NCBI GenBank assembly: GCA_977030845.1
Contig: OZ365116.1
Location: forward strand, 13,144,001-13,208,000
DNA: 64,000 bases
Direction: 5' to 3'
DNA from: Fimbriosthenelais zetlandica
Lineage: Eukaryota
The notes under the pieces are model-generated. The model did no database searches, was not told the origin of the DNA, and saw only the letters and a list, made by a program, of their open reading frames with translations. Below are positions 1 through 64,000 of the stretch, piece by piece. How positions within the stretch are numbered: the stretch's first letter is position 1; each line of letters starts with the position of its first letter. The translations under genes and the position numbers were made by a program.

Positions 1-126
1 GCAAACTTCCAATACACATCGGTATAGTTATAGTGGAGCCGGGGATATCTTATACTGACATAGCCAATATCATAGTGTGGGCAATGGCCATGGGCATATC
101 CTATATCAGTATATACGACCGATTAG
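1..126 (+). CDS. NUS1: NUS1 (Nogo-B receptor, cis-prenyltransferase subunit) coding exon, 5'-truncated by the window edge
   Basis: Frame from nt 3 reads [41 protein letters not shown](G), resembling human NUS1 [39 protein letters not shown] (recalled). Donor G|GTAATT at 127, phase 1. Confidence 0.93.
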
Positions 127-554
127 GTAATTATTCTTTTTCTTCGTTATTCATTCATGTCATTTTTATTATAGCCTAGGCCTAATTATACTTAATTTAT
201 AGTAGGCGTAGGCCTAGGCCGGTAGAGTCTACTAGTCTAGTAGCTAGAGATAACATGCTTCAGGCCTAGCCTAGTCATATATTATTCCCACTACATGTAT
301 TAATATTATATCCATGGTCTGAACTGAAGCACTGAAGTTCATGAATCCATTATCCTATTTCGGTATATAATAGGGCCTAGGCCTATTTCTATTAAATATT
401 TTTTTTATAAAATTGATCATTCTGTTAATTTGAAGCTTTCAGGGTAATGGGTAAGCCTAATATCTGCAGGCTTGATGCTATCTATGAATATTTTTAATTT
501 TATCACTGCCCTAAATAGAACAAGATTTTCTTAAGATTTATTTTTTATTTTCAG

Positions 555-683
555 GTGTTTTAAAACGTAACAAATCGTCCTTACAATTAGCATTAGAAAA
601 ACAACGGTCTTCACTTCAAGGAAGCGATCACCAGTTACCCAATGTATATATTCATCAAAGTAGAAAGCATCGTAGATCTAATG
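555..683 (+). CDS. NUS1: NUS1 coding exon
   Basis: ttttttattttcag| acceptor and |gtaagt donor; 129 nt, phase 1-1. Reads (G)VLKRNKSSLQLALEKQRSSLQGSDHQLPNVYIHQSRKHRRSN, cf. human GIFKRNNSRLMDEILKQQ. Confidence 0.92.
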
Positions 684-839
684 GTAAGTCTCAATTTCAA
701 ACATTTTTTAGAATTAAAATTTTCAATTTTCTTGCCTTCATAAGTGGATTTGTTAATGTAACAGGTTCTGATAATTTACCAAAATTATGGTACATAATAT
801 TATTCACATTTGATTAATGTGTTATTTATTCACTTACAG

Positions 840-995
840 ATGTTAGTCAGTCAGGGGTGGACGTATTTTTATTGTCGTTAGAAGATGGACGGCGGGACCT
901 AGTGGAAACGACCCGTCAGCTCAGCCAAGCAGTGGCCAGGAATGAATACAAGATGTCAGATATAACTCCCACCAACGTCGATGCCATAGTGCAGG
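840..995 (+). CDS. NUS1: NUS1 coding exon
   Basis: cacttacag| and |gtaaat; 156 nt, phase 1-1. Reads (D)VSQSGVDVFLLSLEDGRRDLVETTRQLSQAVARNEYKMSDITPTNVDAIVQ, cf. human [25 protein letters not shown]. Confidence 0.93.
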
Positions 996-1228
996 GTAAA
1001 TTATTTCAAAATCAATATTAATAATAGAAATTAATATTAATGATAGGTAGGCCTAATTGTAAGGATTATTTATGACTCATTTCAATTGAAATTAGTCGTC
1101 AGAAATGTTTAAAATGAATCATCAGAATTCTTTATAATTGTTAATAAGAATATGTAGAAATTCCAGTGCAAAATGATAGTATGTTATAGTCATTGCTTTA
1201 AACTGTCTTATCGATTTGTCTTGGACAG

Positions 1229-1328
1229 AGCGCCATGGGTTTCCTGATCCAGATCTATTACTACGGTTCGGGAAGGTGGACAGTGTGATGGGCTTCCTTC
1301 CCTGGCAAATTAGACTCACCGAGATGCT
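1229..1328 (+). CDS. NUS1: NUS1 coding exon
   Basis: ggacag| and |gtaagt; 100 nt, phase 1-2. Reads (E)[32 protein letters not shown], the diagnostic cis-prenyltransferase PDPDL..FG...GFLPW.IRLTE motif. Confidence 0.96.
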
Positions 1329-1839
1329 GTAAGTGGCCACAAACAGTTTAATTAATTTTTCCCAAAAATAAGTATTTTCTATTCAAGGTTTAATTTGGTT
1401 TGAAAAAATATACAAGTTGATTTTGCATAGCAATCAGAATCCAATCAAGCGATTTTGCATCGAAATTTCTCTTTTGCCACCTGAAGAATGCAGATAACAT
1501 GTATCGCAAAAATTGTGAGGCCAATTGATTTTGTATCAATTGAGATATCCGCTTCCGATTGTGCACTCGCCAGTTATAGCGCTGCTTCCGATCACTAGGA
1601 GTTTATCAAGTTAATCTGAACCATCTGCTAATTTTTATAGGACTAACCCAGAACTCTAGTTTTCTGTAGTATCTGTGAGAAATTTGACTAAATTTTTCAC
1701 TGTTTGAACTGTAACTTACAGGTAAGTTTCACTTGATCTTAACTGTCTATTGAACAAATTCTGACCTTTTTCTATAGTACTAACAGAAATCCTACGCATT
1801 TTAATGATAACATTTTAATTGATATATTATTTTTTTCAG

Positions 1840-1930
1840 AGCGTCGCCTTCTCATCATAACCTCGATTATTCCACCTTCTACCAGTTGCTTCTATCCTAC
1901 AGCAACACAGAACAGAGACTGGGAAAATGA
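1840..1930 (+). CDS. NUS1: NUS1 last coding exon
   Basis: ttttttcag| acceptor, phase 2. Reads (L)ASPSHHNLDYSTFYQLLLSYSNTEQRLGK*, with TGA at 1928-1930 and the conserved C-terminal RxG motif (EQRLGK). Confidence 0.96.
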
Positions 1931-2896
1931 GCAGATATTCCGCCACTAGTACAACTGGGATGAATCACCTCAAGTGGAAGGGCAAAAAACCTGCCATGAA
2001 TTTCACTATGAAAACTGGCCATTTATATCTACCTATCTGACTACTCACTACAGTGGGGACTCAACAGTGTTACTCTTCACTCACTCAAACGATGGATATT
2101 TAGACTTTGAACTTTGGTGAAACCAAATTTAGTGATGACAATTATGGTGAATTAAGACGAATAGATGTCTTTTCAAGAGATCCCAATATCAGTAGGAAAA
2201 GTCCACTGCCATAGTAAAAATATTAATATATTGTATAAAGAAAACCGAGAGTGAACCCTAAGACTTGTGACTATTGTCTAATGTCCCGTTTGTAGTACAT
2301 ATATATGGTAAAAAAAAATGTTGGCATTTACGGTAGATCTCCCATCACCAATCCCGTCGCTTTTAGAATGATTGTCAATGGCCCAGATGCCCAGAGTTTT
2401 GCCATCAACTGTGATGCTACTTCAGAACATTATCCAACGAGAGATTGGTAAATGAATGCTTAGAAGCATATTGTCATTGATTTTTTCCCATGCCATCTTG
2501 CTTTATTTCTCCCACAAGAAAATGTAGATTGATTTTTTTTCTATAGTTAGTTAAGTCGTTATTGTTGACAATCATGATGTCAAACCTCTGAGAATTATTG
2601 TCCTAGGACGCGCTAGTACAAATCTTATTTATCTTAGGTCTCTCCTACTTGGTGTTTTAAACTTTATTTTGCTTAAATAATTTAATCGCGAATATTTTCG
2701 CATTATACAACATCTTTTAGTTCAAGTATTTCTACACGATGTGTATGGTTTAGAAGCTGTTAACTTCTATTTTTTTTCAAGGCATGGCAACCAATCTATT
2801 GGTTCAAAATTCGGTAATTAAAAATTTTAAATTATATTACGGTATCTCTGTATGTGAACTTATGATATACATGAAATGGAGGACGTTATGTCTGTA

Positions 2897-2902
2897 AATA
2901 AA
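2897..2902 (+). terminator. Candidate NUS1 polyadenylation signal AATAAA (3' UTR about 1 kb)
   Basis: AATAAA about 970 nt after the stop, in AT-rich sequence. Position is inferred only; no transcript data. Confidence 0.35.
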
Positions 2903-4616
2903 GTAGTAGTATTTTAGGGAAAAATTCCAGTTCTCTGTAAGATTGATTTATTGTCTAATGGATAATATACATATGTATTTTTAAAAATGTCTAGGAAAAT
3001 TATCAGATATTCTGAATACCGGTTTACTCCGCGGAGCATAAAGTTATTCCACCCCAACCAACAAAAAATAACCCAAATATATCATTGTATTTCCATTGCA
3101 AATGCCTTTTACAGGAAACTATGTCAACCAGTATTTCCCTAGGGCAAATACTGCTCATTATATGTTCCTCCCGCCTGCACATTTTCCCCTATACTAATCA
3201 TATGGATGAACAATACTTGAGCTAGGTGGAATGATCTTCCCTCTATACTTTCCTCTCTACCTGGTTTTCCGAAGAAAGGGAATTAACTCCCGACCTATAT
3301 ATGAATTAATAGGCTCATGCCAATAAAGTGGCAAAGGTCGGGGGTAGGGTCAGAAGTTAGCGTGTTAGGGAATAATTAATATGCTTCCAGTATGAGCATG
3401 ATAGACTGATAGCATGCCATGTGAGGGGGGATGCAGGAGTAGAAGTTTCCATGGCAACAGCCACTTAAATAAAGTCACCCACCATCTGTCTAAGATGTTC
3501 TTTTAGAGAACACGCCAAAGAATTTATTTTTCTTAAGATTTAAATAATTTCCCATGGGTACAATATCATCTAGATAGACAAAGTCTATGATGAATTCATT
3601 CTAGTTCATGATGTCTAGAATAGAATGGGCTAACTTTGACCCGATGGGCGCCTTTAATTCTATTTTTATATGGAGCAGGTGCCCCTTTAAATGTTGACCT
3701 ACTTTGGATGATTTGCTCAGACTGAGGTGTGTTCAATGTAGCGTGCAGCTCACATTATTGAGGTATGACCTCGGAGTAGAAGGAATCCGCCGCAGGGAAT
3801 TACTAATACCTGGATATTAGAAGCTCTTTAATTCAACATAAATTTCAGCGGTAAATACATTTGATACTTTCATTCCGATTAAGTTACAATTCCATTTAAA
3901 CTGTAGATATATAGGCTCACTTAAGTGTGTAATTCAATTCATATTTCAAAAATTGGCATCCTCCCTACAGGTTTATTAGGTCCAATACTACCGTCTCTTC
4001 CCCAGGCTTATTGTATTGAAACCATTTCATATAGCATATGCCTAGTTAATCTTCCTAATAGGCGAATATAGGCATACTCCGGATATTTATTAATATAATA
4101 TTTCATTTTTTTCATTTAAATATACATGGCTTTAAGTTTTAAATATTATGAATGTGGATTCTTCCATCAAGCTCTTTGCAGTGTGGATGTCTATAGATGA
4201 GACCCATGCTCCATCCAAAGACAGTCCATTATAAAACACATGGGGGCGCCACTGAGCCATGTCGGGGTTAACCATTGATTCCATCTTTTAGCACTAGGGG
4301 GCGCCACTATCTCAATACATTGAATGTAAGCTCCAACATATATACTGGAGTTCCCATATGTCTGTTTAAAATTAATGGGTTCCTAAATCATACATATAAT
4401 AGTTTTCATAATTCTAAATAGATTATTTGGGATCAGTCTCTTTGTTATAGGCTACCTTCCCTACTTTCTTCTGTTCAATTTGTTACATTCCCTGTTGACG
4501 TTGAAACCTTTGAACTCTTTTCTTGTTAACGTTTCCTGTTTCAATTCTAGTTCTTGAAAATCACGGAAACATCACAAATCAAAATCACGGAAACTGTGAA
4601 TTACATCTGACAAATA

Positions 4617-4653
4617 ATGGACGAAGTTACAGCAGCTAAAATACAACGTTATT
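4617..4653 (+). CDS. ANKRD6: Candidate alternative first coding exon A of ANKRD6 (MDEVTAAKIQRY)
   Basis: ataATGG start, 12 codons + 1 nt, then a T|GTAAGT donor. Phase 1 matches the acceptor at 38476. Short, so a chance occurrence cannot be excluded. Confidence 0.4.
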
Positions 4654-6105
4654 GTAAGTATTACTAATACCTTTATTGTACTAATTCATTTTATCCCTGA
4701 CTGTTTTGGAAGCGTGCCATTTGGTTTCTGCAGCAAACATTTTGATTAATTTCATTTCCTTGTAAAAGCTGTTATACTGGCGGTTTGGAATAACTGAACT
4801 CACATATCCTGCAGGTGATATGGGAGTAAGTTACAAAAACGTCAGGTTTTAATAAGATCCAGAGAGATGATTGCCGGGGCCAATTAGGACAGTTTGTTTA
4901 ACCGAGCAGAGAACATTGATACATTAGATAATTGGTCTCTGTTAATTGTATAATTGTCTAAATCGACCCAGAACGGTGATGGCGCAATTATATCCCCATT
5001 CATTTCTCCCAAGAAACACTCCCAATGGTTTATTGCACGTTATATTTCATAATTCAGAGAGAAACGTTTAATTTTAATTTTGCTAATTCACCATGAATGC
5101 ATCAACTGAATACATTCATACACAAAACACTTAACATCTTCGTTATATTGACTTCTGTGGTCGATTCCGTTTGTTTCATATACATTTGGATGTTGCTAAG
5201 AATAATGTTTCACAATACATTATTATTGGATAAAGATTATGAGGTATAACCGAATTTTCGGAAATACTATGGGGATTATGATATTAATAATAATTTAAGG
5301 ATAATTATTTTATCCATGTCAATGCACCTATGTCTTATAATTGTGGTCCGTACCAGTCAACCGTATACAAAAATGTACTGGTGTATTTGGGACTAAAACT
5401 TATGTTCCCGAACATTCGTTACCACCCCCTCCCCTATCCATTGTGAAACATTCACAGTTTATCCAATAATTAGCACCAATAATAAGATATACCCCATGTC
5501 ATTAACTAATGATGCGTTATATAAATGCCCGGATGCTACAAGCATTACTTCGGCTTTTAAAATACTCATACGCTTTATTCTGTCGTTAAGTCCTGAGTTC
5601 AGATCAGCATCTTCGTTGAATTCATTAGCTCACTCTGCACTTCTCTCGTCGGGAGCTTTTGTGTAGCTTCTCATTCAGACTTTTGTCATGGCCATCTTAA
5701 AGCATTGGTGTGAAGCTTACTATACAAGCCTGACCACTCACTGAAACTATGTATAGACCATGACAGCGGCCATTGTCCGAATTTAATTAGGGGGTGTCCA
5801 GCGTCATGGTCTGGTTGGGATGGTAACCATTTCTTTTACCTTGAATGTCCGCAAAATCAATGATTCCTATACTAGGGTACTTAAAAACCCAGTGGAACAA
5901 TCTCTCAAACGATTTTTAGTTTTCTTATTTGAATTCTAAAATGAATAATGAATTATTATTTGAGAATCCTACAGCCAGAAAATGTATTACATTAGAAGCC
6001 ATATGGATTATGGTTATTGTGATAATTATCATTCATATTTTGAAGTATTTTAGGGGGTTCATTGCATAGCATTGTTTATTCCCAAACTTGAATGGTTACT
6101 AGGAA

Positions 6106-6117
6106 CTTAGAGTAAAA
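6106..6117. mobile_element. Half copy of the CTTAGAGT palindromic element
   Basis: TAGGAA-CTTAGAGTAAAA-TAGGAA: a single arm between 6-bp direct repeats. Confidence 0.5.
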
Positions 6118-6199
6118 TAGGAATAAAAATTGAGCTAGAAATATATCCTGGAAGAGTATTCATCACTTTTCCATAAGCACACAGCTACTTCTCCAGGTG

Positions 6200-6250
6200 A
6201 GGGCGTTCCCCGAGCACGTGACCTGAGACGCGCGCTCTCATTGGACGACT
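6200..6250 (+). promoter_or_regulatory. CpG-rich promoter-like cluster upstream of exon B
   Basis: E-box CACGTG at 6215-6220, ACGCGCGC at 6228-6235 and reverse CCAAT (ATTGG) at 6240-6244, about 250 nt before ATG 6495, in an otherwise CpG-poor background. Confidence 0.5.
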
Positions 6251-6494
6251 CCAGAAATGGAGGGGATTTTGAAATGCTTATCCATGAGACGCAGCTGTCG
6301 TCTGCGGTGCCGGGCTATAGGCGTGTATACAGTATAGAGCTCTACTACTGACCTAGCGGAACACATGCCTGCCCCCACCACAACACACACACCACACACA
6401 CTGGCCAGCACCGGCCCAGTCAGGACCATAATACCGACTAAAGGAGTACGAACGTGAACATTATTAAGGATTTTAAAAGAAAAAACACAGGACA

Positions 6495-6639
6495 ATGTGG
6501 TACAACGGTGAACATCGTGGACGGCCTAAATATGGGAGTAATTTACCAGCCAAAAAGCCGAGATCTAGAGGGGAATACGAAGGTGGTTTATCATCGGAAA
6601 GTGAAGTTTCTGATGATGACTATGATACAGAGAGTATGG
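6495..6639 (+). CDS. ANKRD6: Candidate alternative first coding exon B of ANKRD6 (48 aa, acidic Ser-rich end)
   Basis: Reads MWYNGEHRGRPKYGSNLPAKKPRSRGEYEGGLSSESEVSDDDYDTESM, then a G|GTAAGT donor at 6640. Phase 1; promoter-like cluster just upstream. Confidence 0.65.
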
Positions 6640-8432
6640 GTAAGTTGGATTTTAGACTGATATACTTGAACGATTGTGGCACGCGCCTGGTCGTGGACTC
6701 AATGTTTGACTTCTTATCGCCTTATCTTTGAAGTAAATCCTTGTGTCTATATGTATAGGGATGATAGGTCGCGTGCAAAGGATTTATCACAAACTTGTGG
6801 CCTCATATATGTTGAGGTAGTCTTCTATTTTTGACTCAAAACATTGGTCAGCAGGCAATGGTATTAAATTGCAGGCCATTGACCAGTCGTATTAATAGTA
6901 ATACACATGGTCCTTTCAAAGCTTCAACTTTTGTAAATGATTAATTTCTTGAATGAAAAAATATCTGACCCCTATCAGTCGAAATGGACACGTATATAAC
7001 CGAGCGTAGATTAATTAAATTCATTTGAATCTAAGATATGAGAAAGTGTTGAGACATATGAGAAAAAAAATTATTATTCGTCTAAGGTGACTTTACTTAA
7101 GACTAAGGCAAGTCTACCACTTTTATAGTTTGACAGTTGGACTCCAACCCACACCAACAGATGTTTTCTTCGTGACAGTTAGCCTTATGACGTCATTTAA
7201 GCATCATTTGGTAGTAGGTTTGGGCTGCTGCTAACAACAAATTAACTCCTTTCTTTCAATAATTAGCTGACAGTTAACAGGCAAATTAGGAGGGGGACAT
7301 ATTAATACATTCCCTGCTATCATGACATAAAATGAATAATTATTATAATGAAATGACTTATCACATGCAGTCTTCTATACGACTTATCTGAACTTTCTAA
7401 AGGTGAAAACTGTTTGGATTCTCCAAGAATTAGTGGAGTTATGGACATTCAAAGTTGCACACCTGTCAACATTTGGGATGAAAGGCTTAACCTTAGCATG
7501 CCTAAGGGATGGAAATCTCTTTCAATGAAATCTTGTGTCAGTAATGTCCACTGCAAGGAATTTATGACCCACTCAATTCCAGTTTTTCTGACCTTTTGTA
7601 TATCCTTTGATATTTGCTTTTTCTTAGCCCATTTTTATAATGCCAGCCATATAAGTATATGAAACATGACTACATAACTTGGAGGTTGGACAATACACTT
7701 TGTCTTCCGAGCCTGTTTTATATCAAATGCCTTAAAAGCCTTAGCCAGACTTGAATTTTATTGTACTCATTTTCTGGATGGCAAGTCTTACCCCCCTCAG
7801 TCATAATGATGAGACAAGGTGACAAATAACGTTACAAAGCCGGGGGCTGGCCCCCGACTCGTCCTATCACTTCACTCACACCTACTCCAACTTTTATGAG
7901 CCCCTATAAACATTACACAGGGGACCACAAAATGGTTGAGGCCAACCGCAAAAGTTATTCAAATATTGAATTGTACTACTTTTTTAATTGCCTTTGGGTC
8001 AATTAACATGGGATATAAAGTGTTTTTTGGGCAATAGAGGTGATATGTTCAATTGAAGAACTACAAATATGTATGGGATGTTATGGCATTTTAGTCGTTG
8101 GAGGTTAAATTCAGGTGCTTGACATATACTCAAGTGAAGGCACGTCCGTTGGCCATTGTGACCTCTATATTTTAGTTGCCATGGTTACGACATGAGATGA
8201 CCGAGCCCCCATATGACAACCAGTCAACCTTCTATACTCGACTTAAGAGGAGAAGAGTATTCCGTAACATCTCTGACAGAATTAAGTCTTTAAATGGGAA
8301 TATGTGTGTTATATTATTAATGTCACTTTCCCCCCAAAGATTCATATAGTTGATCCTCAGATTGTATAAGACTTGTAGTTCAGAAGATAGTGTTCTTTAA
8401 TGCTTGGTACATTATAAAGTCATTATCTATAT

Positions 8433-8462
8433 CTTAGAGTCAAATGTTTGTTTTACTCGAAT
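8433..8462. mobile_element. Ultra-short palindromic transposon scar, 7-bp TSD TCTATAT
   Basis: TCTATAT-CTTAGAGTCAAATGTTTGTTTTACTCGAAT-TCTATAT. Confidence 0.75.
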
Positions 8463-10221
8463 TCTATATAAAACATGCCACTCCTTTATGCAGGCTATGT
8501 CTCTCTCAGGCCCATCCTCTACGATTTGTTCACGTTTGATGTGAAAAGAGTATGCCTCTAGCTATAGCTCTTTTATTTTGGAGTTAATGCTGAAAATCCA
8601 GGGTCGATATGGGCCGGGGGCATACACATATTTCATCATATACCAACATGTCATATTCCCTACAGAACTCCCTCACTTTATCGACCAAACTCCCATCCAT
8701 AATCTCTGTAATGTTAATCACTTTCTGTCACGATTTGACAATAGTCAAAATCACTTCTCTTGAAATCCAATTCATTGGAATTACTTTTCCAAGTGTGTTG
8801 AGGTTGCATGTTTTTGTGACATGCCAGATTTCAGACGTTTTTGTATTGACAGAATGTGTTTGAAGCATTTTTAATTGATTATTTGGATAAGCTTCCACCA
8901 TAAAAGATGTATATAGAAGAATTTGAACTTGTCAGCATTTTGGTTACACCCGGGCCTGGGCGAAAGGTGAGAGAAATATGGCACATAGATGACCCCTATG
9001 TTTGGCTAGCTTTAAGTGCAATTGAATCTGGCATCATGCTGTAAAGCCCAACTGTGCTGACAACTCAATCAAATCCTGTCAAAAACTATGGCAATAACAT
9101 GGAAATGCTTCTACCATTAAAATTGTGATACTTTTAATATGACATAGCTAAATGTAGTTTCTGGAAGTTGAAGTTCATATAGTTCGTGTAAGAATGATGA
9201 GTTGGGTGATGGAAGAAAATGGATGAATTCAATGGAAAGTTGTAAACTGTCAAGTAAGAATCAGATGGGATTGTATACAGCAATATGCTTTTCTAGGTGA
9301 GAAAGGATATTTGAATTATTGAGGTACCTTTTATGGAGCCAGATACAGGTTAATCCATATGCTAATAAAGCAGGTTAGATCAAAGCCAGACTATCTCATA
9401 TATCTCATCAATGGCCCCGATCAATACTAATATAACAAAGCAATGACAAATACTTTATGGCATCAAACTTTCATGGACCTGACAGTCAATTTTCCACTCA
9501 TTTATGAGCAAATAAATTCATGCAGCATCCGCAGGTGATAACCACAAAAAGATGCACCAACTTTAACTACAAAAAGATGCACTAATTAGTGTGTTATAAC
9601 ATCAAAGTTATAATTAACCGCATTCCTCCCAATTAAAGCTAGTGGTTCACATGTAACATTGCCACTATTTTCATATGCGTAATCCTCACCTATCTCAGGG
9701 GCATTAGTGGCTTTCTTTCTTCTTTAAATTATATTCTCAGCTTCCTAACTTCAAAGGCTCTAATCCTGTTTATCGCACTATTCGTATTGTTCACAGATTA
9801 ACGGTATGTCCTTTTTATAATCTTCGGAAATAATAAAGAGGATATATGATATTTTGAGGTATTGTTTGTCGCGGCTGGAAGCAAAATTATGATATTAACA
9901 TCAAAGCTTTCCTTCAATGTGGAATAATAATCTGTTCTCTATGTCTTAACCCGCATATTGGGATTTCCCGATGAATTAATTCACCATACAATACTCTAAG
10001 AAGTATACCATTAAGAACTTCCCTATACCACAATACAAGAATTCATACTTGATTTCCGTTAATTTCATGCCCTCCAAGACAACAATCAGCCAGAATAATA
10101 TTATGTATGGCCCATGCCTGTGGCTGTTTGCCTTTGTCGTAGGAGTATAAAACAATTTCTGTTTTTCTGTTGGGGGACAAAGGCATGTTGTATTATTGCT
10201 TCCGTCCCGGGCCATTGTGGA

Positions 10222-10291
10222 ATGATCTCGCGGATTAGTAGGTGTAAGGGGATCCGACTATCAAACCATTACCTACCACCAACAGCCTCAG
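10222..10291 (+). CDS. ANKRD6: Candidate alternative first coding exon C of ANKRD6 (MISRISRCKGIRLSNHYLPPTAS; upstream in-frame ATG at 10114)
   Basis: Open frame ending at a CAG|GTGAGG donor (GT at 10292), phase 1. No homology recognised. Confidence 0.35.
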
Positions 10292-11175
10292 GTGAGGAAA
10301 TTGGTAGAACAGTACACTTAAATGCATCTTTTTTTCTTTTCTCTCTATTTTTGTCTACCCTAGTCGTATAACCAACACTACTGGCTCTTATTGCAAGTGT
10401 TATATTTGCCTCCTGCCAGAGGGCACTGACCAATGGTCAAGTGTCCACCTCTCAAGTTCACCTGTAAAAGCCCTTTGACCGTTTTACACCTTAGTGAACC
10501 CATCTACTTTCCCGGTCCTTTAGCTAGAAAAGATATCATTGCTTGGACTTTATTTTAGTGCTTTAAAGTTTGGGTTTCGCGCTAAGAGATAGAAGAGTGG
10601 AGCAAAGGTGAAATTGGTAGACGCAGTAAAAAAATAAATAAAACCATTATGGGTCATATGTTTGCAATGAGTACTGTGGCAGGTCAGACCTAGGGGTTAC
10701 CTTTTGTTGCCCCTAATGGACACGGCCCTGACAGATGTTGGTCAACTGGTCAGTTACAGGTGTCAGATGCCCACAGGGAAGGTCCAGTGGAGGGGTGGGG
10801 GAGGCTGGGGGGTGGTCAACAGAGGGTGACCACTTCCACACCTATGTCCACTGCACTGACCCGCCCCCTATTTGAAAGAACACAAAACAGTGTCTTTGAA
10901 AGTCCTCCTGATGATGGGGGAGGTTAGTCATCGTCGGATGGTTACTTGTGTGCCTGTCACATAATTAGACAAGCCTTGATTAAATCTTTCTTAATTAATG
11001 ACTGCTTCACCTGAAGGACCATCTTAGGCCACGCGCCCATTACAGACCACGGGGTGCCGGAGCCAGTGTCCAAATGGGACCAGATTTCAGGTCCAAACAC
11101 GGCTGGGTTCTTTAAAAATAAGATTTGTTTTAATATTTGTTTTTATTCTTAAAGAACCATTTTCATAGATATGAC

Positions 11176-11198
11176 CTTAGAGTAAGATACACTCTAAG
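11176..11198. mobile_element. Ultra-short palindromic transposon scar, 7-bp TSD ATATGAC
   Basis: ATATGAC-CTTAGAGTAAGATACACTCTAAG-ATATGAC. Confidence 0.82.
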
Positions 11199-11764
11199 AT
11201 ATGACATTCCATGGTATAGAATACCATTTTGTCTCTGACCATTCTGTGGTTAACCGCAAATACTTATACATACAAATATATACACCTCAATGGGCAAACG
11301 TATACATAGCACTTCTGGCCACAAAAGTGTGCCCCTTGGGCTTAGCCTACATTTTTTGGTCTTCCCACTTATGTGCCTCATTTGGAAAGAGTCTATCACT
11401 TCTAGTCCTAACAAAAACAAAGTATTCGCTCTAAAATATATTGGGACCATTTTCAAATTGAGACCATTGTGCTGATGTTTCCTCTTCTCCCGCCAATACC
11501 GCCGTACGTTGAGACATTGTGGCGGTTCCGTCTTTTGAACCCTGGTGATTAATTGTCGTTTAGGGCAGCAGGTGTCACGTCGATCAGCAGGTGGGTGGGA
11601 TGGGTAGTGAATGCTTGCACTGCTTGCTTTAGTAGACAAGGTGATCATCTGCCCTGGGTTTGCTACATGGGTAAAGCTTCTCATATTTCTCACCTGTCTC
11701 AAAACCAATAGTAACGTTCAAGTAGGCCTAACCATCCACCTGCATTTTTATATTATGCTGACAT

Positions 11765-11788
11765 CTTAGAGTAAAATGAAACTCTAAG
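11765..11788. mobile_element. Ultra-short palindromic transposon scar, 7-bp TSD CTGACAT
   Basis: CTGACAT-CTTAGAGTAAAATGAAACTCTAAG-CTGACAT. Confidence 0.82.
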
Positions 11789-11925
11789 CTGACATAGAAA
11801 GAGGAGAATTGATGGGTAAAGAAGCCATTTTTTATCAGAACCTTTTCCCTGATAATCTTGTCCCTTGGTTATTGTTGCTACAATATTGTACATACACATG
11901 ACTACCTGAAATACGATGATGTAGC

Positions 11926-11949
11926 CTTAGAGTAAAATTTTACATCAAG
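11926..11949. mobile_element. Ultra-short palindromic transposon scar, 7-bp TSD ATGTAGC
   Basis: ATGTAGC-CTTAGAGTAAAATTTTACATCAAG-ATGTAGC. Confidence 0.8.
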
Positions 11950-14900
11950 ATGTAGCGTATCGGTTGAATACAATGTCCCTATAAATACAAATTATAGAAC
12001 CCCCTTCTTCCAGCATTATAAAGACTCCTTTTATATAAAGGAAATACGTTCACAAATAAATGAATTTGAAGAAATGACCCCTAGGATTAAGGTCTCTGTT
12101 GAAGGTTGCTTCAGAAGCCCTTTTGTGGCCAGCCAATGAGACTATGTGTTTTTGCTGGACCAGCAGAACTGATGAAGCGAGATGAGAATGAGGGCAATCC
12201 TTTCATCATTATTGATGATGACAAACGAGTTGACAGAAACTAATTGACTCGTTAGCTCTCAGATTCACATTACCGGTATAAAGAAACTTGAGATCCTTTA
12301 TACTAGGTTTACATCTTTGTTTCTGTTAAGTTGGCAAGGTGATAAGATGAGTTTTCTTATTCATGAGAAATCAAATCCATCTAGGTTTACTAAAAGGGCA
12401 CTAAGGAATGCTAAGACAGATTGGAAACAGGAAACAGATTGGATTGCAGAAAGAAACATGATGTTTGAGATAACATTATTTTAGCTTGTAGCTATTTGTA
12501 TCATTTGGCTCCCGTGCTTCTTCCATTAGGCTCCCGATTAAACAAATTGTTGTCAAGGAACCGATCTATCATGGTAGCAGCCGGTGTGATGTGAAGACAG
12601 GCACCATCATTATTGTTTCCTCTCAACACACCAGGTGGCGTGGCAGGCAGGCAAATGTGTGACCCAACTTAATAATGAATCCTCGCTCTGTTTGGACTCG
12701 GAGGTCGGGTCATTTTGGGTTCAGATATACCAGGGGATGGTGAGAAATAGCCGTGAGTTAAATCTACGAAGTAGACATTGAGTCAGAGAAAATGGACGTT
12801 TTACCCAGAAATAGAAGGGTAAAATATGTATTAACCAATACAGTAATATTCTTTTTAGGTTTCCTGAAATAAAGAAGATTGAGGGGCCTATTTGAGTAGG
12901 AGAAAGTTTCGTTTGCCTGTGAAGGTACGGAAAGTGTTGACCCTAGCGGTTGGCCTAGGTATCACTTAGTGTAGCCGTTTGCCACTATGTGGCAGCAGGG
13001 AGGCAGGACCAGTAAATTATCAGATGGCCTTAAATCATGTGAAATCATGTTTAAATACCAATGAGTGGAAGTATCTGCCAATTGTTAGACGACTCTGTTG
13101 GAGGAATGTTTATGTATAGAATATTAATATTGATATTCACATAAAAAATACTATATTTACGAGCTGTACCGTCCAGAAAAACTGTATGAATGTACACATG
13201 AACCTTTTGTTCAGACTAGTGTACAAACATACCAAGATGTGAATAGCACCAGCACGAATCCCCAGGCTATCCCGTCTGTAACAAATTCTATATAAACCTG
13301 CACCCCTTACTACTCTCCTCTACCTATTGACAAAGCCATGTTGGCGCTACAGGTGCCTTGGGGGAAAAGTGCCTTAGGGATTCTTTGTGATGCAAACCTG
13401 ACTGACTCACAAGCACCACTTAATAATATATACCGAGTTAGCAAGGGGAAACTTGTGAATCAAATGGAATTGAATTCCAGACTTTCAATAGTCTCCCCTT
13501 GACTACTTTACATAGGAGTTGTATATGAATTGATCCTTTGTATTGAATGCACCTCTCTTGATTTAATGTCTACTGCTAATGATTAATATTCAAATTTAAT
13601 GCGGGTAAACTACTATAGTGCCTACTTGATATAAGTGCATGTGTATTGTGATTCAGAATAATAGGATAATTGGAGGAAACTCGGGAGGTAGCTATGTATA
13701 AGCATTAGTGTTCGTTTGCCACTATTGAATATGCATACCTGATAACAATGCTTTTGACACCCATTGTTCTATTGAGAATTAAGATGGAAATGAAAGATAC
13801 AGTCTACATTTTATAATAGAAATCTGCTTTTGGTATAAGCAGTAATCCTATATGGAGTCCCGTGAATTAAGAAACTCAGCTTAAAAAGTTCATTCAAACA
13901 GGGACTAAGATTGTACTGTATTCCATATAATTAACACTATGGTTACGTTTAAAGCCTGGGGCATAATCCCGTTGACACAGCTTTATTCTGTTTGCTTGAT
14001 GCACCAGTAATTCGCAACCCTTTCCCCCTACACCCCCAATTCCTCTCCTAATGAGCAAGTATTCATTCTATTTACTCTAATTACTTTAATCATATTAATT
14101 ACCCCCGGCGTTCGACCTCCATCTTTTGTTACATTCCCCATTGGATTACCAACTATGCTTTGTGTTTTTCAGTAATACTCACAATTAAGGTTTAACCGGA
14201 GGCATTTTCCATAGATCTTCATACCTCGAGATAATCAACTGGAGTTTAATTTATAGTCTGTGGAGTGCCAGATTACTTTGAGCTTGTTTACAAGATCAAA
14301 GAACCAGAACCGAACTCTGCATTAGGATCTTTTAGCCAGCAGTTGATATCTGAATGCCTCTGTAGAAATCTTGAGGAAATTGACTTAAAATGGTCTCAAT
14401 TGGAAGGCACCATTGTGGTCCTTCCAAAATTAACCCCAAATGCATGTTCTTTCCTTTTCCATCCCCTTTCCAATAGACTCTGTACCCCTCTAAACGGAGC
14501 ATGTCCACGGGTCCACAATTCACACCTGGATACCCCACCTGGCGTCTACCTCTGTCATTAACAGCCAGGAGTTTTATATATCATGATATATGACCTTCAT
14601 ATATAACGTTATATACATGTTATATACATGTACATGGCTCTGGCCAATAACTCCCACTCCCTACTGCCAAGAACACCACCTGTACTCATGCGTGCCATGT
14701 CAACATATCAATTACCCATTACAATTATCAACTGTACTCATGTGAATTTACTGCTAAACATGCAAATTCTGTGCTGATTAGATAACCCCATTTACAGCAA
14801 AAAATGCAAACTGATAATCATTGCCCACCTATGGCCTGGAGAGGCCATTTTCTATCCAGTTAAAAAATATATATTTCTAAGACCATGCTCTGTTAGTGAG

Positions 14901-17900
14901 AAGCCTTTGAGTTAATCTTCAATGGAGTGATAATAAAGAACTTGTGAATGGGTATAAGAGAATATGGGACTCCTGACAGAGATCCAAAAGCTTGAGTAGA
15001 CCATGAATATTTGGGTTGTCAGGATGCAACCATGGTTGGCACTCTTTTAAGTCTACAAGTATAGGAAGATCAACCAACCTGCGTGTGTGGAAAATATGTT
15101 CATATTCTACTTACACGCATCACCTAATACCTATAGATCAAAGGATTACCACAAAAATGTTAAAGGTTTTTTCCTTACAGAAATTGCTTCGAATTGTCAC
15201 AAATTCCTTCTTGAATTTCCATGTAAAATGATCGGTTATGAGATATCATCAACTCGAAGACTATTATTGTAAGATCTTAAGGATCAAAAATACTTGTAAA
15301 ATGATAGCTTATGTCATATCGTATTACCAATATTGCTATTGGATATTACTATGGGAAAAAATCCCCTCAAGCTACCTCCGAGTCTCAGTTTAACTAGGTA
15401 TCTGACCCTTTTTCTACCCCAGAATATGCAATATATCTATACCCCTTTTTCCTACTGTTGAACTTTGATTCCCATCACCGCTGGGGGTGCTCTACTAACT
15501 CTAGTAACTTGTGAGCTGGCAGCTGTGATCTACCTGTGAAAGAGGTGTGTGGTGGATGCAGCTTTAACTGGCACCCTCACTAGCTGAAGTGTGGGCCATG
15601 TGGAATATATAAAGAGTATGGGAGGAGAAGGAAGAGAAGGGAAGGGATAGCAAGAGAGATTGATATGCTCTAGAGCCTACATAACACCATGAGGTCACAA
15701 CTATATAGACCATTCTTACGGATTTAAGATTGATCATTGTTACGTTTGGACATTATCAAAATCATTGGTTCCTCTAGATCTTCAGGTGAAAGAGATACAC
15801 AATTGTCACATGGAAGTGTCTAGTTGCCATGACTACAGATTGACACATATTTGTATGAATGAAAGTCCCCCAGTGTATATGGAACCCATTGACCCAGGCC
15901 CCAAGTGTATGTAGGGAGAGAAGGAGTGAGTGAGGCATCTATATAGCCTTAAGTTCTCATAACATGTTACCACTTGGTTGAGTGAGTACTCTTTCTGACT
16001 TGACTTAATAGCTTAATCCAGACTTGGGCATTCACACAGTCAACATTAAGCTGGTTTGGGAGTATGTATACAAACTTATAACATCACATGGATGTACTAG
16101 TGAAGGAGGTGGCTTCATGGCCATTTACATGAAGGATTTACATGTGTCTGGAGCATGTGGAGGGGCACATCCATGCACCTATCCCTTCCTGTGTTCCTAC
16201 TTCTTAAACCTTGGACAGAAAGTACCTAATATTCCTTAGCTGACCATTTCCAAGCAATTTCCTTCAGTTGCATCAATGCTTCCAATTGAAATTTCTCCAT
16301 AACATATTTCAATGGGATCGTCAGGTGGATGATGACTTTGTGGTCTTGTACCTGGGTATGTTAGGTCACCTCCAGGGCTTACCTGGCCAGGTGAGATGAG
16401 TGGATACCTGCCGGTTACCTTGAAGTTCCATATGTTAACCCATCACCTGTGGACACGAGATGATTTACTCAGAGCTCCTGACATGACAAAAACACTGCCT
16501 CATACAGGTGGGAAGTGTTAGTGGATAGATTCAGTCCCTGGTCAGACAGGTGGGCTATATAATACCATATATATAACCAAAAAGAAAGATACATCTCCAT
16601 ATATAGAGATACAGTGAAGCATTCAATATGAATGTGGTAAAATTGATTATGGATTATATTATGCATCGGATCCATATTGAACATTGTCTATAGACCACAT
16701 CGGTCAAGGGAGATCAATACTCTGTGCTCTTTTTCCCCCAGTCTGGGAACTTCAGAGGAACTGCTGGATCAATCGATAAAGTATCCACCACACGTTTCAC
16801 TGAGCCTGAAGAAGACCTGGTGTATATGTGGGAATCACCTTTATTGATTACCTGTGGATTGTATTGGGGATCTGACTCGCAGATATTAACTTTGTTTATA
16901 ATTGAGTCAAGCATTGACCTATGAGATCGGGTGCTGAATATGGATTATATATCGGATTTGGCCTGGGTCAAGTGCAGTATATTGTTTTATGATGGTATAA
17001 ATTTGCTAAATTCCAAGTGGCATTGACATTTGTGTTAAACAAAGCAATAAACAATTGTCCTTAAAAGCCCCAGGAATTGACTTATGGGATCATGTGTTTA
17101 ACAGGGCCTGTTGGGTTTCTGCTGAAGACACAATCGAATTAAATATTGATTCTTATTCTACTGCAACTAACTGAAAGATCAGATGAATGAAGGTCAATAC
17201 AGAATTGTTATTTTGGAAGTCTTGTCCTTGCATATCGATCTAACAAGTGATGTGTGTCTAGCATGATAGATTCAATTACATTAATGTCTCCAGCCTACAG
17301 ATTAATACTGGATTATCTGATTGACATCATCGATCACCTACAGCTTTTGTCTGATTTACCTGCCCGTGCCTCAAGCAACAGACAGTCCCATTCAATGCTA
17401 ACAATCCACAGATACACATGGGTATTTTACAAGTGACTGAATTTGCCTTTGACAAATACACTGTATCAATGTGAATATTAGGACATTTCCCACTCTCCCA
17501 TCATCAGCATAGCTTGGAGTGTATCCTGGATTCTTATTTTACTGATTCATTATCTTTGCATGACTATCTGCACAACAGACAACACAAATAGTTGTCAGGG
17601 AATTCCTGGATTGCCTAGCATTACGCCCTTATAAAACATCATTGACATTATTATGGAGCTCTAAGGGCACTGGAGACACTCGTTATATTAAACCATTTAT
17701 CGATAAAAATCGTTAGTCATTGATGAAAAATTAACATCGGTGAAATTATCCTGCCTTTGTGGAACGCCATGGAGATGTATGAATGATTGATCTGCTTTTA
17801 ACAAGGCTTGTGGTGAATGTTCCCCAGTGCAACTGATCAATCCAACCTTCCTCAAAAACTCAAGTCTACGTTTCCTGCAGGCTTTCTTTGTCTTTGAGCT

Positions 17901-19104
17901 CTAATTACTCGAGACAGTTTCTTGATGATTCTCTATCAGGCAATGGGACACTTACGTCTAGCCCTCAGCGATACCAGAATATATCTACCTGAATTTCTTT
18001 GAGTTTCACCTGTTTCATTCTAATCCCAGGAAAATCAACTTAATTCTTCCCCACTTAACTCTACCTGCCTATATTGAGTCTGTTTAAAATCCAAAAAGGA
18101 TTTAATAGCAAGGAGAGAAAGTCTTTCTTTTCATTGTGGATTTGGGGTTGGTTTATAGACAGCACTTGTCTGCTACATCCATTGTTACCTGAGAATTGAC
18201 CATTCATCACTATTCACAGATAGCAATCACCACTTGAAGAAGGTAGAACCAGCCAGGTGAGACAGATACAAGGTGGTCATCGGGGCTATAAGATAGCATC
18301 AATCCTCCCCCTCTCCCTCTGGCTATTAGCCCTGGCCACTTATACAGCCAGACTGACAATTGACATCTTATTTTGTGCTCAACTGTGTGCTTTAATCTTT
18401 TGATGGCCACAAGTGTGAATCTAGATCTGATACATAATTGGATAACTATCAGCCTCTTGCTTTATAAGGCTCAATTATCTGAAGCCAGACTTCAAATGTT
18501 GTTGACAGTTCCCTCAATAGGATTGATCTTAAAAATAGGACCGGTTTGAGAGATGCATTGATAGGAATTAAATGGGAAATGTCACTTCAAAACTTTGAGT
18601 TCATTTGAAGGGAGTTTGAATCCTGATTCGGCGTAGTGGAGGTCAGTTGAGGTTCAGTAAGATTGATTGGTCAATGTTCAAGGTTGGTGTTGTGTTTAAG
18701 CATCGACCAGGGGAAGTAAGAGGGAGGCCTATCCCTGCCTGACTTATTGCATTTGTCTGTTCATGACAAAGCCCCCTGGAGTTAGCATTGGTGCCATGGT
18801 TACCAGGCTTGGAGGCTGAGGAACAGTATTTGTATGGCGGGCGGCAGGTGGTGATAGTGGGCAGGTGGGGGGGGGGGGAGTTGAGGGAGTGCACCTACCC
18901 ACCATCCACCCTCCCCCCCTCCCCCCTCCCACCTTCTCCAATTGTATTGATGTGTGCTGCATGTAAAACACCTTCAGTAGGCAGGAGAGGTGCATGTTGT
19001 TAGGATTAACTCTCATGGAGTGAAACATGCTGGAATTAAACCATCACGCATCAGACCAAACATTTCAACATGGATTAAAGTGATTATATCAATATTACAA
19101 CAAG

Positions 19105-21709
19105 ATGGAGTCCCGCTGGAATATCTTTAAGAGATCCAAACGGAAAAAAGTGAAAGGCAATAAGGGAAAGAATGCTGAAGAAGGCAACGTAGGTGGGCTG
19201 GCTAATACGATATCATGTGGGACGTCTACTACACATGGAGCTGCTGGGAGTATCAGGGGTGGTCCTGCTTACCATGCTCCACACCCTACAGGTTACAGGG
19301 CTACAGTGAGTCCCAGACCTTACAGAGAAGTATCCCCTACTGTGTATAAACCCCCACCCGGGGCATTCAGTTATAACCCACCCCCTGCCCCTAGTAGAAA
19401 TGTCTGTGATGATGTGACATTACCCGTGAAATCTAGGCATGATAGCCTTAACGATTTGTCAAGTTGTTCCGAGTCTGTTGTCGTTGCGACTTGTCTTAAG
19501 AGAAGTCGTAGTCAACCTAGTGTGAACGGTGCCTCGAAAAGACAATCAAAACCAGTCAAAAGGGAAAGTGATACGAACAGAACCCAGCCCAAGAAAGCTG
19601 GACTTGGTTCCTGGCTGAGAAAATCCCTGAGGAGATCAAAATCAAAAACGGATGTATCTAGTCAACTAAAAGCCGAGGAAGATGCCAGAGACCAGGAGGA
19701 ATATGCAGGGGGTGCAGATAATTGGGGTGTGCAGAAACTGACTCGATCTGTAAGCACGAGTGTGGTTAGCAACATACCACCAAACCACCAGGGACATATG
19801 AGTATGTCTCCTGGTGCCATGGTTCAAACTCCTGGTCGAGACGGCCATTTTGGAAAACCTAGATTTGAAGGCAGGGATGTCACTTTTCATTCTTTACCTG
19901 CCAGCAGGCCATATGTTCTCCCATTGCCACCAAGACCTAAACATTTCTCTCTTCCTCCAACCCCCTCTCAGGCAATTGAGCAGGGGCAAGCTGAGGGTCA
20001 TTTAAGAGACCAGAGGAACAGCTCCATTGGTTTGATGAGGGGTACTCAAGCCTTCATGTCACAACAAGTTACAAATACCCTTCAGAAAGGTCAACGGGGA
20101 TCAATCCAAAGTGGTTCGACTCCAGGACCACTTCAGAGCCAACCTGTGTTAGATCTCAGTGCTGTTCAAACCCAAAGGTCATACCATCGAGGCGGACACC
20201 TCTCTCCTGGGTCAACTTACAGACCCGGGAAGCAAAGAAATTTAGAGGTATCACAGACAGTGACAGACAGACCACCTGTTTCACCCCGAACTAAAATACC
20301 TCAGACATATCTGCCTCATGGCAGCTCTCCCAGGTCCCCAACTACACCTGGCCAAAAGTTCCGAAGCCAAATCGGTTCTCCTAAGTCCCAACAAATGCCT
20401 ACCTCCACAAGTACCCCGGTTCTAAAACCAAGGCCAACACGTAAATCTAGCTACACAAATTCCTCGAGTGTGACATCAAAAAGTCAGAGTTCAGACTGCC
20501 CTTCTAGCATTGCTCCCTCCCCTCCAATATCACAACTTGGTCCCAGGTCTCCAACTGGGAAAGGTCCTGATTATTTGACTGTACCACAAGCTAGTCCAGT
20601 AACCAAAAAGATGGGACACCCTCGCAGTAAGAGTGCAGAGGCCAGAAGCTCCCAGTCTCCTCATCCCACATCCAGTTTAGCAAGTTCCACAGTGTCCTCT
20701 GCTGCAGGCAACAAATGGTCTCGTGAATTGCCCCCACTTCCTCCAAAGCGCCATAGCCTGGCAAGTACTATATTAAGTCTAACCACCACAGAGAGCGTTT
20801 ATCATCAAATAAATGACGAGAATGTTCCCCCTGGTGGTAGAAATTACCCAGGGTTACCATGGAGGCCTCCCCACAGTCCAGTCAATGATCATAGTGGCTC
20901 AGTTGACGCCCTAGAGCACCAGCCTGTCATGGATGACTTTGGTTACCTGAATCCACAAGGCGGAAACCCCATGTGGGGCCTCAATAAAACCCGACCCATC
21001 AGGCCTGGGCTGCAGAGGGCAGTTTCTCACTCTGTCCTTGATCAAGTTGGCAGAGGTGGGAAACAAAAATATAGACATAACCCACAGTTTACTGACCTTG
21101 ACCATGTCCGGTCAGCCATGGACCTCACAACCATACCTCAAGAGGAGGAACTCAGTCCCAGCTTCCTAAATAAAAAGAGAAAGGTGCTCTCCCGAAGTAA
21201 TGCATTTAAAACCCCGGGTGAGCCAATTCAGAAATCGAAGTCATATCATGACATGGCATCCAAGAAGGAAGCCCGAGCTCTCCTGAACAAGAAAGTCTCT
21301 GAAACTCAACACCACTATCGTTCACAGCCTGAGTTTGGTGGCCCTGGGATCCAAAGTCGTGAGAGTTTAGCTTTTAAGCCCCTGTCACACACGTCATCGG
21401 ATGATACATTAAGCTCATGTTCTTCTGATAGTGACCTAGGTGTTGAGGAGCGACGTCGCTTATCAAGACGTCGCAATAAAAGAAGACGACCCAAACGTCG
21501 CTCAGCCTCTTATAATAACATTACAGAGGATAGTAGGACAAGGGAGAATTGGCCAGGAGGGCCAGACATATCTGGTGAATCGTCATATATGTTACGACGT
21601 TGGTGGGCCACTCTAGATGATATTCCTACTGCAGTTTTACGAGATGGGAAGTCATTGACTCAGCAGGATTCATCCATTGACAGTGGGGATGATGCTGATG
21701 ATGGAGATG
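19105..21709 (+). CDS. ANKRD6: Giant 868-codon Ser/Pro/Arg-rich disordered exon D, probably an alternative N-terminus of ANKRD6
   Basis: 895-aa ORF from the track; an in-frame TGA at 19081 precedes the ATG. Coding-like composition ends at a G|GTAAGT donor (GT at 21710, phase 1), after which the ORF tail is intron-like. Phase is compatible with exon 38476. Linkage to ANKRD6 is inferred. Confidence 0.75.
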
Positions 21710-24700
21710 GTAAGTTCATTCAGTCTCAGTTGGGTCAGATGATAGTTTCTTTTAGGTACTTCTTTATTTATTTGCTCAAGTTGAATCGTTAAAGTTCTGA
21801 ACAGGTTGATTTAGCCAGGATCCTAATCTTGGACTCAAACCAGTTCAGGTTGTTCACGAGCTAAGTTTTTTCTTCGTGCAGTACTGCCATGAGGATGATC
21901 ATTATGTATTGAAGGCTTTGTGAGTCTGAAAGCAGGCGAAGGACTTGCCCAGGTCTTGCAATTCCCAATTCTGAGCCAACTGACCGCATCATTGCACCTC
22001 AGCTATTTTCATGCCTCCATTCTTCTGCCAAGTCTTGTGACTTACACATGCACATGATTTTGGCACCGATAAATATCACAACAGATACTTGCAACTTAAT
22101 CTGTAATAAATAATAATCTTCTACCAGGACTTTGCCTGTCTAACTTTGCATGTAATTTGTAAACGATAACATTGTTTTTAATTAATGAGATTAATCATTA
22201 ATTGTATGCAATTTTATGCTGACCCTAGCCTTGCAATTCCCTGAGTAAATGTGAACACTGTTCCCCTTCCCCCAGTTATGTTTTTGTTGGAGGGGGGGAG
22301 GGGGGGTACATTCTGTGAATACTAGTACTAAGTGTTGCTTATATCTATGTCATCTCTGGCATTGGTCTAACCACGGAACAATTAACATAATTGCTGAAAA
22401 ACCAGGCCAAAGAGAGCAAGCAAATACAGTATCCTCATTGTCACACGAACATTTTAATGAACATTGTGCATTTTTTAACTCTTCCTTTGGTTACTAAGAA
22501 CAGTGATAGATTAGGATAGACAGACAAGTGAATTAGCTGGGCTATTATTCACACCCATTTAGGTGCTTTACCGGCCAGCTGGCACTAACAAAAACCTGAA
22601 TCAAATCCATTTCCGTTCGGTTACAATACGCATGCGTGACGGCCACTTGCGTGCGCATGTCACCCTGACCATGTGACATTTATTGATATTTCACGGATGG
22701 GAGAATTAGGCACGCCTTGTCATGAGAAAATAGCCCTAATATAGGTCAGCTGTCACCGGAACTTTTGTTTTTTATTAGGAAATTGTGGCTATTATCCAAT
22801 TAAACATTTTTCTATTATTGGTTTCCAAGTTAGATAACGCGTGCCATTGTGGAAATAAATCATGTGTTGAATATGATGATTTAATCAACTTTAAAAGGGT
22901 TTCCAGGTGTATTAGAGAGTTATCTGTTATTCCCCTGATGAGTATATAAGTAGGCCTATATGGTTAATCCTAGGTTTAATCCCCACAGATCAAGATGAAT
23001 TCAATATCAACCTTGTTTCATTAGACATCATATTTTGGATGGGTGTCGGCCATTTTAACTCCGACAATTCTTGAAGTACCACTTTCTCTGTCATGCTTCA
23101 TTGAGGTTTTCTTTGATCACCAAGTTCTCCACGGTCGAGTGGCTCTCGTGTCCATGGAAATAGAAAACCAAATTAATCATTGATCAAGACACAAATTCTA
23201 CCTTCACTTCTTACGTCTGAGCAGCTCAGTTACAATGTCAAAATGGCGAAGTGCTGTCTCGAAAAGAACCTTTGTGGGTTCTGAATGGGAAGGCTGGGAG
23301 GGCCAGACAGGGGTATTATCAGGAGAACTATTCGTTGTGGTGTGCCACTTAAGGGCAATCTTTATTGTAGTTTTATCTATGAGTTATGGGATATTCATGG
23401 CCATAATGATCCACTCAACTTGATTGGAGTTCGATTGAAATGTGTATTATTCAAAGGAGTTGAGATCTGGGCTGGACTTGAATTTAGAAGACCCTTGAGT
23501 CAATATAATTAGATTAGCTCGCGTTTTCCCATTGGGCTGTTACCATTAACATTATTTTCAAATTTTGAAAATCCCCCAAGTATCTATGACTTTAATACAA
23601 ATCATTAACACACTTGTTTGTATACATACTCCCTATACCTACCTCAGCCCCACTTCAGTTTCCACTCTGGTGATCTCCACTATTCCATGCTTCCCCCAAC
23701 ACTTTGATGTCTACCCGCCTTTGATTCCACCTCCCCACCACAGCTCCCAGCATTAAAACTAGTTATTTTCTCACGCTGTGATTTCTACATTATTTATGTT
23801 GAACCTTTCCTACTGCACAATAGGCTCCCCATCAGTCCGTTATCAAGTCAGTCTCCATGCAGGGCGATTTTAACTGGAAAGGTAGAGCGATTATAAAATC
23901 AAATAAAAATCATTTTGAAATGCCCCAGAATAGATGGCAATCTAGGGGGGCCTAGATTCTACCTGTCTAATTACTAATATGACGAATCCTTGTTCATATG
24001 CCGTGTCATATATCTGAGTGGATATTTTATGGGATTAATTGCGTTTCTCTTTATGATATTCCTCAAGTGTGAAGTAAAACTGTTGCCTTTAAGTGGCTTA
24101 AATTTGTCAAAATTGCCAGGGACATCCTAACGTGTAAAAATAACTGCCCCTCCCATATTATCTCGGGTCATTATTATTGTTAAGTATTAACCGCTGACAT
24201 TGCTGTTATAAATTTGACATTTTTATTTATCTAATTATGCGTGAAACATGTCATTATTAGGCTGCTTGACACTGCATTACCCTTTGTCCTTTTGTTATTG
24301 TTTACCCTCCATCATTGTGATGTCGCTATCCCACTATAGGCGGCGCCACATCGCAAGGTGTCAATGACTGGCAATAGCTTCATGTCACCAATGCTTACCA
24401 ACCCATAATTCAATTGATCTAAACAAATTTGTAAATCAAAATAGACATATTGGTATAGTATATACTTAACAAATTAGGACAATTTTCTTGGGGACAAGTG
24501 GTTCAAATTCATATTTATTTGTTCATTATAATATTGGTAGTTCGCTCAAGAGATATGCCTCCCATGACATAGCATAGCACAGCATAGCATGCCATTCCTT
24601 TGTGCTTCGAATTTCAAATTGATTCATGTTGCCATTTAAATATATAAAAACAACATTCTATGATACAATATCAAAAATGGATCAAAGTACCGCTATGAAT

Positions 24701-27700
24701 GTATTATCACGCTCTGAAAACCTGTCACCTCGGGGCAATACATGTCCATAGAGGTATCACATGCTAACACACACATACACTCACCCCCACTTGGCCCTTA
24801 CATACGTCCAACCACCGTGAAATAGCCACATACAACATTAAAACCTCCAGAAATTCTCTCAGACTTTTTACCTATGCTCATGCTCACATAAATGGCCTGT
24901 GGGATGTTAATATCACTTGGTATTCCCAGGCCCTACTGGTGACCCATGTAATGTCTCTATTGCTAGGATTTGGCTACTACTCCCTTAAGCCCCCACTCCT
25001 CCCCCTCTCTAAACCCACCCATTCGGTCACTAAACCTGACTATTAAACATTTAAGATACATTTCTCAAGCTTGATCCTTGATAGCATGTATATAACGTAC
25101 CCCCCACCAATTGATCCTGGCGACCACCCCTTTAATTCTTTCCCCACCCACCCACCCACCCACCCCGTCCCCTAACTCCCATAGACCTGCAATTCTCCAA
25201 TACTCTTGCTCCTTTTAAGTAACTTCATACGTGAGAGATACATATATTTGTGGTCACACTGGATTTATATATCAACAGGATTTCTCCTGCTTTCATTTCC
25301 TGCCATGTTTTCACACTTACAAGGTGGGATTCGATCTGTACTTTACTTATAGTTTATTTAGTAAATCTCTCATTTCTACCCAATTGTAAGAGACGAACCT
25401 TTCTGTAAGCTCTTCCTTCCGTTGCCAAGATTTGTGGAGAGCTTTGTAAAAGATATATCAATTGGGAACTATACTATTGATTAATCGTATCTAGCTTTTA
25501 TACAATAGACACATTTCTACACATTACCCATGTATTTTTGTCGATCTGGCTATGTGTATTCAGATTGATATCTTATTGAGGGACAGTGGCGCCATCTCAC
25601 GCCCAGTGAGAAATTGAGGAAACAATTCACTGTTCCCTGTTTCCCAGATAGGTGGCACCACGCGTTTGGGATCCATGCACTATCTTTTCAGATATTTAGC
25701 CTAATTATTCTCTCGATAAAGAGTGTTCCTATTATTAACCAATGAATTCCAGATGCTGATCTTTTAACATATGATTTGAATAGTCTTTCCCTTTCATTTT
25801 CTCCTTAGTATATGTCGGGAGAATTCAGTGTCCTGACCCGCAAGAGCTCCCAGGGGTCGGGGTGGGTGTGTTTGTGGGGGGATCCACTGTCAGTCAACCT
25901 TTGATCCATACTGGCATCAATGGTCAACATCACATGTCAATCACATGATCCCCTGACCTTGACGTTGTCATGGATACATAAATCATTCCACTCCAAAGAG
26001 AGTCTATGTTGGTAAATGCATTTAACTGGAACATAAATTCATCATCCTTCGTACCTATTTGCCCCTAAAGGGCCTGAAAACCTATAATCTATCAATATAT
26101 TTCAATCAACAAACCTCTATATATGGCGCACTATTCTGTTTGTTCATATTAAAGATTAGTATGCAGGTCACAAGCATGAAGCGTGGCTAACCCACCACTT
26201 AAACCTCCTTGCCTTCCCAAAACAAGATAGTTGTTAAGCAACCTGCAAGTCTAGCTTTATACTTTAACTATTCAGATTGTCTTGCCCAGACAAACTTGAT
26301 ATTGGATATGATATGGGATTATGATTGCTTTCTTATCTGTTGAGAGAATTCCACCTAACACACCTGCATGTAGGGCTGTCATATACAGACCTGATTAAGG
26401 TCTACCTGGCCCCGGACCTCTCTCTCTCTCTATACTCACCCAACACTCCCACAGGCAGCATTCAGGTGTGGCGTCACTAAGCGGACAAATCTGGCGCCAA
26501 CCTATCTCTACCTTCAGTTGTTGTCGTCTGCTCTACCTGACATCAGGTGGAACTCTCCCACTAGGGGAGGCAGGAGGAACTTCCCCCTATATATACCCAT
26601 CCATAGGATTTATTCCTCATATCCCTTTGGAGCATTTCGTGATGGTTTCTAATTGATTTCGGGAGCCATTTCGGATATTTCGGAGCTTAAGAATGGTAGT
26701 GTTTTACGGTTGGAGATAGTACGGTTATAGAGGGAGCTTAAGCTGATAAAGGAACACCACAGGTGAGACGCCATTATAGTGATTACTTCGTTGAGTGATA
26801 AACAGATCATAACAAATTCACCAGTTAATTCTATCCGAGATACATACATTTTAATGGGGTCTTAGGAAATTTCTTGGTTGAATGTTTAGACTTTTATTAT
26901 TTATCACAAGCTCAGACATATATTTGTAGCAGTCTGATGTTCACAGTTATATCTTACTTGTTATAAACCAATTACATTAGTTAGTCTCGCCTCTATATTA
27001 TCATGGGACTATGTTTTATACTACGAAACGGATGTTCTAATTTGCCTTGGCATGTGGAAAATATGTAATATAAAAATACATTCCTGGTATATGAATTCCT
27101 TCCTAGAGGTTATATCACACATCTTAACGATCAATTGATCTAGGAATGTGCATTTACATTGTATGCCTTTATTTTTTTCCATTTTTTTGTCGGGTATATT
27201 CATGAATGAGGCCCCATGGTAAAGAAAATGCTTGCTCATGCACTGAGTTTTAGTTATGTCAAAAATTCTTAAGGGCATGTACAAAACTCTCATGGGGTGG
27301 TAGTCTTGCTGTCTGGTTCTTCAGCAGGTGTAGGTGGTAATGATTTTGTGTATAGACAAGGATAAAGTTTTTTCCTTTTTGAGGGGGCAAAAAGTTGGGA
27401 TATTGTGTACATGTCATTGGGGTGTAATGGAATGTGAATTCAGGGAGCTTTATACTTGCACCATCTGCCACGTTTTCCATGCCTCTGGGTTTACAGGGAA
27501 TATTTGTCCTTTTTTAAACCCGTCTGAAAGCCATGATGGGTGTAAGGTCATGAAAATTTTGGACCAATTTAATGGTATTTCTTTGACGCTACAAAGGCAT
27601 CTTGTATTCTGTCCATGTCATTTTGATGACAAGGATGTTAAGAATTATGTACTTGATGATGACTATGCAAATTATCTTTTGACTACGCAAAAGAAATACC

Positions 27701-30551
27701 CAACCCTCGAGCAACATAGAAGGTGTAACTAGGGGGTCACCAAATGGGCAACAAGAGCAAAATGTACCCACGTTCAACACCAAAGGGTGTATATATGAAA
27801 GGCCCTGTCCCCACACATACTAAACATACATAATGCCCCCTTGAGACACGCCCTGGATGGACGCCAAGCGCTGGGAGGGTCAAAGTAAGGTCGTTTCAAG
27901 GTCGTTGTCATGACTATGCTTGTACGGTGTATGCTCCAGAGGCTGAGTAAAGAAATGATGTGTGTTTTTGGTGTGGACATGTCTGTGGGAATAAGGGGAT
28001 GAGTGCAATAAAGCATGAGGATTAATGATCCTCAGTGCACTGGATTATACAGATAAAGTCAGGGCCATGCTCTGGGTGGTCACAAATATGAAGGATTGTC
28101 TATAATGCTTGTTAAATACCTCAGGGCTATTTGTCCTTGAAATCAGTGAATGCCCAAAGCTTTCAGGGCATTTCCAAGTTCATTCAGACTCATCAGATAT
28201 TCTTCTGACTCAAGAGGACTCACAACTATGACACAGAAAGAGAATAGATCGATGGTGCACTTTGTGTCTTTGTGGAATACACTCAGCCCTAAGCTATAAA
28301 GCCTTTGGCTTTTTGGGTTTGACTCTTGGCAGAGGATTGTATTCTAGTGAAGTCAATTAAGCTTTCTTGGGGAAAGTGGATATTTAACTACCATTACAAG
28401 TTAAGGTAGTTTAAATTTGTCCACTTATATATAGTTATTACATCTTTTATTGAATATTGCGGGTCAGAGACTTCACCATAGTCCTTGACAACATGGACAA
28501 CTGAAGACCTGAACTTGAGTGTTTGTTGGCTTATTCCTGCTTCTTATCTGCCCATACGATTACAGTGATCTGTAACTCATAAAGTTAGAGATAAGATACT
28601 TCCTACCAACACCTGGCAACACCAGGTGTGTCGGGGAAACGTTTCCCTCCTCCAATACTAACCAGGAGGCCTAATTAAGATTTTAACTTATATTTGGGTC
28701 ATCCTGGAACAGCTACTGTCAAATGAAAATGAAAGTATCGATTCTTAAACTGAGAACTGAGTTATCGACCATGATTGATAAGTTTTCTCGGGCTTTCTCT
28801 CATAAAACTGTCCCCTCATTGTCATAAACATTGCGACAACGTGACTGCAACCAGTTCTGCCGAAAGTCGGTTCGGTGCTTACCGTTTACGACAATCGCGA
28901 CATTTGGCGGTAGCTACTCTCTCCCCGCAGGCTGATCCTGGGGTCAAAGATTAACATTTTGCTGAAATTATGATGGTTTATGTCCACCTTCCATTGGTGA
29001 CGATTGAAGTGTAGTGTAATTAAGTCTAGCTTTTATGATTTGGACATCATAAAGTGGTCATTAAGCGTGCATTAATAACAGTGTAGACCTTTGATCTAAG
29101 CCATCGATTTTTGAACTTGTCAACCACTTGTTTGACCTTGAATAATACTTCCTATAGAAGGGTATAGTGCGAATGGGTAAAGCTATGGGATTTAATTATT
29201 CTTATACAAACAAATGTCGTTTCTCTTTTTGAAAAATCGGGTTTTGGGATGTAGCAAGGAAATGATATGAAGGGGGTCACAAAAAGGCTGGGAAACCTCT
29301 TGTGAAATGATGCCCTAGATGCCCTCCCATTACTTTCCCAGTCCAGCAACCTACATGTCCAATTAAATGGACGCCATGTATGAATTGAATGACGCTGAGT
29401 TGATGTTTTATATGCAAAGCAATGGTAGGAAAAGGGCCTTTACAAGATGCCGACTTTGGGTCTGAGGGCGGTAAAGATGAAAGTTGTAAGACAGGTGTCC
29501 TCCGTAGTATGTATACGGACAGATGAACACCTGTGTATTGAGGGCGCTGAGGGCATTAACCAGAGGTCATAGGTGTGGGAGGAAGACATGGCCCCATCAC
29601 CTACTGTAGGGAAGTGTAGCGACCTTCTAGGAATAGGGAATGAGACTATACTAGATGTATAGATAGAATCATTCCCATATTATATTATAGAAAGGAATAA
29701 TGATTGTTTTTAAGAAAATGAGAAAAATGGTGACTAATCATGATATGAAACTGATTTGTAATAATCAGTGACATATCTTCGAGATGCTTCTAGTTTAACA
29801 AATTCCCTCGGGCTTAATAAAATCGGATTTAATCCCTTGACTTTGGGATAAATATAGTTCCCACGGTTTCATTTATATCTTGTAAGCTTTTCTGGGAGAC
29901 ATTATTGGGTCCTTGAGAAAATATTGGTTTTAGAGATCACTGATGTTGGGGGCGGGGGTGGGGGTTCTCTATGGTTAAATTGACGGGAGCAATGAAAGCT
30001 TTTAACCCTCCCGCATGCTAGGATTTTCGAGATTACACCATTTGTGGCGGCTTCCTATTTATTCTGGAATTGGACGCTTTAGCATCCGTGAAGCTTGTTT
30101 GCCTTTCTCGCCATCAGGTGTCACACTGGATGGTCGTTTGTTGTTATGACGATTAGAAAACGTTCTAAAACAATCTGGTGACAAAATCGAATGCTTCAGA
30201 AATACAGAAACAATCCTTGACACCATAAAACAATGATCTAAAACCAGAGTTTGCTCTTAGCTGGCATGGAATGTTGTTGAAGTATTTCTGGAGTTTGGTT
30301 GCCTGGTTGCTGTTGATTTTATTAGCCATTTACAGCCCCATACCTCATACCACAGATCTGTGGCCTTTACAAACACGTAGACAGTCAGTTGTCTTACAAA
30401 TCTCTCCCCAACATGCCATAGCATGTCAGTGATCTATATTTGTGTATGCTGCACTTGTCTGTCATGTCTGTGAACATGCTAAACAGGAGAAACATCAGAT
30501 GCCCTCATCCCCAGCCCTCACACCTCTCACGCATGTTAATCTAACTGATAT

Positions 30552-30580
30552 CTTAGAGTAAAATGTTATTTTACTCTAAG
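30552..30580. mobile_element. Ultra-short palindromic transposon scar, 7-bp TSD CTGATAT/CCGATAT
   Basis: Perfect 13-bp stem CTTAGAGTAAAAT-GTT-ATTTTACTCTAAG; flanks match at 6/7. Confidence 0.82.
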
Positions 30581-31549
30581 CCGATATAGAAAAAGTTCAC
30601 CAGGCAGTCTCATATCACAAATTAAAGGCTGAGTTCTGATATGAAATTTAAGCAAATATATCTGAGTAATTCTTAGGAATCAGGACCCCCTGGTGACTCC
30701 ATGGTAGAAACTCCCAATATATATACTATATCATCCCCCATTCCTGTCCATCAATGCTTTGTCGGTGACCAGTGGGAGGGACCGAAAAGTCTCAAATGCT
30801 TGATAGATGTCCCATCTGTCCACCCTGTGTCTTGTGCCCCTTTTGAAGAGGGCTATCTGAGCTCTGAGAGCACACAATGTACACAATATCCAGAAGTATA
30901 GCGTGTACTAGCATGCCTGGGTTGGCCCTGTGAGAAAGTAAGTGAGAGTTGAGTTAGAAGGAGGGAAGTCATAATTATTATGTGAAAATAGTCCAGTGTT
31001 GGAAAGTGTGGAATTGAATAAGTTTGCAGACTGTTTGCAGGCACCTTTAGGCTACTGCTGCTTTCATGTTGTGTATTTGTTGGGGTGACAACATGATGAA
31101 TGTCTGTTTGTGCGTGCAATTAATGCACGCCTTGATTATGAAGGTGAAGAAAAGATTACATATGCTGTCCTTTGTACGGTCTGCCACTTCCGTTGCGCCT
31201 ATGGCTCCACTCCAGGGCAGACCTCAATTGTTGTTTGGTAGGGAATGAGTACCATAAGATACAATGATATCGTACAGCTGTTGGTATGACTGTCCATTTT
31301 TTGTAACTTGTTACTCTTCATATTGTGGCCCTGACAGGGACAGAGAGACTGACATACAGACAGACATTGAATTTAGGCCCGTGGTCATAAGAAAGGCGGT
31401 CTATAAGGCGGTGGGGGGCGGGGGGGGGGGGGGGGGGAAGAGAGGGAGAGGCATGTGTGTGTGTGTGGGCGAGCGAGGTGCATGTCAACAGGCGAGCGAT
31501 AATACAAGGAAAGAGTGGTGCCGATGAGAAAAATCCGAGAATGTAGATC

Positions 31550-31551
<2 letters not shown>

Positions 31552-31595
<44 letters not shown>

Positions 31596-31630
31596 GAGAG
31601 ACAGAGACACAGAGAGACAGAGTGGGAGAG
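31552..31630 (+). repeat. (GA)n microsatellite with GACA interruptions
   Basis: Direct reading. Confidence 0.95.
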
Positions 31631-31699
31631 ATTGTTAAGAATGTTGTTAGGATGCTGTAAAAGAAATGAGTGAAGTGTAGGCTACCTACCCTACCCTAT

Positions 31700-32100
31700 G
31701 TTGTGAGTGATCACGTGCAGCCGTTGTGATCGGTGATTGGCTGGGTGTGTATTTTACGGGTTTTTTCAAGTTTTCACCCTTTATTCGACCGAAATCACAT
31801 ATCAATGCCTGGGAATTATGACGTGGAATTAGTTGATGTATAAGTGACACGTTGTGAAAAGAGCTTGTGTGTTGACAAAAAGAAGAGGTCAGTGCAATAA
31901 CTGGTAAAGTACTTGGGGAGGGTAAAGGAAGTAAGAGGCGGCGCAGAAGTGAGTTAATATGGATCCGCTACGGGTAGCTTCTTTCATCGCTACACTAGGT
32001 GGCGCCAGGCCGTCTAGCTGACCGCTGGTCACTCAGTTTACTCGCACACCTGTCAAACTCACCTGTCATCACGACCACACCTGTCGTAGAAGGAACATCT
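31700..32100 (+). promoter_or_regulatory. Promoter-like region upstream of exon E
   Basis: CACGTG, ATTGG, TGACGT, raised CpG, a CTCF-like site at 31992-32007, three CACCTGTC at 32047/32060/32078 and an Inr-like TCAGTT near 32033. A (GA)n tract lies just upstream. A possible non-coding exon ends at a TGG|GTGAGT donor at 32710. Confidence 0.45.
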
Positions 32101-34141
32101 CTGCCAACTTTGCTTTCAAGTTTCTCCTCTCATCGAAAAAAAACCCAATGATCTGAGTATTAATAAGAGGCCATTTTAGATTCACCTTAGTAAACTTTCA
32201 ACCGTTGAATTATCCCTTATAATCCATTTACAATTTTATTGCCTATTTAATTATCATTTCCGATCAGATATGCATACATCTAAATCTAATCATAATGCTG
32301 GTATATTGCTCGCTATATGGGATTCAATTTGATCAGATCTCGGATCCTAATTGAATGTATTCATTGTACCTACTCACGAGTCTAGACTCGTCCCCCGACC
32401 CACATTAAATGTGGTCTCCCATCCACGCTTGTCTCTTAAAGGTGATTCATCGTCTCATAATTGATAAAAGCAGCGATCCACTTTGATAAATTGCATCTAA
32501 TTCCCCCAGCCTCTCAGTATGTGTAACCTTACAGATTCTACTTAGAATTTGAAACCTCCACTCGACTATTCATCTAAAGTCTCGTAATCACATCTGGGGT
32601 AAAAATAACAAAATCCACTCCGTATATATAACAGCAAATGTTTCTCACGAATTTTTCACTGAATCTAAAAATATTAGCCCGAGGGGACCTTTCCATGAGA
32701 GGCTGCTGGGTGAGTGTATTTGTATGGCCAGGGGTGCTGAAGCATGGAACTAGGTCAGGTCCAGACGCCCCCTAGTTCCCATTCAATATACTACCCATAT
32801 ATATGTACCGGGTTTAAAGTGGATTCCACTGGTATATCCGTGTGAAAGTTCAACACAAATATGCCATCATAATTCATACCTCCAACATCCAAGGAATGTA
32901 CATGGAGGAGCACATAAATGGATATTTGTACCTTATATCCAACAGGCCTTATATTGGAGATTGACTGTGTATTGGATGGATATACGGGGTTATTGTGGTA
33001 TGGAGGTGAGTTGGCGCGCTTTTGGCATCTGTCCTTAAGCCCATAGACTGTAACAGTCATTGACTGGGAGGTTGAGGAGGAGAGAGGAGGGAGGAGAAAG
33101 TTGGAGGGAGATGTCTGGAGGGACGACCAAGATTATTCTACAGTCACACGTGCCTGGCACGGATCACTGCGTCATTTTCATTACTTCAGGTGGGCTGTTA
33201 ACCAGGACAACCGATTTTCACTGATGTGACTTTTTGAAAATCCTGGATGCAGATTGCACCTACTACAATCTCTTACCCCTCACGCCCCCTCATCCCCTTC
33301 AATACACATTTCTGGATCTCCATCCTTGCCAGTGAATTTCTCTCGGATATTACCTAAATTTACCTTTTGAATGGACAGTAATTGTCATATTTACTGCTGT
33401 GGATTTATGTTACATTTTCGGTGGAATTCGGAGGACAAGTCAAGTGTCAAGTCAAGAGCCCCTGATGTGCCCACTTTGTTGTTCTCGTAAACCAAACGTC
33501 CACTCTCAGTATGTGTTCTGTAATGTCAAATTCTATTAAAGCTGCACACACGCCAATGTTGGGGACTACAGCGGGCTGCTTAGATTTATGCATTGTCCCA
33601 TAAACAATACAGACCCCATCGCCCTGTCTCCATCTATGAAATTAATACCTCAGTAAAGCCACCACGGTCGCACCTGTGGCATATTACGTCATCGGGCGAC
33701 CGGCGTCCACTTAATTACGTCGACTAATCAGAGCGTCGCTCATTAGCTAACTAATGACAGGAGCTTTATACGAAAGAAAGTTTACCAGCCACATTGGCTT
33801 CTGGTAATTTGACAGACGGCTGTGGTGGGTTTGCGCCTTGTACGAGTCGACCCACGATTGTTCAACAGTTGCCTCTGATAGACATTCCTGTGGACATGAA
33901 TTTACACTCCATGTGGTCCCACATCAACTGAGCTGTGCCATATTTAACTGCGTACCTTTTCACTGGAGAATATTCGGTATTCATTATCATTGACTTACAT
34001 TTTGGAGAATATTTTTTGGCCTGGATCTAACACTGGACAAATATGGTTTTAATGCACACAAAGATAGTTGTCATGGCAACCAAATACAGATAGTGACCTG
34101 ATTTGTACCCTAGGTTTTGGACTAAGAACAAAAATATTGCT

Positions 34142-34295
34142 ATGGCAAATTCAGGAGGAACTGGAGGAGGGCTTGATACTAGTAATCCCCTTCAAATGTC
34201 CCTGGATGAAGGGGAGGGGTTCAGCTACCAGGAGTCGGTATCTGGAGGCCCTCCCCCACCCCCTCCAGGGGATAATACCCTGGAAATATCCGCAG
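34142..34295 (+). CDS. ANKRD6: Candidate alternative N-terminal coding exon E of ANKRD6 (51 aa, polyproline)
   Basis: Reads MANSGGTGGGLDTSNPLQMSLDEGEGFSYQESVSGGPPPPPPGDNTLEISA, then a CAG|GTGAGG donor (GT at 34296), phase 1. An upstream acceptor ctgatttgtaccctag| starts the exon at 34114. Confidence 0.7.
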
Positions 34296-35274
34296 GTGAG
34301 GCAAATAGACATCGGTACTTTAATGAGAGAAACGGTTAAAGCGTCGGTGACCACTTTTAAAATCTAGACTAATTCCTATTCACAGACATTTTAATGTAGC
34401 TAATTAACAAAATATCTTGAGGCATGCCATTTTCTGATCGTAAGTGATCGTAGATAGAAAGGGTTCACTGATAATGTTTGGTGGTGAGTGGGTGGGAGGA
34501 GGTATTAAGGAGGTCCAAGTCCAGTCAGTCTGCCAGGATACCCCTGATAAAATGACTGATATTATCAGTTAATACAATCAGCGGTTAGAGGGTATACTGC
34601 ATGCCATGTTATAAAAGGAAGGTCTCCACTGATGAAGGCATGATAAGACATGTTGTCCATGGCAACCATGTGTTTGTATAGGGAGGTCAGGAACAATGAC
34701 ACACAGTCCTATCTCAGTGGTCTGATATGGATTGATAATGGCAGATGGGACGAACGTGAACAGGCATACTTTTCCGGTCTAAATGCTCCATATTCTGTGT
34801 AAATCATGCAATAAAAGGGCTTAAAATTCCATGTCAAGGTCTGTACCAAATTTCCAAGGAATCATATGCATGATAATTAACAAATCTGACCATTCACTGT
34901 TGACTTGGTCGATCCTTTGGCGATCACCCTCCTTCAAATCAAACCAAAGATAATTGTCCATTGTGACTATTTTAATATGCTGCCATTTTCATATTTTACC
35001 CTGATTTTAGACATCTTGACTTCAACGTTCATATTGCTTTAAGCTTTAAGCTTTAGCTGTTATCTTGGGGTGTGCACCAGGTCAATAGGTCATGGTTTAT
35101 CAGCTATATTGATCAGTCTCTCCAGCACGTCTTCCCATCCTCCTAACATGTCACAGGGTTCCTAATTTAATGAGATCTCGTCTTATCTCGCGGTGGCGAG
35201 ATGAAAGCGAGATTAACCACAACTCTCATGTGGTGGGTCTTGATAGAATTTAAATTAATTTATTTTGAGACAAA

Positions 35275-35292
35275 CCCCCCCCCCCCCCCCCC
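35275..35292 (+). repeat. Poly-C homopolymer (18 nt)
   Basis: Direct reading. Confidence 0.9.
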
Positions 35293-35310
35293 ACCCGCAA
35301 TTATATTTAT

Positions 35311-35331
35311 CTTATAGTATTTTACTCTAAG
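35311..35331. mobile_element. Ultra-short palindromic transposon scar, 7-bp TSD TATTTAT/TACTTAT
   Basis: TATTTAT-CTTATAGTATTTTACTCTAAG-TACTTAT; flanks match at 6/7. Confidence 0.7.
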
Positions 35332-35432
35332 TACTTATAAAAGACGATAGCCTGTATGGATAGATGTAGCATTAATATAGCCTAGTACATGATTGTATTC
35401 TACAATGGAATCAATATATTCTGTAATTTAAT

Positions 35433-35463
35433 CGTAGAGTTAAATGATTCATTTTACTCTAAG
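35433..35463. mobile_element. Ultra-short palindromic transposon scar, 7-bp TSD ATTTAAT
   Basis: ATTTAAT-CGTAGAGTTAAATGATTCATTTTACTCTAAG-ATTTAAT. Confidence 0.8.
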
Positions 35464-35527
35464 ATTTAATCAGGTCTATGTGGAATATATGAAATATAGG
35501 GAAGGGTATACATTTGGTTGGTCAGTA

Positions 35528-35551
35528 CTTTAGAGTAAATTTTACTCTAAG
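35528..35551. mobile_element. Ultra-short palindromic transposon scar, 7-bp TSD GTCAGTA
   Basis: GTCAGTA-CTTTAGAGTAAATTTTACTCTAAG-GTCAGTA. Confidence 0.82.
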
Positions 35552-37289
35552 GTCAGTACCATGTGTGACCATGGTAACTGTCCCTCTCACCCAGACAGCG
35601 GGGGTAGTGGACACACACTGGACATTGGTCAGTCAACATTGACCCTGTAACTAGAGCAATGGTCCAGATTGTCTATACCAATGATGGATGGGATAAACAT
35701 CCTTGGTCTCGTTGGTCTCTTTGATGATAGATTTCAATCGGAGTCGCCAAGCAAGTGGAAACGCACTTCTGATTTATGTGACAAATGGGGATTCAATCCT
35801 AATGCATGAGATGCATTACTACGGTCCCTCTCATAAAAATGATTGAGAATTCGAGATGTTTGAACTCTCTTTTAAAACTATACAACCCATATCTATGACC
35901 CCCTTAAGGTATTTTTCTCGAGTGTAGACAAATTACTGAACAATTTGGGGGTCATTGATTTACCTAGGACTGGGGCTTATCGTCGCGTGATCTTCCGTGA
36001 TTTAGCGAGACTTGTCTGTGGTGACCATTTGCTCCTTTCAGCCCTTCTTTCAGAGGTTACGACCTTGAGTTAAGCATCTCAGGTTAGTAATTAGAGAGGC
36101 TGATGGCGATGGCGCTTTATGATAACTACAAGGGAGCCGCCATCAAAAGTCCGACAAAATCAAGACGATATGTATTATCATAGAAGGTCCACCTGAGTAG
36201 AACATCTTTGAAGGACTTCGTCTCATCATATATGTTCCTGATCCCTATTTTACGACATTGTTCCAGGTCCCTATTTTACGACATTTAACACCCTTTAATA
36301 TGTGGGTGCCTGTCCTTGGGACTGTTATGTTAAAAAGAAATTTGAGGTTTTTTCAACAATGGCTGTCAAGAAGGTTAAAAAGATAGGGGAGGATTAAAAT
36401 AATGCCCCAGGCATCAGTTTACACTGATTAGGGACAGATCGTATATAGCTTTCAACTGCTTTCTACTTTGGGAATGCTGTGAGAGCCAGTGTAAAGCCAA
36501 AGACAAGAGGGTGGTCGTATAAAGCTTTATTATGCAAGGGATGAGATTCCCATATATTCATTGATGGTTGTATACAATAGGTATAGGTCCATAAAAATAT
36601 ACGGCATAATAATACATAATGTATGAAGGTTCTATATATGTCTGATACATTGTATGTGTCATCTTTTAGACGTTTTTAAAGTCATTGAGTACGGTATGCA
36701 TTGTTTCAACCCCTCTGGCAGATTCATTGGCAGTTTATCCTATATGTTGTACTGTAACAATAGACAATGCATCAATATAACAATTTATAATATATGTGCC
36801 TTCTATTAGGTCTACCAGCATTGATATTTTCCAGATGTATAAGTAGATTCTCAAAGTACATGTAGTTCCATCTCGCTGACCCTACCGGCAAACAGCATAT
36901 CACTTCCATTGAACTATTTAAGATATAACCTCTCCATATTGTTTACTCTTTAGGGCTTTGACACGTACAGAAACCATAAATACATATTTATATTACATTA
37001 AAGCTTACATAAGGCATAAAAGGTGGGCCTCCCGCTATGCCTTCCCCACTGTGGAGGCTTTCACCCAACATTATTGAACCATAACAGGGCGAGTAAATAA
37101 AATACCTCCCTCAATATATAAAACAGGGCAATCATATATAGGACAGACTTGTGTTTGATCTGAAGTAGGAGACTATTTCTACCAATACTCAGAAGATCCT
37201 ATGTTGACCCTTCATCTGAATCCCTCCTCAGCACTTCCCCCGCTCTTGGGAATCTTTTGTCTCGTTAGGTCTCTACCACCGCGTGAAAG

Positions 37290-37335
37290 GACGAGACTGC
37301 GCGTTATGACACTGCATACGTCACTTCCGGTGATG
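37290..37335 (+). promoter_or_regulatory. ETS-CRE composite promoter element, candidate proximal promoter for the short ANKRD6 isoform
   Basis: ACGTCACTTCCGG at 37318-37330 (reverse CCGGAAGTGACGT) in a CpG-rich patch 1.15 kb upstream of exon 38476, which carries its own ATG at 38481. Confidence 0.45.
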
Positions 37336-38475
37336 TGCTGTAAATGTTTGGGTCTGGGATAAGAATTTAAAGAGATGCATGTTCAAGTAGTGGCTTTAGA
37401 AATGGCTCTTGAGAGGAATTGGCAAACTACTCATATATAAATGGAGAATAAACATTCGCCAAGTTGTCGATCTACTATTTTTCTGTGCATCTCTGAATTT
37501 AACCATGGAGTCGCTATTAACGAAGCAGACTGTATCAGTCACATACTGTGTCATTCACACAAAAGAAGGCCCTAAACCCTGGCTGTTCACTCGCCAGCCA
37601 GCACATGTACAATATTATCCATCTCCATGACTCGCCAGCTGAACAAACTGAATGAAATTTTTATCAGACCTCTCAGAAAGTCTCCCTCCTTTTTCTAGAT
37701 AGTTTGAAAATTTACAACTTGTAATAAACTACGGCTATGTTGACTCCAGTATTTAAAGCCCTCTCGATAATTTAAATTGAATGCTATAAACCTTTAGGTC
37801 TGACCCTGTTGGTTTGACATTTAGAGAAAGATACACAGAAACTATCATGAATTACCAGTGGAAAAATACAAATAACGAAAGAGAAAAGAAGCAAATGTCT
37901 TAAATTATAAAGTACAAATATCGAGACTCTTTTTAACATGCTCCACTTTTACGTGACCTTGTGACGTCATCCTAAACCAAGTTCAGGTCTCCCAATATAA
38001 ATTATTCATGTAATTTTTTCCATCTGATATGTTTCTCTCTCTATCTTTACATCATTATTTTTTATAAACTTTGAGTGGAGGTTCTGGTATTAGTTTAGGA
38101 GGGAAGGTTTGTTTGACTTGACGTGGTCGTCTCTGTTGGCTTTTGATGCTTGGTTTGGTGTGTATAGGGAAAACTCCTACTCACATCACGTTTAGACCCA
38201 TTGCTCTTAAAAAAGGCTAAGGCCCTCCTGCATTCTCTCATATCAAGAATTGCTCCCATCCATCAACTAGGAAAATAAATCTGAACTTATCACTAAAGCA
38301 TCAAAGTTTCCCCTTGGAAAATCGTGGCCAATGGCAATGAGAGACCTCAGTTCTGAAACTTAAAATATACATAATGTACGATAGTTTCAGTGCGTTTTAC
38401 TAGGATTTTTGTACTGTGTTTTGTATATGTGAGTAAATTGATTGATTTTAAATGTATTTTTTCCTCTATTTACAG

Positions 38476-38609
38476 TTTCTATGGCGACGACTGCCAGTTA
38501 CATCCCAGGCGTCTCTCTAGCAGACAAACTCCGCCTAGCTGCCAGTAAAGGTCAACTGGACAAGGTCAAGGAACTGGTGGCAGCGGGAGCCACTTTCGTG
38601 CCAGACAGG
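38476..38609 (+). CDS. ANKRD6: ANKRD6 core exon 1 (ankyrin repeat 1; internal ATG at 38481)
   Basis: ttcctctatttacag| and AGG|GTGAGT; phase 1-0. Reads (V)SMATTASYIPGVSLADKLRLAASKGQLDKVKELVAAGATFVPDR, cf. human [26 protein letters not shown] (recalled). Confidence 0.93.
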
Positions 38610-39355
38610 GTGAGTCTCATTTATATTAATACTCAGAAAATTGACCTCAGTCATTTTCCAAGAGAGAGTGCTTTTCAGATTTCTAAGCTCTGGCCTGTCA
38701 TGGTTCTTCCTCCCTCGTTGTGCACGCCTCTTCCACTCACTAATTATTCAAAAGTTCCCATACAATCAGGCCCTTATTTCCCCCAAGGCTGCCATTGAGC
38801 GTCTCTCAGTGTTTATGCCTGAGGGCTCCGCACTTTTCTTGAAGGACAAGACATAACCCTAGGCTCCCTCCCAAAACCAGTGTAATATGACAGGTATACT
38901 CTATGTAGCAATGTTTGGCAGGAATATTTTTACCACTTTTTTCTACTAGAATGGACATTTTTTGTGAAAATATGTGACATATTTGCGAAACGGGTATATG
39001 CACGGTTTGAGGCGCATTTCCTGTCTGTGTGTCATCGTTCCCATGGTCTTTCATCCATAATTTATGCAGGAAATACTCGGTCTCTGACCTTGGTCAGGGG
39101 ACCATGGTGACAAAGATTAATTCACGAGACCTTACTTCAACGGTCATAATGAGAATCGATTAATAATCATACATTAAGCTCGAATATTTTTTAGCAGTAG
39201 TGAATATTGCTCCCACATGCCTCCCATCTCCTATACCAATACCAAAGCTTTAAATTTAATTGAAGCTAGCTTATAAAGTAAACTTGCAACACAAATATTT
39301 ACATTAATTTGGATGTTTGATGAATGTAATATTGATGTAATTCATTTTATTACAG

Positions 39356-39454
39356 GAGGGGAGGACTGCCCTTCACTATGCTGCTCTTAATGGATACGCC
39401 GCTGTTGTCAGTCTTCTGGCAGCTGAAAGCTGTGACATTAACCTTCAAGATACT
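39356..39454 (+). CDS. ANKRD6: ANKRD6 core exon 2 (ankyrin repeat 2)
   Basis: 99 nt, phase 0-0, canonical AG/GTAAGT. Reads EGRTALHYAALNGYAAVVSLLAAESCDINLQDT. Confidence 0.95.
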
Positions 39455-42400
39455 GTAAGTATACATGTATAAACATTTATATCTAACGCTACCTATTTCT
39501 GGCACATTTACCTATGGTCCAAAAACGGGCCCCCAAAAACATGAATGGCAGAAGTAACTTATGACTATGTCAATGGCCTCAAGGCTTGCCACATTTGAGG
39601 GTTCAATATAAGGATTGTTCCTCGAGTCAAGCTCAGCTTTAGTTGGCCTCAGAGTGAGGGCAGATTGACAAACCTCGACACCTGATACTGATTAAGCTAC
39701 ATTGTACCTCTCATTCCCAATACCGCTCCCTCCCTTACACATATGGGCCACCTTACCCACTATAAAAACCCCACAGTACAAAGTCTGACTTTGACTGACA
39801 AGCGTTCCTTTTCTATTGTTGTCATTGTAAGTTGGACAAAGTAATCTAGGACTGGGCAGTTGAGATCATGATCATTCACGGTTTCGCCTATTCCTTGCAA
39901 GAGGGAGGTGGCTCATAAACATAAAATTTGTGACTTTTAAGCCTTAGAAAACTGCCTTTTGTTGGATGCATTGCTTTTGTCGCTATTAGTTGAAATAGGG
40001 GTAAGATAGATGTGAACAGTCGGTTTGATATTGTGTCCGGGTGAGTCAGAGGCTATGAGAAAACTGTCCTTTGTTGTCATGTGACAGTTAGATCTGCTAT
40101 AGAGTCATTCAGGAGATTGATTCAAGCTGGCCTTCCTTTGTTTGTACTTGGATAAGGAGCTCGGTTGTAAGGGTGAAACTACTAAGTTGTAGTCTTTTTC
40201 GGCCTCCGATACAATATAAGTTATGTTCAAAATCTGCTTAGAAAGGCCATGGATTATTTGGTGACATCTTCAATGGCTTCTTTGTCTTTGGTATAATGAT
40301 TCCTCAAAACTGATTAAACAGACCAGTGACTATGACCTTCTGGTCTATACCTGTAATTTAGCTGAAGAATCAAGTGTCAATTAAAACTTTTCTTGCCAAG
40401 ATCATGTTCAGGTACCGAAGGTTAAAAAAGTGACGTTCGAGCCTTGGGGATTTTTGTTACTCTTGAGGTGACACTTTACATGTCCTACTTGTTGTTTTTT
40501 CTGGTTGTCTTATTGGCAAAATGGACTTAGTGGTTGACCCTCGGGTCTTAAACCTCACTCGTCACACTGTCACAAGTTACCTCTTCCACCGCACTAATCC
40601 ACCACTGTCAACATTGGACACCTAAACCTCTTTAGTGCTTGACAGTATCTGCAGCATACTAAGTCACATCTGTCAACACTTGACAGTGGTACTACTGTCA
40701 ACACTTGAGATCCCCTCTGATGGGAAATGTTGATCATTGTTAAAGGTTTCGTCTTCCCTGATTCATCTTCCACATGTGTCTGTTCAGGCTTCTTACACAA
40801 TACCTCATCTTAGTTTGATTGATGATTTTCAAAATGCTTTAACATTTAGAAAAACAAGATTTTGTTTGGAAAATATAGATAAACTACCATTATAATTGAT
40901 GAGCTTGCCCGAGGGAAAAATACATGCATCTGTTGATTTGGACTAAATCAGAGAGACTACACCATCTGTGTAGTCTGACTAATTCTATCGGCAGAAGCAT
41001 AGACACTTGCTTGTCACTAGAAACAGCATTGTTATACAGCAGGTTGATTTAATTCCGCACTGTTGACATTTCGCCTCTCATCTGATCCACCAGCAGTCAT
41101 TAAGGTTGTTGTGAAGGATTCGTCTCACCCCACAGACCACGGTCAAACGGGGGAGTGGTTTTACCTTGTACTGTATGTCTGTGACTTGACAGGCATGAAG
41201 GATCATGACCGTTTGTCATGATTAATGATTATTAATGGGGCATTGTGGACCTCTTTATAACTGACTAAGGTAGTCAGTTGGTGGAGGGAACTTATTGAGG
41301 ACATACAATACAAACACACTAGATATCGATCAGAGCTACTGCTCGTCGGCCTTTAATAACAGATCTCTGCTTACATTCCTTATAATTATTCCATTAACAT
41401 ATTTCAAAATCGGAACGTGTTGTGAACTAATTCCAATGTATATAGTTCATATTAACTCATATTTGTCCATTCTTGTAAATAGATTTTCTTGTGTATGACA
41501 TTTAAAATTGTCTGACACAATAACTTCTTTCGGGAACGTTTTATATTCAATGCCCGAAATGTACCCAGAGACCTGTTGGGAAACGCCTATAGTGAGTTTA
41601 TAATAAATGGGTGTGATGCTTTTTTATTAGGAAATCAGAAAAATCAACATTCATTGCCTTTGCACCTGACCTACCTGGCGACATTTCAACATATATAATG
41701 TTACAATCCCTGGCCTCGTCCCAAGCATCATGTCCTACCTATGATGAATTGGAATATATATGTTCTGTCATATGTAATTGCTTGTCTCACAGACTAGTAT
41801 ACCAATATATTGGCTATTGTATTAGACATTCTGCCGTTTATCTCTCCCAAACATCTATGATTCGTTTCCATCTCAATAGACAAGTATCCAGTAGTTTATG
41901 CTAGCCACCATCTCATATGACTGAATAAGGTGGCCTAGAAAGGTGGTACATTTATTATATAATACAATGAAAAGTGCCATAGACATGTGTTTTTGCTTCA
42001 ATCCCGTGCGCTTGGTCTGTCTGGCTTGGGTTACCTGGGTGTATAAAATTACTTTATATTGCGGGTGGTAGCTTTCCTTTGCCTGCATTAGGGTCATATA
42101 AAATCTACTCCCAGATTTCCTATCTCGAATATAAATCCTCAAGAAATTGCCTTGTAATTATGCACGTAAGCTAAAGTCATGTAAATAGTATTACGACGTG
42201 AACCAAGATCATTAGCCCACCTGTGGTGAAATTAAATCTTTTAGGCCGAGTATTAGTCCTCCCTTGAAAGGGAAAATTAAAGGGACTGTCCTCAGAACGT
42301 GGCAGGCTAATCTGTCAAGCCACAGGTGAACAATGTACTATAGACATTCACTGGTCACGCTGGACTGTCCTAAATCTAAGCCCTTCTGATGGACCCACTC

Positions 42401-44988
42401 TGTCATGGCTGACCATTCGGGGGGACTTTCCACTCCTGGCTAAGCCCAGCACCTTGTCAATGACCAACATTGAAAGGTCTTTGTATGCAAGTAGCCCTAG
42501 TCTTACCTATTAGCATACATAGGTGTAGTAGTGGACTGTAGTGGCATTAGTGATCTAATGGATCTTGACCATACTAGGGAGAGCCGAGGGACATCATTAG
42601 AGGTCATTATGGGCTCCTCACTCGGTTATCTCAATCCATTGTCAATGCACCTCTGTTATTTGCCATGCAAGAAGATTCAAATTCCTTTGATTATGCTTTT
42701 CTTTATGACTAAAAACTTTGTTCTTCGCCGACATCTAAGTCCCGAATCCTCATGTAAGATGTTCGCCTGATTTGGGAATTGGACACCCTTGGGTGAAGAC
42801 AAAGTTCATTCCTTACATTCCTTTTACTGCCCAGTGATAATGACACCCTATGGTCAAGTGATCCGTGCCTTCTCCCCTCAGCCCCCAGCCAGTAATGGTC
42901 GTTCACCTTTACTGATCCCCCTACACTACCCCCAATAAATTGTCCCCCTACACTTCACCTGAATCATTAAATTCAACCCTCAATCTTGTAGGGGGGATCA
43001 TTATGTGTACTAGTAGGGGTTGTCTGTCTAGCAGGTTAGATACATTGTATCCTATTGTACCCGATTTTATCCCGCTCTCTTCACCCAATCCATCACCATC
43101 CAAAACGAAATCCTCCTCAGATTCCTCCTAATATCCACTTTCTAAAACAACAAAAGATTACATTCTTACTTTCACTGTTTCAAGATTTTGAAGAAACCGA
43201 TACTTTGAAGAAGTTGAGAGCCAATCTAAATTATACATTAAAGTGTGAGTGTAGATTTATAAGATAGCTGACAGGGGGAGCTTGTAACAGGTGACAGGTA
43301 GAGAAGGGTTCTGGGGAGTTAGATCTGTGTCCCAGCAGGATCCATTCATGTACCCCTGAGAGGACAGATGACCCCCTACCTCATATGATTGACAAGCATA
43401 TTCCCCCCTCCCGAGGGTACATATCACAGCTTTAGGCTGAAATAGGGAGATGTTCCTACTCTTAACCCATAACACAAATATCATCTTTGTACGCCCCTAT
43501 CCTTCTTAGTGTGAGGGATTCAAAAAATAATAATTTTATTTACATTGTTGCACCCCAAAGACATTGTATTCGTAAAGTAGATAAATCCATCGACCTGTTT
43601 TTGCTGATTATCTTCCATGTAACAGTTTTATTTTTGGCCTTCCTTTCTTTGAAGAGAAAACTGGAGGATAACTGACTGGAAAGTTTTAGGCTTCAATTAC
43701 CTGATTGTCCAAGATGAATAGAGAACCAGTTAGACCACTATTCTATATATGGACTAAGTTGCTTGCTCCTCGTTGAAAAGGACTTAAAGGTTTCTCAAAC
43801 CCATTACTTTGTTGTACCGAAAGGTTTGGAAAAACTTCAAATGGATTCATAGAAACTAGAGTGGGGTTGTAGGCTTACGCATTCGTTTCTAATATCATCG
43901 ATCAATTGTCATCAAACCATTTACCATTGAAGTCTTTGTTTCTCATTTTTTCATTTCTGATAATAAATTTGTTGCAGTATTAAAGCACTGATTCTCATGA
44001 CTGAGCACATAATATGTTAGTCAGTGAAGGAGAACCAGACCTGAAGGCTTTCAGGCAGATCCTCCAGATTGAATGACAACGTGGGAAGTTCTTAGTAATG
44101 GGATCTGGTAAACCGATGACTGTATAGGTGGTTCATAGTGTCATTCATCTCTTTTGAAGTCAGATTCAGGTTGCTGCACGCTTATGGTGTCTAAACCGTT
44201 ATACATGTAGACACTATACTCCTTTATGTTGGCTACATATCATATAGTTTGAAATGATTCAGCTTTAATGCATCATATTTTATCTCAAACCTTAATACTC
44301 ATAATATAGCACATTACTCACTCCCATAAGGATAAAATATCTAATATTCTTCTATCATGGGATCCACTGGTTTGAATTCAAAAGTCAGCCATTCTGATAC
44401 CAAGGAAACAGGTGTCGCCCCCTAGTGTGGAAGAGCAGAATCATGCTCCATCCTAACTCCCTCGACTCCTGGTGGCCAACCAAAGAACTATGTATAAAAA
44501 TGTCACTGGGGGACAATGTTGGGGACTTATTTCGCATCTGATTGATTGAATGCAAGAGAAAGTGTTAATTTTCATGTCCATTTCCACTTAAACAATTCAT
44601 AACAATGGCGATTAATGTTTGCCAATGATTGTGAGAAGTGAATATTTGTGGTTACTAATTGCCCAGCGCTCTCCATGGGTCGAGTTATTCCACGTCATCA
44701 AACATTATGACATTGTCTCTTGTACACCAGAAGACAAGAACAATTAGAGACACATCCTTACAATTGTCCCTCCATTGAAAGCAATGCCCTTCATCCCATT
44801 TTTTCACCCCGCTGACCTACCACTTGACCTGTGTATCAAGGTCAGTCAGTTTGTCAATGAATGTCGTTGACCTCTGTGATCTCTGGCGGTCGTTTGACCA
44901 TCTGTAACATAATCCATTAAGTGTTGTTTGGTAACCATAGTTACCCATTTCTAACAAAAGAGTAAATATTCTATTTTGTTTTTTCCAG

Positions 44989-45090
44989 CTTGGTTACACC
45001 GCTCTCCACCGCGCGGCAGCACAGGGCCATCTGGAGGTGATTCGGGCTCTGTTGGCGGAGGGTTGTCTGGTCGACCGTCAGGATGAGGTG
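44989..45090 (+). CDS. ANKRD6: ANKRD6 core exon 3 (ankyrin repeat 3)
   Basis: ttttgttttttccag| and |gtaagg; 102 nt. Reads LGYTALHRAAAQGHLEVIRALLAEGCLVDRQDEV. Confidence 0.95.
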
Positions 45091-45739
45091 GTAAGGCTCT
45101 ACTTTATTCCCCAATAGGCTTGGTTTAATGCTTGGTAATGCCTAGTGGGTGCGGAGACAGAACTAGACACTACCCACCTTACATTGGTTACCCGGTGATG
45201 TATGACTAGATTAAACATGGGAATAGATAGTCACACTTACAATAGATCTTAAAATGTTTTCACATTTGAAAAAAAATACTTAAAATAAAGATTTCCCTTT
45301 CCTAAGTTGCTTTGCAAGCATCGTAGTTGTTAATGAATCTATGTATCAAACCCACCACTATACTAAAATGTGTTAGTTACTTGAAAAGAATGTGTCCAAT
45401 GCGTGCTCTGAAAATAATAAAATTACTTCAAGCTTTGGTGGCTTATCCTCGGACTATAGGGTTGTTTTGAGCTACGCTGGTAGAAATGCATGATTGCATG
45501 TTTAAAGAACTGCATACTCTTGCATGCTCCTATAGGTTCTAGCCTAGTCATTTTTTGTGAAGTAACACAAAACCCTGCATGGTTTAAATAAAAAACCAAT
45601 ACATTAAATCACCATAGACTGAATTGATTGATGACACATGAATTTAATTATGTTTTGGTGCTATTCTATTTATAGTATTCACGTTGAATCAATATGTCAA
45701 TCTTTTAGCAGAGAGTAATATGTTTGTACTTGATTTCAG

Positions 45740-45937
45740 CATGGCAATGCGGCCATCCATGAGGCAGCCTGGAATGGCTACAGCAGGACACTGGAGCTCT
45801 TAGTGAAACAACGTACCCATGTTAGCATCACTAACAAGGCTGGTTTCTCAGCCCTCCACCTGGCGGCCCAAAATGGACATAACCAGAGCGCCCGTGTACT
45901 GCTTTATGCCAATTGTAACGCAGATCACAAAAACAAT
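45740..45937 (+). CDS. ANKRD6: ANKRD6 core exon 4 (ankyrin repeats 4-5)
   Basis: 198 nt, phase 0-0. Reads HGNAAIHEAAWNGYSRTLELLVKQRTHVSITNKAGFSALHLAAQNGHNQSARVLLYANCNADHKNN, with ANKRD6-typical HEAxW.G.S and HLAxQN.H.QS.RVLL. Confidence 0.96.
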
Positions 45938-46068
45938 GTAAGTACTACATCCCTTGTTTAAAAGAAAAGGTACCTTTCAATACTTTCATTTCAACAAAAT
46001 ATTTTCATTTTTTCATGTAGAAACTTGTCAATGGATGTCTATAAAGTTTTGTTTGTTTGCTCTTGCAG

Positions 46069-46167
46069 TATGGTGACACACCTCTTCATACGGCTGCCCG
46101 TTATGGCCATGCCGGAGTTACCAGGATCCTTATCTCTGCCAAAGCGGATGTCAACCAACAAAACAAA
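46069..46167 (+). CDS. ANKRD6: ANKRD6 core exon 5 (ankyrin repeat 6)
   Basis: 99 nt, phase 0-0. Reads YGDTPLHTAARYGHAGVTRILISAKADVNQQNK. Confidence 0.96.
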
Positions 46168-46275
46168 GTAAGCTTATAAATAGATCTCCTAGAAAGAGAT
46201 TGTATTTGTCACTTGGCAGCATGCCATATCCAAAATGAACGAAATGTATGTCTTGTAGTGCGTTGATGGCTCAAT

Positions 46276-46320
46276 ATTCATTCATTCATTCATTCATTCA
46301 TTCATTCATTCATTCACTCA
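46276..46320 (+). repeat. (ATTC)n tetranucleotide microsatellite, about 11 units, in an ANKRD6 intron
   Basis: Direct reading. Confidence 0.95.
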
Positions 46321-46366
46321 ATATTGAGACTTGAGATATTTAGATTTCACATTTCTTGTATTGCAG

Positions 46367-46663
46367 AATGGAGACACTGCCCTGCATATTGCTGCAGCTC
46401 TCAAGAGGCGTAAAATCACCAAGCTCCTCTGTGACTCGCCAATCGATGTCTCCATCAAGAACAAACAAAACGAGACAGCTGTGGATGTTGCCCGCCGGAA
46501 GGAACACCCTGAGATCATCCTAGCCATCACCTCCAAACCCAAACTCAAAGTGAAGAAGAGTCGCTTTGGTCGCTCACGAAGCCGGGGCCGAGAGCTCGAC
46601 ACAGATACCGATAGGAAGGGTGGTGAAAAGAAGGGCTTCTTCTTCCGCAAAAAGAAAGCTAAG
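46367..46663 (+). CDS. ANKRD6: ANKRD6 core exon 6 (ankyrin repeats 7-8 plus polybasic linker)
   Basis: 297 nt, phase 0-0. Reads NGDTALHIAAALKRRKITKLLCDSPIDVSIKNKQNETAVDVARRKEHPEII...GFFFRKKKAK|gtaggt. Confidence 0.95.
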
Positions 46664-46704
46664 GTAGGTTTCTTGCTCCAGAATCTTATCAGTAACAGTA
46701 TTCC

Positions 46705-46839
46705 CAGGGTTCCCAGTCACTCTGGAAATCAAGGAAAACCGGGAAAATGAGTTTGACCTTTTCCACACAGGGAAAACTCAGGGAATTTGAAAAAAAAACA
46801 GGGAAAACTGTTTTCATGAACTGCTGCATGGGGACCCTG
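46705..46839. mobile_element. 135-bp MITE-like element with hAT-like CAGGG termini in an ANKRD6 intron
   Basis: Left CAGGGTTCCCA (46705-46715) and right TGGGGACCCTG (46829-46839) form a 10/11 inverted repeat. Internal CAGGGAAAAC/CAGGGAATTTG subrepeats are present. No intact TSD, so it is probably old. Confidence 0.55.
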
Positions 46840-46930
46840 ACTTTTAGATTCTGAAGCCCCTGTGGCACCACATTGGCATTCTGACTGCATGAAAGAGTGG
46901 TATTCAATCTCTTCTTGTTTGTTTTTCCAG

Positions 46931-47197
46931 GAGAAAGAGAAATCAAATCCAGCTTTGACAGCAGCTTCTGAGGTCTCTTCCTGTAACCCGTCAGCATATG
47001 CTGATCTCCCTCCCGCCGTCCATCACCTGTATAGGGAGAGAGGGCGGGAGGGCGCCGCCGCCAGTGAGGTTTCTGGACCTCAGGCCAGGGGTACAAGTAC
47101 AATGGGAAGTCAGGACAGAGTTTCAGGTGTTCTTCATTCATATGCTCCCAAGCAAGGAGTTAAGTACTACAGAGATCTCGCCGGCAACATCAAACAG
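46931..47197 (+). CDS. ANKRD6: ANKRD6 core exon 7
   Basis: gtttttccag| and CAG|GTAAGC; 267 nt, phase 0-0. Ends YYRDLAGNIKQ, cf. human YRGKDGKVMQ. Confidence 0.92.
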
Positions 47198-47310
47198 GTA
47201 AGCCAACCCTCCTTTTGTTAATCCTCTCGACTTGAAACTTGAATGACTCAATAGTTTCGAATGTATTGATATTTCATTTGTTAACGGACTTTTCCTTTGA
47301 TTTCTCACAG

Positions 47311-48666
47311 GGACCCGTTGGATACACAGCACAATGCCAATGTGCACCTTTGGTTAAGAGACTAGAGACTCGAGTGGAGGCTGATAGGGCTAATCTATAT
47401 GACCACATAGATGCCAGTCACCGAACACTGGCTGAGAGGATTGACTCACTTGACCGGCGAACAGCCCAACAAGTCTACTCCATAGACAAACTTACCAAGG
47501 AGCGACTGGAGGCAGAGAGAAAGGCCCGGGAAGAGCAGATGGAAAGTCGGGGGCTTGCTGAGAGATTAGAGACAGAAAGACAGCTAGAGCTACAAGCTGA
47601 CTGTGTGAAAACAGAACTGAAAGCCTGGGTGGACGCCAGAGTGACTGGTGTAGAGAGACATGTCATGACCAGTCATGATGACGGTTGTGACTACCTCCTC
47701 AATTCCTCCTTTAACTTTGGTCGTGACGGCCTCCACCAGACCAACCTCTTTCGCTCTAAATCTGATGAGACTCTCTCTGTATCATCTAGTCATCCTGTTA
47801 AGAGAAATCATAAGATTAGTGCTAGGGCAGCGCATGAGTTACGACGGATGCAATCAGGAGGTGTTAAGTCTCAAAGACATGAACAACGGACACAGAACCG
47901 ACGGTCAGGACTCCGCGTCCATGACCGTCCTTCTCATGATAAACCTCGCCATGAAAGTAATGGCCGACCTCTTGGTCACAGCCCTGAAGGACAATCAACT
48001 AAAAACGAGAGTTTTACTGAGCAAGGACCTGTTGACAGGCCCCTCCCTGACTGGATTAAACCCAATCCAGCTGTGAGCACCCCTAGAAACTATGACGAAG
48101 CTGAAGGACGCTCTTATAGTAGTGTCAATGCACTGGGAGCTCAGCTTCGTAACCTTGGTCTCTCCCCTGTCACAGATCCCAGTCTGGACGGGGAGACACC
48201 TCCCCGGCCTACCCCACCCCTTCATTTTACCCCTACTAACCCGGGTGATCAACCACCCAAAGGTTTCACTGTGCTTGCCCAAGTCCACCATGCCAAGACA
48301 GACTCAGGGAGTAACCCTGATTCTGGGTATGGAGGCAAGCCTTATACAACACGACCTGATCGGCAACGATCAGAACAACATGATACCTCCCTAGCTACCA
48401 ACATCTCCACAACCACAGACGGTACGTCTGCCACCAGTGAGAGTGACCCCTTACATGTCACTCGACACTTTTTCGACACAGTTTCGGCACAAATGGAGAA
48501 ATGGTATGAAAGGAGGCTGAAAGAAGTTGAGAAGAAAGCAGAGGACCGTGTGAAATTAGAGTCCTCAGCCATGCAGTCACGGATACAAGCCTTAGAGGAG
48601 AGATTTGCTGATAATAAAGTAAAACTCGGTCCTCAGATCGAGGCTAGTATAGGAACACAAGTATAG
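47311..48666 (+). CDS. ANKRD6: ANKRD6 last coding exon (CxC motif, coiled coil, disordered tail)
   Basis: tttctcacag| acceptor. Reads GPVGYTAQCQCAPLVKRLE...DKLTKERLEAER...ELKAWVDARV, resembling human GCRCEPLINKLE...DKLMVERLSAER...ELKTWCMLKI (recalled). TAG at 48664-48666. Confidence 0.95.
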   Translation, partial: GPVGYTAQCQCAPLVKRLETRVEADRANLYDHIDASHRTLAERIDSLDRRTAQQVYSIDKLTKERLEAERKAREEQMESRGLAERLETERQLELQADCVKTELKAWVDARVTGVERHVMTSHDDGCDYLLNSSFNFGRDGLHQTNLFRSKSDETLSVSSSHPVKRNHKISARAAHELRRMQSGGVKSQRHEQRTQNRRSGLRVHDRPSHDKPRHESNGRPLGHSPEGQSTKNESFTEQGPVDRPLPDWIKPNPAVSTPRNYDEAEGRSYSSVNALGAQLRNLGLSPVTDPSLDGETPPRPTPPLHFTPTNPGDQPPKGFTVLAQVHHAKTDSGSNPDSGYGGKPYTTRPDRQRSEQHDTSLATNISTTTDGTSATSESDPLHVTRHFFDTVSAQMEKWYERRLKEVEKKAEDRVKLESSAMQSRIQALEERFADNKVKLGPQIEASIGTQV

Positions 48667-50377
48667 CACAAACTTGACATCATTGACTATAGAGGGCAGC
48701 AGCATTGATTCTGTTATTTTCACCTCTATCTTTCTTTAATGACCTTTTCTAAAAAGGACAAAGGAATACAAAGACACCTTTACTTTTGTATATATTAGGA
48801 AGATTATGTTGCAAGTTGGAATGAGTATTTCCTTGGAAAGTGTAAGAAGATCGAAGTCTTTAAGGCAATTTTGAAGGATTTATCATTTCAGTAAACTTAG
48901 GTTTTTAGGACTGCAGCTAGTCATTCTAGCAGTAGTGTAGCTTGTACATTCATCGGATTAATGTATATATATATACATAGAATTTTAAATCAGTTTTCTT
49001 TGGTGTGCTTTCAGTTAAGCTCATAAGACCGTTTTCAGCTAGTTCGTTGAGTTCAGACCACACTGTTTTTTTTGGATTGAGCGAAAGCTTATCCACAATA
49101 TTTGGCCCAAGTGGCCATAGCAAACTTTCCATTTCATGACCTTTAAGTTTTTTCATTGCAAGGTCTGTTACGTTAATAGAAGCTAGTAGCATCTTGTTAC
49201 CCACCGCAGAGTTTATATTTCACTCAGTTTCGTTTCTATTCTATCTCTTCATTTTCCTGAATAGCATTAAGAGAATATGAGTTATAGTTGCCATTCATTT
49301 GCTATTGTTCAGCTATTTATTTCAATCGTGTTCTCCCTAGACTTGTCTACATTATTTTTCATGTCGAAACAATTCTCGTCCAAAGAATGATGAACATTCA
49401 AGTGTAAGCATGGTTATGATCTGTTAATGCATGTTGGGGTATCTGACTTTACTTTGCCTCATGTAATTTGGTAAGATCGTATTTTACTGGGGCAAAGTCG
49501 CAAAAAAAACTTCCTTCAGTCTGCTTTCAGACCATCTGTGCATTTGTACGGAACAGAAATATATTATTAATCTATTTACTTACTTAAATAGTGCAAAATA
49601 GACTTTAGGGGGTATTGTTGTACTCGTATAATTTATTTTTATTGACGATATTCTAATGTTTTATGGCCTGGCAAGATTTTCTGAAATCTGGCAGGGAGTC
49701 AGAAATGTGAGAGCAGCTCTCCTATGACGAATTCCTTTTAGCAGTTTATCCTTGCAAGATTAGGGTTAATAATAATGATTATTATGTTTCCCAGGAAATA
49801 ATTTTAATTATGTTTTCGTTAGCATATGTTTTTATAAGCTATCTTTTAACCACTGCCATGAAATTATTAAATATTTTCTCTTTATTTTGAAGAGTGACAG
49901 TTACCTTAACTTTATGATATATGATTGTGCATAATGATTATACTAATAATGTTAAAAAACTAAGACAACTATACATGTTTACATGTTATTTTGAAGTTAA
50001 ATATGCACTAAATTCCGTGAGAAACTGGGTTAAGCATGTAGGATTCCTGTGTATATTACCCATGGTTCACCTTGGTATGTAAGAATGTATGATATATATA
50101 TGTGTACAGATTATGAACGCCATTTTTTATATACAAATGTAATTTTTACCAAATACAGAGTAAATTAAAACATAAATTCCAGATTATCAAATTGAAGAAA
50201 GGGAAATGTTTCCAACTCCAATTCTCACCACCGGAAGCACGGTATAGACACCTATTTAGCAATTCAAACCAAAACTTGATAGATGTCGCTACTGTAGCTA
50301 TATAGGGCAATATTTGACACTCCACGAGTTGTTGCTCATTAGTTTAGTATTATTTATTAATCAGTAATTATTTTATG

Positions 50378-50383
50378 AATAAA
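50378..50383 (+). terminator. Candidate ANKRD6 polyadenylation signal AATAAA (3' UTR about 1.7 kb)
   Basis: AATAAA followed about 25-40 nt later by a T-rich tract (tctgtttttttattttc), at the end of an AT-rich UTR-like stretch. Confidence 0.45.
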
Positions 50384-51211
50384 AATATGTATAAATGATT
50401 TGTGAACTCATCTGTTTTTTATTTTCATTCCAGGGAGTTTTTTTTTATTACGAAATGATGTGTAATGATTTGTAATGATGTGTAATTAATGTAAGTTAGT
50501 CTGGAGCTACGTTTGTGTTACACCCTCAACGTCTTTAGTTAAAACATGCAACAAGCGTATTAGAAGCAGCCATCCTTTACCAATCCGTCAGTTGAGTCAG
50601 TTTCCGCCAGGCACCGTGCTTTATATGCCTTCACCTGGGAATCTATTCCTTCTGTCCATCCATCCTTCATCCCATAATTGACGTAGATGGATGATGTCCC
50701 GATCACATGGTCGTCCCAAGACGTTATTTAATGATGTTAGCACGCCTCCCTGTCAGTCCCAAGTCTCGCACACTTCGTGACCTCAATGAGAAATGACGAG
50801 ATCCGTTGAAAGGTCAGAAAATGATGACAAGTTCAGGAGTATAGAAGTGAACAAGTGATTGCTTTGAGATTGAATCTTGAAAGTTTTTGAGATTAGATGA
50901 ATGAAGGCCAGGCATCGGCCTTTCCCTATTAAAGTGTAGGAATTTTGTTCATTAGTTTACATGGTGAGATATCCTCATGAGAAATAGTGTTTGCAGTGCT
51001 CACTATAGTGGCTTGCAGTTTGCTTTAGCTCCATGCCATGTGAAGCTGCATACATTTCAGAGAATGATCAACCTAGCTTATGGTTGAAGAGAAGCGCCCC
51101 CACCCCCTATTTCTGATACAATGCACTTCCCTCCAGGAGATAAATGAGATGAGGGGACTTAGTGGTCTGATCTTCGCTTCCTGACTTCATGTGACTCTCC
51201 CCAACCACCTG

Positions 51212-51278
51212 TTTAATGACTCGGATCAATGACTTAGATTAATGACCCATTTAATGACCTAGATAAATGACTCAGATC
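51212..51278 (+). repeat. Degenerate 13-bp minisatellite, 5 units with core AATGAC
   Basis: AATGAC at 51215, 51228, 51241, 51253 and 51266. Confidence 0.75.
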
Positions 51279-54200
51279 CTGAACTGCTCGTTACCCTAGT
51301 GATCCAGGAGCACCTCGGGCCTTAGAAGGTCATGAGTGATCTGGTCAATGGGATCTGTTGAATACATGAAGCGACTTCCGTAAATTATGTCTGAAATCAC
51401 TGAGTACCATCCCTCCTGCTTCCTTCTTGGTGAAGAATTCAAGATGGCACAGTTTACCAATAAGATAGCTTCCACTATTAAGTATCAATGTTAAGCCATG
51501 CCGTGGAAATATTAATCGACACGCCGATGGGACTGTTCCATAGAGGAACCAAAGGAAAGTGAAATTGTAGAGAAGCAAGTCTCTTGGTATCATAAATGCA
51601 GAATCTGAGCTATCGCATTAAATGCATGGCTAGCATGAAGTGCTGCTTTCTCGGTTATGGCATCCTATACATGCCAGGCATTTCTCACTTTAATGGCACC
51701 AGAAATCCGAGTACCTCCCCTAACATCATGACTCAGAGCTAGGTGTCGCCCCTTACATCAACCCTAGGGTCATAACCCTAGTCGCCATGCCCACCACCCT
51801 GGTCCTGTTCAAGGTCATCATTTTCCTGGTCATGTGACCCCCATCTGTGCACCTTTCCTTGAGTTATCTGATGTAAACGTCATCGTTTTATGAAGATGCT
51901 GTTGTATGTACGTCATCACTTTCTGGGCACTTTGTTGGGGAGGGACTTCGACACATGATATAATTGGTTTCCATAGCGACAGAGGCTGATGACAAGGTGG
52001 CGTCTGTGAGGCGGCCTTGGACCACCGGTAGGCCTGCTGTGGCGCCCTCTCACGACCTATGTCAGGTTTCATTCGACAATTTTAACATAGGGAAAAAAGA
52101 TGCTCTTTTTAAAATAGGATATTTTGGATAGTATCCTGCATACTGAATATTGAACCCTTTTGAATTCTTTCTACATCCCCACTTTAACATTCCCATAGAG
52201 GTTCCTTTATATGTAAGCAATTACTCCAGATGTCTGTCTATATGGGTGAACACTGGACTGAAGGTGAATAGGTGTTTAGCATATTTATCGTATAGGCTAT
52301 GATCACGATCGATGACCTTATAGGTTGTTTGGCGGGTCGGGTCTGGCCCATGCGCATTCGGTACATACAAACTTATATATATTTCAGGCAATTGGTCAAG
52401 TTGAATTGTTTGGGGGCCTGGGTGAAATTAGATATCACACATAGCATTTGTATACCTATACCCATAGAGGTACAGGTTCGACCCAATGGAAGAGATTACT
52501 ACTTTGCCTTTCGTACAGAAGAGCCATGTTGAAGCGAGGGGACTTGACACAAATCCAGGCTTAAAAGACCTACTTTATTAATTCAGGTAAGAGCACTCTC
52601 ACATGTTTCTATATTTTGAAACGTTTGTTATGATGTGTTCTGAATGTTGGGTTAGAACTATTGATATGGTTTTGCAGCATGGGTATTCAGTTGATGCTGT
52701 GAACGAAAGGGATTGAGCTCGCATTTTCTGAAGGTCTTTACATGTACATGTATGTATATAAAATGTGAATGGGTGTGATATGGATATGTCGTATTGTCAC
52801 CATGAGATGGCTGGGTTTTAGGATACCCATCATCTGAGCTATCAGTGTGGGCATGCTCGCTTTGATCCAGTGTGTTAGATGACTAGATTACAATGACATA
52901 GAGAGAGATGGGATCATTTTTTAGATTATTATCCCCGATATCCTCGTATTAAAGACTAAAAAACAGGTGCCATATAAAAAAATATATCTGGTGTTGAATC
53001 TCATTGGCATGGTAATGGCTCTAGTGTGACCTATGTGTCATAGACTCAAGTACCCCGGATCGTGATATTATGTTCTATGCCTAATTTGCTGTATCATGCC
53101 TCCGAATCAGGATCTGAAATCACATCCGAGAGATAATGCTCTTTTTCCATTGTGTTCTTTTTCACATTCTTTTTTGTTTTTTACACTGATTTTTTTTCTT
53201 TCAAATCATCCCGGATTTAGCATTGAGTCGGCCATCTATATTATGTCAATAGCAGCATAGGAGCACTGTACTTTTCCAATACTGATATTGACATAATACC
53301 ATAATATATTACTGAACATCATATATATGAACTCGTATAATTTCTCACTCGGTTCATCGCCCTGTTTTCACTGGGTGAATTTAGTTCATTCGTTTGTCAA
53401 CAGATGGAGGTTTGCACCCTCTAAGATTGTGCCTATCGACAAGTACTATACCTCAATCCCTCACTTAAACTCATTGCCATTTCCATCAAGTATAGCTATA
53501 AGCATGTATATATTCTCCGTTTGAAAGATGGTGCCGACCATACCATGTCAACAGCCCATAACATACCCAACATCGAGCATCCATCAAATTGTCATATATA
53601 TCAGAAATATTTGATCATATCTAGATACACTATAAAGGTCCCATGATTGGGGACTTGCATTTGTATTTACACTCCTAAAATATCTTCCAATGGATGCTTC
53701 TCCAAAGTTTGAGAGAGAGTGTTGTCAATGTGTTCTTGGTTTTAGAAATAGAGATGCTATAGAGGATGCAATAAGAGGCTTCCAGGGGAGATTATGAGGG
53801 GCTGTTTGTAACAAAAATGTCTGACAATTTGTCTGACAAGTTGTGAGATGTAGGATGATGCTTGCCCCTCGCACCCAGTCATTAATCATCAGACTTCATC
53901 ACTGACTTTCTACCTTTATCTCTACTTCACTTAACAGCTAACCTGGACACTGCTAACATACATGTAGACGACTGTTAGTCTGTGGGGGGTAACATCTCTA
54001 AGCGGGTTGGTCATTATTGCCTTTTTCAGGTCCATGTGTTTGAGTATTTGATAGATATATCATGGGAATTATATTATCTTCCTCTCTAAGGCACTGAGAG
54101 GAAGTTGTTGGACAACTGAGAGCTATGCGCATGCGCACGCGCACATATCTTATCAACTTCCTATATGGGAATTGATGTGATCGTTTGATGCTATATCGTA

Positions 54201-57200
54201 GGATACAGTTTGAGTATTTCAGTTTTGATTATTAATTTATTAATATTAGTTTATTCCCTTCCACTGCTTGTATTAAGTGTCAGTCCTTTAGTCTCATGTG
54301 TGCATGTGTGCGGGCTCTATCTCCCCCTACTCCCATGTGTAACCTTACTCTGTACAGCCATATCTCACCCGTCCACCTCTACCCCTTCATCCATACATAT
54401 CTCATATCTCAGCCACATATCTCTTCTCTCTCTTCCTACATCTCTCTCCCTCTCACTGACATATTTCACACTTCACTCATAACCATTACATCTTACCTCC
54501 ATTTCCCACCCACTGACAGATCGTAAACTCTGCCACACACACTTTACATTTTAATCCAGGTTTTGGGTTTTCCTACAAATTACCTTGCAATTCCTCTATT
54601 ACAGGAAATAGCATTGGGGAATTATGATGTATGGGAGTATAAATTGACTCCGAATGCCTTACATTGTACACGTATAGGCGTGGGGTTTGGGATGCTAATA
54701 CTAATAGAAGTATGATGTTAGAAGCCAAGTTCAAAGGCTGCCATATCGTACTTGCTTACCAGTAGAAGTTATGGGGCCATGCCTTCTCTTCACCTGAATT
54801 TCACGGAAAAATCTCACCTCCATCCATCATGATTTAGCCGTGCGAATGCTTTCTGCATTGTTTGAATATATCATATCAAGCATAGGACCATCTTCTAAAT
54901 TCCGCCAGTTATAGGCTCTTATCAAAAATAGGACAGTTTAGATGTGGCAGATTTCTGAGAGGTCAGCCGCTCCTCCTAGAGGCAGTTTGAGTTGACGGCT
55001 GTCAGGGGGCTATGTCACTTATCATAGCCTTCCTTTAGATCTGAACCTCACGTATTCTTAGCTCACTAGTCTGTTTGATGAAAGATGTTTTGTGATGCAA
55101 GATGGTTTGTCTGATAATTCACTTGGTTTTAGGAGCATTTTAGACATGTATATTATATGTATGACCGGGGAAATGTCACTGGCTTGCAATGCAGGTGCAT
55201 GTTGTCATGAATTCCAGTATGTCTATTATAGAAAGGTCTGTTTTGCATATATATGTGTTTTGCCCATCTCTGATTCTCAAAAGATGACTTAGTCTTTCAA
55301 CCTATCCATTCAATGGAAGGTAAGGGATGGGTGGGTGGGGGGCAGGGGAGGAGCAGGGCACTGGGGAACTGCTCCATACTTTAGCATAGCCTACATGTCC
55401 CAGCAAGTGAGTGACTCATTCCGCCAGATAGATTACCATTCCTGCACCCATATCCGCACATTAAATATTAACTCTCCTTCTTGACAAAAGGAACAAATGG
55501 TCATCATCTAGACATGGCTGATATAGAAAATCATCCACTCTTTTGGGAGAGGGATGAGTAAGAAATATTAGATCTCAAATTGCGTTGAGTTGGCCCCATG
55601 TTTTACCACATTTGAATTTTGTGTAAAGTGCGTAATTTTTTAAAATTCGGTTCTTACAATCCATCCCCCATCCTCGCATCTCCCCTGATATGAGATAGGG
55701 GCAGACCAAAATATTGGATGGAAATTAAATTCAGGAATGTAAATCTTCCTGATCGCTTCTCATCTTGCGAGCATTCTGAAGCCATCGTTTGTTAATCTAT
55801 TTCCCCCTCCACGCCCCATCCTGATTGCAGGCATGCAAATTCCTGGATCCCCAGACCCTCCCCCGATTTGTTTAACCACTTGTTGAGTGATGGGCCCCAT
55901 GCTCTAGTCTTTTATATTGCCACCAGGCTGAGTTATGGCGTGCTCATCACCGATCGTTATTGCATCATAAATAGGGTCACGTGTATGCCCCTTGCCCACG
56001 TGATCAGGTCACATGGGCTGGGGAATGGAGAAGGCACTGTCCCAAGGGCCTTGTTTGTGGGCCGCTTGACACGTTGATAATCAAGGGTAAATAGAACCTG
56101 CAAGAACGATGGCCGCTTAGGATGCCAACAAAATGGAAATGTACTGTGCTTATGGAATATTCATTCCTTTCGCAGGTCAGATTCTGTTGGCACTCTCCTA
56201 TCTCACTGAGATGGTATGAAGGCTATTATTGTAAAGAGGCAATTCCTCAATATCTGTACGTCCTTCATATTGACTTAAAACCATTGCACACCCCATCCAT
56301 TTACTAATGGCTAATGCACATATAAAGTGACTTAAAATGGAATTGAATAGACAGAATAGAGAAGTAGATATATGAGATTAAATTCCTTTTAGCTCGAAGA
56401 GGTCTGCGAAGGGAATAGACAAGCTTTCCATGATCAGTCATATAGGTGGAGAGACGGCACGGCACATATGAAGAAGGCACATCAAAAGGCAATCGATTTT
56501 TGTGTCCGTCTCTCTCTCATAGTGCAGTTTGAAACGATCGATAGGAAGACTATTAAAAAGTGCCTCAATAGAAAACATGACAAAAGGAGGGGAGAAAAGA
56601 TATGTGATGTCTGTAAGACAGTTCCCATCCAGACAAAAAGAGATAAAAGCTGAGTCGAGATATCACATATTCAGTGCATGCAAGCTTGTAAGAATATTGA
56701 ATAACTAGCAGAAAGTCTCATTAGTTACATTGTTGTTTTACTTAGTAACGGGCCTAGTTCCTGGTCTATTTACTTCGAATGTCTACTCAGTAGCCATGCT
56801 TGAACATTCAAGGGTCTTATGGGAAAAACTATTGGTCAGGAAGGGAGAAGAGAAGTTAAAACGGCTGAAGGAGATTATGCCAAAGACCCCAAAAAAGAAA
56901 GAAGAAACAAGAGACATCCAGATTGGCTCATTGTGTCCAGAAAAGGCAGATAAAAATGAAAGTCACGTCGACTAGACTGTAATCTGGTAGATGAGGAAGA
57001 GGAGGCGGATGGTCAAGCACTTGTCAGCTTATACTGACCATCAACCTAAATGCCCGCTTCTGACCCCCATTCCTATACTACTGATGACCAAGGAGGCAGA
57101 AAGGCGATCTGTAGGCTGACCAACACCAGCCCCTAAAGTGGACATGGCTCTATATCTCGCTGTTACTGCCCTCTGGGATGTTTTATTTAAAGAATGTGTC

Positions 57201-57944
57201 TGATTCAGCACTCGGCTGGGCGCTGAGGGATATTGCATCCTTGTTCAATGTTTTAGGGCATTTCCTTTGTGCCACTGTGTCTTCACTATTATATACCGAG
57301 TTCACTCTGGGATGAAATTTGCGCATGGTTTAGTTGAAGTGCACGTCACTTGGCATGTGCTCCAGGCTAGATCTGTCCTTTTACATGATGTAACTGACAT
57401 AAAGAAAAACATTATTATTACACCACAGCTGACGGATTGCCAGAAGGCACCTATCACACCATAGCACTCCACACCCATCGGAAATGTGTGAGACAAATCC
57501 AAACAGATGAAAATATGATATCATAATTATTGTAGTATATAATCTGTTCCATATATATTACACAGTCGCTATAGAGAAAAATGAAGAAACTTTAATACCA
57601 GCTAGTAAGGTTCACTGCAAGTTTAACATTTATTTTAAAGTACTTTTCCATCCATATAGTGTCTGGCATTCAGGGGAAATTGTTTGCAGATTTCATTGCA
57701 TGGTCTTATAAACTACCAGTCTCCCTCCCATTCGATCTCACATTTTATAACAGCTAAACGCCTTGGCTTTATTCCCATTTTTTGCTCATTGCACTCAGTT
57801 ACCCTTATCCCAGAATTTCACTGCCTTGTTCGCCCTCTCCCCCATCTCCCCAAGTCCTGCAGCCCTCCCCATTTTGGCTCGCACTGCACTCTCATTATGT
57901 TTACATCGCTGTAGAACTCTTTAATATAGGGAGATAAAAGAAGC

Positions 57945-58050
57945 CCCCCACTTCCGGCAAACAACCGACGTGATGCGCATGCGCCTTCTCACGTGACAAC
58001 AATGGCTGCCTCGCGCTGTCACATGCTTCAACCAAGGGTCACGTGGTACG
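57945..58050. promoter_or_regulatory. Dense housekeeping-type promoter motif cluster
   Basis: ETS ACTTCCGG at 57950-57957, NRF1 TGCGCATGCGC at 57974-57984, E-box TCACGTGA at 57989-57996, YY1-like AATGGC at 58001-58006 and a second CACGTG near 58040. Target gene unresolved. Confidence 0.6.
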
Positions 58051-59310
58051 GATGCTTGTCGGTTGGCAACAGTAAAGAAGCCCCTTCCGAGAACCTTTTA
58101 ATAAACAAAATGTCGGGGCAGGGAGAGGTGAAAAATAATGAAAGGAATAAAATAGACAAAAAGCTGGTGGTTGTTTGGAAACTGTACTGGCAGGCTTCCC
58201 ATGATAGGTGGCCTTTTTTTGTCACTGTATTACGTCAGTATAAGCCCATGGAATTTTGTTGTTGTGAGTTGAAATATTCAGCAATATCGATCAACGCTTG
58301 AACAAACAGTAATTGCAAGATTTGTGCCTCTCCTCTGGAAATAGAATTTGAAGAGCGGAAGAGTTCAATACCTAAGCACTGGTTGCCACTTTTAAAATGC
58401 CGTTGGTTTTCAAATCGTTTGATTGTTAAGGATTCCCTGTGCAGGCAGCATTGAAGGGGAAGGTGTATTGATTCACCGGAAGTTGGTGGGCTAGTGTTAG
58501 CATCCAACAGATAATGGTTTCGTCCTTAAAATTAAGGTGTTTTCTATAGAACTAAATAACCAAATCCTAGCCCAGCAACAATAGCCTACCTATACAGCAA
58601 ACTTATAATGTTACTGTATTGATTTGTCCCTGACATTTCCCATTCCCACGAAATCATATAGTGAATACCTATAGGAAGTTCCTATTAGGAACTGAATAAA
58701 CGTTATGGGAGGTATATATCATCTTAGGGATGCTGGGGGTGAATTGTATAGGGATTAGGCAGAATAAGAGGAAGTTGAGAGGATGGGGGGTGCGGGTGGT
58801 CTGTTGGGGGAGGAGGGGAGGGTTTTATTCTGGTTGTGGTGAGGGAGGGGGGGAGGGGGGATGGAGGAAGCAAAGCCCGTGATTTATCATACCCTTCTCA
58901 CTACTCGATGCAGCTGTCACCTGCCTGTCTTTTGGACCATTACAGTATCATGTTGTCTTCAACTATATGTTCCATTTTGTTTCTTCCATAGCAGTGGGTT
59001 CTGATTATAACTGGAACTCCAACCTGTGAGTCTGTGACGATTCAAGCAAAGATAGATTATGAGGGAGGGGTTCTTTTGGAAGAAGAATGAGACTGGAATT
59101 CATCAAGGTTAGCTGAAATCTGATGTCCATACTGCCAAGTGTTACGACACCGAGTCTATGTATGTCTACACGTCTATATGGCTGGCGGGATTAAAGCCTA
59201 CAGCTACTGACAGATATGGACAAGCTTCATTACCCAACCAACGACAGGCCTGAGGCGAGAGACAGATGAATACACTAGACTGATTATAGCTTCCAAATAA
59301 AATACCATAC

Positions 59311-59395
59311 AGAGAGAGAGAGAGAGAGGGAGAGAGGCAGGGAGTGAGAGAGAGGCAGGGGTGGGGAGAGGGGGATGGAAAAGGGTGAGATAAGT
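59311..59395 (+). repeat. (GA)n / purine-rich low-complexity tract
   Basis: Direct reading. Confidence 0.85.
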
Positions 59396-61299
59396 ATAGG
59401 GAGAAAAGAGTCAGGCAGGGAAAAGGGGTGATGGTTGTCTAACAATGGCTACAGAAGGCAATATGCAAAGCATGCACCACTACTAGGGCTATTTTGGACT
59501 TTCTCCTCTGGTGTCTATTCTCAAATTCTGTCACATGTTCTTGATTATATACCCTAGTGTTCCCATGGTAACATTTTCCTCTAGGTTTTCTAAGTTGAAA
59601 GCTTTATTTTATATATTTATAACGCATAGGAGTTGCATAACATACCGTGCATCTAAAGTGTGCTTTAAGAAATCTTAAATCAAATTATATTATTTTTGCT
59701 TGTCTGTTTTGTAGTTCACCGTCGGTTAAAACCATCCCTAACTAAGAATATCCTAGCCTTTTTCTGATGTTAGACCATTGAATTATTGGCCTCATCTCTC
59801 TTTGTCCTTTGACATTTGAACAGAACCAATTAAGTTCTTAATGTCGCTTTTTTTTGTAATTTGTCCAAAACAGTTTGCTATTCTCAGCTTGAAATGTTCC
59901 AGGATCTTGACAACACCATTCTTTGTGATTTTCTCTCTAATGTTTCATTCCTATTTTCCCTTTTCTCCTGCGTTTCATCATGATTCCATCCGTCAACTCC
60001 CTTTCCCATTAAATGTGCCCTATCTTGCCCCCATCCCAACTCCTTAATTGCCTCTGCCTCCACCATACCCCTCTGTCTCACTGTCTCTCTCCCCGCCCCT
60101 CTCTTTCTATCACATCACAGACACACCGCCCCTCTCAACCCTCCAACCCGGACGTAATGGATCCCGTCTGTGGGAGGGGCCTGAATACCATATCTCACCA
60201 CAGATACCACGCCCATCTTGGTCTTGATTGACAGCCAGATAGAACATCAGAGGCCCAGTAATACACCGCCTCTCTCACTACTCAAAATATAGTCCCTCTC
60301 TTTAAAACCCTTTAACAAATTCCACCAATACTTAACCTGCCAATTCACTCCACCCTTTATGCTCGGTTTCAAATCTGCTATTCCCAGAATCATTTTAAGC
60401 AGATTCCACTTCATTTTCCTGTGTGTAGAGACTTTTGGAGGGGTGGAGGGATACCTTGTTTTGGGTGTAAGAAGGCCAGCACTAGAGCATGGCCAGGATG
60501 GTGTGGGGAAGGCAGGTATCCACCCTCAGTCAATCCTTGCTACTCCTCCAATATACATAGAACACAATACTATTCCTTAATGGACATCCACAGGGATACA
60601 CTACCACTAGTCACATCTGTGGCTAAATGATCCCAACCTTTCAATCCATAGAACTGTGGACTAACCATCTGTACCAACCAACCCCCAATACACAGGTTGA
60701 GGGAAGGGGTATATGTACAGAACCCTGTGGAGTACTGGAGCTGAAGCACCCCTCTTTGCTATACTATAGCGAGCTCTCTCAATGTGTAAGGGGTATAAGT
60801 TACATGGGGTGTGTGAGAGGGTGTATATCTGACACCACAAACACCACTCACACATCCTCATCCACACATCACTACACAAGAGGCTAGAGACTTTGGGATT
60901 TAAATCCTAGATACATAGGCATATCATCTATATATACACGTGGATTCAGAGCGTTTGAGCTGTTGGAAAGGTACCTACGTGCTATATCAGTGATAAAAGG
61001 TTTTGGACTGATAGCAGGGGAGTGGAGGAGTTAGAGCTAGCCCTCACATGTTCTGATAAGCTATGTGTATTAACTACACCTTGACTCTGTGATACACAGG
61101 TAAAGCTTAGTGATACCATTCATCGACTGATAGAGCATACTTTGATATCCCAACTATGTGGCTACCTATTAAGACTTTCTAGAAAAAACGACTCTTGAGT
61201 TCATCTGGGCTTACATACGAGATCAACACTCCACACTTTCATTCTCCTCCACTGGAACAGTAAGATAAACCGTCACCTTTAAGAGATCAACTATTGAAG

Positions 61300-63000
61300 G
61301 TCCCAGTAGCTTTACTTCGCAATATAAAAACAGCGAAATCCACTTTTCTTTAAGCTTTTGTCTGAAGGAGTCGATACCGGATAAATCCATCAATATACAT
61401 CTTCTGATCTTGAGTGCAGGAACCCAAGTCCCAGTCAGGATCAAGGTGTGAGAGTACAAAGGGAAACATTGGATCAATATTGTAAAGGGACACCATTATA
61501 ATAGGCACCATTATCCTGGACCAGCTACTGGAGTGGTATTTATAAACTTAATAAAGAGATTGTGAGTGACAGCTCAATTACAGAGTGGAGAGGCGGGATA
61601 TATGCTTAATAACAAGGCTGGTAGACTGACAATAACCTACCACTGGGCCAGCATAATTCATGGCCTAATATCTTTCTGATTTTTATCAGTCTGGTTTCGG
61701 TTGCATCAGTGCTTTCTTGAAGACATCCCAAGGTGCGTCAACAAAAGACGAAAAGACCCAGCAAAAGTTTATTGATGATAGTTTTGAAGCAGAGGATTTA
61801 AAAATAGTCAAATTATTCCGCTATGGCCTGCTCCCGTGTTTATAATGACAAGATAAGAGCCGGTTATTATATGTTGGACACTAGTTTGGTTTTATGATAA
61901 CTCTCAGACAGTTGTGAATAGCAGTGAGTGTTATATCGACAGGATTTATGTTCTGGGAGATAAAGCCTTTTACATACCGACCCATTCTGCATGACTGCTC
62001 TCAGGCTGAGAGATAAATTACGGGTGATTAAGTCGGGGAGGACATGGTTCACTGAGTCAGTTACTTATTGACTTAAACGGGCGCTACATTACCGTGAAGT
62101 CCGCTTCCCATTAACAAGGCAACCATCTTCTCGGAGAGCAAGTATACACCAAACACATTACGGAGATTAACTTTATCTGGATGCACCTGTAAGTCAGAAG
62201 GTTGTTCTTTCAGTAGTCACATACCTGAGCTATTGGACAAAGACCCCATTAAAGAACATTTATTCTGTCTCAATACCACCTGGAGTTGAATAATATATAC
62301 GCAACTGCCTTGGCACATATATGCGAATTTAAAATTATCAGCAAATCTCTTCATTTGGATTCATACTACATGATCCTTTAAAATCGTTTGATCTCTGACA
62401 TATTAGTCTTTAAAGGAGCATAAACGCAGTTCCTTTTGTTAACAGCATATATGGTTTAGCAAGAGCCAATCTCTTGATCATAAACTTTGAACAACTGCCT
62501 GCTCTTCGTATCTTATTGAACCGCAGGCAGGCGTATACCACATTAGAGTTCTTTTAGCCAGGGATTGAACTTGTGTAGTGTGGAGCCTTTAAGCTGAGTG
62601 TATAGACTTGGTGATGCTAGATAGCCTTGTGGAACTCCCCAACCTTTGATGTTCACCCAAGAGCAAGGATCATTTTCAGTCTTGATCTCTGTATCGACCT
62701 TATCATTCTTGTCTTTGATCCAAGATTAATCCATAAGCCCAACTCCGCCATTCATAAACAAACAGAAAAATAAGAGATAAGCCAAATTACATATACCTGA
62801 GCTGGTACCAGCTTTGGATACAACATTCTCCTTTCAGTTATCAACAGCTTTATCAAACCGCATCTATGTAGTACATGACTATTACTAGGGAGATCATAGC
62901 CTTATCTCCTTTTTCAAAGATTACACCAAAGGCAGTGTTATCAGGGAGGGCATGTTCTGAAGTGCTTGACTCACAAATATTGGATCCAGTTGTTGGATGT
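61300..63000 (-). mobile_element. Heavily decayed non-LTR (CR1/L2-like) reverse-transcriptase remnant
   Basis: The minus strand shows, in RT order and with stops/frameshifts: FDKAVD (62857-62840, cf. FxKAFD), SWVNIKGWGVPQG..SP (GVPQG at 62638-62624), xDTK (62512-62504, cf. ADDTK), LQVHPDK (about 62190) and SGIDSFRQKLKEKW (about 61360). Motif spacing is imperfect; identified by eye only. Confidence 0.4.
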
Positions 63001-63808
63001 TTGCACCTTCTTCTCTGTGCCGGCCTGTCTGAGGTAAAAGCCGCTTGACCTCACATGACTGGGTTACCTTGACAAGTACCGGATCCACCTGATACTCACT
63101 TTACCAGTCATATTTGTGATCCTATAACGGATAGTAAACCCATCCATTTATAAAGAAACCTTGGTCGATTAAGTTGATAATTACAACCAATTACCCAGAC
63201 CTCCAACGAACAAAAGAGGACCACCTACTAAGCAGTGAGTGTGGAGAAAATCAGGCAACGCATTATCACGTTATAAGGCTAATTAAACCTTTATTTCACT
63301 TAATGGACGAGCAGAAATAACCAGGGGAATACTCTGGGAAAAACTACAAAGCGTAGACGTTTTTGTACTGTTCAGCTGCTCTTACATTACCACGCCAAGC
63401 AGTTACACAGACAAAAAAGTGATATCATTACCACAAAGGTTGGAAGTATCTTTGATACCATATGAACTTTGGATCAGTCAGAAAACAGTAGGTAATCAGG
63501 TAACTGGATTCATGACTAGAATTAATGAACTAACGAACACTGAAGAAAGTTATAGGACAGAGCACAATCAATTGTGAACCTATTGTTCGTTGGATATAAC
63601 GTGTAACATTACTCTCTGTGGAACTATATAGACAGTTTATTGCTTTGTGCTCCGAAAGAGTATACAACCACATTGTGTGATTACTGATAACATATGTGTG
63701 CATCTCCATGAATGTGGAGGTCACCAGGATAGTACAAAAAACTAGAATCTGAGGCCTCTCTGTAGCATGATCTGGATTATGGTAGTGTGCTAAAAGATCA
63801 GCTTCACA

Positions 63809-64000
63809 ATGGCTTCTAATCTGGCACCGTTTATTAGTCTGCTGATAACCTTTCAGTTAGGTGTAGCATATGGCTATGGTGATCCTAACCATGGCCGCTG
63901 TGAGAAGGTCACAATTCCAACCTGCATGAAGATGCGCTACAACATGACTCGCATGCCCAACATGGTGGGTCACACGGATCAGAAAGACGCTGCCATCCAG
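63809..64000 (+). CDS. FZD10: Frizzled-family Wnt receptor, N-terminal 64 aa (signal peptide plus start of CRD), 3'-truncated; most similar to FZD9/10
   Basis: Reads [64 protein letters not shown], cf. FZD10 [34 protein letters not shown] (recalled). In-frame TAA upstream at 63791. Absent from the ORF track because there is no stop in the window. Subfamily call is tentative, and sFRP cannot be strictly excluded without the TM region. Confidence 0.88.
   Translation, partial: [64 protein letters not shown]

What the first reader, a model, noticed from the sequence alone, without database searches (positions are those of the whole stretch)
4617..38609. Array of interchangeable phase-1 first exons feeding one ANKRD6/Diego core (variable-exon/constant-core architecture)
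Seen: five ATG-initiated segments (4617-4653, 6495-6639, 10222-10291, 19105-21709, 34142-34295) each end at a consensus donor in phase 1, which is what the constant exon at 38476 needs (joined codon V, or F for exon A). That exon also has its own ATG (38481), aligning roughly with the vertebrate start. Promoter-like clusters lie at 6.2, 31.7-32.1 and 37.3 kb. The N-termini differ greatly: 12 aa, 48 aa acidic, 23 aa basic, 868 aa disordered, 51 aa polyproline, or none. Established: Diego/Diversin is a core planar-cell-polarity and Wnt adaptor normally described with ankyrin repeats at the very N-terminus. Inference: promoter choice swaps targeting modules onto a PCP scaffold. Caveat: exons A and C were picked partly because they are phase 1, so they are weaker.
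Basis: partly seen in the sequence, partly recalled or inferred. Interest (0 to 1): 0.7.

Follow-up and report, generated by a model that had tools for sequence, protein, structure and literature searches.

The report
ANKRD6 gene with one conserved upstream exon
An invertebrate version of the cell-polarity gene ANKRD6/Diego is preceded by one large, conserved protein-coding exon that probably gives it a long extra front end, but the claimed array of five interchangeable front ends is mostly what chance would produce.

Summary
All five segments exist exactly as described: each starts at an ATG, stays open, and ends at a GT donor in phase 1. The exon at 38476 really is the first coding exon of an ANKRD6/Diego-type gene (38476-48666, + strand, 848 aa).

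Such segments are not rarer than chance. The 38 kb upstream holds 16 of them in phase 1, 12 in phase 0, 7 in phase 2, and 6-8 per phase on the opposite strand.

Only exon D (19105-21709, 868 aa) has independent support. It is conserved in three other species, and two of them could be read at DNA level and keep the phase-1 donor. In a distant relative it lies upstream of ANKRD6 on the same strand. Nothing else between the two is conserved, and the acceptor 5 nt before the ANKRD6 ATG is kept.

D therefore most likely splices to 38476 to give a roughly 1718-aa isoform.

B and E are unconfirmed candidates with coding-like codon usage and nearby CpG-rich patches, but no homologue. A and C are at chance level.

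Verdict: an ordinary gene layout with one new lineage-restricted N-terminal extension. Earlier notes on other DNA of this genome recorded similar "phase-matched first-exon arrays", with one exon holding up in two follow-ups.

The parts
18758..19104 (+). Conserved non-coding 5' flank (5'UTR or core promoter) of exon D. It includes a conserved two-codon upstream ORF, ATG GAT TAA, at 19070-19078.
   Evidence: It aligns at 68% nucleotide identity over 395 nt with L001:3919-4284. The indels are not multiples of three.
19105..21709 (+). Exon D: an 868-codon coding exon for a disordered N-terminal region. It has a conserved start (ME-SRW-FKRSK) and a phase-1 donor, G|GTAAGT, at 21710.
   Evidence: Only 3 homologue clusters were found among 1.84 billion representatives, at 53%, 43% and 36% identity. 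The donor is conserved as GA(T/G) G|GTA(A/G)GT in L001 and L002, and the frames diverge and stop right after it. Third codon positions differ about twice as often as first or second positions. The alignment shows many invariant short motifs. Pfam finds nothing.
38476..38609 (+). First coding exon of ANKRD6 (ATG at 38481, ankyrin repeat 1). It is the shared acceptor exon.
   Evidence: It is 92% identical over 48 aa to the relative. The acceptor and the 5 nt before the ATG are conserved as cag|TTTC(T/C)ATGG in a relative whose introns no longer align.
39356..39454 (+). ANKRD6 exon 2 (one ankyrin repeat, 99 nt, phase 0).
   Evidence: Pfam Ank E=3.6e-8. 89% identical to the relative. Splice sites.
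44989..45090 (+). ANKRD6 exon 3 (one ankyrin repeat).
   Evidence: Pfam Ank E=1.4e-8. 89% identical to the relative.
45740..45937 (+). ANKRD6 exon 4 (two ankyrin repeats).
   Evidence: Pfam Ank E=6e-12 with 2 stretches. 83-86% identical to the relative.
46069..46167 (+). ANKRD6 exon 5 (one ankyrin repeat).
   Evidence: Pfam Ank E=2.3e-10. 88% identical to the relative.
46367..46663 (+). ANKRD6 exon 6 (last ankyrin repeat plus a basic linker).
   Evidence: Pfam Ank E=1e-5. 69% identical over 110 aa to the relative.
46931..47197 (+). ANKRD6 exon 7 (linker). The donor at 47198 is firm. The acceptor is uncertain and could be 46931 or 47084.
   Evidence: Only the last 42 aa are conserved with the relative. 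Candidate splice sites are listed.
47311..48666 (+). ANKRD6 last exon (coiled-coil and disordered C-terminal part), ending in -GTQV and a stop.
   Evidence: 24 homologues were found, one named ANKRD6 from Nymphon striatum. The assembled 848-aa model aligns collinearly with that protein at 41% over 497 aa, E=3e-110.
34142..34295 (+). Candidate first exon E (51 aa). Unconfirmed.
   Evidence: Its codon score of 0.16 compares with a null mean of -0.13 and SD of about 0.15. It lies 0.3-0.8 kb downstream of a CpG-rich patch at 33.3-33.9 kb. No homologue was found. No block in the relative is conserved with it.
6495..6639 (+). Candidate first exon B (48 aa). Unconfirmed, and possibly belongs to another transcript.
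   Evidence: Its codon score is 0.20. It lies inside the CpG-rich patch at 4.5-7.2 kb. No homologue was found.
4617..4653 (+). Candidate exon A (12 aa). At chance level.
   Evidence: Short ATG-to-phase-1-donor segments are as common as in control phases and on the control strand. Its codon score is within the null range.
10222..10291 (+). Candidate exon C (23 aa). At chance level.
   Evidence: Its codon score of 0.03 is within the null range. An earlier in-frame ATG lies at 10114.

Best explanation
The window holds one ANKRD6/Diego-type gene on the + strand. Its conserved body runs from 38476 to 48666, encodes 848 aa from the ATG at 38481, and has seven ankyrin repeats followed by a coiled-coil and disordered tail.

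About 17 kb upstream lies a single large coding exon, D (19105-21709). It has its own conserved 5' flank and start codon. Its conserved phase-1 donor most likely splices directly onto the conserved acceptor at 38476.

That join would put an 868-aa disordered extension in front of the ankyrin repeats, giving a protein of about 1718 aa with the junction reading ...DDGD-V-S-MATT... The extension is rich in short motifs: polybasic-aromatic stretches, PxxP motifs and Ser/acidic clusters.

A shorter, canonical protein starting at 38481 is probably also made from a proximal promoter. That transcript could have a non-coding first exon, or exon E as first exon.

Shown:
- D is a real, selected coding exon followed by an intron.
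- D and ANKRD6 are collinear and co-oriented in two deeply diverged species.
- No other conserved exon lies between them.
- The frames match.

Inferred:
- The actual splice join.
- The existence of a second promoter.
- Any function of the extension, such as membrane or partner targeting of a polarity scaffold.

The other four 'first exons' are not established. A and C are chance; B and E are open candidates.
For: - D is conserved in three other species. The start is conserved in all three, and the phase-1 donor in the two that could be read at DNA level. It also shows a coding-type substitution pattern.
- In the relative assembly ERZ25767047, the D-like exon and the ANKRD6 last exon sit on one contig and one strand, 55.5 kb apart. 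A second contig of the same sample shows the same arrangement at 56.7 kb.
- I tiled the whole 80-kb relative locus. Only D and the ANKRD6 exons match the window, in the same order, and nothing else matches on either strand.
- Introns do not align at nucleotide level, so what is conserved is under selection.
- The acceptor cag|TTTCYATGG is conserved, and its single change (TCT to TCC) is synonymous in the D-joined frame.
- The joined model is open for 1718 aa.
- The internal ATG has a weak context (T at -3), whereas the D ATG has A at -3 and G at +4.
Against:
- No protein in 1.84 billion representatives carries D fused to ankyrin repeats. This is weak evidence, because all hits are ORF calls on genomic DNA.
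- A very short or fast-evolving terminal exon downstream of D would escape my comparison.
- Phase matching alone has a one-in-three chance.
- Synteny was tested in only one independent species. The third species' contigs gave no DNA, and there D-like and ANKRD6 lie on different contigs of 96/70 kb and 185 kb.
- The flank upstream of D is not CpG-rich, unlike the other putative promoters.
Confidence: 0.55

Rival explanations
1. D belongs to a separate upstream gene. It would be the first and main coding exon of an uncharacterised disordered protein that finishes in one or more short, poorly conserved exons somewhere in 21.7-38.4 kb. ANKRD6 would start independently from a promoter near 32-36 kb, with a non-coding first exon spliced to 38476.
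For: - D has its own conserved 5' flank and start.
- CpG-rich patches at 31.8-33.9 and 35.7-36.3 kb could mark a separate ANKRD6 promoter.
- The ATG at 38481 is conserved and corresponds to the usual start just before ankyrin repeat 1.
- No database protein fuses D to ankyrin repeats.
Against: - No conserved candidate for a downstream exon was found in 44 kb of the relative.
- The neighbourhood, order and strand are kept across a divergence that has erased intron similarity.
- The phase matches the ANKRD6 acceptor in both species.
Confidence: 0.28
2. Four or five mutually exclusive coding first exons (A-E), each with its own promoter, all feed 38476 and swap N-terminal targeting modules onto ANKRD6.
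For: - All five are phase 1 and give open joins.
- None can chain in frame to the next one, because no phase-compatible acceptor lies before their ATGs.
- B and E have codon scores about 2 SD above null ORFs.
- B and E sit at CpG-rich patches.
Against: - Phase-1 ATG-to-donor segments are no more frequent than controls.
- A and C score within the null range.
- B and E have no homologue and no counterpart in the relative.
- The only look-alike ORF in the relative is not significantly similar (p=0.18).
- A, B and C would need 28-34 kb introns that skip D.
Confidence: 0.05
3. D is constitutive rather than alternative. In this lineage every ANKRD6 protein carries the 868-aa extension, the ATG at 38481 is only an internal methionine, and there is no second promoter.
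For: - The acceptor sits 5 nt before the ATG, and the ATG at 38481 has a poor start context.
- D is retained in all three species that have close ANKRD6 relatives.
Against: - CpG-rich patches between D and 38476 exist in both species.
- In other animals ANKRD6/Diego is described as starting at the ankyrin repeats (PMC11414264 for the 6-8 repeat architecture).
Confidence: 0.12

Closest known systems
ANKRD6 / Diversin / Diego (core planar-cell-polarity and Wnt adaptor)
   Same: It has an N-terminal block of ankyrin repeats, seven here against the 6-8 described (PMC11414264), mostly one repeat per 99-nt phase-0 exon. A long coiled-coil and disordered C-terminal part follows. It is collinear with an annotated arthropod ANKRD6. 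In vertebrates the ankyrin repeats bind Dishevelled (PMC12381922).
   Different: A conserved 868-aa coding exon lies upstream in a compatible phase. No such extension turned up in the papers I read or in the protein searches. D has no homologue outside three closely related species clusters.
Prickle / Spiny-legs locus of Drosophila
   Same: It is a core PCP protein made as isoforms that share a common C-terminal body but have unique N-termini. The unique Sple N-terminus binds other polarity proteins and redirects localisation (PMC4764577). This is the closest functional precedent for what D joined to ANKRD6 would be.
   Different: It is a different protein family (PET/LIM, not ankyrin). The isoforms there are experimentally shown, whereas here the join is only inferred. 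D is far longer and has no recognisable domain.
Clustered variable-first-exon genes (protocadherin and UGT1A type)
   Same: Upstream first exons are proposed to be spliced to one common acceptor.
   Different: Those arrays consist of paralogous variable exons, each with a related promoter. Here the five peptides are unrelated in length and composition, and only one is conserved.

Membership tests
ANKRD6/Diego/Diversin | Block of 6-8 ankyrin repeats at the start of the canonical protein | tested here: met
   Pfam Ank hits fall in exons 2-6, with two repeats in exon 4. Exon 1 carries a degenerate first repeat, seen by motif only. The 6-8 repeat figure is from PMC11414264.
ANKRD6/Diego/Diversin | Collinear similarity to a recognised ANKRD6 through both the repeats and the C-terminal region | tested here: met
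   The 848-aa model aligns with the Nymphon striatum protein named ANKRD6 at 41% over 497 aa (E=3e-110) and at 48% over the last 66 aa. That name is an automatic annotation.
ANKRD6/Diego/Diversin | Orthology to human ANKRD6 or fly Diego shown by reciprocal search or a tree | not tested
ANKRD6/Diego/Diversin | Binds Dishevelled, and in vertebrates also CK1-epsilon and Axin | not testable with these tools
   Biochemical property (PMC12381922).
Gene with alternative coding first exons on a shared acceptor | A shared acceptor exon that cannot itself be a first exon | tested here: met
   The acceptor, with its polypyrimidine tract, lies 5 nt before the ATG and is conserved in the relative.
Gene with alternative coding first exons on a shared acceptor | Two or more first exons shown to be real (conserved or expressed) | tested here: not met
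   Only D is conserved. E and B have no homologue. A and C are at chance level.
Gene with alternative coding first exons on a shared acceptor | Transcripts joining each first exon to the common exon | not testable with these tools
Paralogous variable-exon cluster (protocadherin/UGT1A type) | Variable exons are paralogues of each other | tested here: not met
   The five peptides (12, 48, 23, 868 and 51 aa) share no similarity on inspection. None of A, B, C or E is repeated in the window.

The most novel reading that the evidence does not exclude
In this invertebrate lineage the PCP scaffold ANKRD6/Diego has acquired a fast-evolving 868-aa disordered N-terminal module. The module carries conserved polybasic-aromatic, PxxP and Ser/acidic motifs. 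It would be expressed from its own promoter as an alternative long isoform beside the canonical short one. That would be a Prickle/Spiny-legs-like isoform switch on a second core PCP component, re-targeting or regulating the Dishevelled-binding ankyrin domain.
Probability: 0.35. Interest if true: 0.5.

Novelty: new variant of a known kind. Interest (0 to 1): 0.33.

Why it matters
If D really joins ANKRD6, a core planar-polarity adaptor normally described as starting at its ankyrin repeats would have a lineage-specific isoform. That isoform would double the protein's size and carry conserved linear motifs. It would be a testable case of how polarity scaffolds gain new targeting or regulatory inputs, parallel to Prickle/Spiny-legs. 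It also matters for annotation: without RNA support, gene finders would probably call D as an orphan single-exon gene. The broader claim of a five-exon switchboard does not hold and should not be propagated.

Tried and rejected
- **Rfam** on the whole window found nothing.
- **Pfam and ESM Atlas on D.** Pfam found no family. The Atlas returned only generic disordered-protein look-alikes below the informative score.
- **Homologue searches with the E and B ORFs** were both blank. The length filter of 0.55-1.75 times the query means a full-length E-ANKRD6 or B-ANKRD6 transcript product could not have been found, so these blanks are weak.
- **An E-like ORF in the relative** (rel 43193-43409: ATG, Gly/Pro/acidic-rich, phase-1 CAG|GTGGGT donor) was considered as an E homologue. 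I rejected it because the similarity is not above composition-matched shuffles (p=0.18). Such ORFs are also common there.
- **In-frame chaining of the candidates** (A to B, to D, to E) is rejected, because no phase-compatible acceptor with a polypyrimidine tract lies before their ATGs.
- **A third species** (ERZ26222911: P0003, P0031, P0006) returned no DNA, so synteny could not be tested a second time.
- **The conserved block at 15827-15920** as a coding exon is rejected, because its indels break the frame.
- **Cluster look-ups** gave no names or taxa, so the species remains unidentified. An earlier scan note calls it 'probably worm', unverified.
Full report
**Observation**

The window is AT-rich eukaryotic DNA of about 40% GC with long introns. 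Each starts with ATG, is open, and is followed by GTAAGT or GTGAG(G) with one nucleotide left over. Each gives an open join to 38476, with junction codon V, or F for exon A. The exon at 38476-38609 follows a strong polypyrimidine-AG acceptor and has its ATG at 38481.

**The constant part**

Ankyrin-repeat motifs occur on the + strand at 39.36, 44.99, 45.74, 46.07 and 46.37 kb, each starting at an exon boundary. Pfam confirms Ank repeats in exons 2-6.

An eight-exon model, all in phase 0 and running from 38481 to 48666, gives 848 aa without a stop. It aligns collinearly with the Nymphon striatum protein named ANKRD6: 41% over 497 aa (E=3e-110), plus the C-terminal helix region. The acceptor of exon 7 is uncertain and could be 46931 or 47084. 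So the core is an ANKRD6/Diego-type gene.

**Is the set more than chance?**

No. In 1-38475 the + strand has 62 GTRAG donors. ATG-initiated open segments of at least 30 nt that end at them number 12 in phase 0, 16 in phase 1 (four of these inside D) and 7 in phase 2. The opposite strand gives 6, 8 and 8. The same count in the relative's D-to-ANKRD6 interval gives 11, 14 and 12. Phase-1 compatibility of short segments such as A (12 aa) and C (23 aa) therefore carries no information. C also has an earlier in-frame ATG at 10114.

**Exon D is real**

I ran a search without a length filter against 1.84 billion representative proteins. It found only three relatives of the 868-aa ORF, at 53%, 43% and 36% identity. 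All three are ORF calls on genomic contigs.

- They share the start (ME-SRW-FKRSK plus a polybasic run) and many invariant short blocks in an otherwise variable, low-complexity sequence.
- At the DNA level the two relatives I could read keep the donor in the same place and phase, GA(T/G) G|GTA(A/G)GT. After it the frames diverge and stop within 4-27 codons. That is the signature of an exon-intron boundary.
- Differences against the closest relative are 280, 260 and 511 at codon positions 1, 2 and 3 over 820 codons.
- The 350 nt upstream of the ATG is also conserved with that relative. Its indels are not multiples of three, and it holds a conserved two-codon upstream ORF at 19070-19078. This looks like a 5'UTR or core promoter, so D is a first coding exon.

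**Is D linked to ANKRD6?**

In assembly ERZ25767047 the D-like exon (P0002) and the ANKRD6 last exon (P0005, 68% identical to the window's) lie on the same 3.6-Mb contig and the same strand, 55.5 kb apart. A second contig of the same sample repeats the arrangement at 56.7 kb. That contig is probably the other haplotype, so it is not independent evidence.

I walked the contig with six further look-ups and tiled 80 kb without conflicts. At nucleotide level only exons align. At protein level only D and the ANKRD6 exons match the window, in the same order, and nothing else matches on either strand.

ANKRD6 exon 1 is 92% identical. Its acceptor and the five nucleotides before the ATG are conserved as cag|TTTC(T/C)ATGG, and the one change is synonymous in the D-joined frame.

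So the evidence for a D-to-38476 splice is this:
- D has a conserved donor.
- ANKRD6 has a conserved acceptor that needs an upstream exon.
- The phases match in both species.
- No conserved exon lies between them.

I put this at about 55-65%, not higher, for four reasons. A very short or unconserved terminal exon would be missed. Only one independent species could be tested. A third species gave no DNA, and there D-like and ANKRD6 lie on different contigs at unknown positions.

**Exons A, B, C and E**

None has a counterpart in the relative, although only 10 kb upstream of the relative's D was available for A-C. The E and B ORFs have no homologue among 5.8 billion proteins. The length filter would have hidden full-length transcript products, so these blanks are weak.

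I built a codon log-odds score trained on D plus the ANKRD6 exons:

| Segment | Codon score |
|---|---|
| B | 0.20 |
| E | 0.16 |
| A | 0.15 |
| C | 0.03 |
| Null ATG-to-donor ORFs | mean about -0.13, SD 0.14-0.21 |

B and E are about 2 SD above the null. A and C are within it.

CpG observed/expected has a median of 0.46, indicating a CpG-depleted genome, probably methylated. It rises to 0.8-0.94 at 4.5-7.2 kb (around A and B), 31.8-33.9 kb (just upstream of E) and 35.7-36.3 kb. That fits unmethylated promoters there.

None of the candidates can chain in frame to the next. E is therefore a reasonable but unproven proximal first exon. B may be a first exon of this gene or of some other transcript. 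A and C should be dropped.

**Mechanism (inferred)**

Transcription from the D promoter would yield a protein of about 1718 aa in which a disordered 868-aa arm precedes the Dishevelled-binding ankyrin domain. The conserved blocks of D are:
- two polybasic stretches with aromatic residues and serines (residues 1-25 and about 166-184);
- PxxP motifs (LPPLPPKR, PLPPRPK);
- an invariant stretch of about 40 residues ending in a Ser/acidic cluster (about 738-777);
- a C-terminal SYML-RWWATLDD-P-AVL block.

These are typical of membrane-association, SH3-ligand and kinase-substrate motifs. None of this was tested here. A proximal promoter would give the canonical short form.

**Comparison with what is known**

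Diego/Diversin is described as a cytoplasmic protein with 6-8 ankyrin repeats (PMC11414264). It binds Dishevelled through them (PMC12381922). I found no report of an N-terminal extension.

The nearest precedent is Drosophila Prickle/Spiny-legs. Its isoforms share a common C-terminal body but have unique N-termini, and the Sple-specific N-terminus binds Dachs and Dachsous and redirects localisation (PMC4764577).

This locus is not a protocadherin-type variable-exon cluster, because the candidate exons are unrelated to one another.

**Verdict**

The layout is ordinary: an ANKRD6 gene with one conserved, lineage-restricted upstream coding exon, probably an alternative or extended N-terminus. The 'array' is not supported. 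Earlier notes of this scan on other pieces of the same genome report several similar 'phase-matched first-exon arrays'. Two follow-ups, which I have not checked, each ended with one exon holding up.

Noticed in passing
window 48655-48666, and proteins P0004-P0028: 24 of the 25 ANKRD6 last-exon relatives fetched, and the window's own gene, end in [G/A/S/V]-[S/T]-x-V. Examples are -GTQV in the window, and -ATQV, -GTEV and -ASLV elsewhere. This is a class-I PDZ-ligand-like C-terminus. The exception, P0009, looks like a read-through ORF. A conserved PDZ ligand on a Dishevelled partner would be worth checking.
   Followed up: partly
window 15827-15920 (matches L001:1751-1842): A 94-nt non-coding block 3.2 kb upstream of exon D is 81% identical to the closest relative, and its indels break any reading frame. 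It is probably a regulatory element of the D promoter.
   Followed up: partly
window 19070-19078: A two-codon upstream ORF (ATG GAT TAA) lies 27 nt before the D start codon. It is conserved as ATG GAT TAG in the closest relative, and several other upstream ATGs are nearby. This hints at translational control of the long isoform.
   Followed up: no
whole window: CpG observed/expected is strongly depleted (median 0.46), with a few 0.6-2 kb patches near 0.8-0.94. This suggests a methylated genome with unmethylated islands. The relative shows the same pattern, with a median of 0.41.
   Followed up: no
   Followed up: no
window 1-18000 and 49000-64000: No block conserved with the relative's 10-kb flanks was found on either strand. 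Neighbouring genes, if any, were not identified.
   Followed up: partly

What the first reader, a model, noticed from the sequence alone, without database searches (positions are those of the whole stretch)
6106..35558. Family of 21-31 bp palindromes, each in its own 7-bp target-site duplication: probable excision scars of an uncharacterised P-like DNA transposon
Seen: eight complete copies (8433, 11176, 11765, 11926, 30552, 35311, 35433, 35528) and one half copy (6106) share ends CTTAGAGT(AAAATGA)...(TCATTTT)ACTCTAAG but differ at the centre, keeping about 8-15 bp of each arm. Each complete copy lies between a different 7-bp direct repeat (6 perfect, 2 with one mismatch). The repeats show a symmetric nTnnnAn bias (T at position 2 in 6/8, A at position 6 in 6/8). 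Established: Drosophila P transposase leaves long (17-nt) 3' overhangs, end-joining often leaves a short piece of each TIR between the TSDs, and P-superfamily TSDs are 7-8 bp. Inference: these are footprints of an element with TIR CTTAGAGTAAAATGA.., or else among the shortest mobilisable MITEs. Repeat finders would normally miss 24-bp objects.
Basis: partly seen in the sequence, partly recalled or inferred. Interest (0 to 1): 0.82.

Follow-up and report, generated by a model that had tools for sequence, protein, structure and literature searches.

The report
Scars left by a jumping gene
Ten tiny mirror-image DNA inserts in this animal's genome, each sitting in its own 7-letter duplication, are most likely the scars left when an unidentified jumping gene cut itself out; they look just like laboratory P-element excision scars, which makes them a tidy but not revolutionary find.

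Summary
Eight complete 21-31 bp palindromes and one left-arm-only copy sit at the stated coordinates. All share the ends CTTAGAGT..ACTCTAAG and each lies between its own 7-bp direct repeat (six perfect, three with one mismatch). I found a tenth, older copy at 7005-7035.

No other palindrome-plus-duplication family exists in the window. The flanks are unique, and nine unrelated metagenome matches to the same palindrome have no such duplication.

The retained arms never exceed 16 nt, and four arms stop at exactly 16. Centres differ by microhomology joins or a few filler bases. That is the layout of laboratory P-element end-joining junctions: duplication, up to 17 nt, filler, up to 17 nt, duplication.

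Target sites show a mirror-symmetric T2/A6 bias (14/18, p=2.4e-4), as does the 7-bp consensus GTAGTAC of Galileo, a P-superfamily element. The copies are clustered (p about 0.002-0.01).

Best reading: excision footprints of a cut-and-paste transposon that makes a 16-17 nt staggered cut. P-like is an inference. No parent element, transposase or empty site could be reached, because no other DNA of this species was available. A new member of a known kind; moderate interest.

The parts
6099..6123 (.). One-sided footprint. Flanks CTAGGAA / ATAGGAA (6/7) enclose CTTAGAGTAAA, 11-12 nt of the left arm. The right arm is removed exactly to the duplication boundary.
6998..7042 (.). Probable tenth, older copy at 7005-7035, 31 bp. 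The right arm matches the 16-nt consensus at 14/16, and the left end is CGTAG as in 35433. The flanks AACCGAG / ATATGAG match only 4/7.
8426..8469 (.). Footprint 8433-8462, 30 bp, with perfect duplication TCTATAT. Left arm 14 nt. Right arm either 12 nt plus TTTG filler, or 16 nt with two mismatches near the join.
11169..11205 (.). Footprint 11176-11198, 23 bp, with perfect duplication ATATGAC. Arms 10 and 8 nt, with filler GATAC. AAGATA also occurs at the right element/duplication junction, so the filler may be templated.
11758..11795 (.). Footprint 11765-11788, 24 bp, with perfect duplication CTGACAT. Arms 16 and 8 nt, no filler.
11919..11956 (.). Footprint 11926-11949, 24 bp, with perfect duplication ATGTAGC. 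Arms 13 and 13 nt, joined on the 2-nt self-complementary AT.
30545..30587 (.). Footprint 30552-30580, 29 bp, with duplication CTGATAT / CCGATAT (6/7). Left arm 14 nt. Right arm either 13 nt plus 2 filler bases, or 16 nt with one base missing.
35304..35338 (.). Footprint 35311-35331, 21 bp, with duplication TATTTAT / TACTTAT (6/7). Arms 9 and 13 nt with a 1-nt overlap.
35426..35470 (.). Footprint 35433-35463, 31 bp, with perfect duplication ATTTAAT. Arms 15 and 16 nt, no filler. This is the longest copy and defines the TIR consensus CTTAGAGTAAAATGAA.
35521..35558 (.). Footprint 35528-35551, 24 bp, with perfect duplication GTCAGTA. Arms about 11 nt (with a 1-nt insertion) and 13 nt. The join is essentially the same as at 11926.

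Best explanation
These are excision footprints. A cut-and-paste DNA transposon with terminal inverted repeats beginning CTTAGAGTAAAATGAA inserted at each site and duplicated 7 bp of target. It prefers a symmetric nTnWnAn target.

When it later excised, its transposase cut one strand at the element boundary and the other strand about 16-17 nt inside each repeat. Each donor flank therefore kept a 3' single-stranded tail of repeat sequence. Host end joining then sealed the two tails in one of three ways: nearly intact (29-31 bp products), annealed on the small self-complementary AT in the tail (24 bp products), or after trimming and short fill-in (21-23 bp). In one case a whole tail was clipped at the single-strand/duplex boundary (6106).

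The clustering fits repeated local reinsertion of the element or an insertion hot spot. Such a long stagger is known only for P-element transposase, and 7-bp duplications occur in the P superfamily (Galileo, 1360), so the parent is most likely P-like.

Shown directly: the copies, their duplications, the arm-length cap, the target symmetry and the clustering. Inferred: the staggered cut, the repair route, and above all the superfamily. I put about 0.7 on footprints of a long-stagger transposon and about 0.5 on membership of the P superfamily.
For: - Termini are enriched and every pair of termini encloses at most 31 bp; no long element carries these ends in the window.
- Each complete copy has its own 7-bp direct repeat, 6 perfect and 2 at 6/7. 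The half copy is also 6/7.
- Generic scans for any short palindrome with a flanking duplication find only this family in 64 kb and no family in 78 kb of related animal DNA.
- Nine unrelated metagenome matches to the same palindrome pattern have 0/9 flanking duplications.
- The flanks are unique, so this is not a segmental duplication.
- Arms are 8-16 nt and never longer. Two arms are exactly 16 (11765 left, 35433 right). Two more are 16 if a mismatched or 1-nt-deleted inner end is allowed (8433 right, 30552 right).
- 11926 and 35528 share the join predicted by annealing on AT.
- Published P{wa} junctions have the same layout: 8-bp duplication, up to 17 nt, 0-15 nt insertion or microhomology, up to 17 nt, 8-bp duplication (PMC2895639). 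The 17-nt stagger, local hopping and preference for promoters are reviewed in PMC7776569.
- Target symmetry T2/A6 is 14/18, Monte Carlo p=2.4e-4. Galileo's 7-bp consensus GTAGTAC has the same T2/A6 (PMC2775673).
- Clustering: p=0.002-0.01 against uniform placement.
Against: - No parent element with these termini is in the window, and no transposase was found.
- No empty site could be examined. No sequencing run was listed. The nearest relative in the protein collection is too diverged for non-coding alignment.
- The sample is ten copies from one window.
- The terminus CTTAGAGT does not resemble the Drosophila P end CATGATG (sequence as printed in PMC2895639).
- The stagger of most other superfamilies has never been measured, so exclusivity to P is an argument from present knowledge.
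- Two 31-bp copies share the left-end variant CGTAG. This could mean shared descent rather than a parental repeat variant.
Confidence: 0.7

Rival explanations
1. They are extreme internal-deletion derivatives. After excision, the gap was partly refilled from the sister copy (synthesis-dependent strand annealing) and then joined, leaving only the outermost bases of each end. Any superfamily with a 7-bp duplication could do this, and no long stagger is needed.
For: In Drosophila most P{wa} repair products in wild type arise from incomplete synthesis followed by end joining (PMC2895639). The products would also carry duplications and variable centres.
Against: Such products usually retain tens to thousands of bases per side. 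Here all ten objects are 31 bp or shorter, no arm exceeds 16 nt, and several stop at exactly 16. That pattern points to a fixed physical limit rather than random synthesis tracts.
Confidence: 0.14
2. They are copies of a roughly 32-bp palindromic micro-MITE (16-bp repeat joined to 16-bp repeat) that is itself mobilised in trans. Its centres were later eroded by deletions.
For: Four of ten copies are 29-31 bp, close to a notional 32-bp unit. The two 31-bp copies share the left-end variant CGTAG.
Against: - No two copies share a centre, and none is the intact 32-mer.
- Substitution divergence from the consensus is only about 5% (my count). Ordinary decay would therefore give far fewer than one indel per copy, yet every copy differs at the centre.
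- At 6106 the missing arm ends exactly at the duplication boundary.
- A 32-bp duplex cannot fold to bring both ends into one transpososome (established DNA stiffness; inference).
Confidence: 0.07
3. They are footprints of a transposon from a superfamily other than P (for example an unusual hAT, MULE or Dada lineage, or an undescribed one) that happens to make 7-bp duplications and a long staggered cut.
For: The terminus is unlike the Drosophila P terminus. The nTnWnAn target resembles the hAT nTnnnnAn rule (my own knowledge). Cleavage chemistry is unmeasured for most superfamilies.
Against: hAT, MULE and Transib make hairpins on the flanking DNA, so their footprints keep no repeat sequence (PMC5499845 abstract, and my own knowledge). 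hAT duplications are 8 bp and MULE duplications about 9 bp. Dada is specific for small-RNA genes (my own knowledge).
Confidence: 0.2
4. They are chance palindromes or copies spread by segmental duplication.
For: None beyond the short size of the objects.
Against: Termini occur 13 times against 1.76 expected. Duplications are present in 8/8 complete copies against about 1.7e-3 each by chance. The flanks are unique. Unrelated matches to the same palindrome lack duplications.
Confidence: 0.01

Closest known systems
End-joining footprints of the Drosophila melanogaster P element (17-nt 3' tails; Beall and Rio 1997 as reviewed in PMC7776569; junction tables in PMC2895639)
   Same: The layout is the same: target-site duplication, a piece of each inverted repeat no longer than the stagger, and a join by microhomology or a few inserted bases. 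There is a pile-up of near-full tails and an occasional complete loss of one tail. The copies are clustered, which matches local hopping.
   Different: The duplication is 7 bp, not 8. The terminus is CTTAGAGT, not CATGATG. The cap is 16 nt rather than 17. These are old genomic fossils, about 5% diverged, in a non-Drosophila animal rather than products recovered in the laboratory. The transposase is unknown.
Galileo / 1360 (Hoppel), P-superfamily transposons with 7-bp duplications (PMC2775673)
   Same: The target-site duplication is 7 bp. The target consensus is near-palindromic with T at position 2 and A at position 6 (Galileo GTAGTAC).
   Different: The paper describes Galileo as having long, internally repetitive repeats and does not mention footprints. 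No sequence similarity between the termini was established. No full-length element was seen here.
Tc1/mariner excision footprints (2-3 nt of each end between TA duplications)
   Same: The principle is the same: a staggered cut leaves element bases at the donor site. Other first-stage notes on this genome propose TA-based footprints (s1-228808 and others, unverified).
   Different: Here 8-16 nt are kept per end and the duplication is 7 bp rather than TA.
MITEs (miniature inverted-repeat transposable elements)
   Same: Inverted-repeat ends, target-site duplications, no coding capacity.
   Different: These objects are 21-31 bp, well below the sizes I know for MITE families (my own knowledge). Every copy has a different centre, so they are not amplified copies of a master element.

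Membership tests
P superfamily of DNA transposons | Target-site duplication of 7-8 bp | tested here: met
   A 7-bp duplication is present in 8/8 complete copies, 6 perfect and 2 at 6/7. An 8-bp or other length is excluded by the scan.
P superfamily of DNA transposons | Long (17-nt) staggered donor cleavage that leaves repeat sequence on the flanks | tested here: inconclusive
   This is indirect. Arms never exceed 16 nt, and two to four arms sit at exactly 16. That fits a 16-17 nt stagger, but it rests on ten copies and there is no biochemical mapping.
P superfamily of DNA transposons | Transposase with an N-terminal THAP domain and a P-type RNase H catalytic domain carrying a GTP-binding insertion | not testable with these tools
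   No parent element is in the window. No other DNA of this species was reachable.
P superfamily of DNA transposons | Palindromic target-site motif centred on the duplication | tested here: met
   The symmetric T2/A6 count is 14/18, p=2.4e-4. Flanking T(-3,-2)/A(+9,+10) shows the same mirror trend. Galileo's GTAGTAC shares T2/A6.
Excision footprint (as opposed to a mobile element) | Independent, non-identical junctions at each site, built only from the outermost element bases plus filler or microhomology | tested here: met
   The ten copies have ten different centres. Joins show 0-2 nt of overlap or 2-5 nt of filler.
Excision footprint (as opposed to a mobile element) | An empty allele or orthologous site carries a single copy of the 7-mer, and an occupied allele carries the full element | not testable with these tools
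   No sequencing runs were listed. The closest relative aligns only in exons and a few conserved islands.
MITE | Many near-identical copies of one internal sequence at different sites | tested here: not met
   No two copies share a centre. Lengths are 11, 21, 23, 24, 24, 24, 29, 30, 31 and 31 bp.
hAT superfamily | 8-bp duplication, and footprints without repeat sequence because hairpins form on the flanks | tested here: not met
   The duplication is 7 bp and an 8-bp scan gives 0 hits. 8-16 nt of each repeat is retained.
Tc1/mariner | TA target-site duplication | tested here: not met
   The duplications are 7 bp and differ from copy to copy.

The most novel reading that the evidence does not exclude
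The window preserves a fossil trail of local hops by a previously undescribed P-like transposon lineage in a non-insect animal. Its footprints report the length of the transposase's staggered cut (16-17 nt) and the host's end-joining habits without any biochemistry. Other first-stage notes on this genome mention further 7-bp-duplication palindrome families. If those notes hold up, footprints could form an unannotated repeat class numbering thousands of copies. That class would allow a genome-wide reconstruction of excision history and of repair signatures in a non-model animal.
Probability: 0.4. Interest if true: 0.6.

Novelty: new member of a known kind. Interest (0 to 1): 0.48.

Why it matters
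Excision footprints are well known from the bench but are rarely catalogued as natural, fixed genome features, because objects of about 24 bp escape repeat finders. Here they form a recognisable family that carries mechanistic information: the duplication length, the target symmetry, an upper bound on the staggered cut, and the host's joining preferences.

If the census extends genome-wide, three things follow. It would point to an uncharacterised long-stagger (P-like) transposase outside Drosophila and vertebrate THAP9. It would give a sequence-only way to infer the cleavage geometry of unknown transposases. It would also show how much of a genome's small-insertion load comes from transposon traffic that left no element behind.

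For this window alone the practical outcome is modest. The scars are non-coding, lie upstream of or between genes, and have no evident function.

Tried and rejected
- **Parent element in the window.** A 15-mer repeat search with up to 3 mismatches, plus inspection of every hit, found no long element. 6106 does not pair with 7035 or 10000.
- **Paralogous empty sites.** A self-BLAST of all flanks found no paralogous sequence.
- **Allelic empty sites from reads.** Two searches for sequencing runs listed none, so read laying could not be used.
- **Orthologous empty sites.**
  - Homologues of the two long exons reach only 48% and 85% amino-acid identity.
  - The nearest relative (Logan run ERR14368248) aligns only in exons and a few conserved islands.
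  - None of the fetched related loci carries the repeat.
- **Metagenome scan for the two-armed pattern**. It gave nine hits. None has a 7-bp flanking duplication, and several sit inside longer hairpins in which the flanks are themselves inverted repeats (my reading: probably terminator-like, origin not checked). They served only as a negative control.
- **Literature search for the terminus.** It returned only primers and unrelated sequences.
- **Earlier notes of this scan.** None covers this place. Two unverified first-stage notes elsewhere in the genome describe similar families with 7-bp duplications.
- **An 8-bp duplication that includes the terminal G.** Four of 8 copies have G at -8, but this would make the element asymmetric, and the mirror position +8 is not C. 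Rejected.
- **The hAT-style reading with TAGAG as the true terminus.** Rejected, because the CT/AG bases would then be neither duplication nor element.
- **The lone ACTCTAAG at 9993.** No partner and no duplication, so treated as chance.
Full report
**Observation**

The 8-mer CTTAGAGT occurs 13 times on both strands of the window against 1.76 expected, and 0 of 100 dinucleotide shuffles reach 13. Three copies are perfect CTTAGAGT..ACTCTAAG pairs within 20 nt, against zero expected. The 15-mer CTTAGAGTAAAATGA with up to 3 mismatches gives 16 hits against 3.4 expected.

Reading each site confirms eight complete objects:

| Object | Length |
|---|---|
| 8433-8462 | 30 bp |
| 11176-11198 | 23 bp |
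| 11765-11788 | 24 bp |
| 11926-11949 | 24 bp |
| 30552-30580 | 29 bp |
| 35311-35331 | 21 bp |
| 35433-35463 | 31 bp |
| 35528-35551 | 24 bp |

A left-arm-only object lies at 6106-6116. Every complete object sits between a 7-bp direct repeat, and every repeat is different. Six are perfect and two match 6/7. The half copy also has a 6/7 repeat (CTAGGAA/ATAGGAA).

From the window's base composition I calculate that a random 7-mer pair matches with at most one mismatch about 1.7e-3 of the time. Eight of eight therefore cannot be chance.

A relaxed two-arm scan added a tenth, more decayed 31-bp copy at 7005-7035. Its right arm matches the 16-nt consensus at 14/16, including all six inner positions. 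Its flanks match only 4/7.

**Controls**

- A family-blind scan for any 7-nt-armed palindrome with a flanking duplication of 5-9 bp finds only this family and one microsatellite artefact in 64 kb. The same scan over 78 kb of DNA from related animals finds only isolated chance hits.
- Nine exact matches to the two-armed pattern in public metagenome contigs have 0/9 flanking 7-bp repeats. Several sit inside longer hairpins whose flanks are themselves inverted repeats.
- The flanks of the ten copies have no paralogues in the window, so segmental duplication is excluded.
- No long element bounded by these termini is in the window.

**Anatomy**

Aligning all arms gives a terminal repeat of at least 16 nt, CTTAGAGTAAAATGAA. 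Position 9 varies: mostly A, C in two arms, T in one. A left-end variant CGTAG appears in two copies, so more than one parental repeat variant existed.

Retained arms, left/right:

| Copy | Left / right arm (nt) | Join |
|---|---|---|
| 6106 | 11-12 / 0 | right arm absent |
| 11176 | 10 / 8 | 5 filler bases |
| 11765 | 16 / 8 | none |
| 11926 | 13 / 13 | 2-nt overlap |
| 35311 | 9 / 13 | 1-nt overlap |
| 35433 | 15 / 16 | none |
| 35528 | about 11 / 13 | |

No arm exceeds 16 nt, and two to four arms end at exactly 16.

Two copies (11926 and 35528) share the join CTTAGAGTAAAA(T)TTTTACTCTAAG. That is the product expected if two identical 3' tails anneal on the self-complementary AT at positions 12-13.

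At 6106 the missing arm ends exactly at the boundary with the duplication. That is where a single-stranded tail meets duplex DNA.

**Mechanism**

P-element transposase cuts the 3' strand at the element boundary and the 5' strand 17 nt inside the inverted repeat (PMC7776569). This leaves 17-nt 3' tails on the donor DNA (PMC2895639).

The junction tables of Chan, Yu and McVey (PMC2895639) show products of the form: 8-bp duplication, up to 17 nt of the left tail, microhomology or a short and often templated insertion, up to 17 nt of the right tail, 8-bp duplication. The objects here have the same layout with a 7-bp duplication and a 16-nt cap.

I therefore infer the following sequence. A full-length element inserted at each site and later excised with a 16-17 nt stagger, and the donor ends were sealed by end joining. 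The insertion is shown by the duplications. The stagger and the repair route are inferred.

**Target choice and distribution**

The nine well-preserved duplications have T at position 2 in 7/9 and A at position 6 in 7/9. Counted symmetrically this is 14/18. A Monte Carlo test that allows any mirrored position and any base gives p=2.4e-4. Positions -3/-2 (T) and +9/+10 (A) show the same mirror trend, which suggests a roughly 13-bp palindromic target, TTnnTnWnAnnAA. A symmetric target is what a two-fold symmetric transpososome produces. Galileo, a P-superfamily element with 7-bp duplications, has the consensus GTAGTAC, also with T2 and A6 (PMC2775673).

The copies are clustered. Five of the original nine lie in 5.9 kb and three in 240 bp, with none between 36 and 64 kb (p=0.002-0.01 against uniform placement). 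This fits local hopping or hot-spot insertion, both documented for P.

The 35.3-35.55 kb trio lies about 3 kb upstream of the start codon (38481) of an ANKRD6-like gene. A link to its promoter is only a conjecture.

**Age**

By my count, about 10 changes in about 212 arm positions separate the copies from the consensus. Three of 63 duplication positions differ. The copy at 7005 is much more decayed. The scars are therefore not brand new and span a range of ages, and the parent may no longer be active.

**Rivals**

- *Gap-repair deletion derivatives.* These would also carry duplications, but they should show arms of many lengths. Here every pair of termini in the window encloses 31 bp or less.
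- *A mobile 32-bp micro-MITE.*
  - No two centres agree, and no copy is the intact 32-mer.
  - At about 5% substitution divergence, ordinary decay predicts far fewer than one indel per copy, yet all copies differ at the centre.
  - A 32-bp duplex cannot bring its ends together in one transpososome.
  - The two 31-bp copies that share CGTAG are the one observation that leans this way. A parental repeat variant explains it equally well.
- *A non-P superfamily with a long stagger.* This cannot be excluded, because the parent was not found. hAT, MULE and Transib are unlikely because they form hairpins on the flanks and leave no repeat sequence. Their duplications are 8, about 9 and 5 bp.

**What could not be done**

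- No sequencing run holding this DNA was listed.
- The species is absent from the protein collection. The best homologues are 48% and 85% identical.
- The nearest relative aligns only in exons and a few conserved islands.
- The literature search for the terminus found nothing relevant.

As a result, neither empty sites nor the parent transposase were examined. The P label rests on the 7-bp duplication, the inferred long stagger and the Galileo-like target symmetry.

**Verdict**

- The footprint interpretation is well supported by internal evidence and by comparison with experimental junctions (confidence about 0.7).
- The P-superfamily assignment is plausible but untested (about 0.5).
- This is a new member of a known kind of feature. 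Its main interest is that it records the cleavage geometry of an unknown transposase, and that such scars may be a common, unannotated component of this genome.

Noticed in passing
window 7036-7065: A 10-bp direct repeat, ATATGAGAAA, occurs twice 10 bp apart immediately to the right of the decayed copy at 7005-7035. It may be a second small rearrangement at the same site. Unexplained.
   Followed up: partly
window 38481-48666 (+): An ANKRD6 (Diversin)-like gene. The start codon is at 38481 (MATTASYIPG...), ankyrin-repeat exons lie near 44.95, 45.75 and 46.35 kb, and the long last exon is 47239-48666. The last exon is 85% identical to an ORF in Logan run ERR14368248 and weakly similar to rodent ANKRD6.
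   Followed up: partly
window 19105-21792 (+): An 895-aa, serine/proline-rich and apparently disordered single-exon ORF with no Pfam match. It is conserved over 97% of its length at 48% identity in a related animal (P0001), with conserved non-coding islands at 15827-15920 and 18758-19005.
   Followed up: partly
window 35275-35292: An 18-nt poly-C run lies directly upstream of the three-footprint cluster. A similar C-run motif is matched in reverse at 31416-31437, near a (GA)40 microsatellite at 31552-31631.
   Followed up: no
window 9993-10000: A solitary ACTCTAAG with no partner arm and no flanking duplication. It fits the 1.8 chance occurrences expected, but it could also be a one-armed scar with a flank deletion.
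   Followed up: partly
window 8429-8473 versus 30548-30592: The two footprints and their duplications align over 46 bp at 83% identity, because the targets are similar (TCTATAT versus CTGATAT, both followed by A-rich sequence). This probably reflects target preference rather than common descent.
   Followed up: partly
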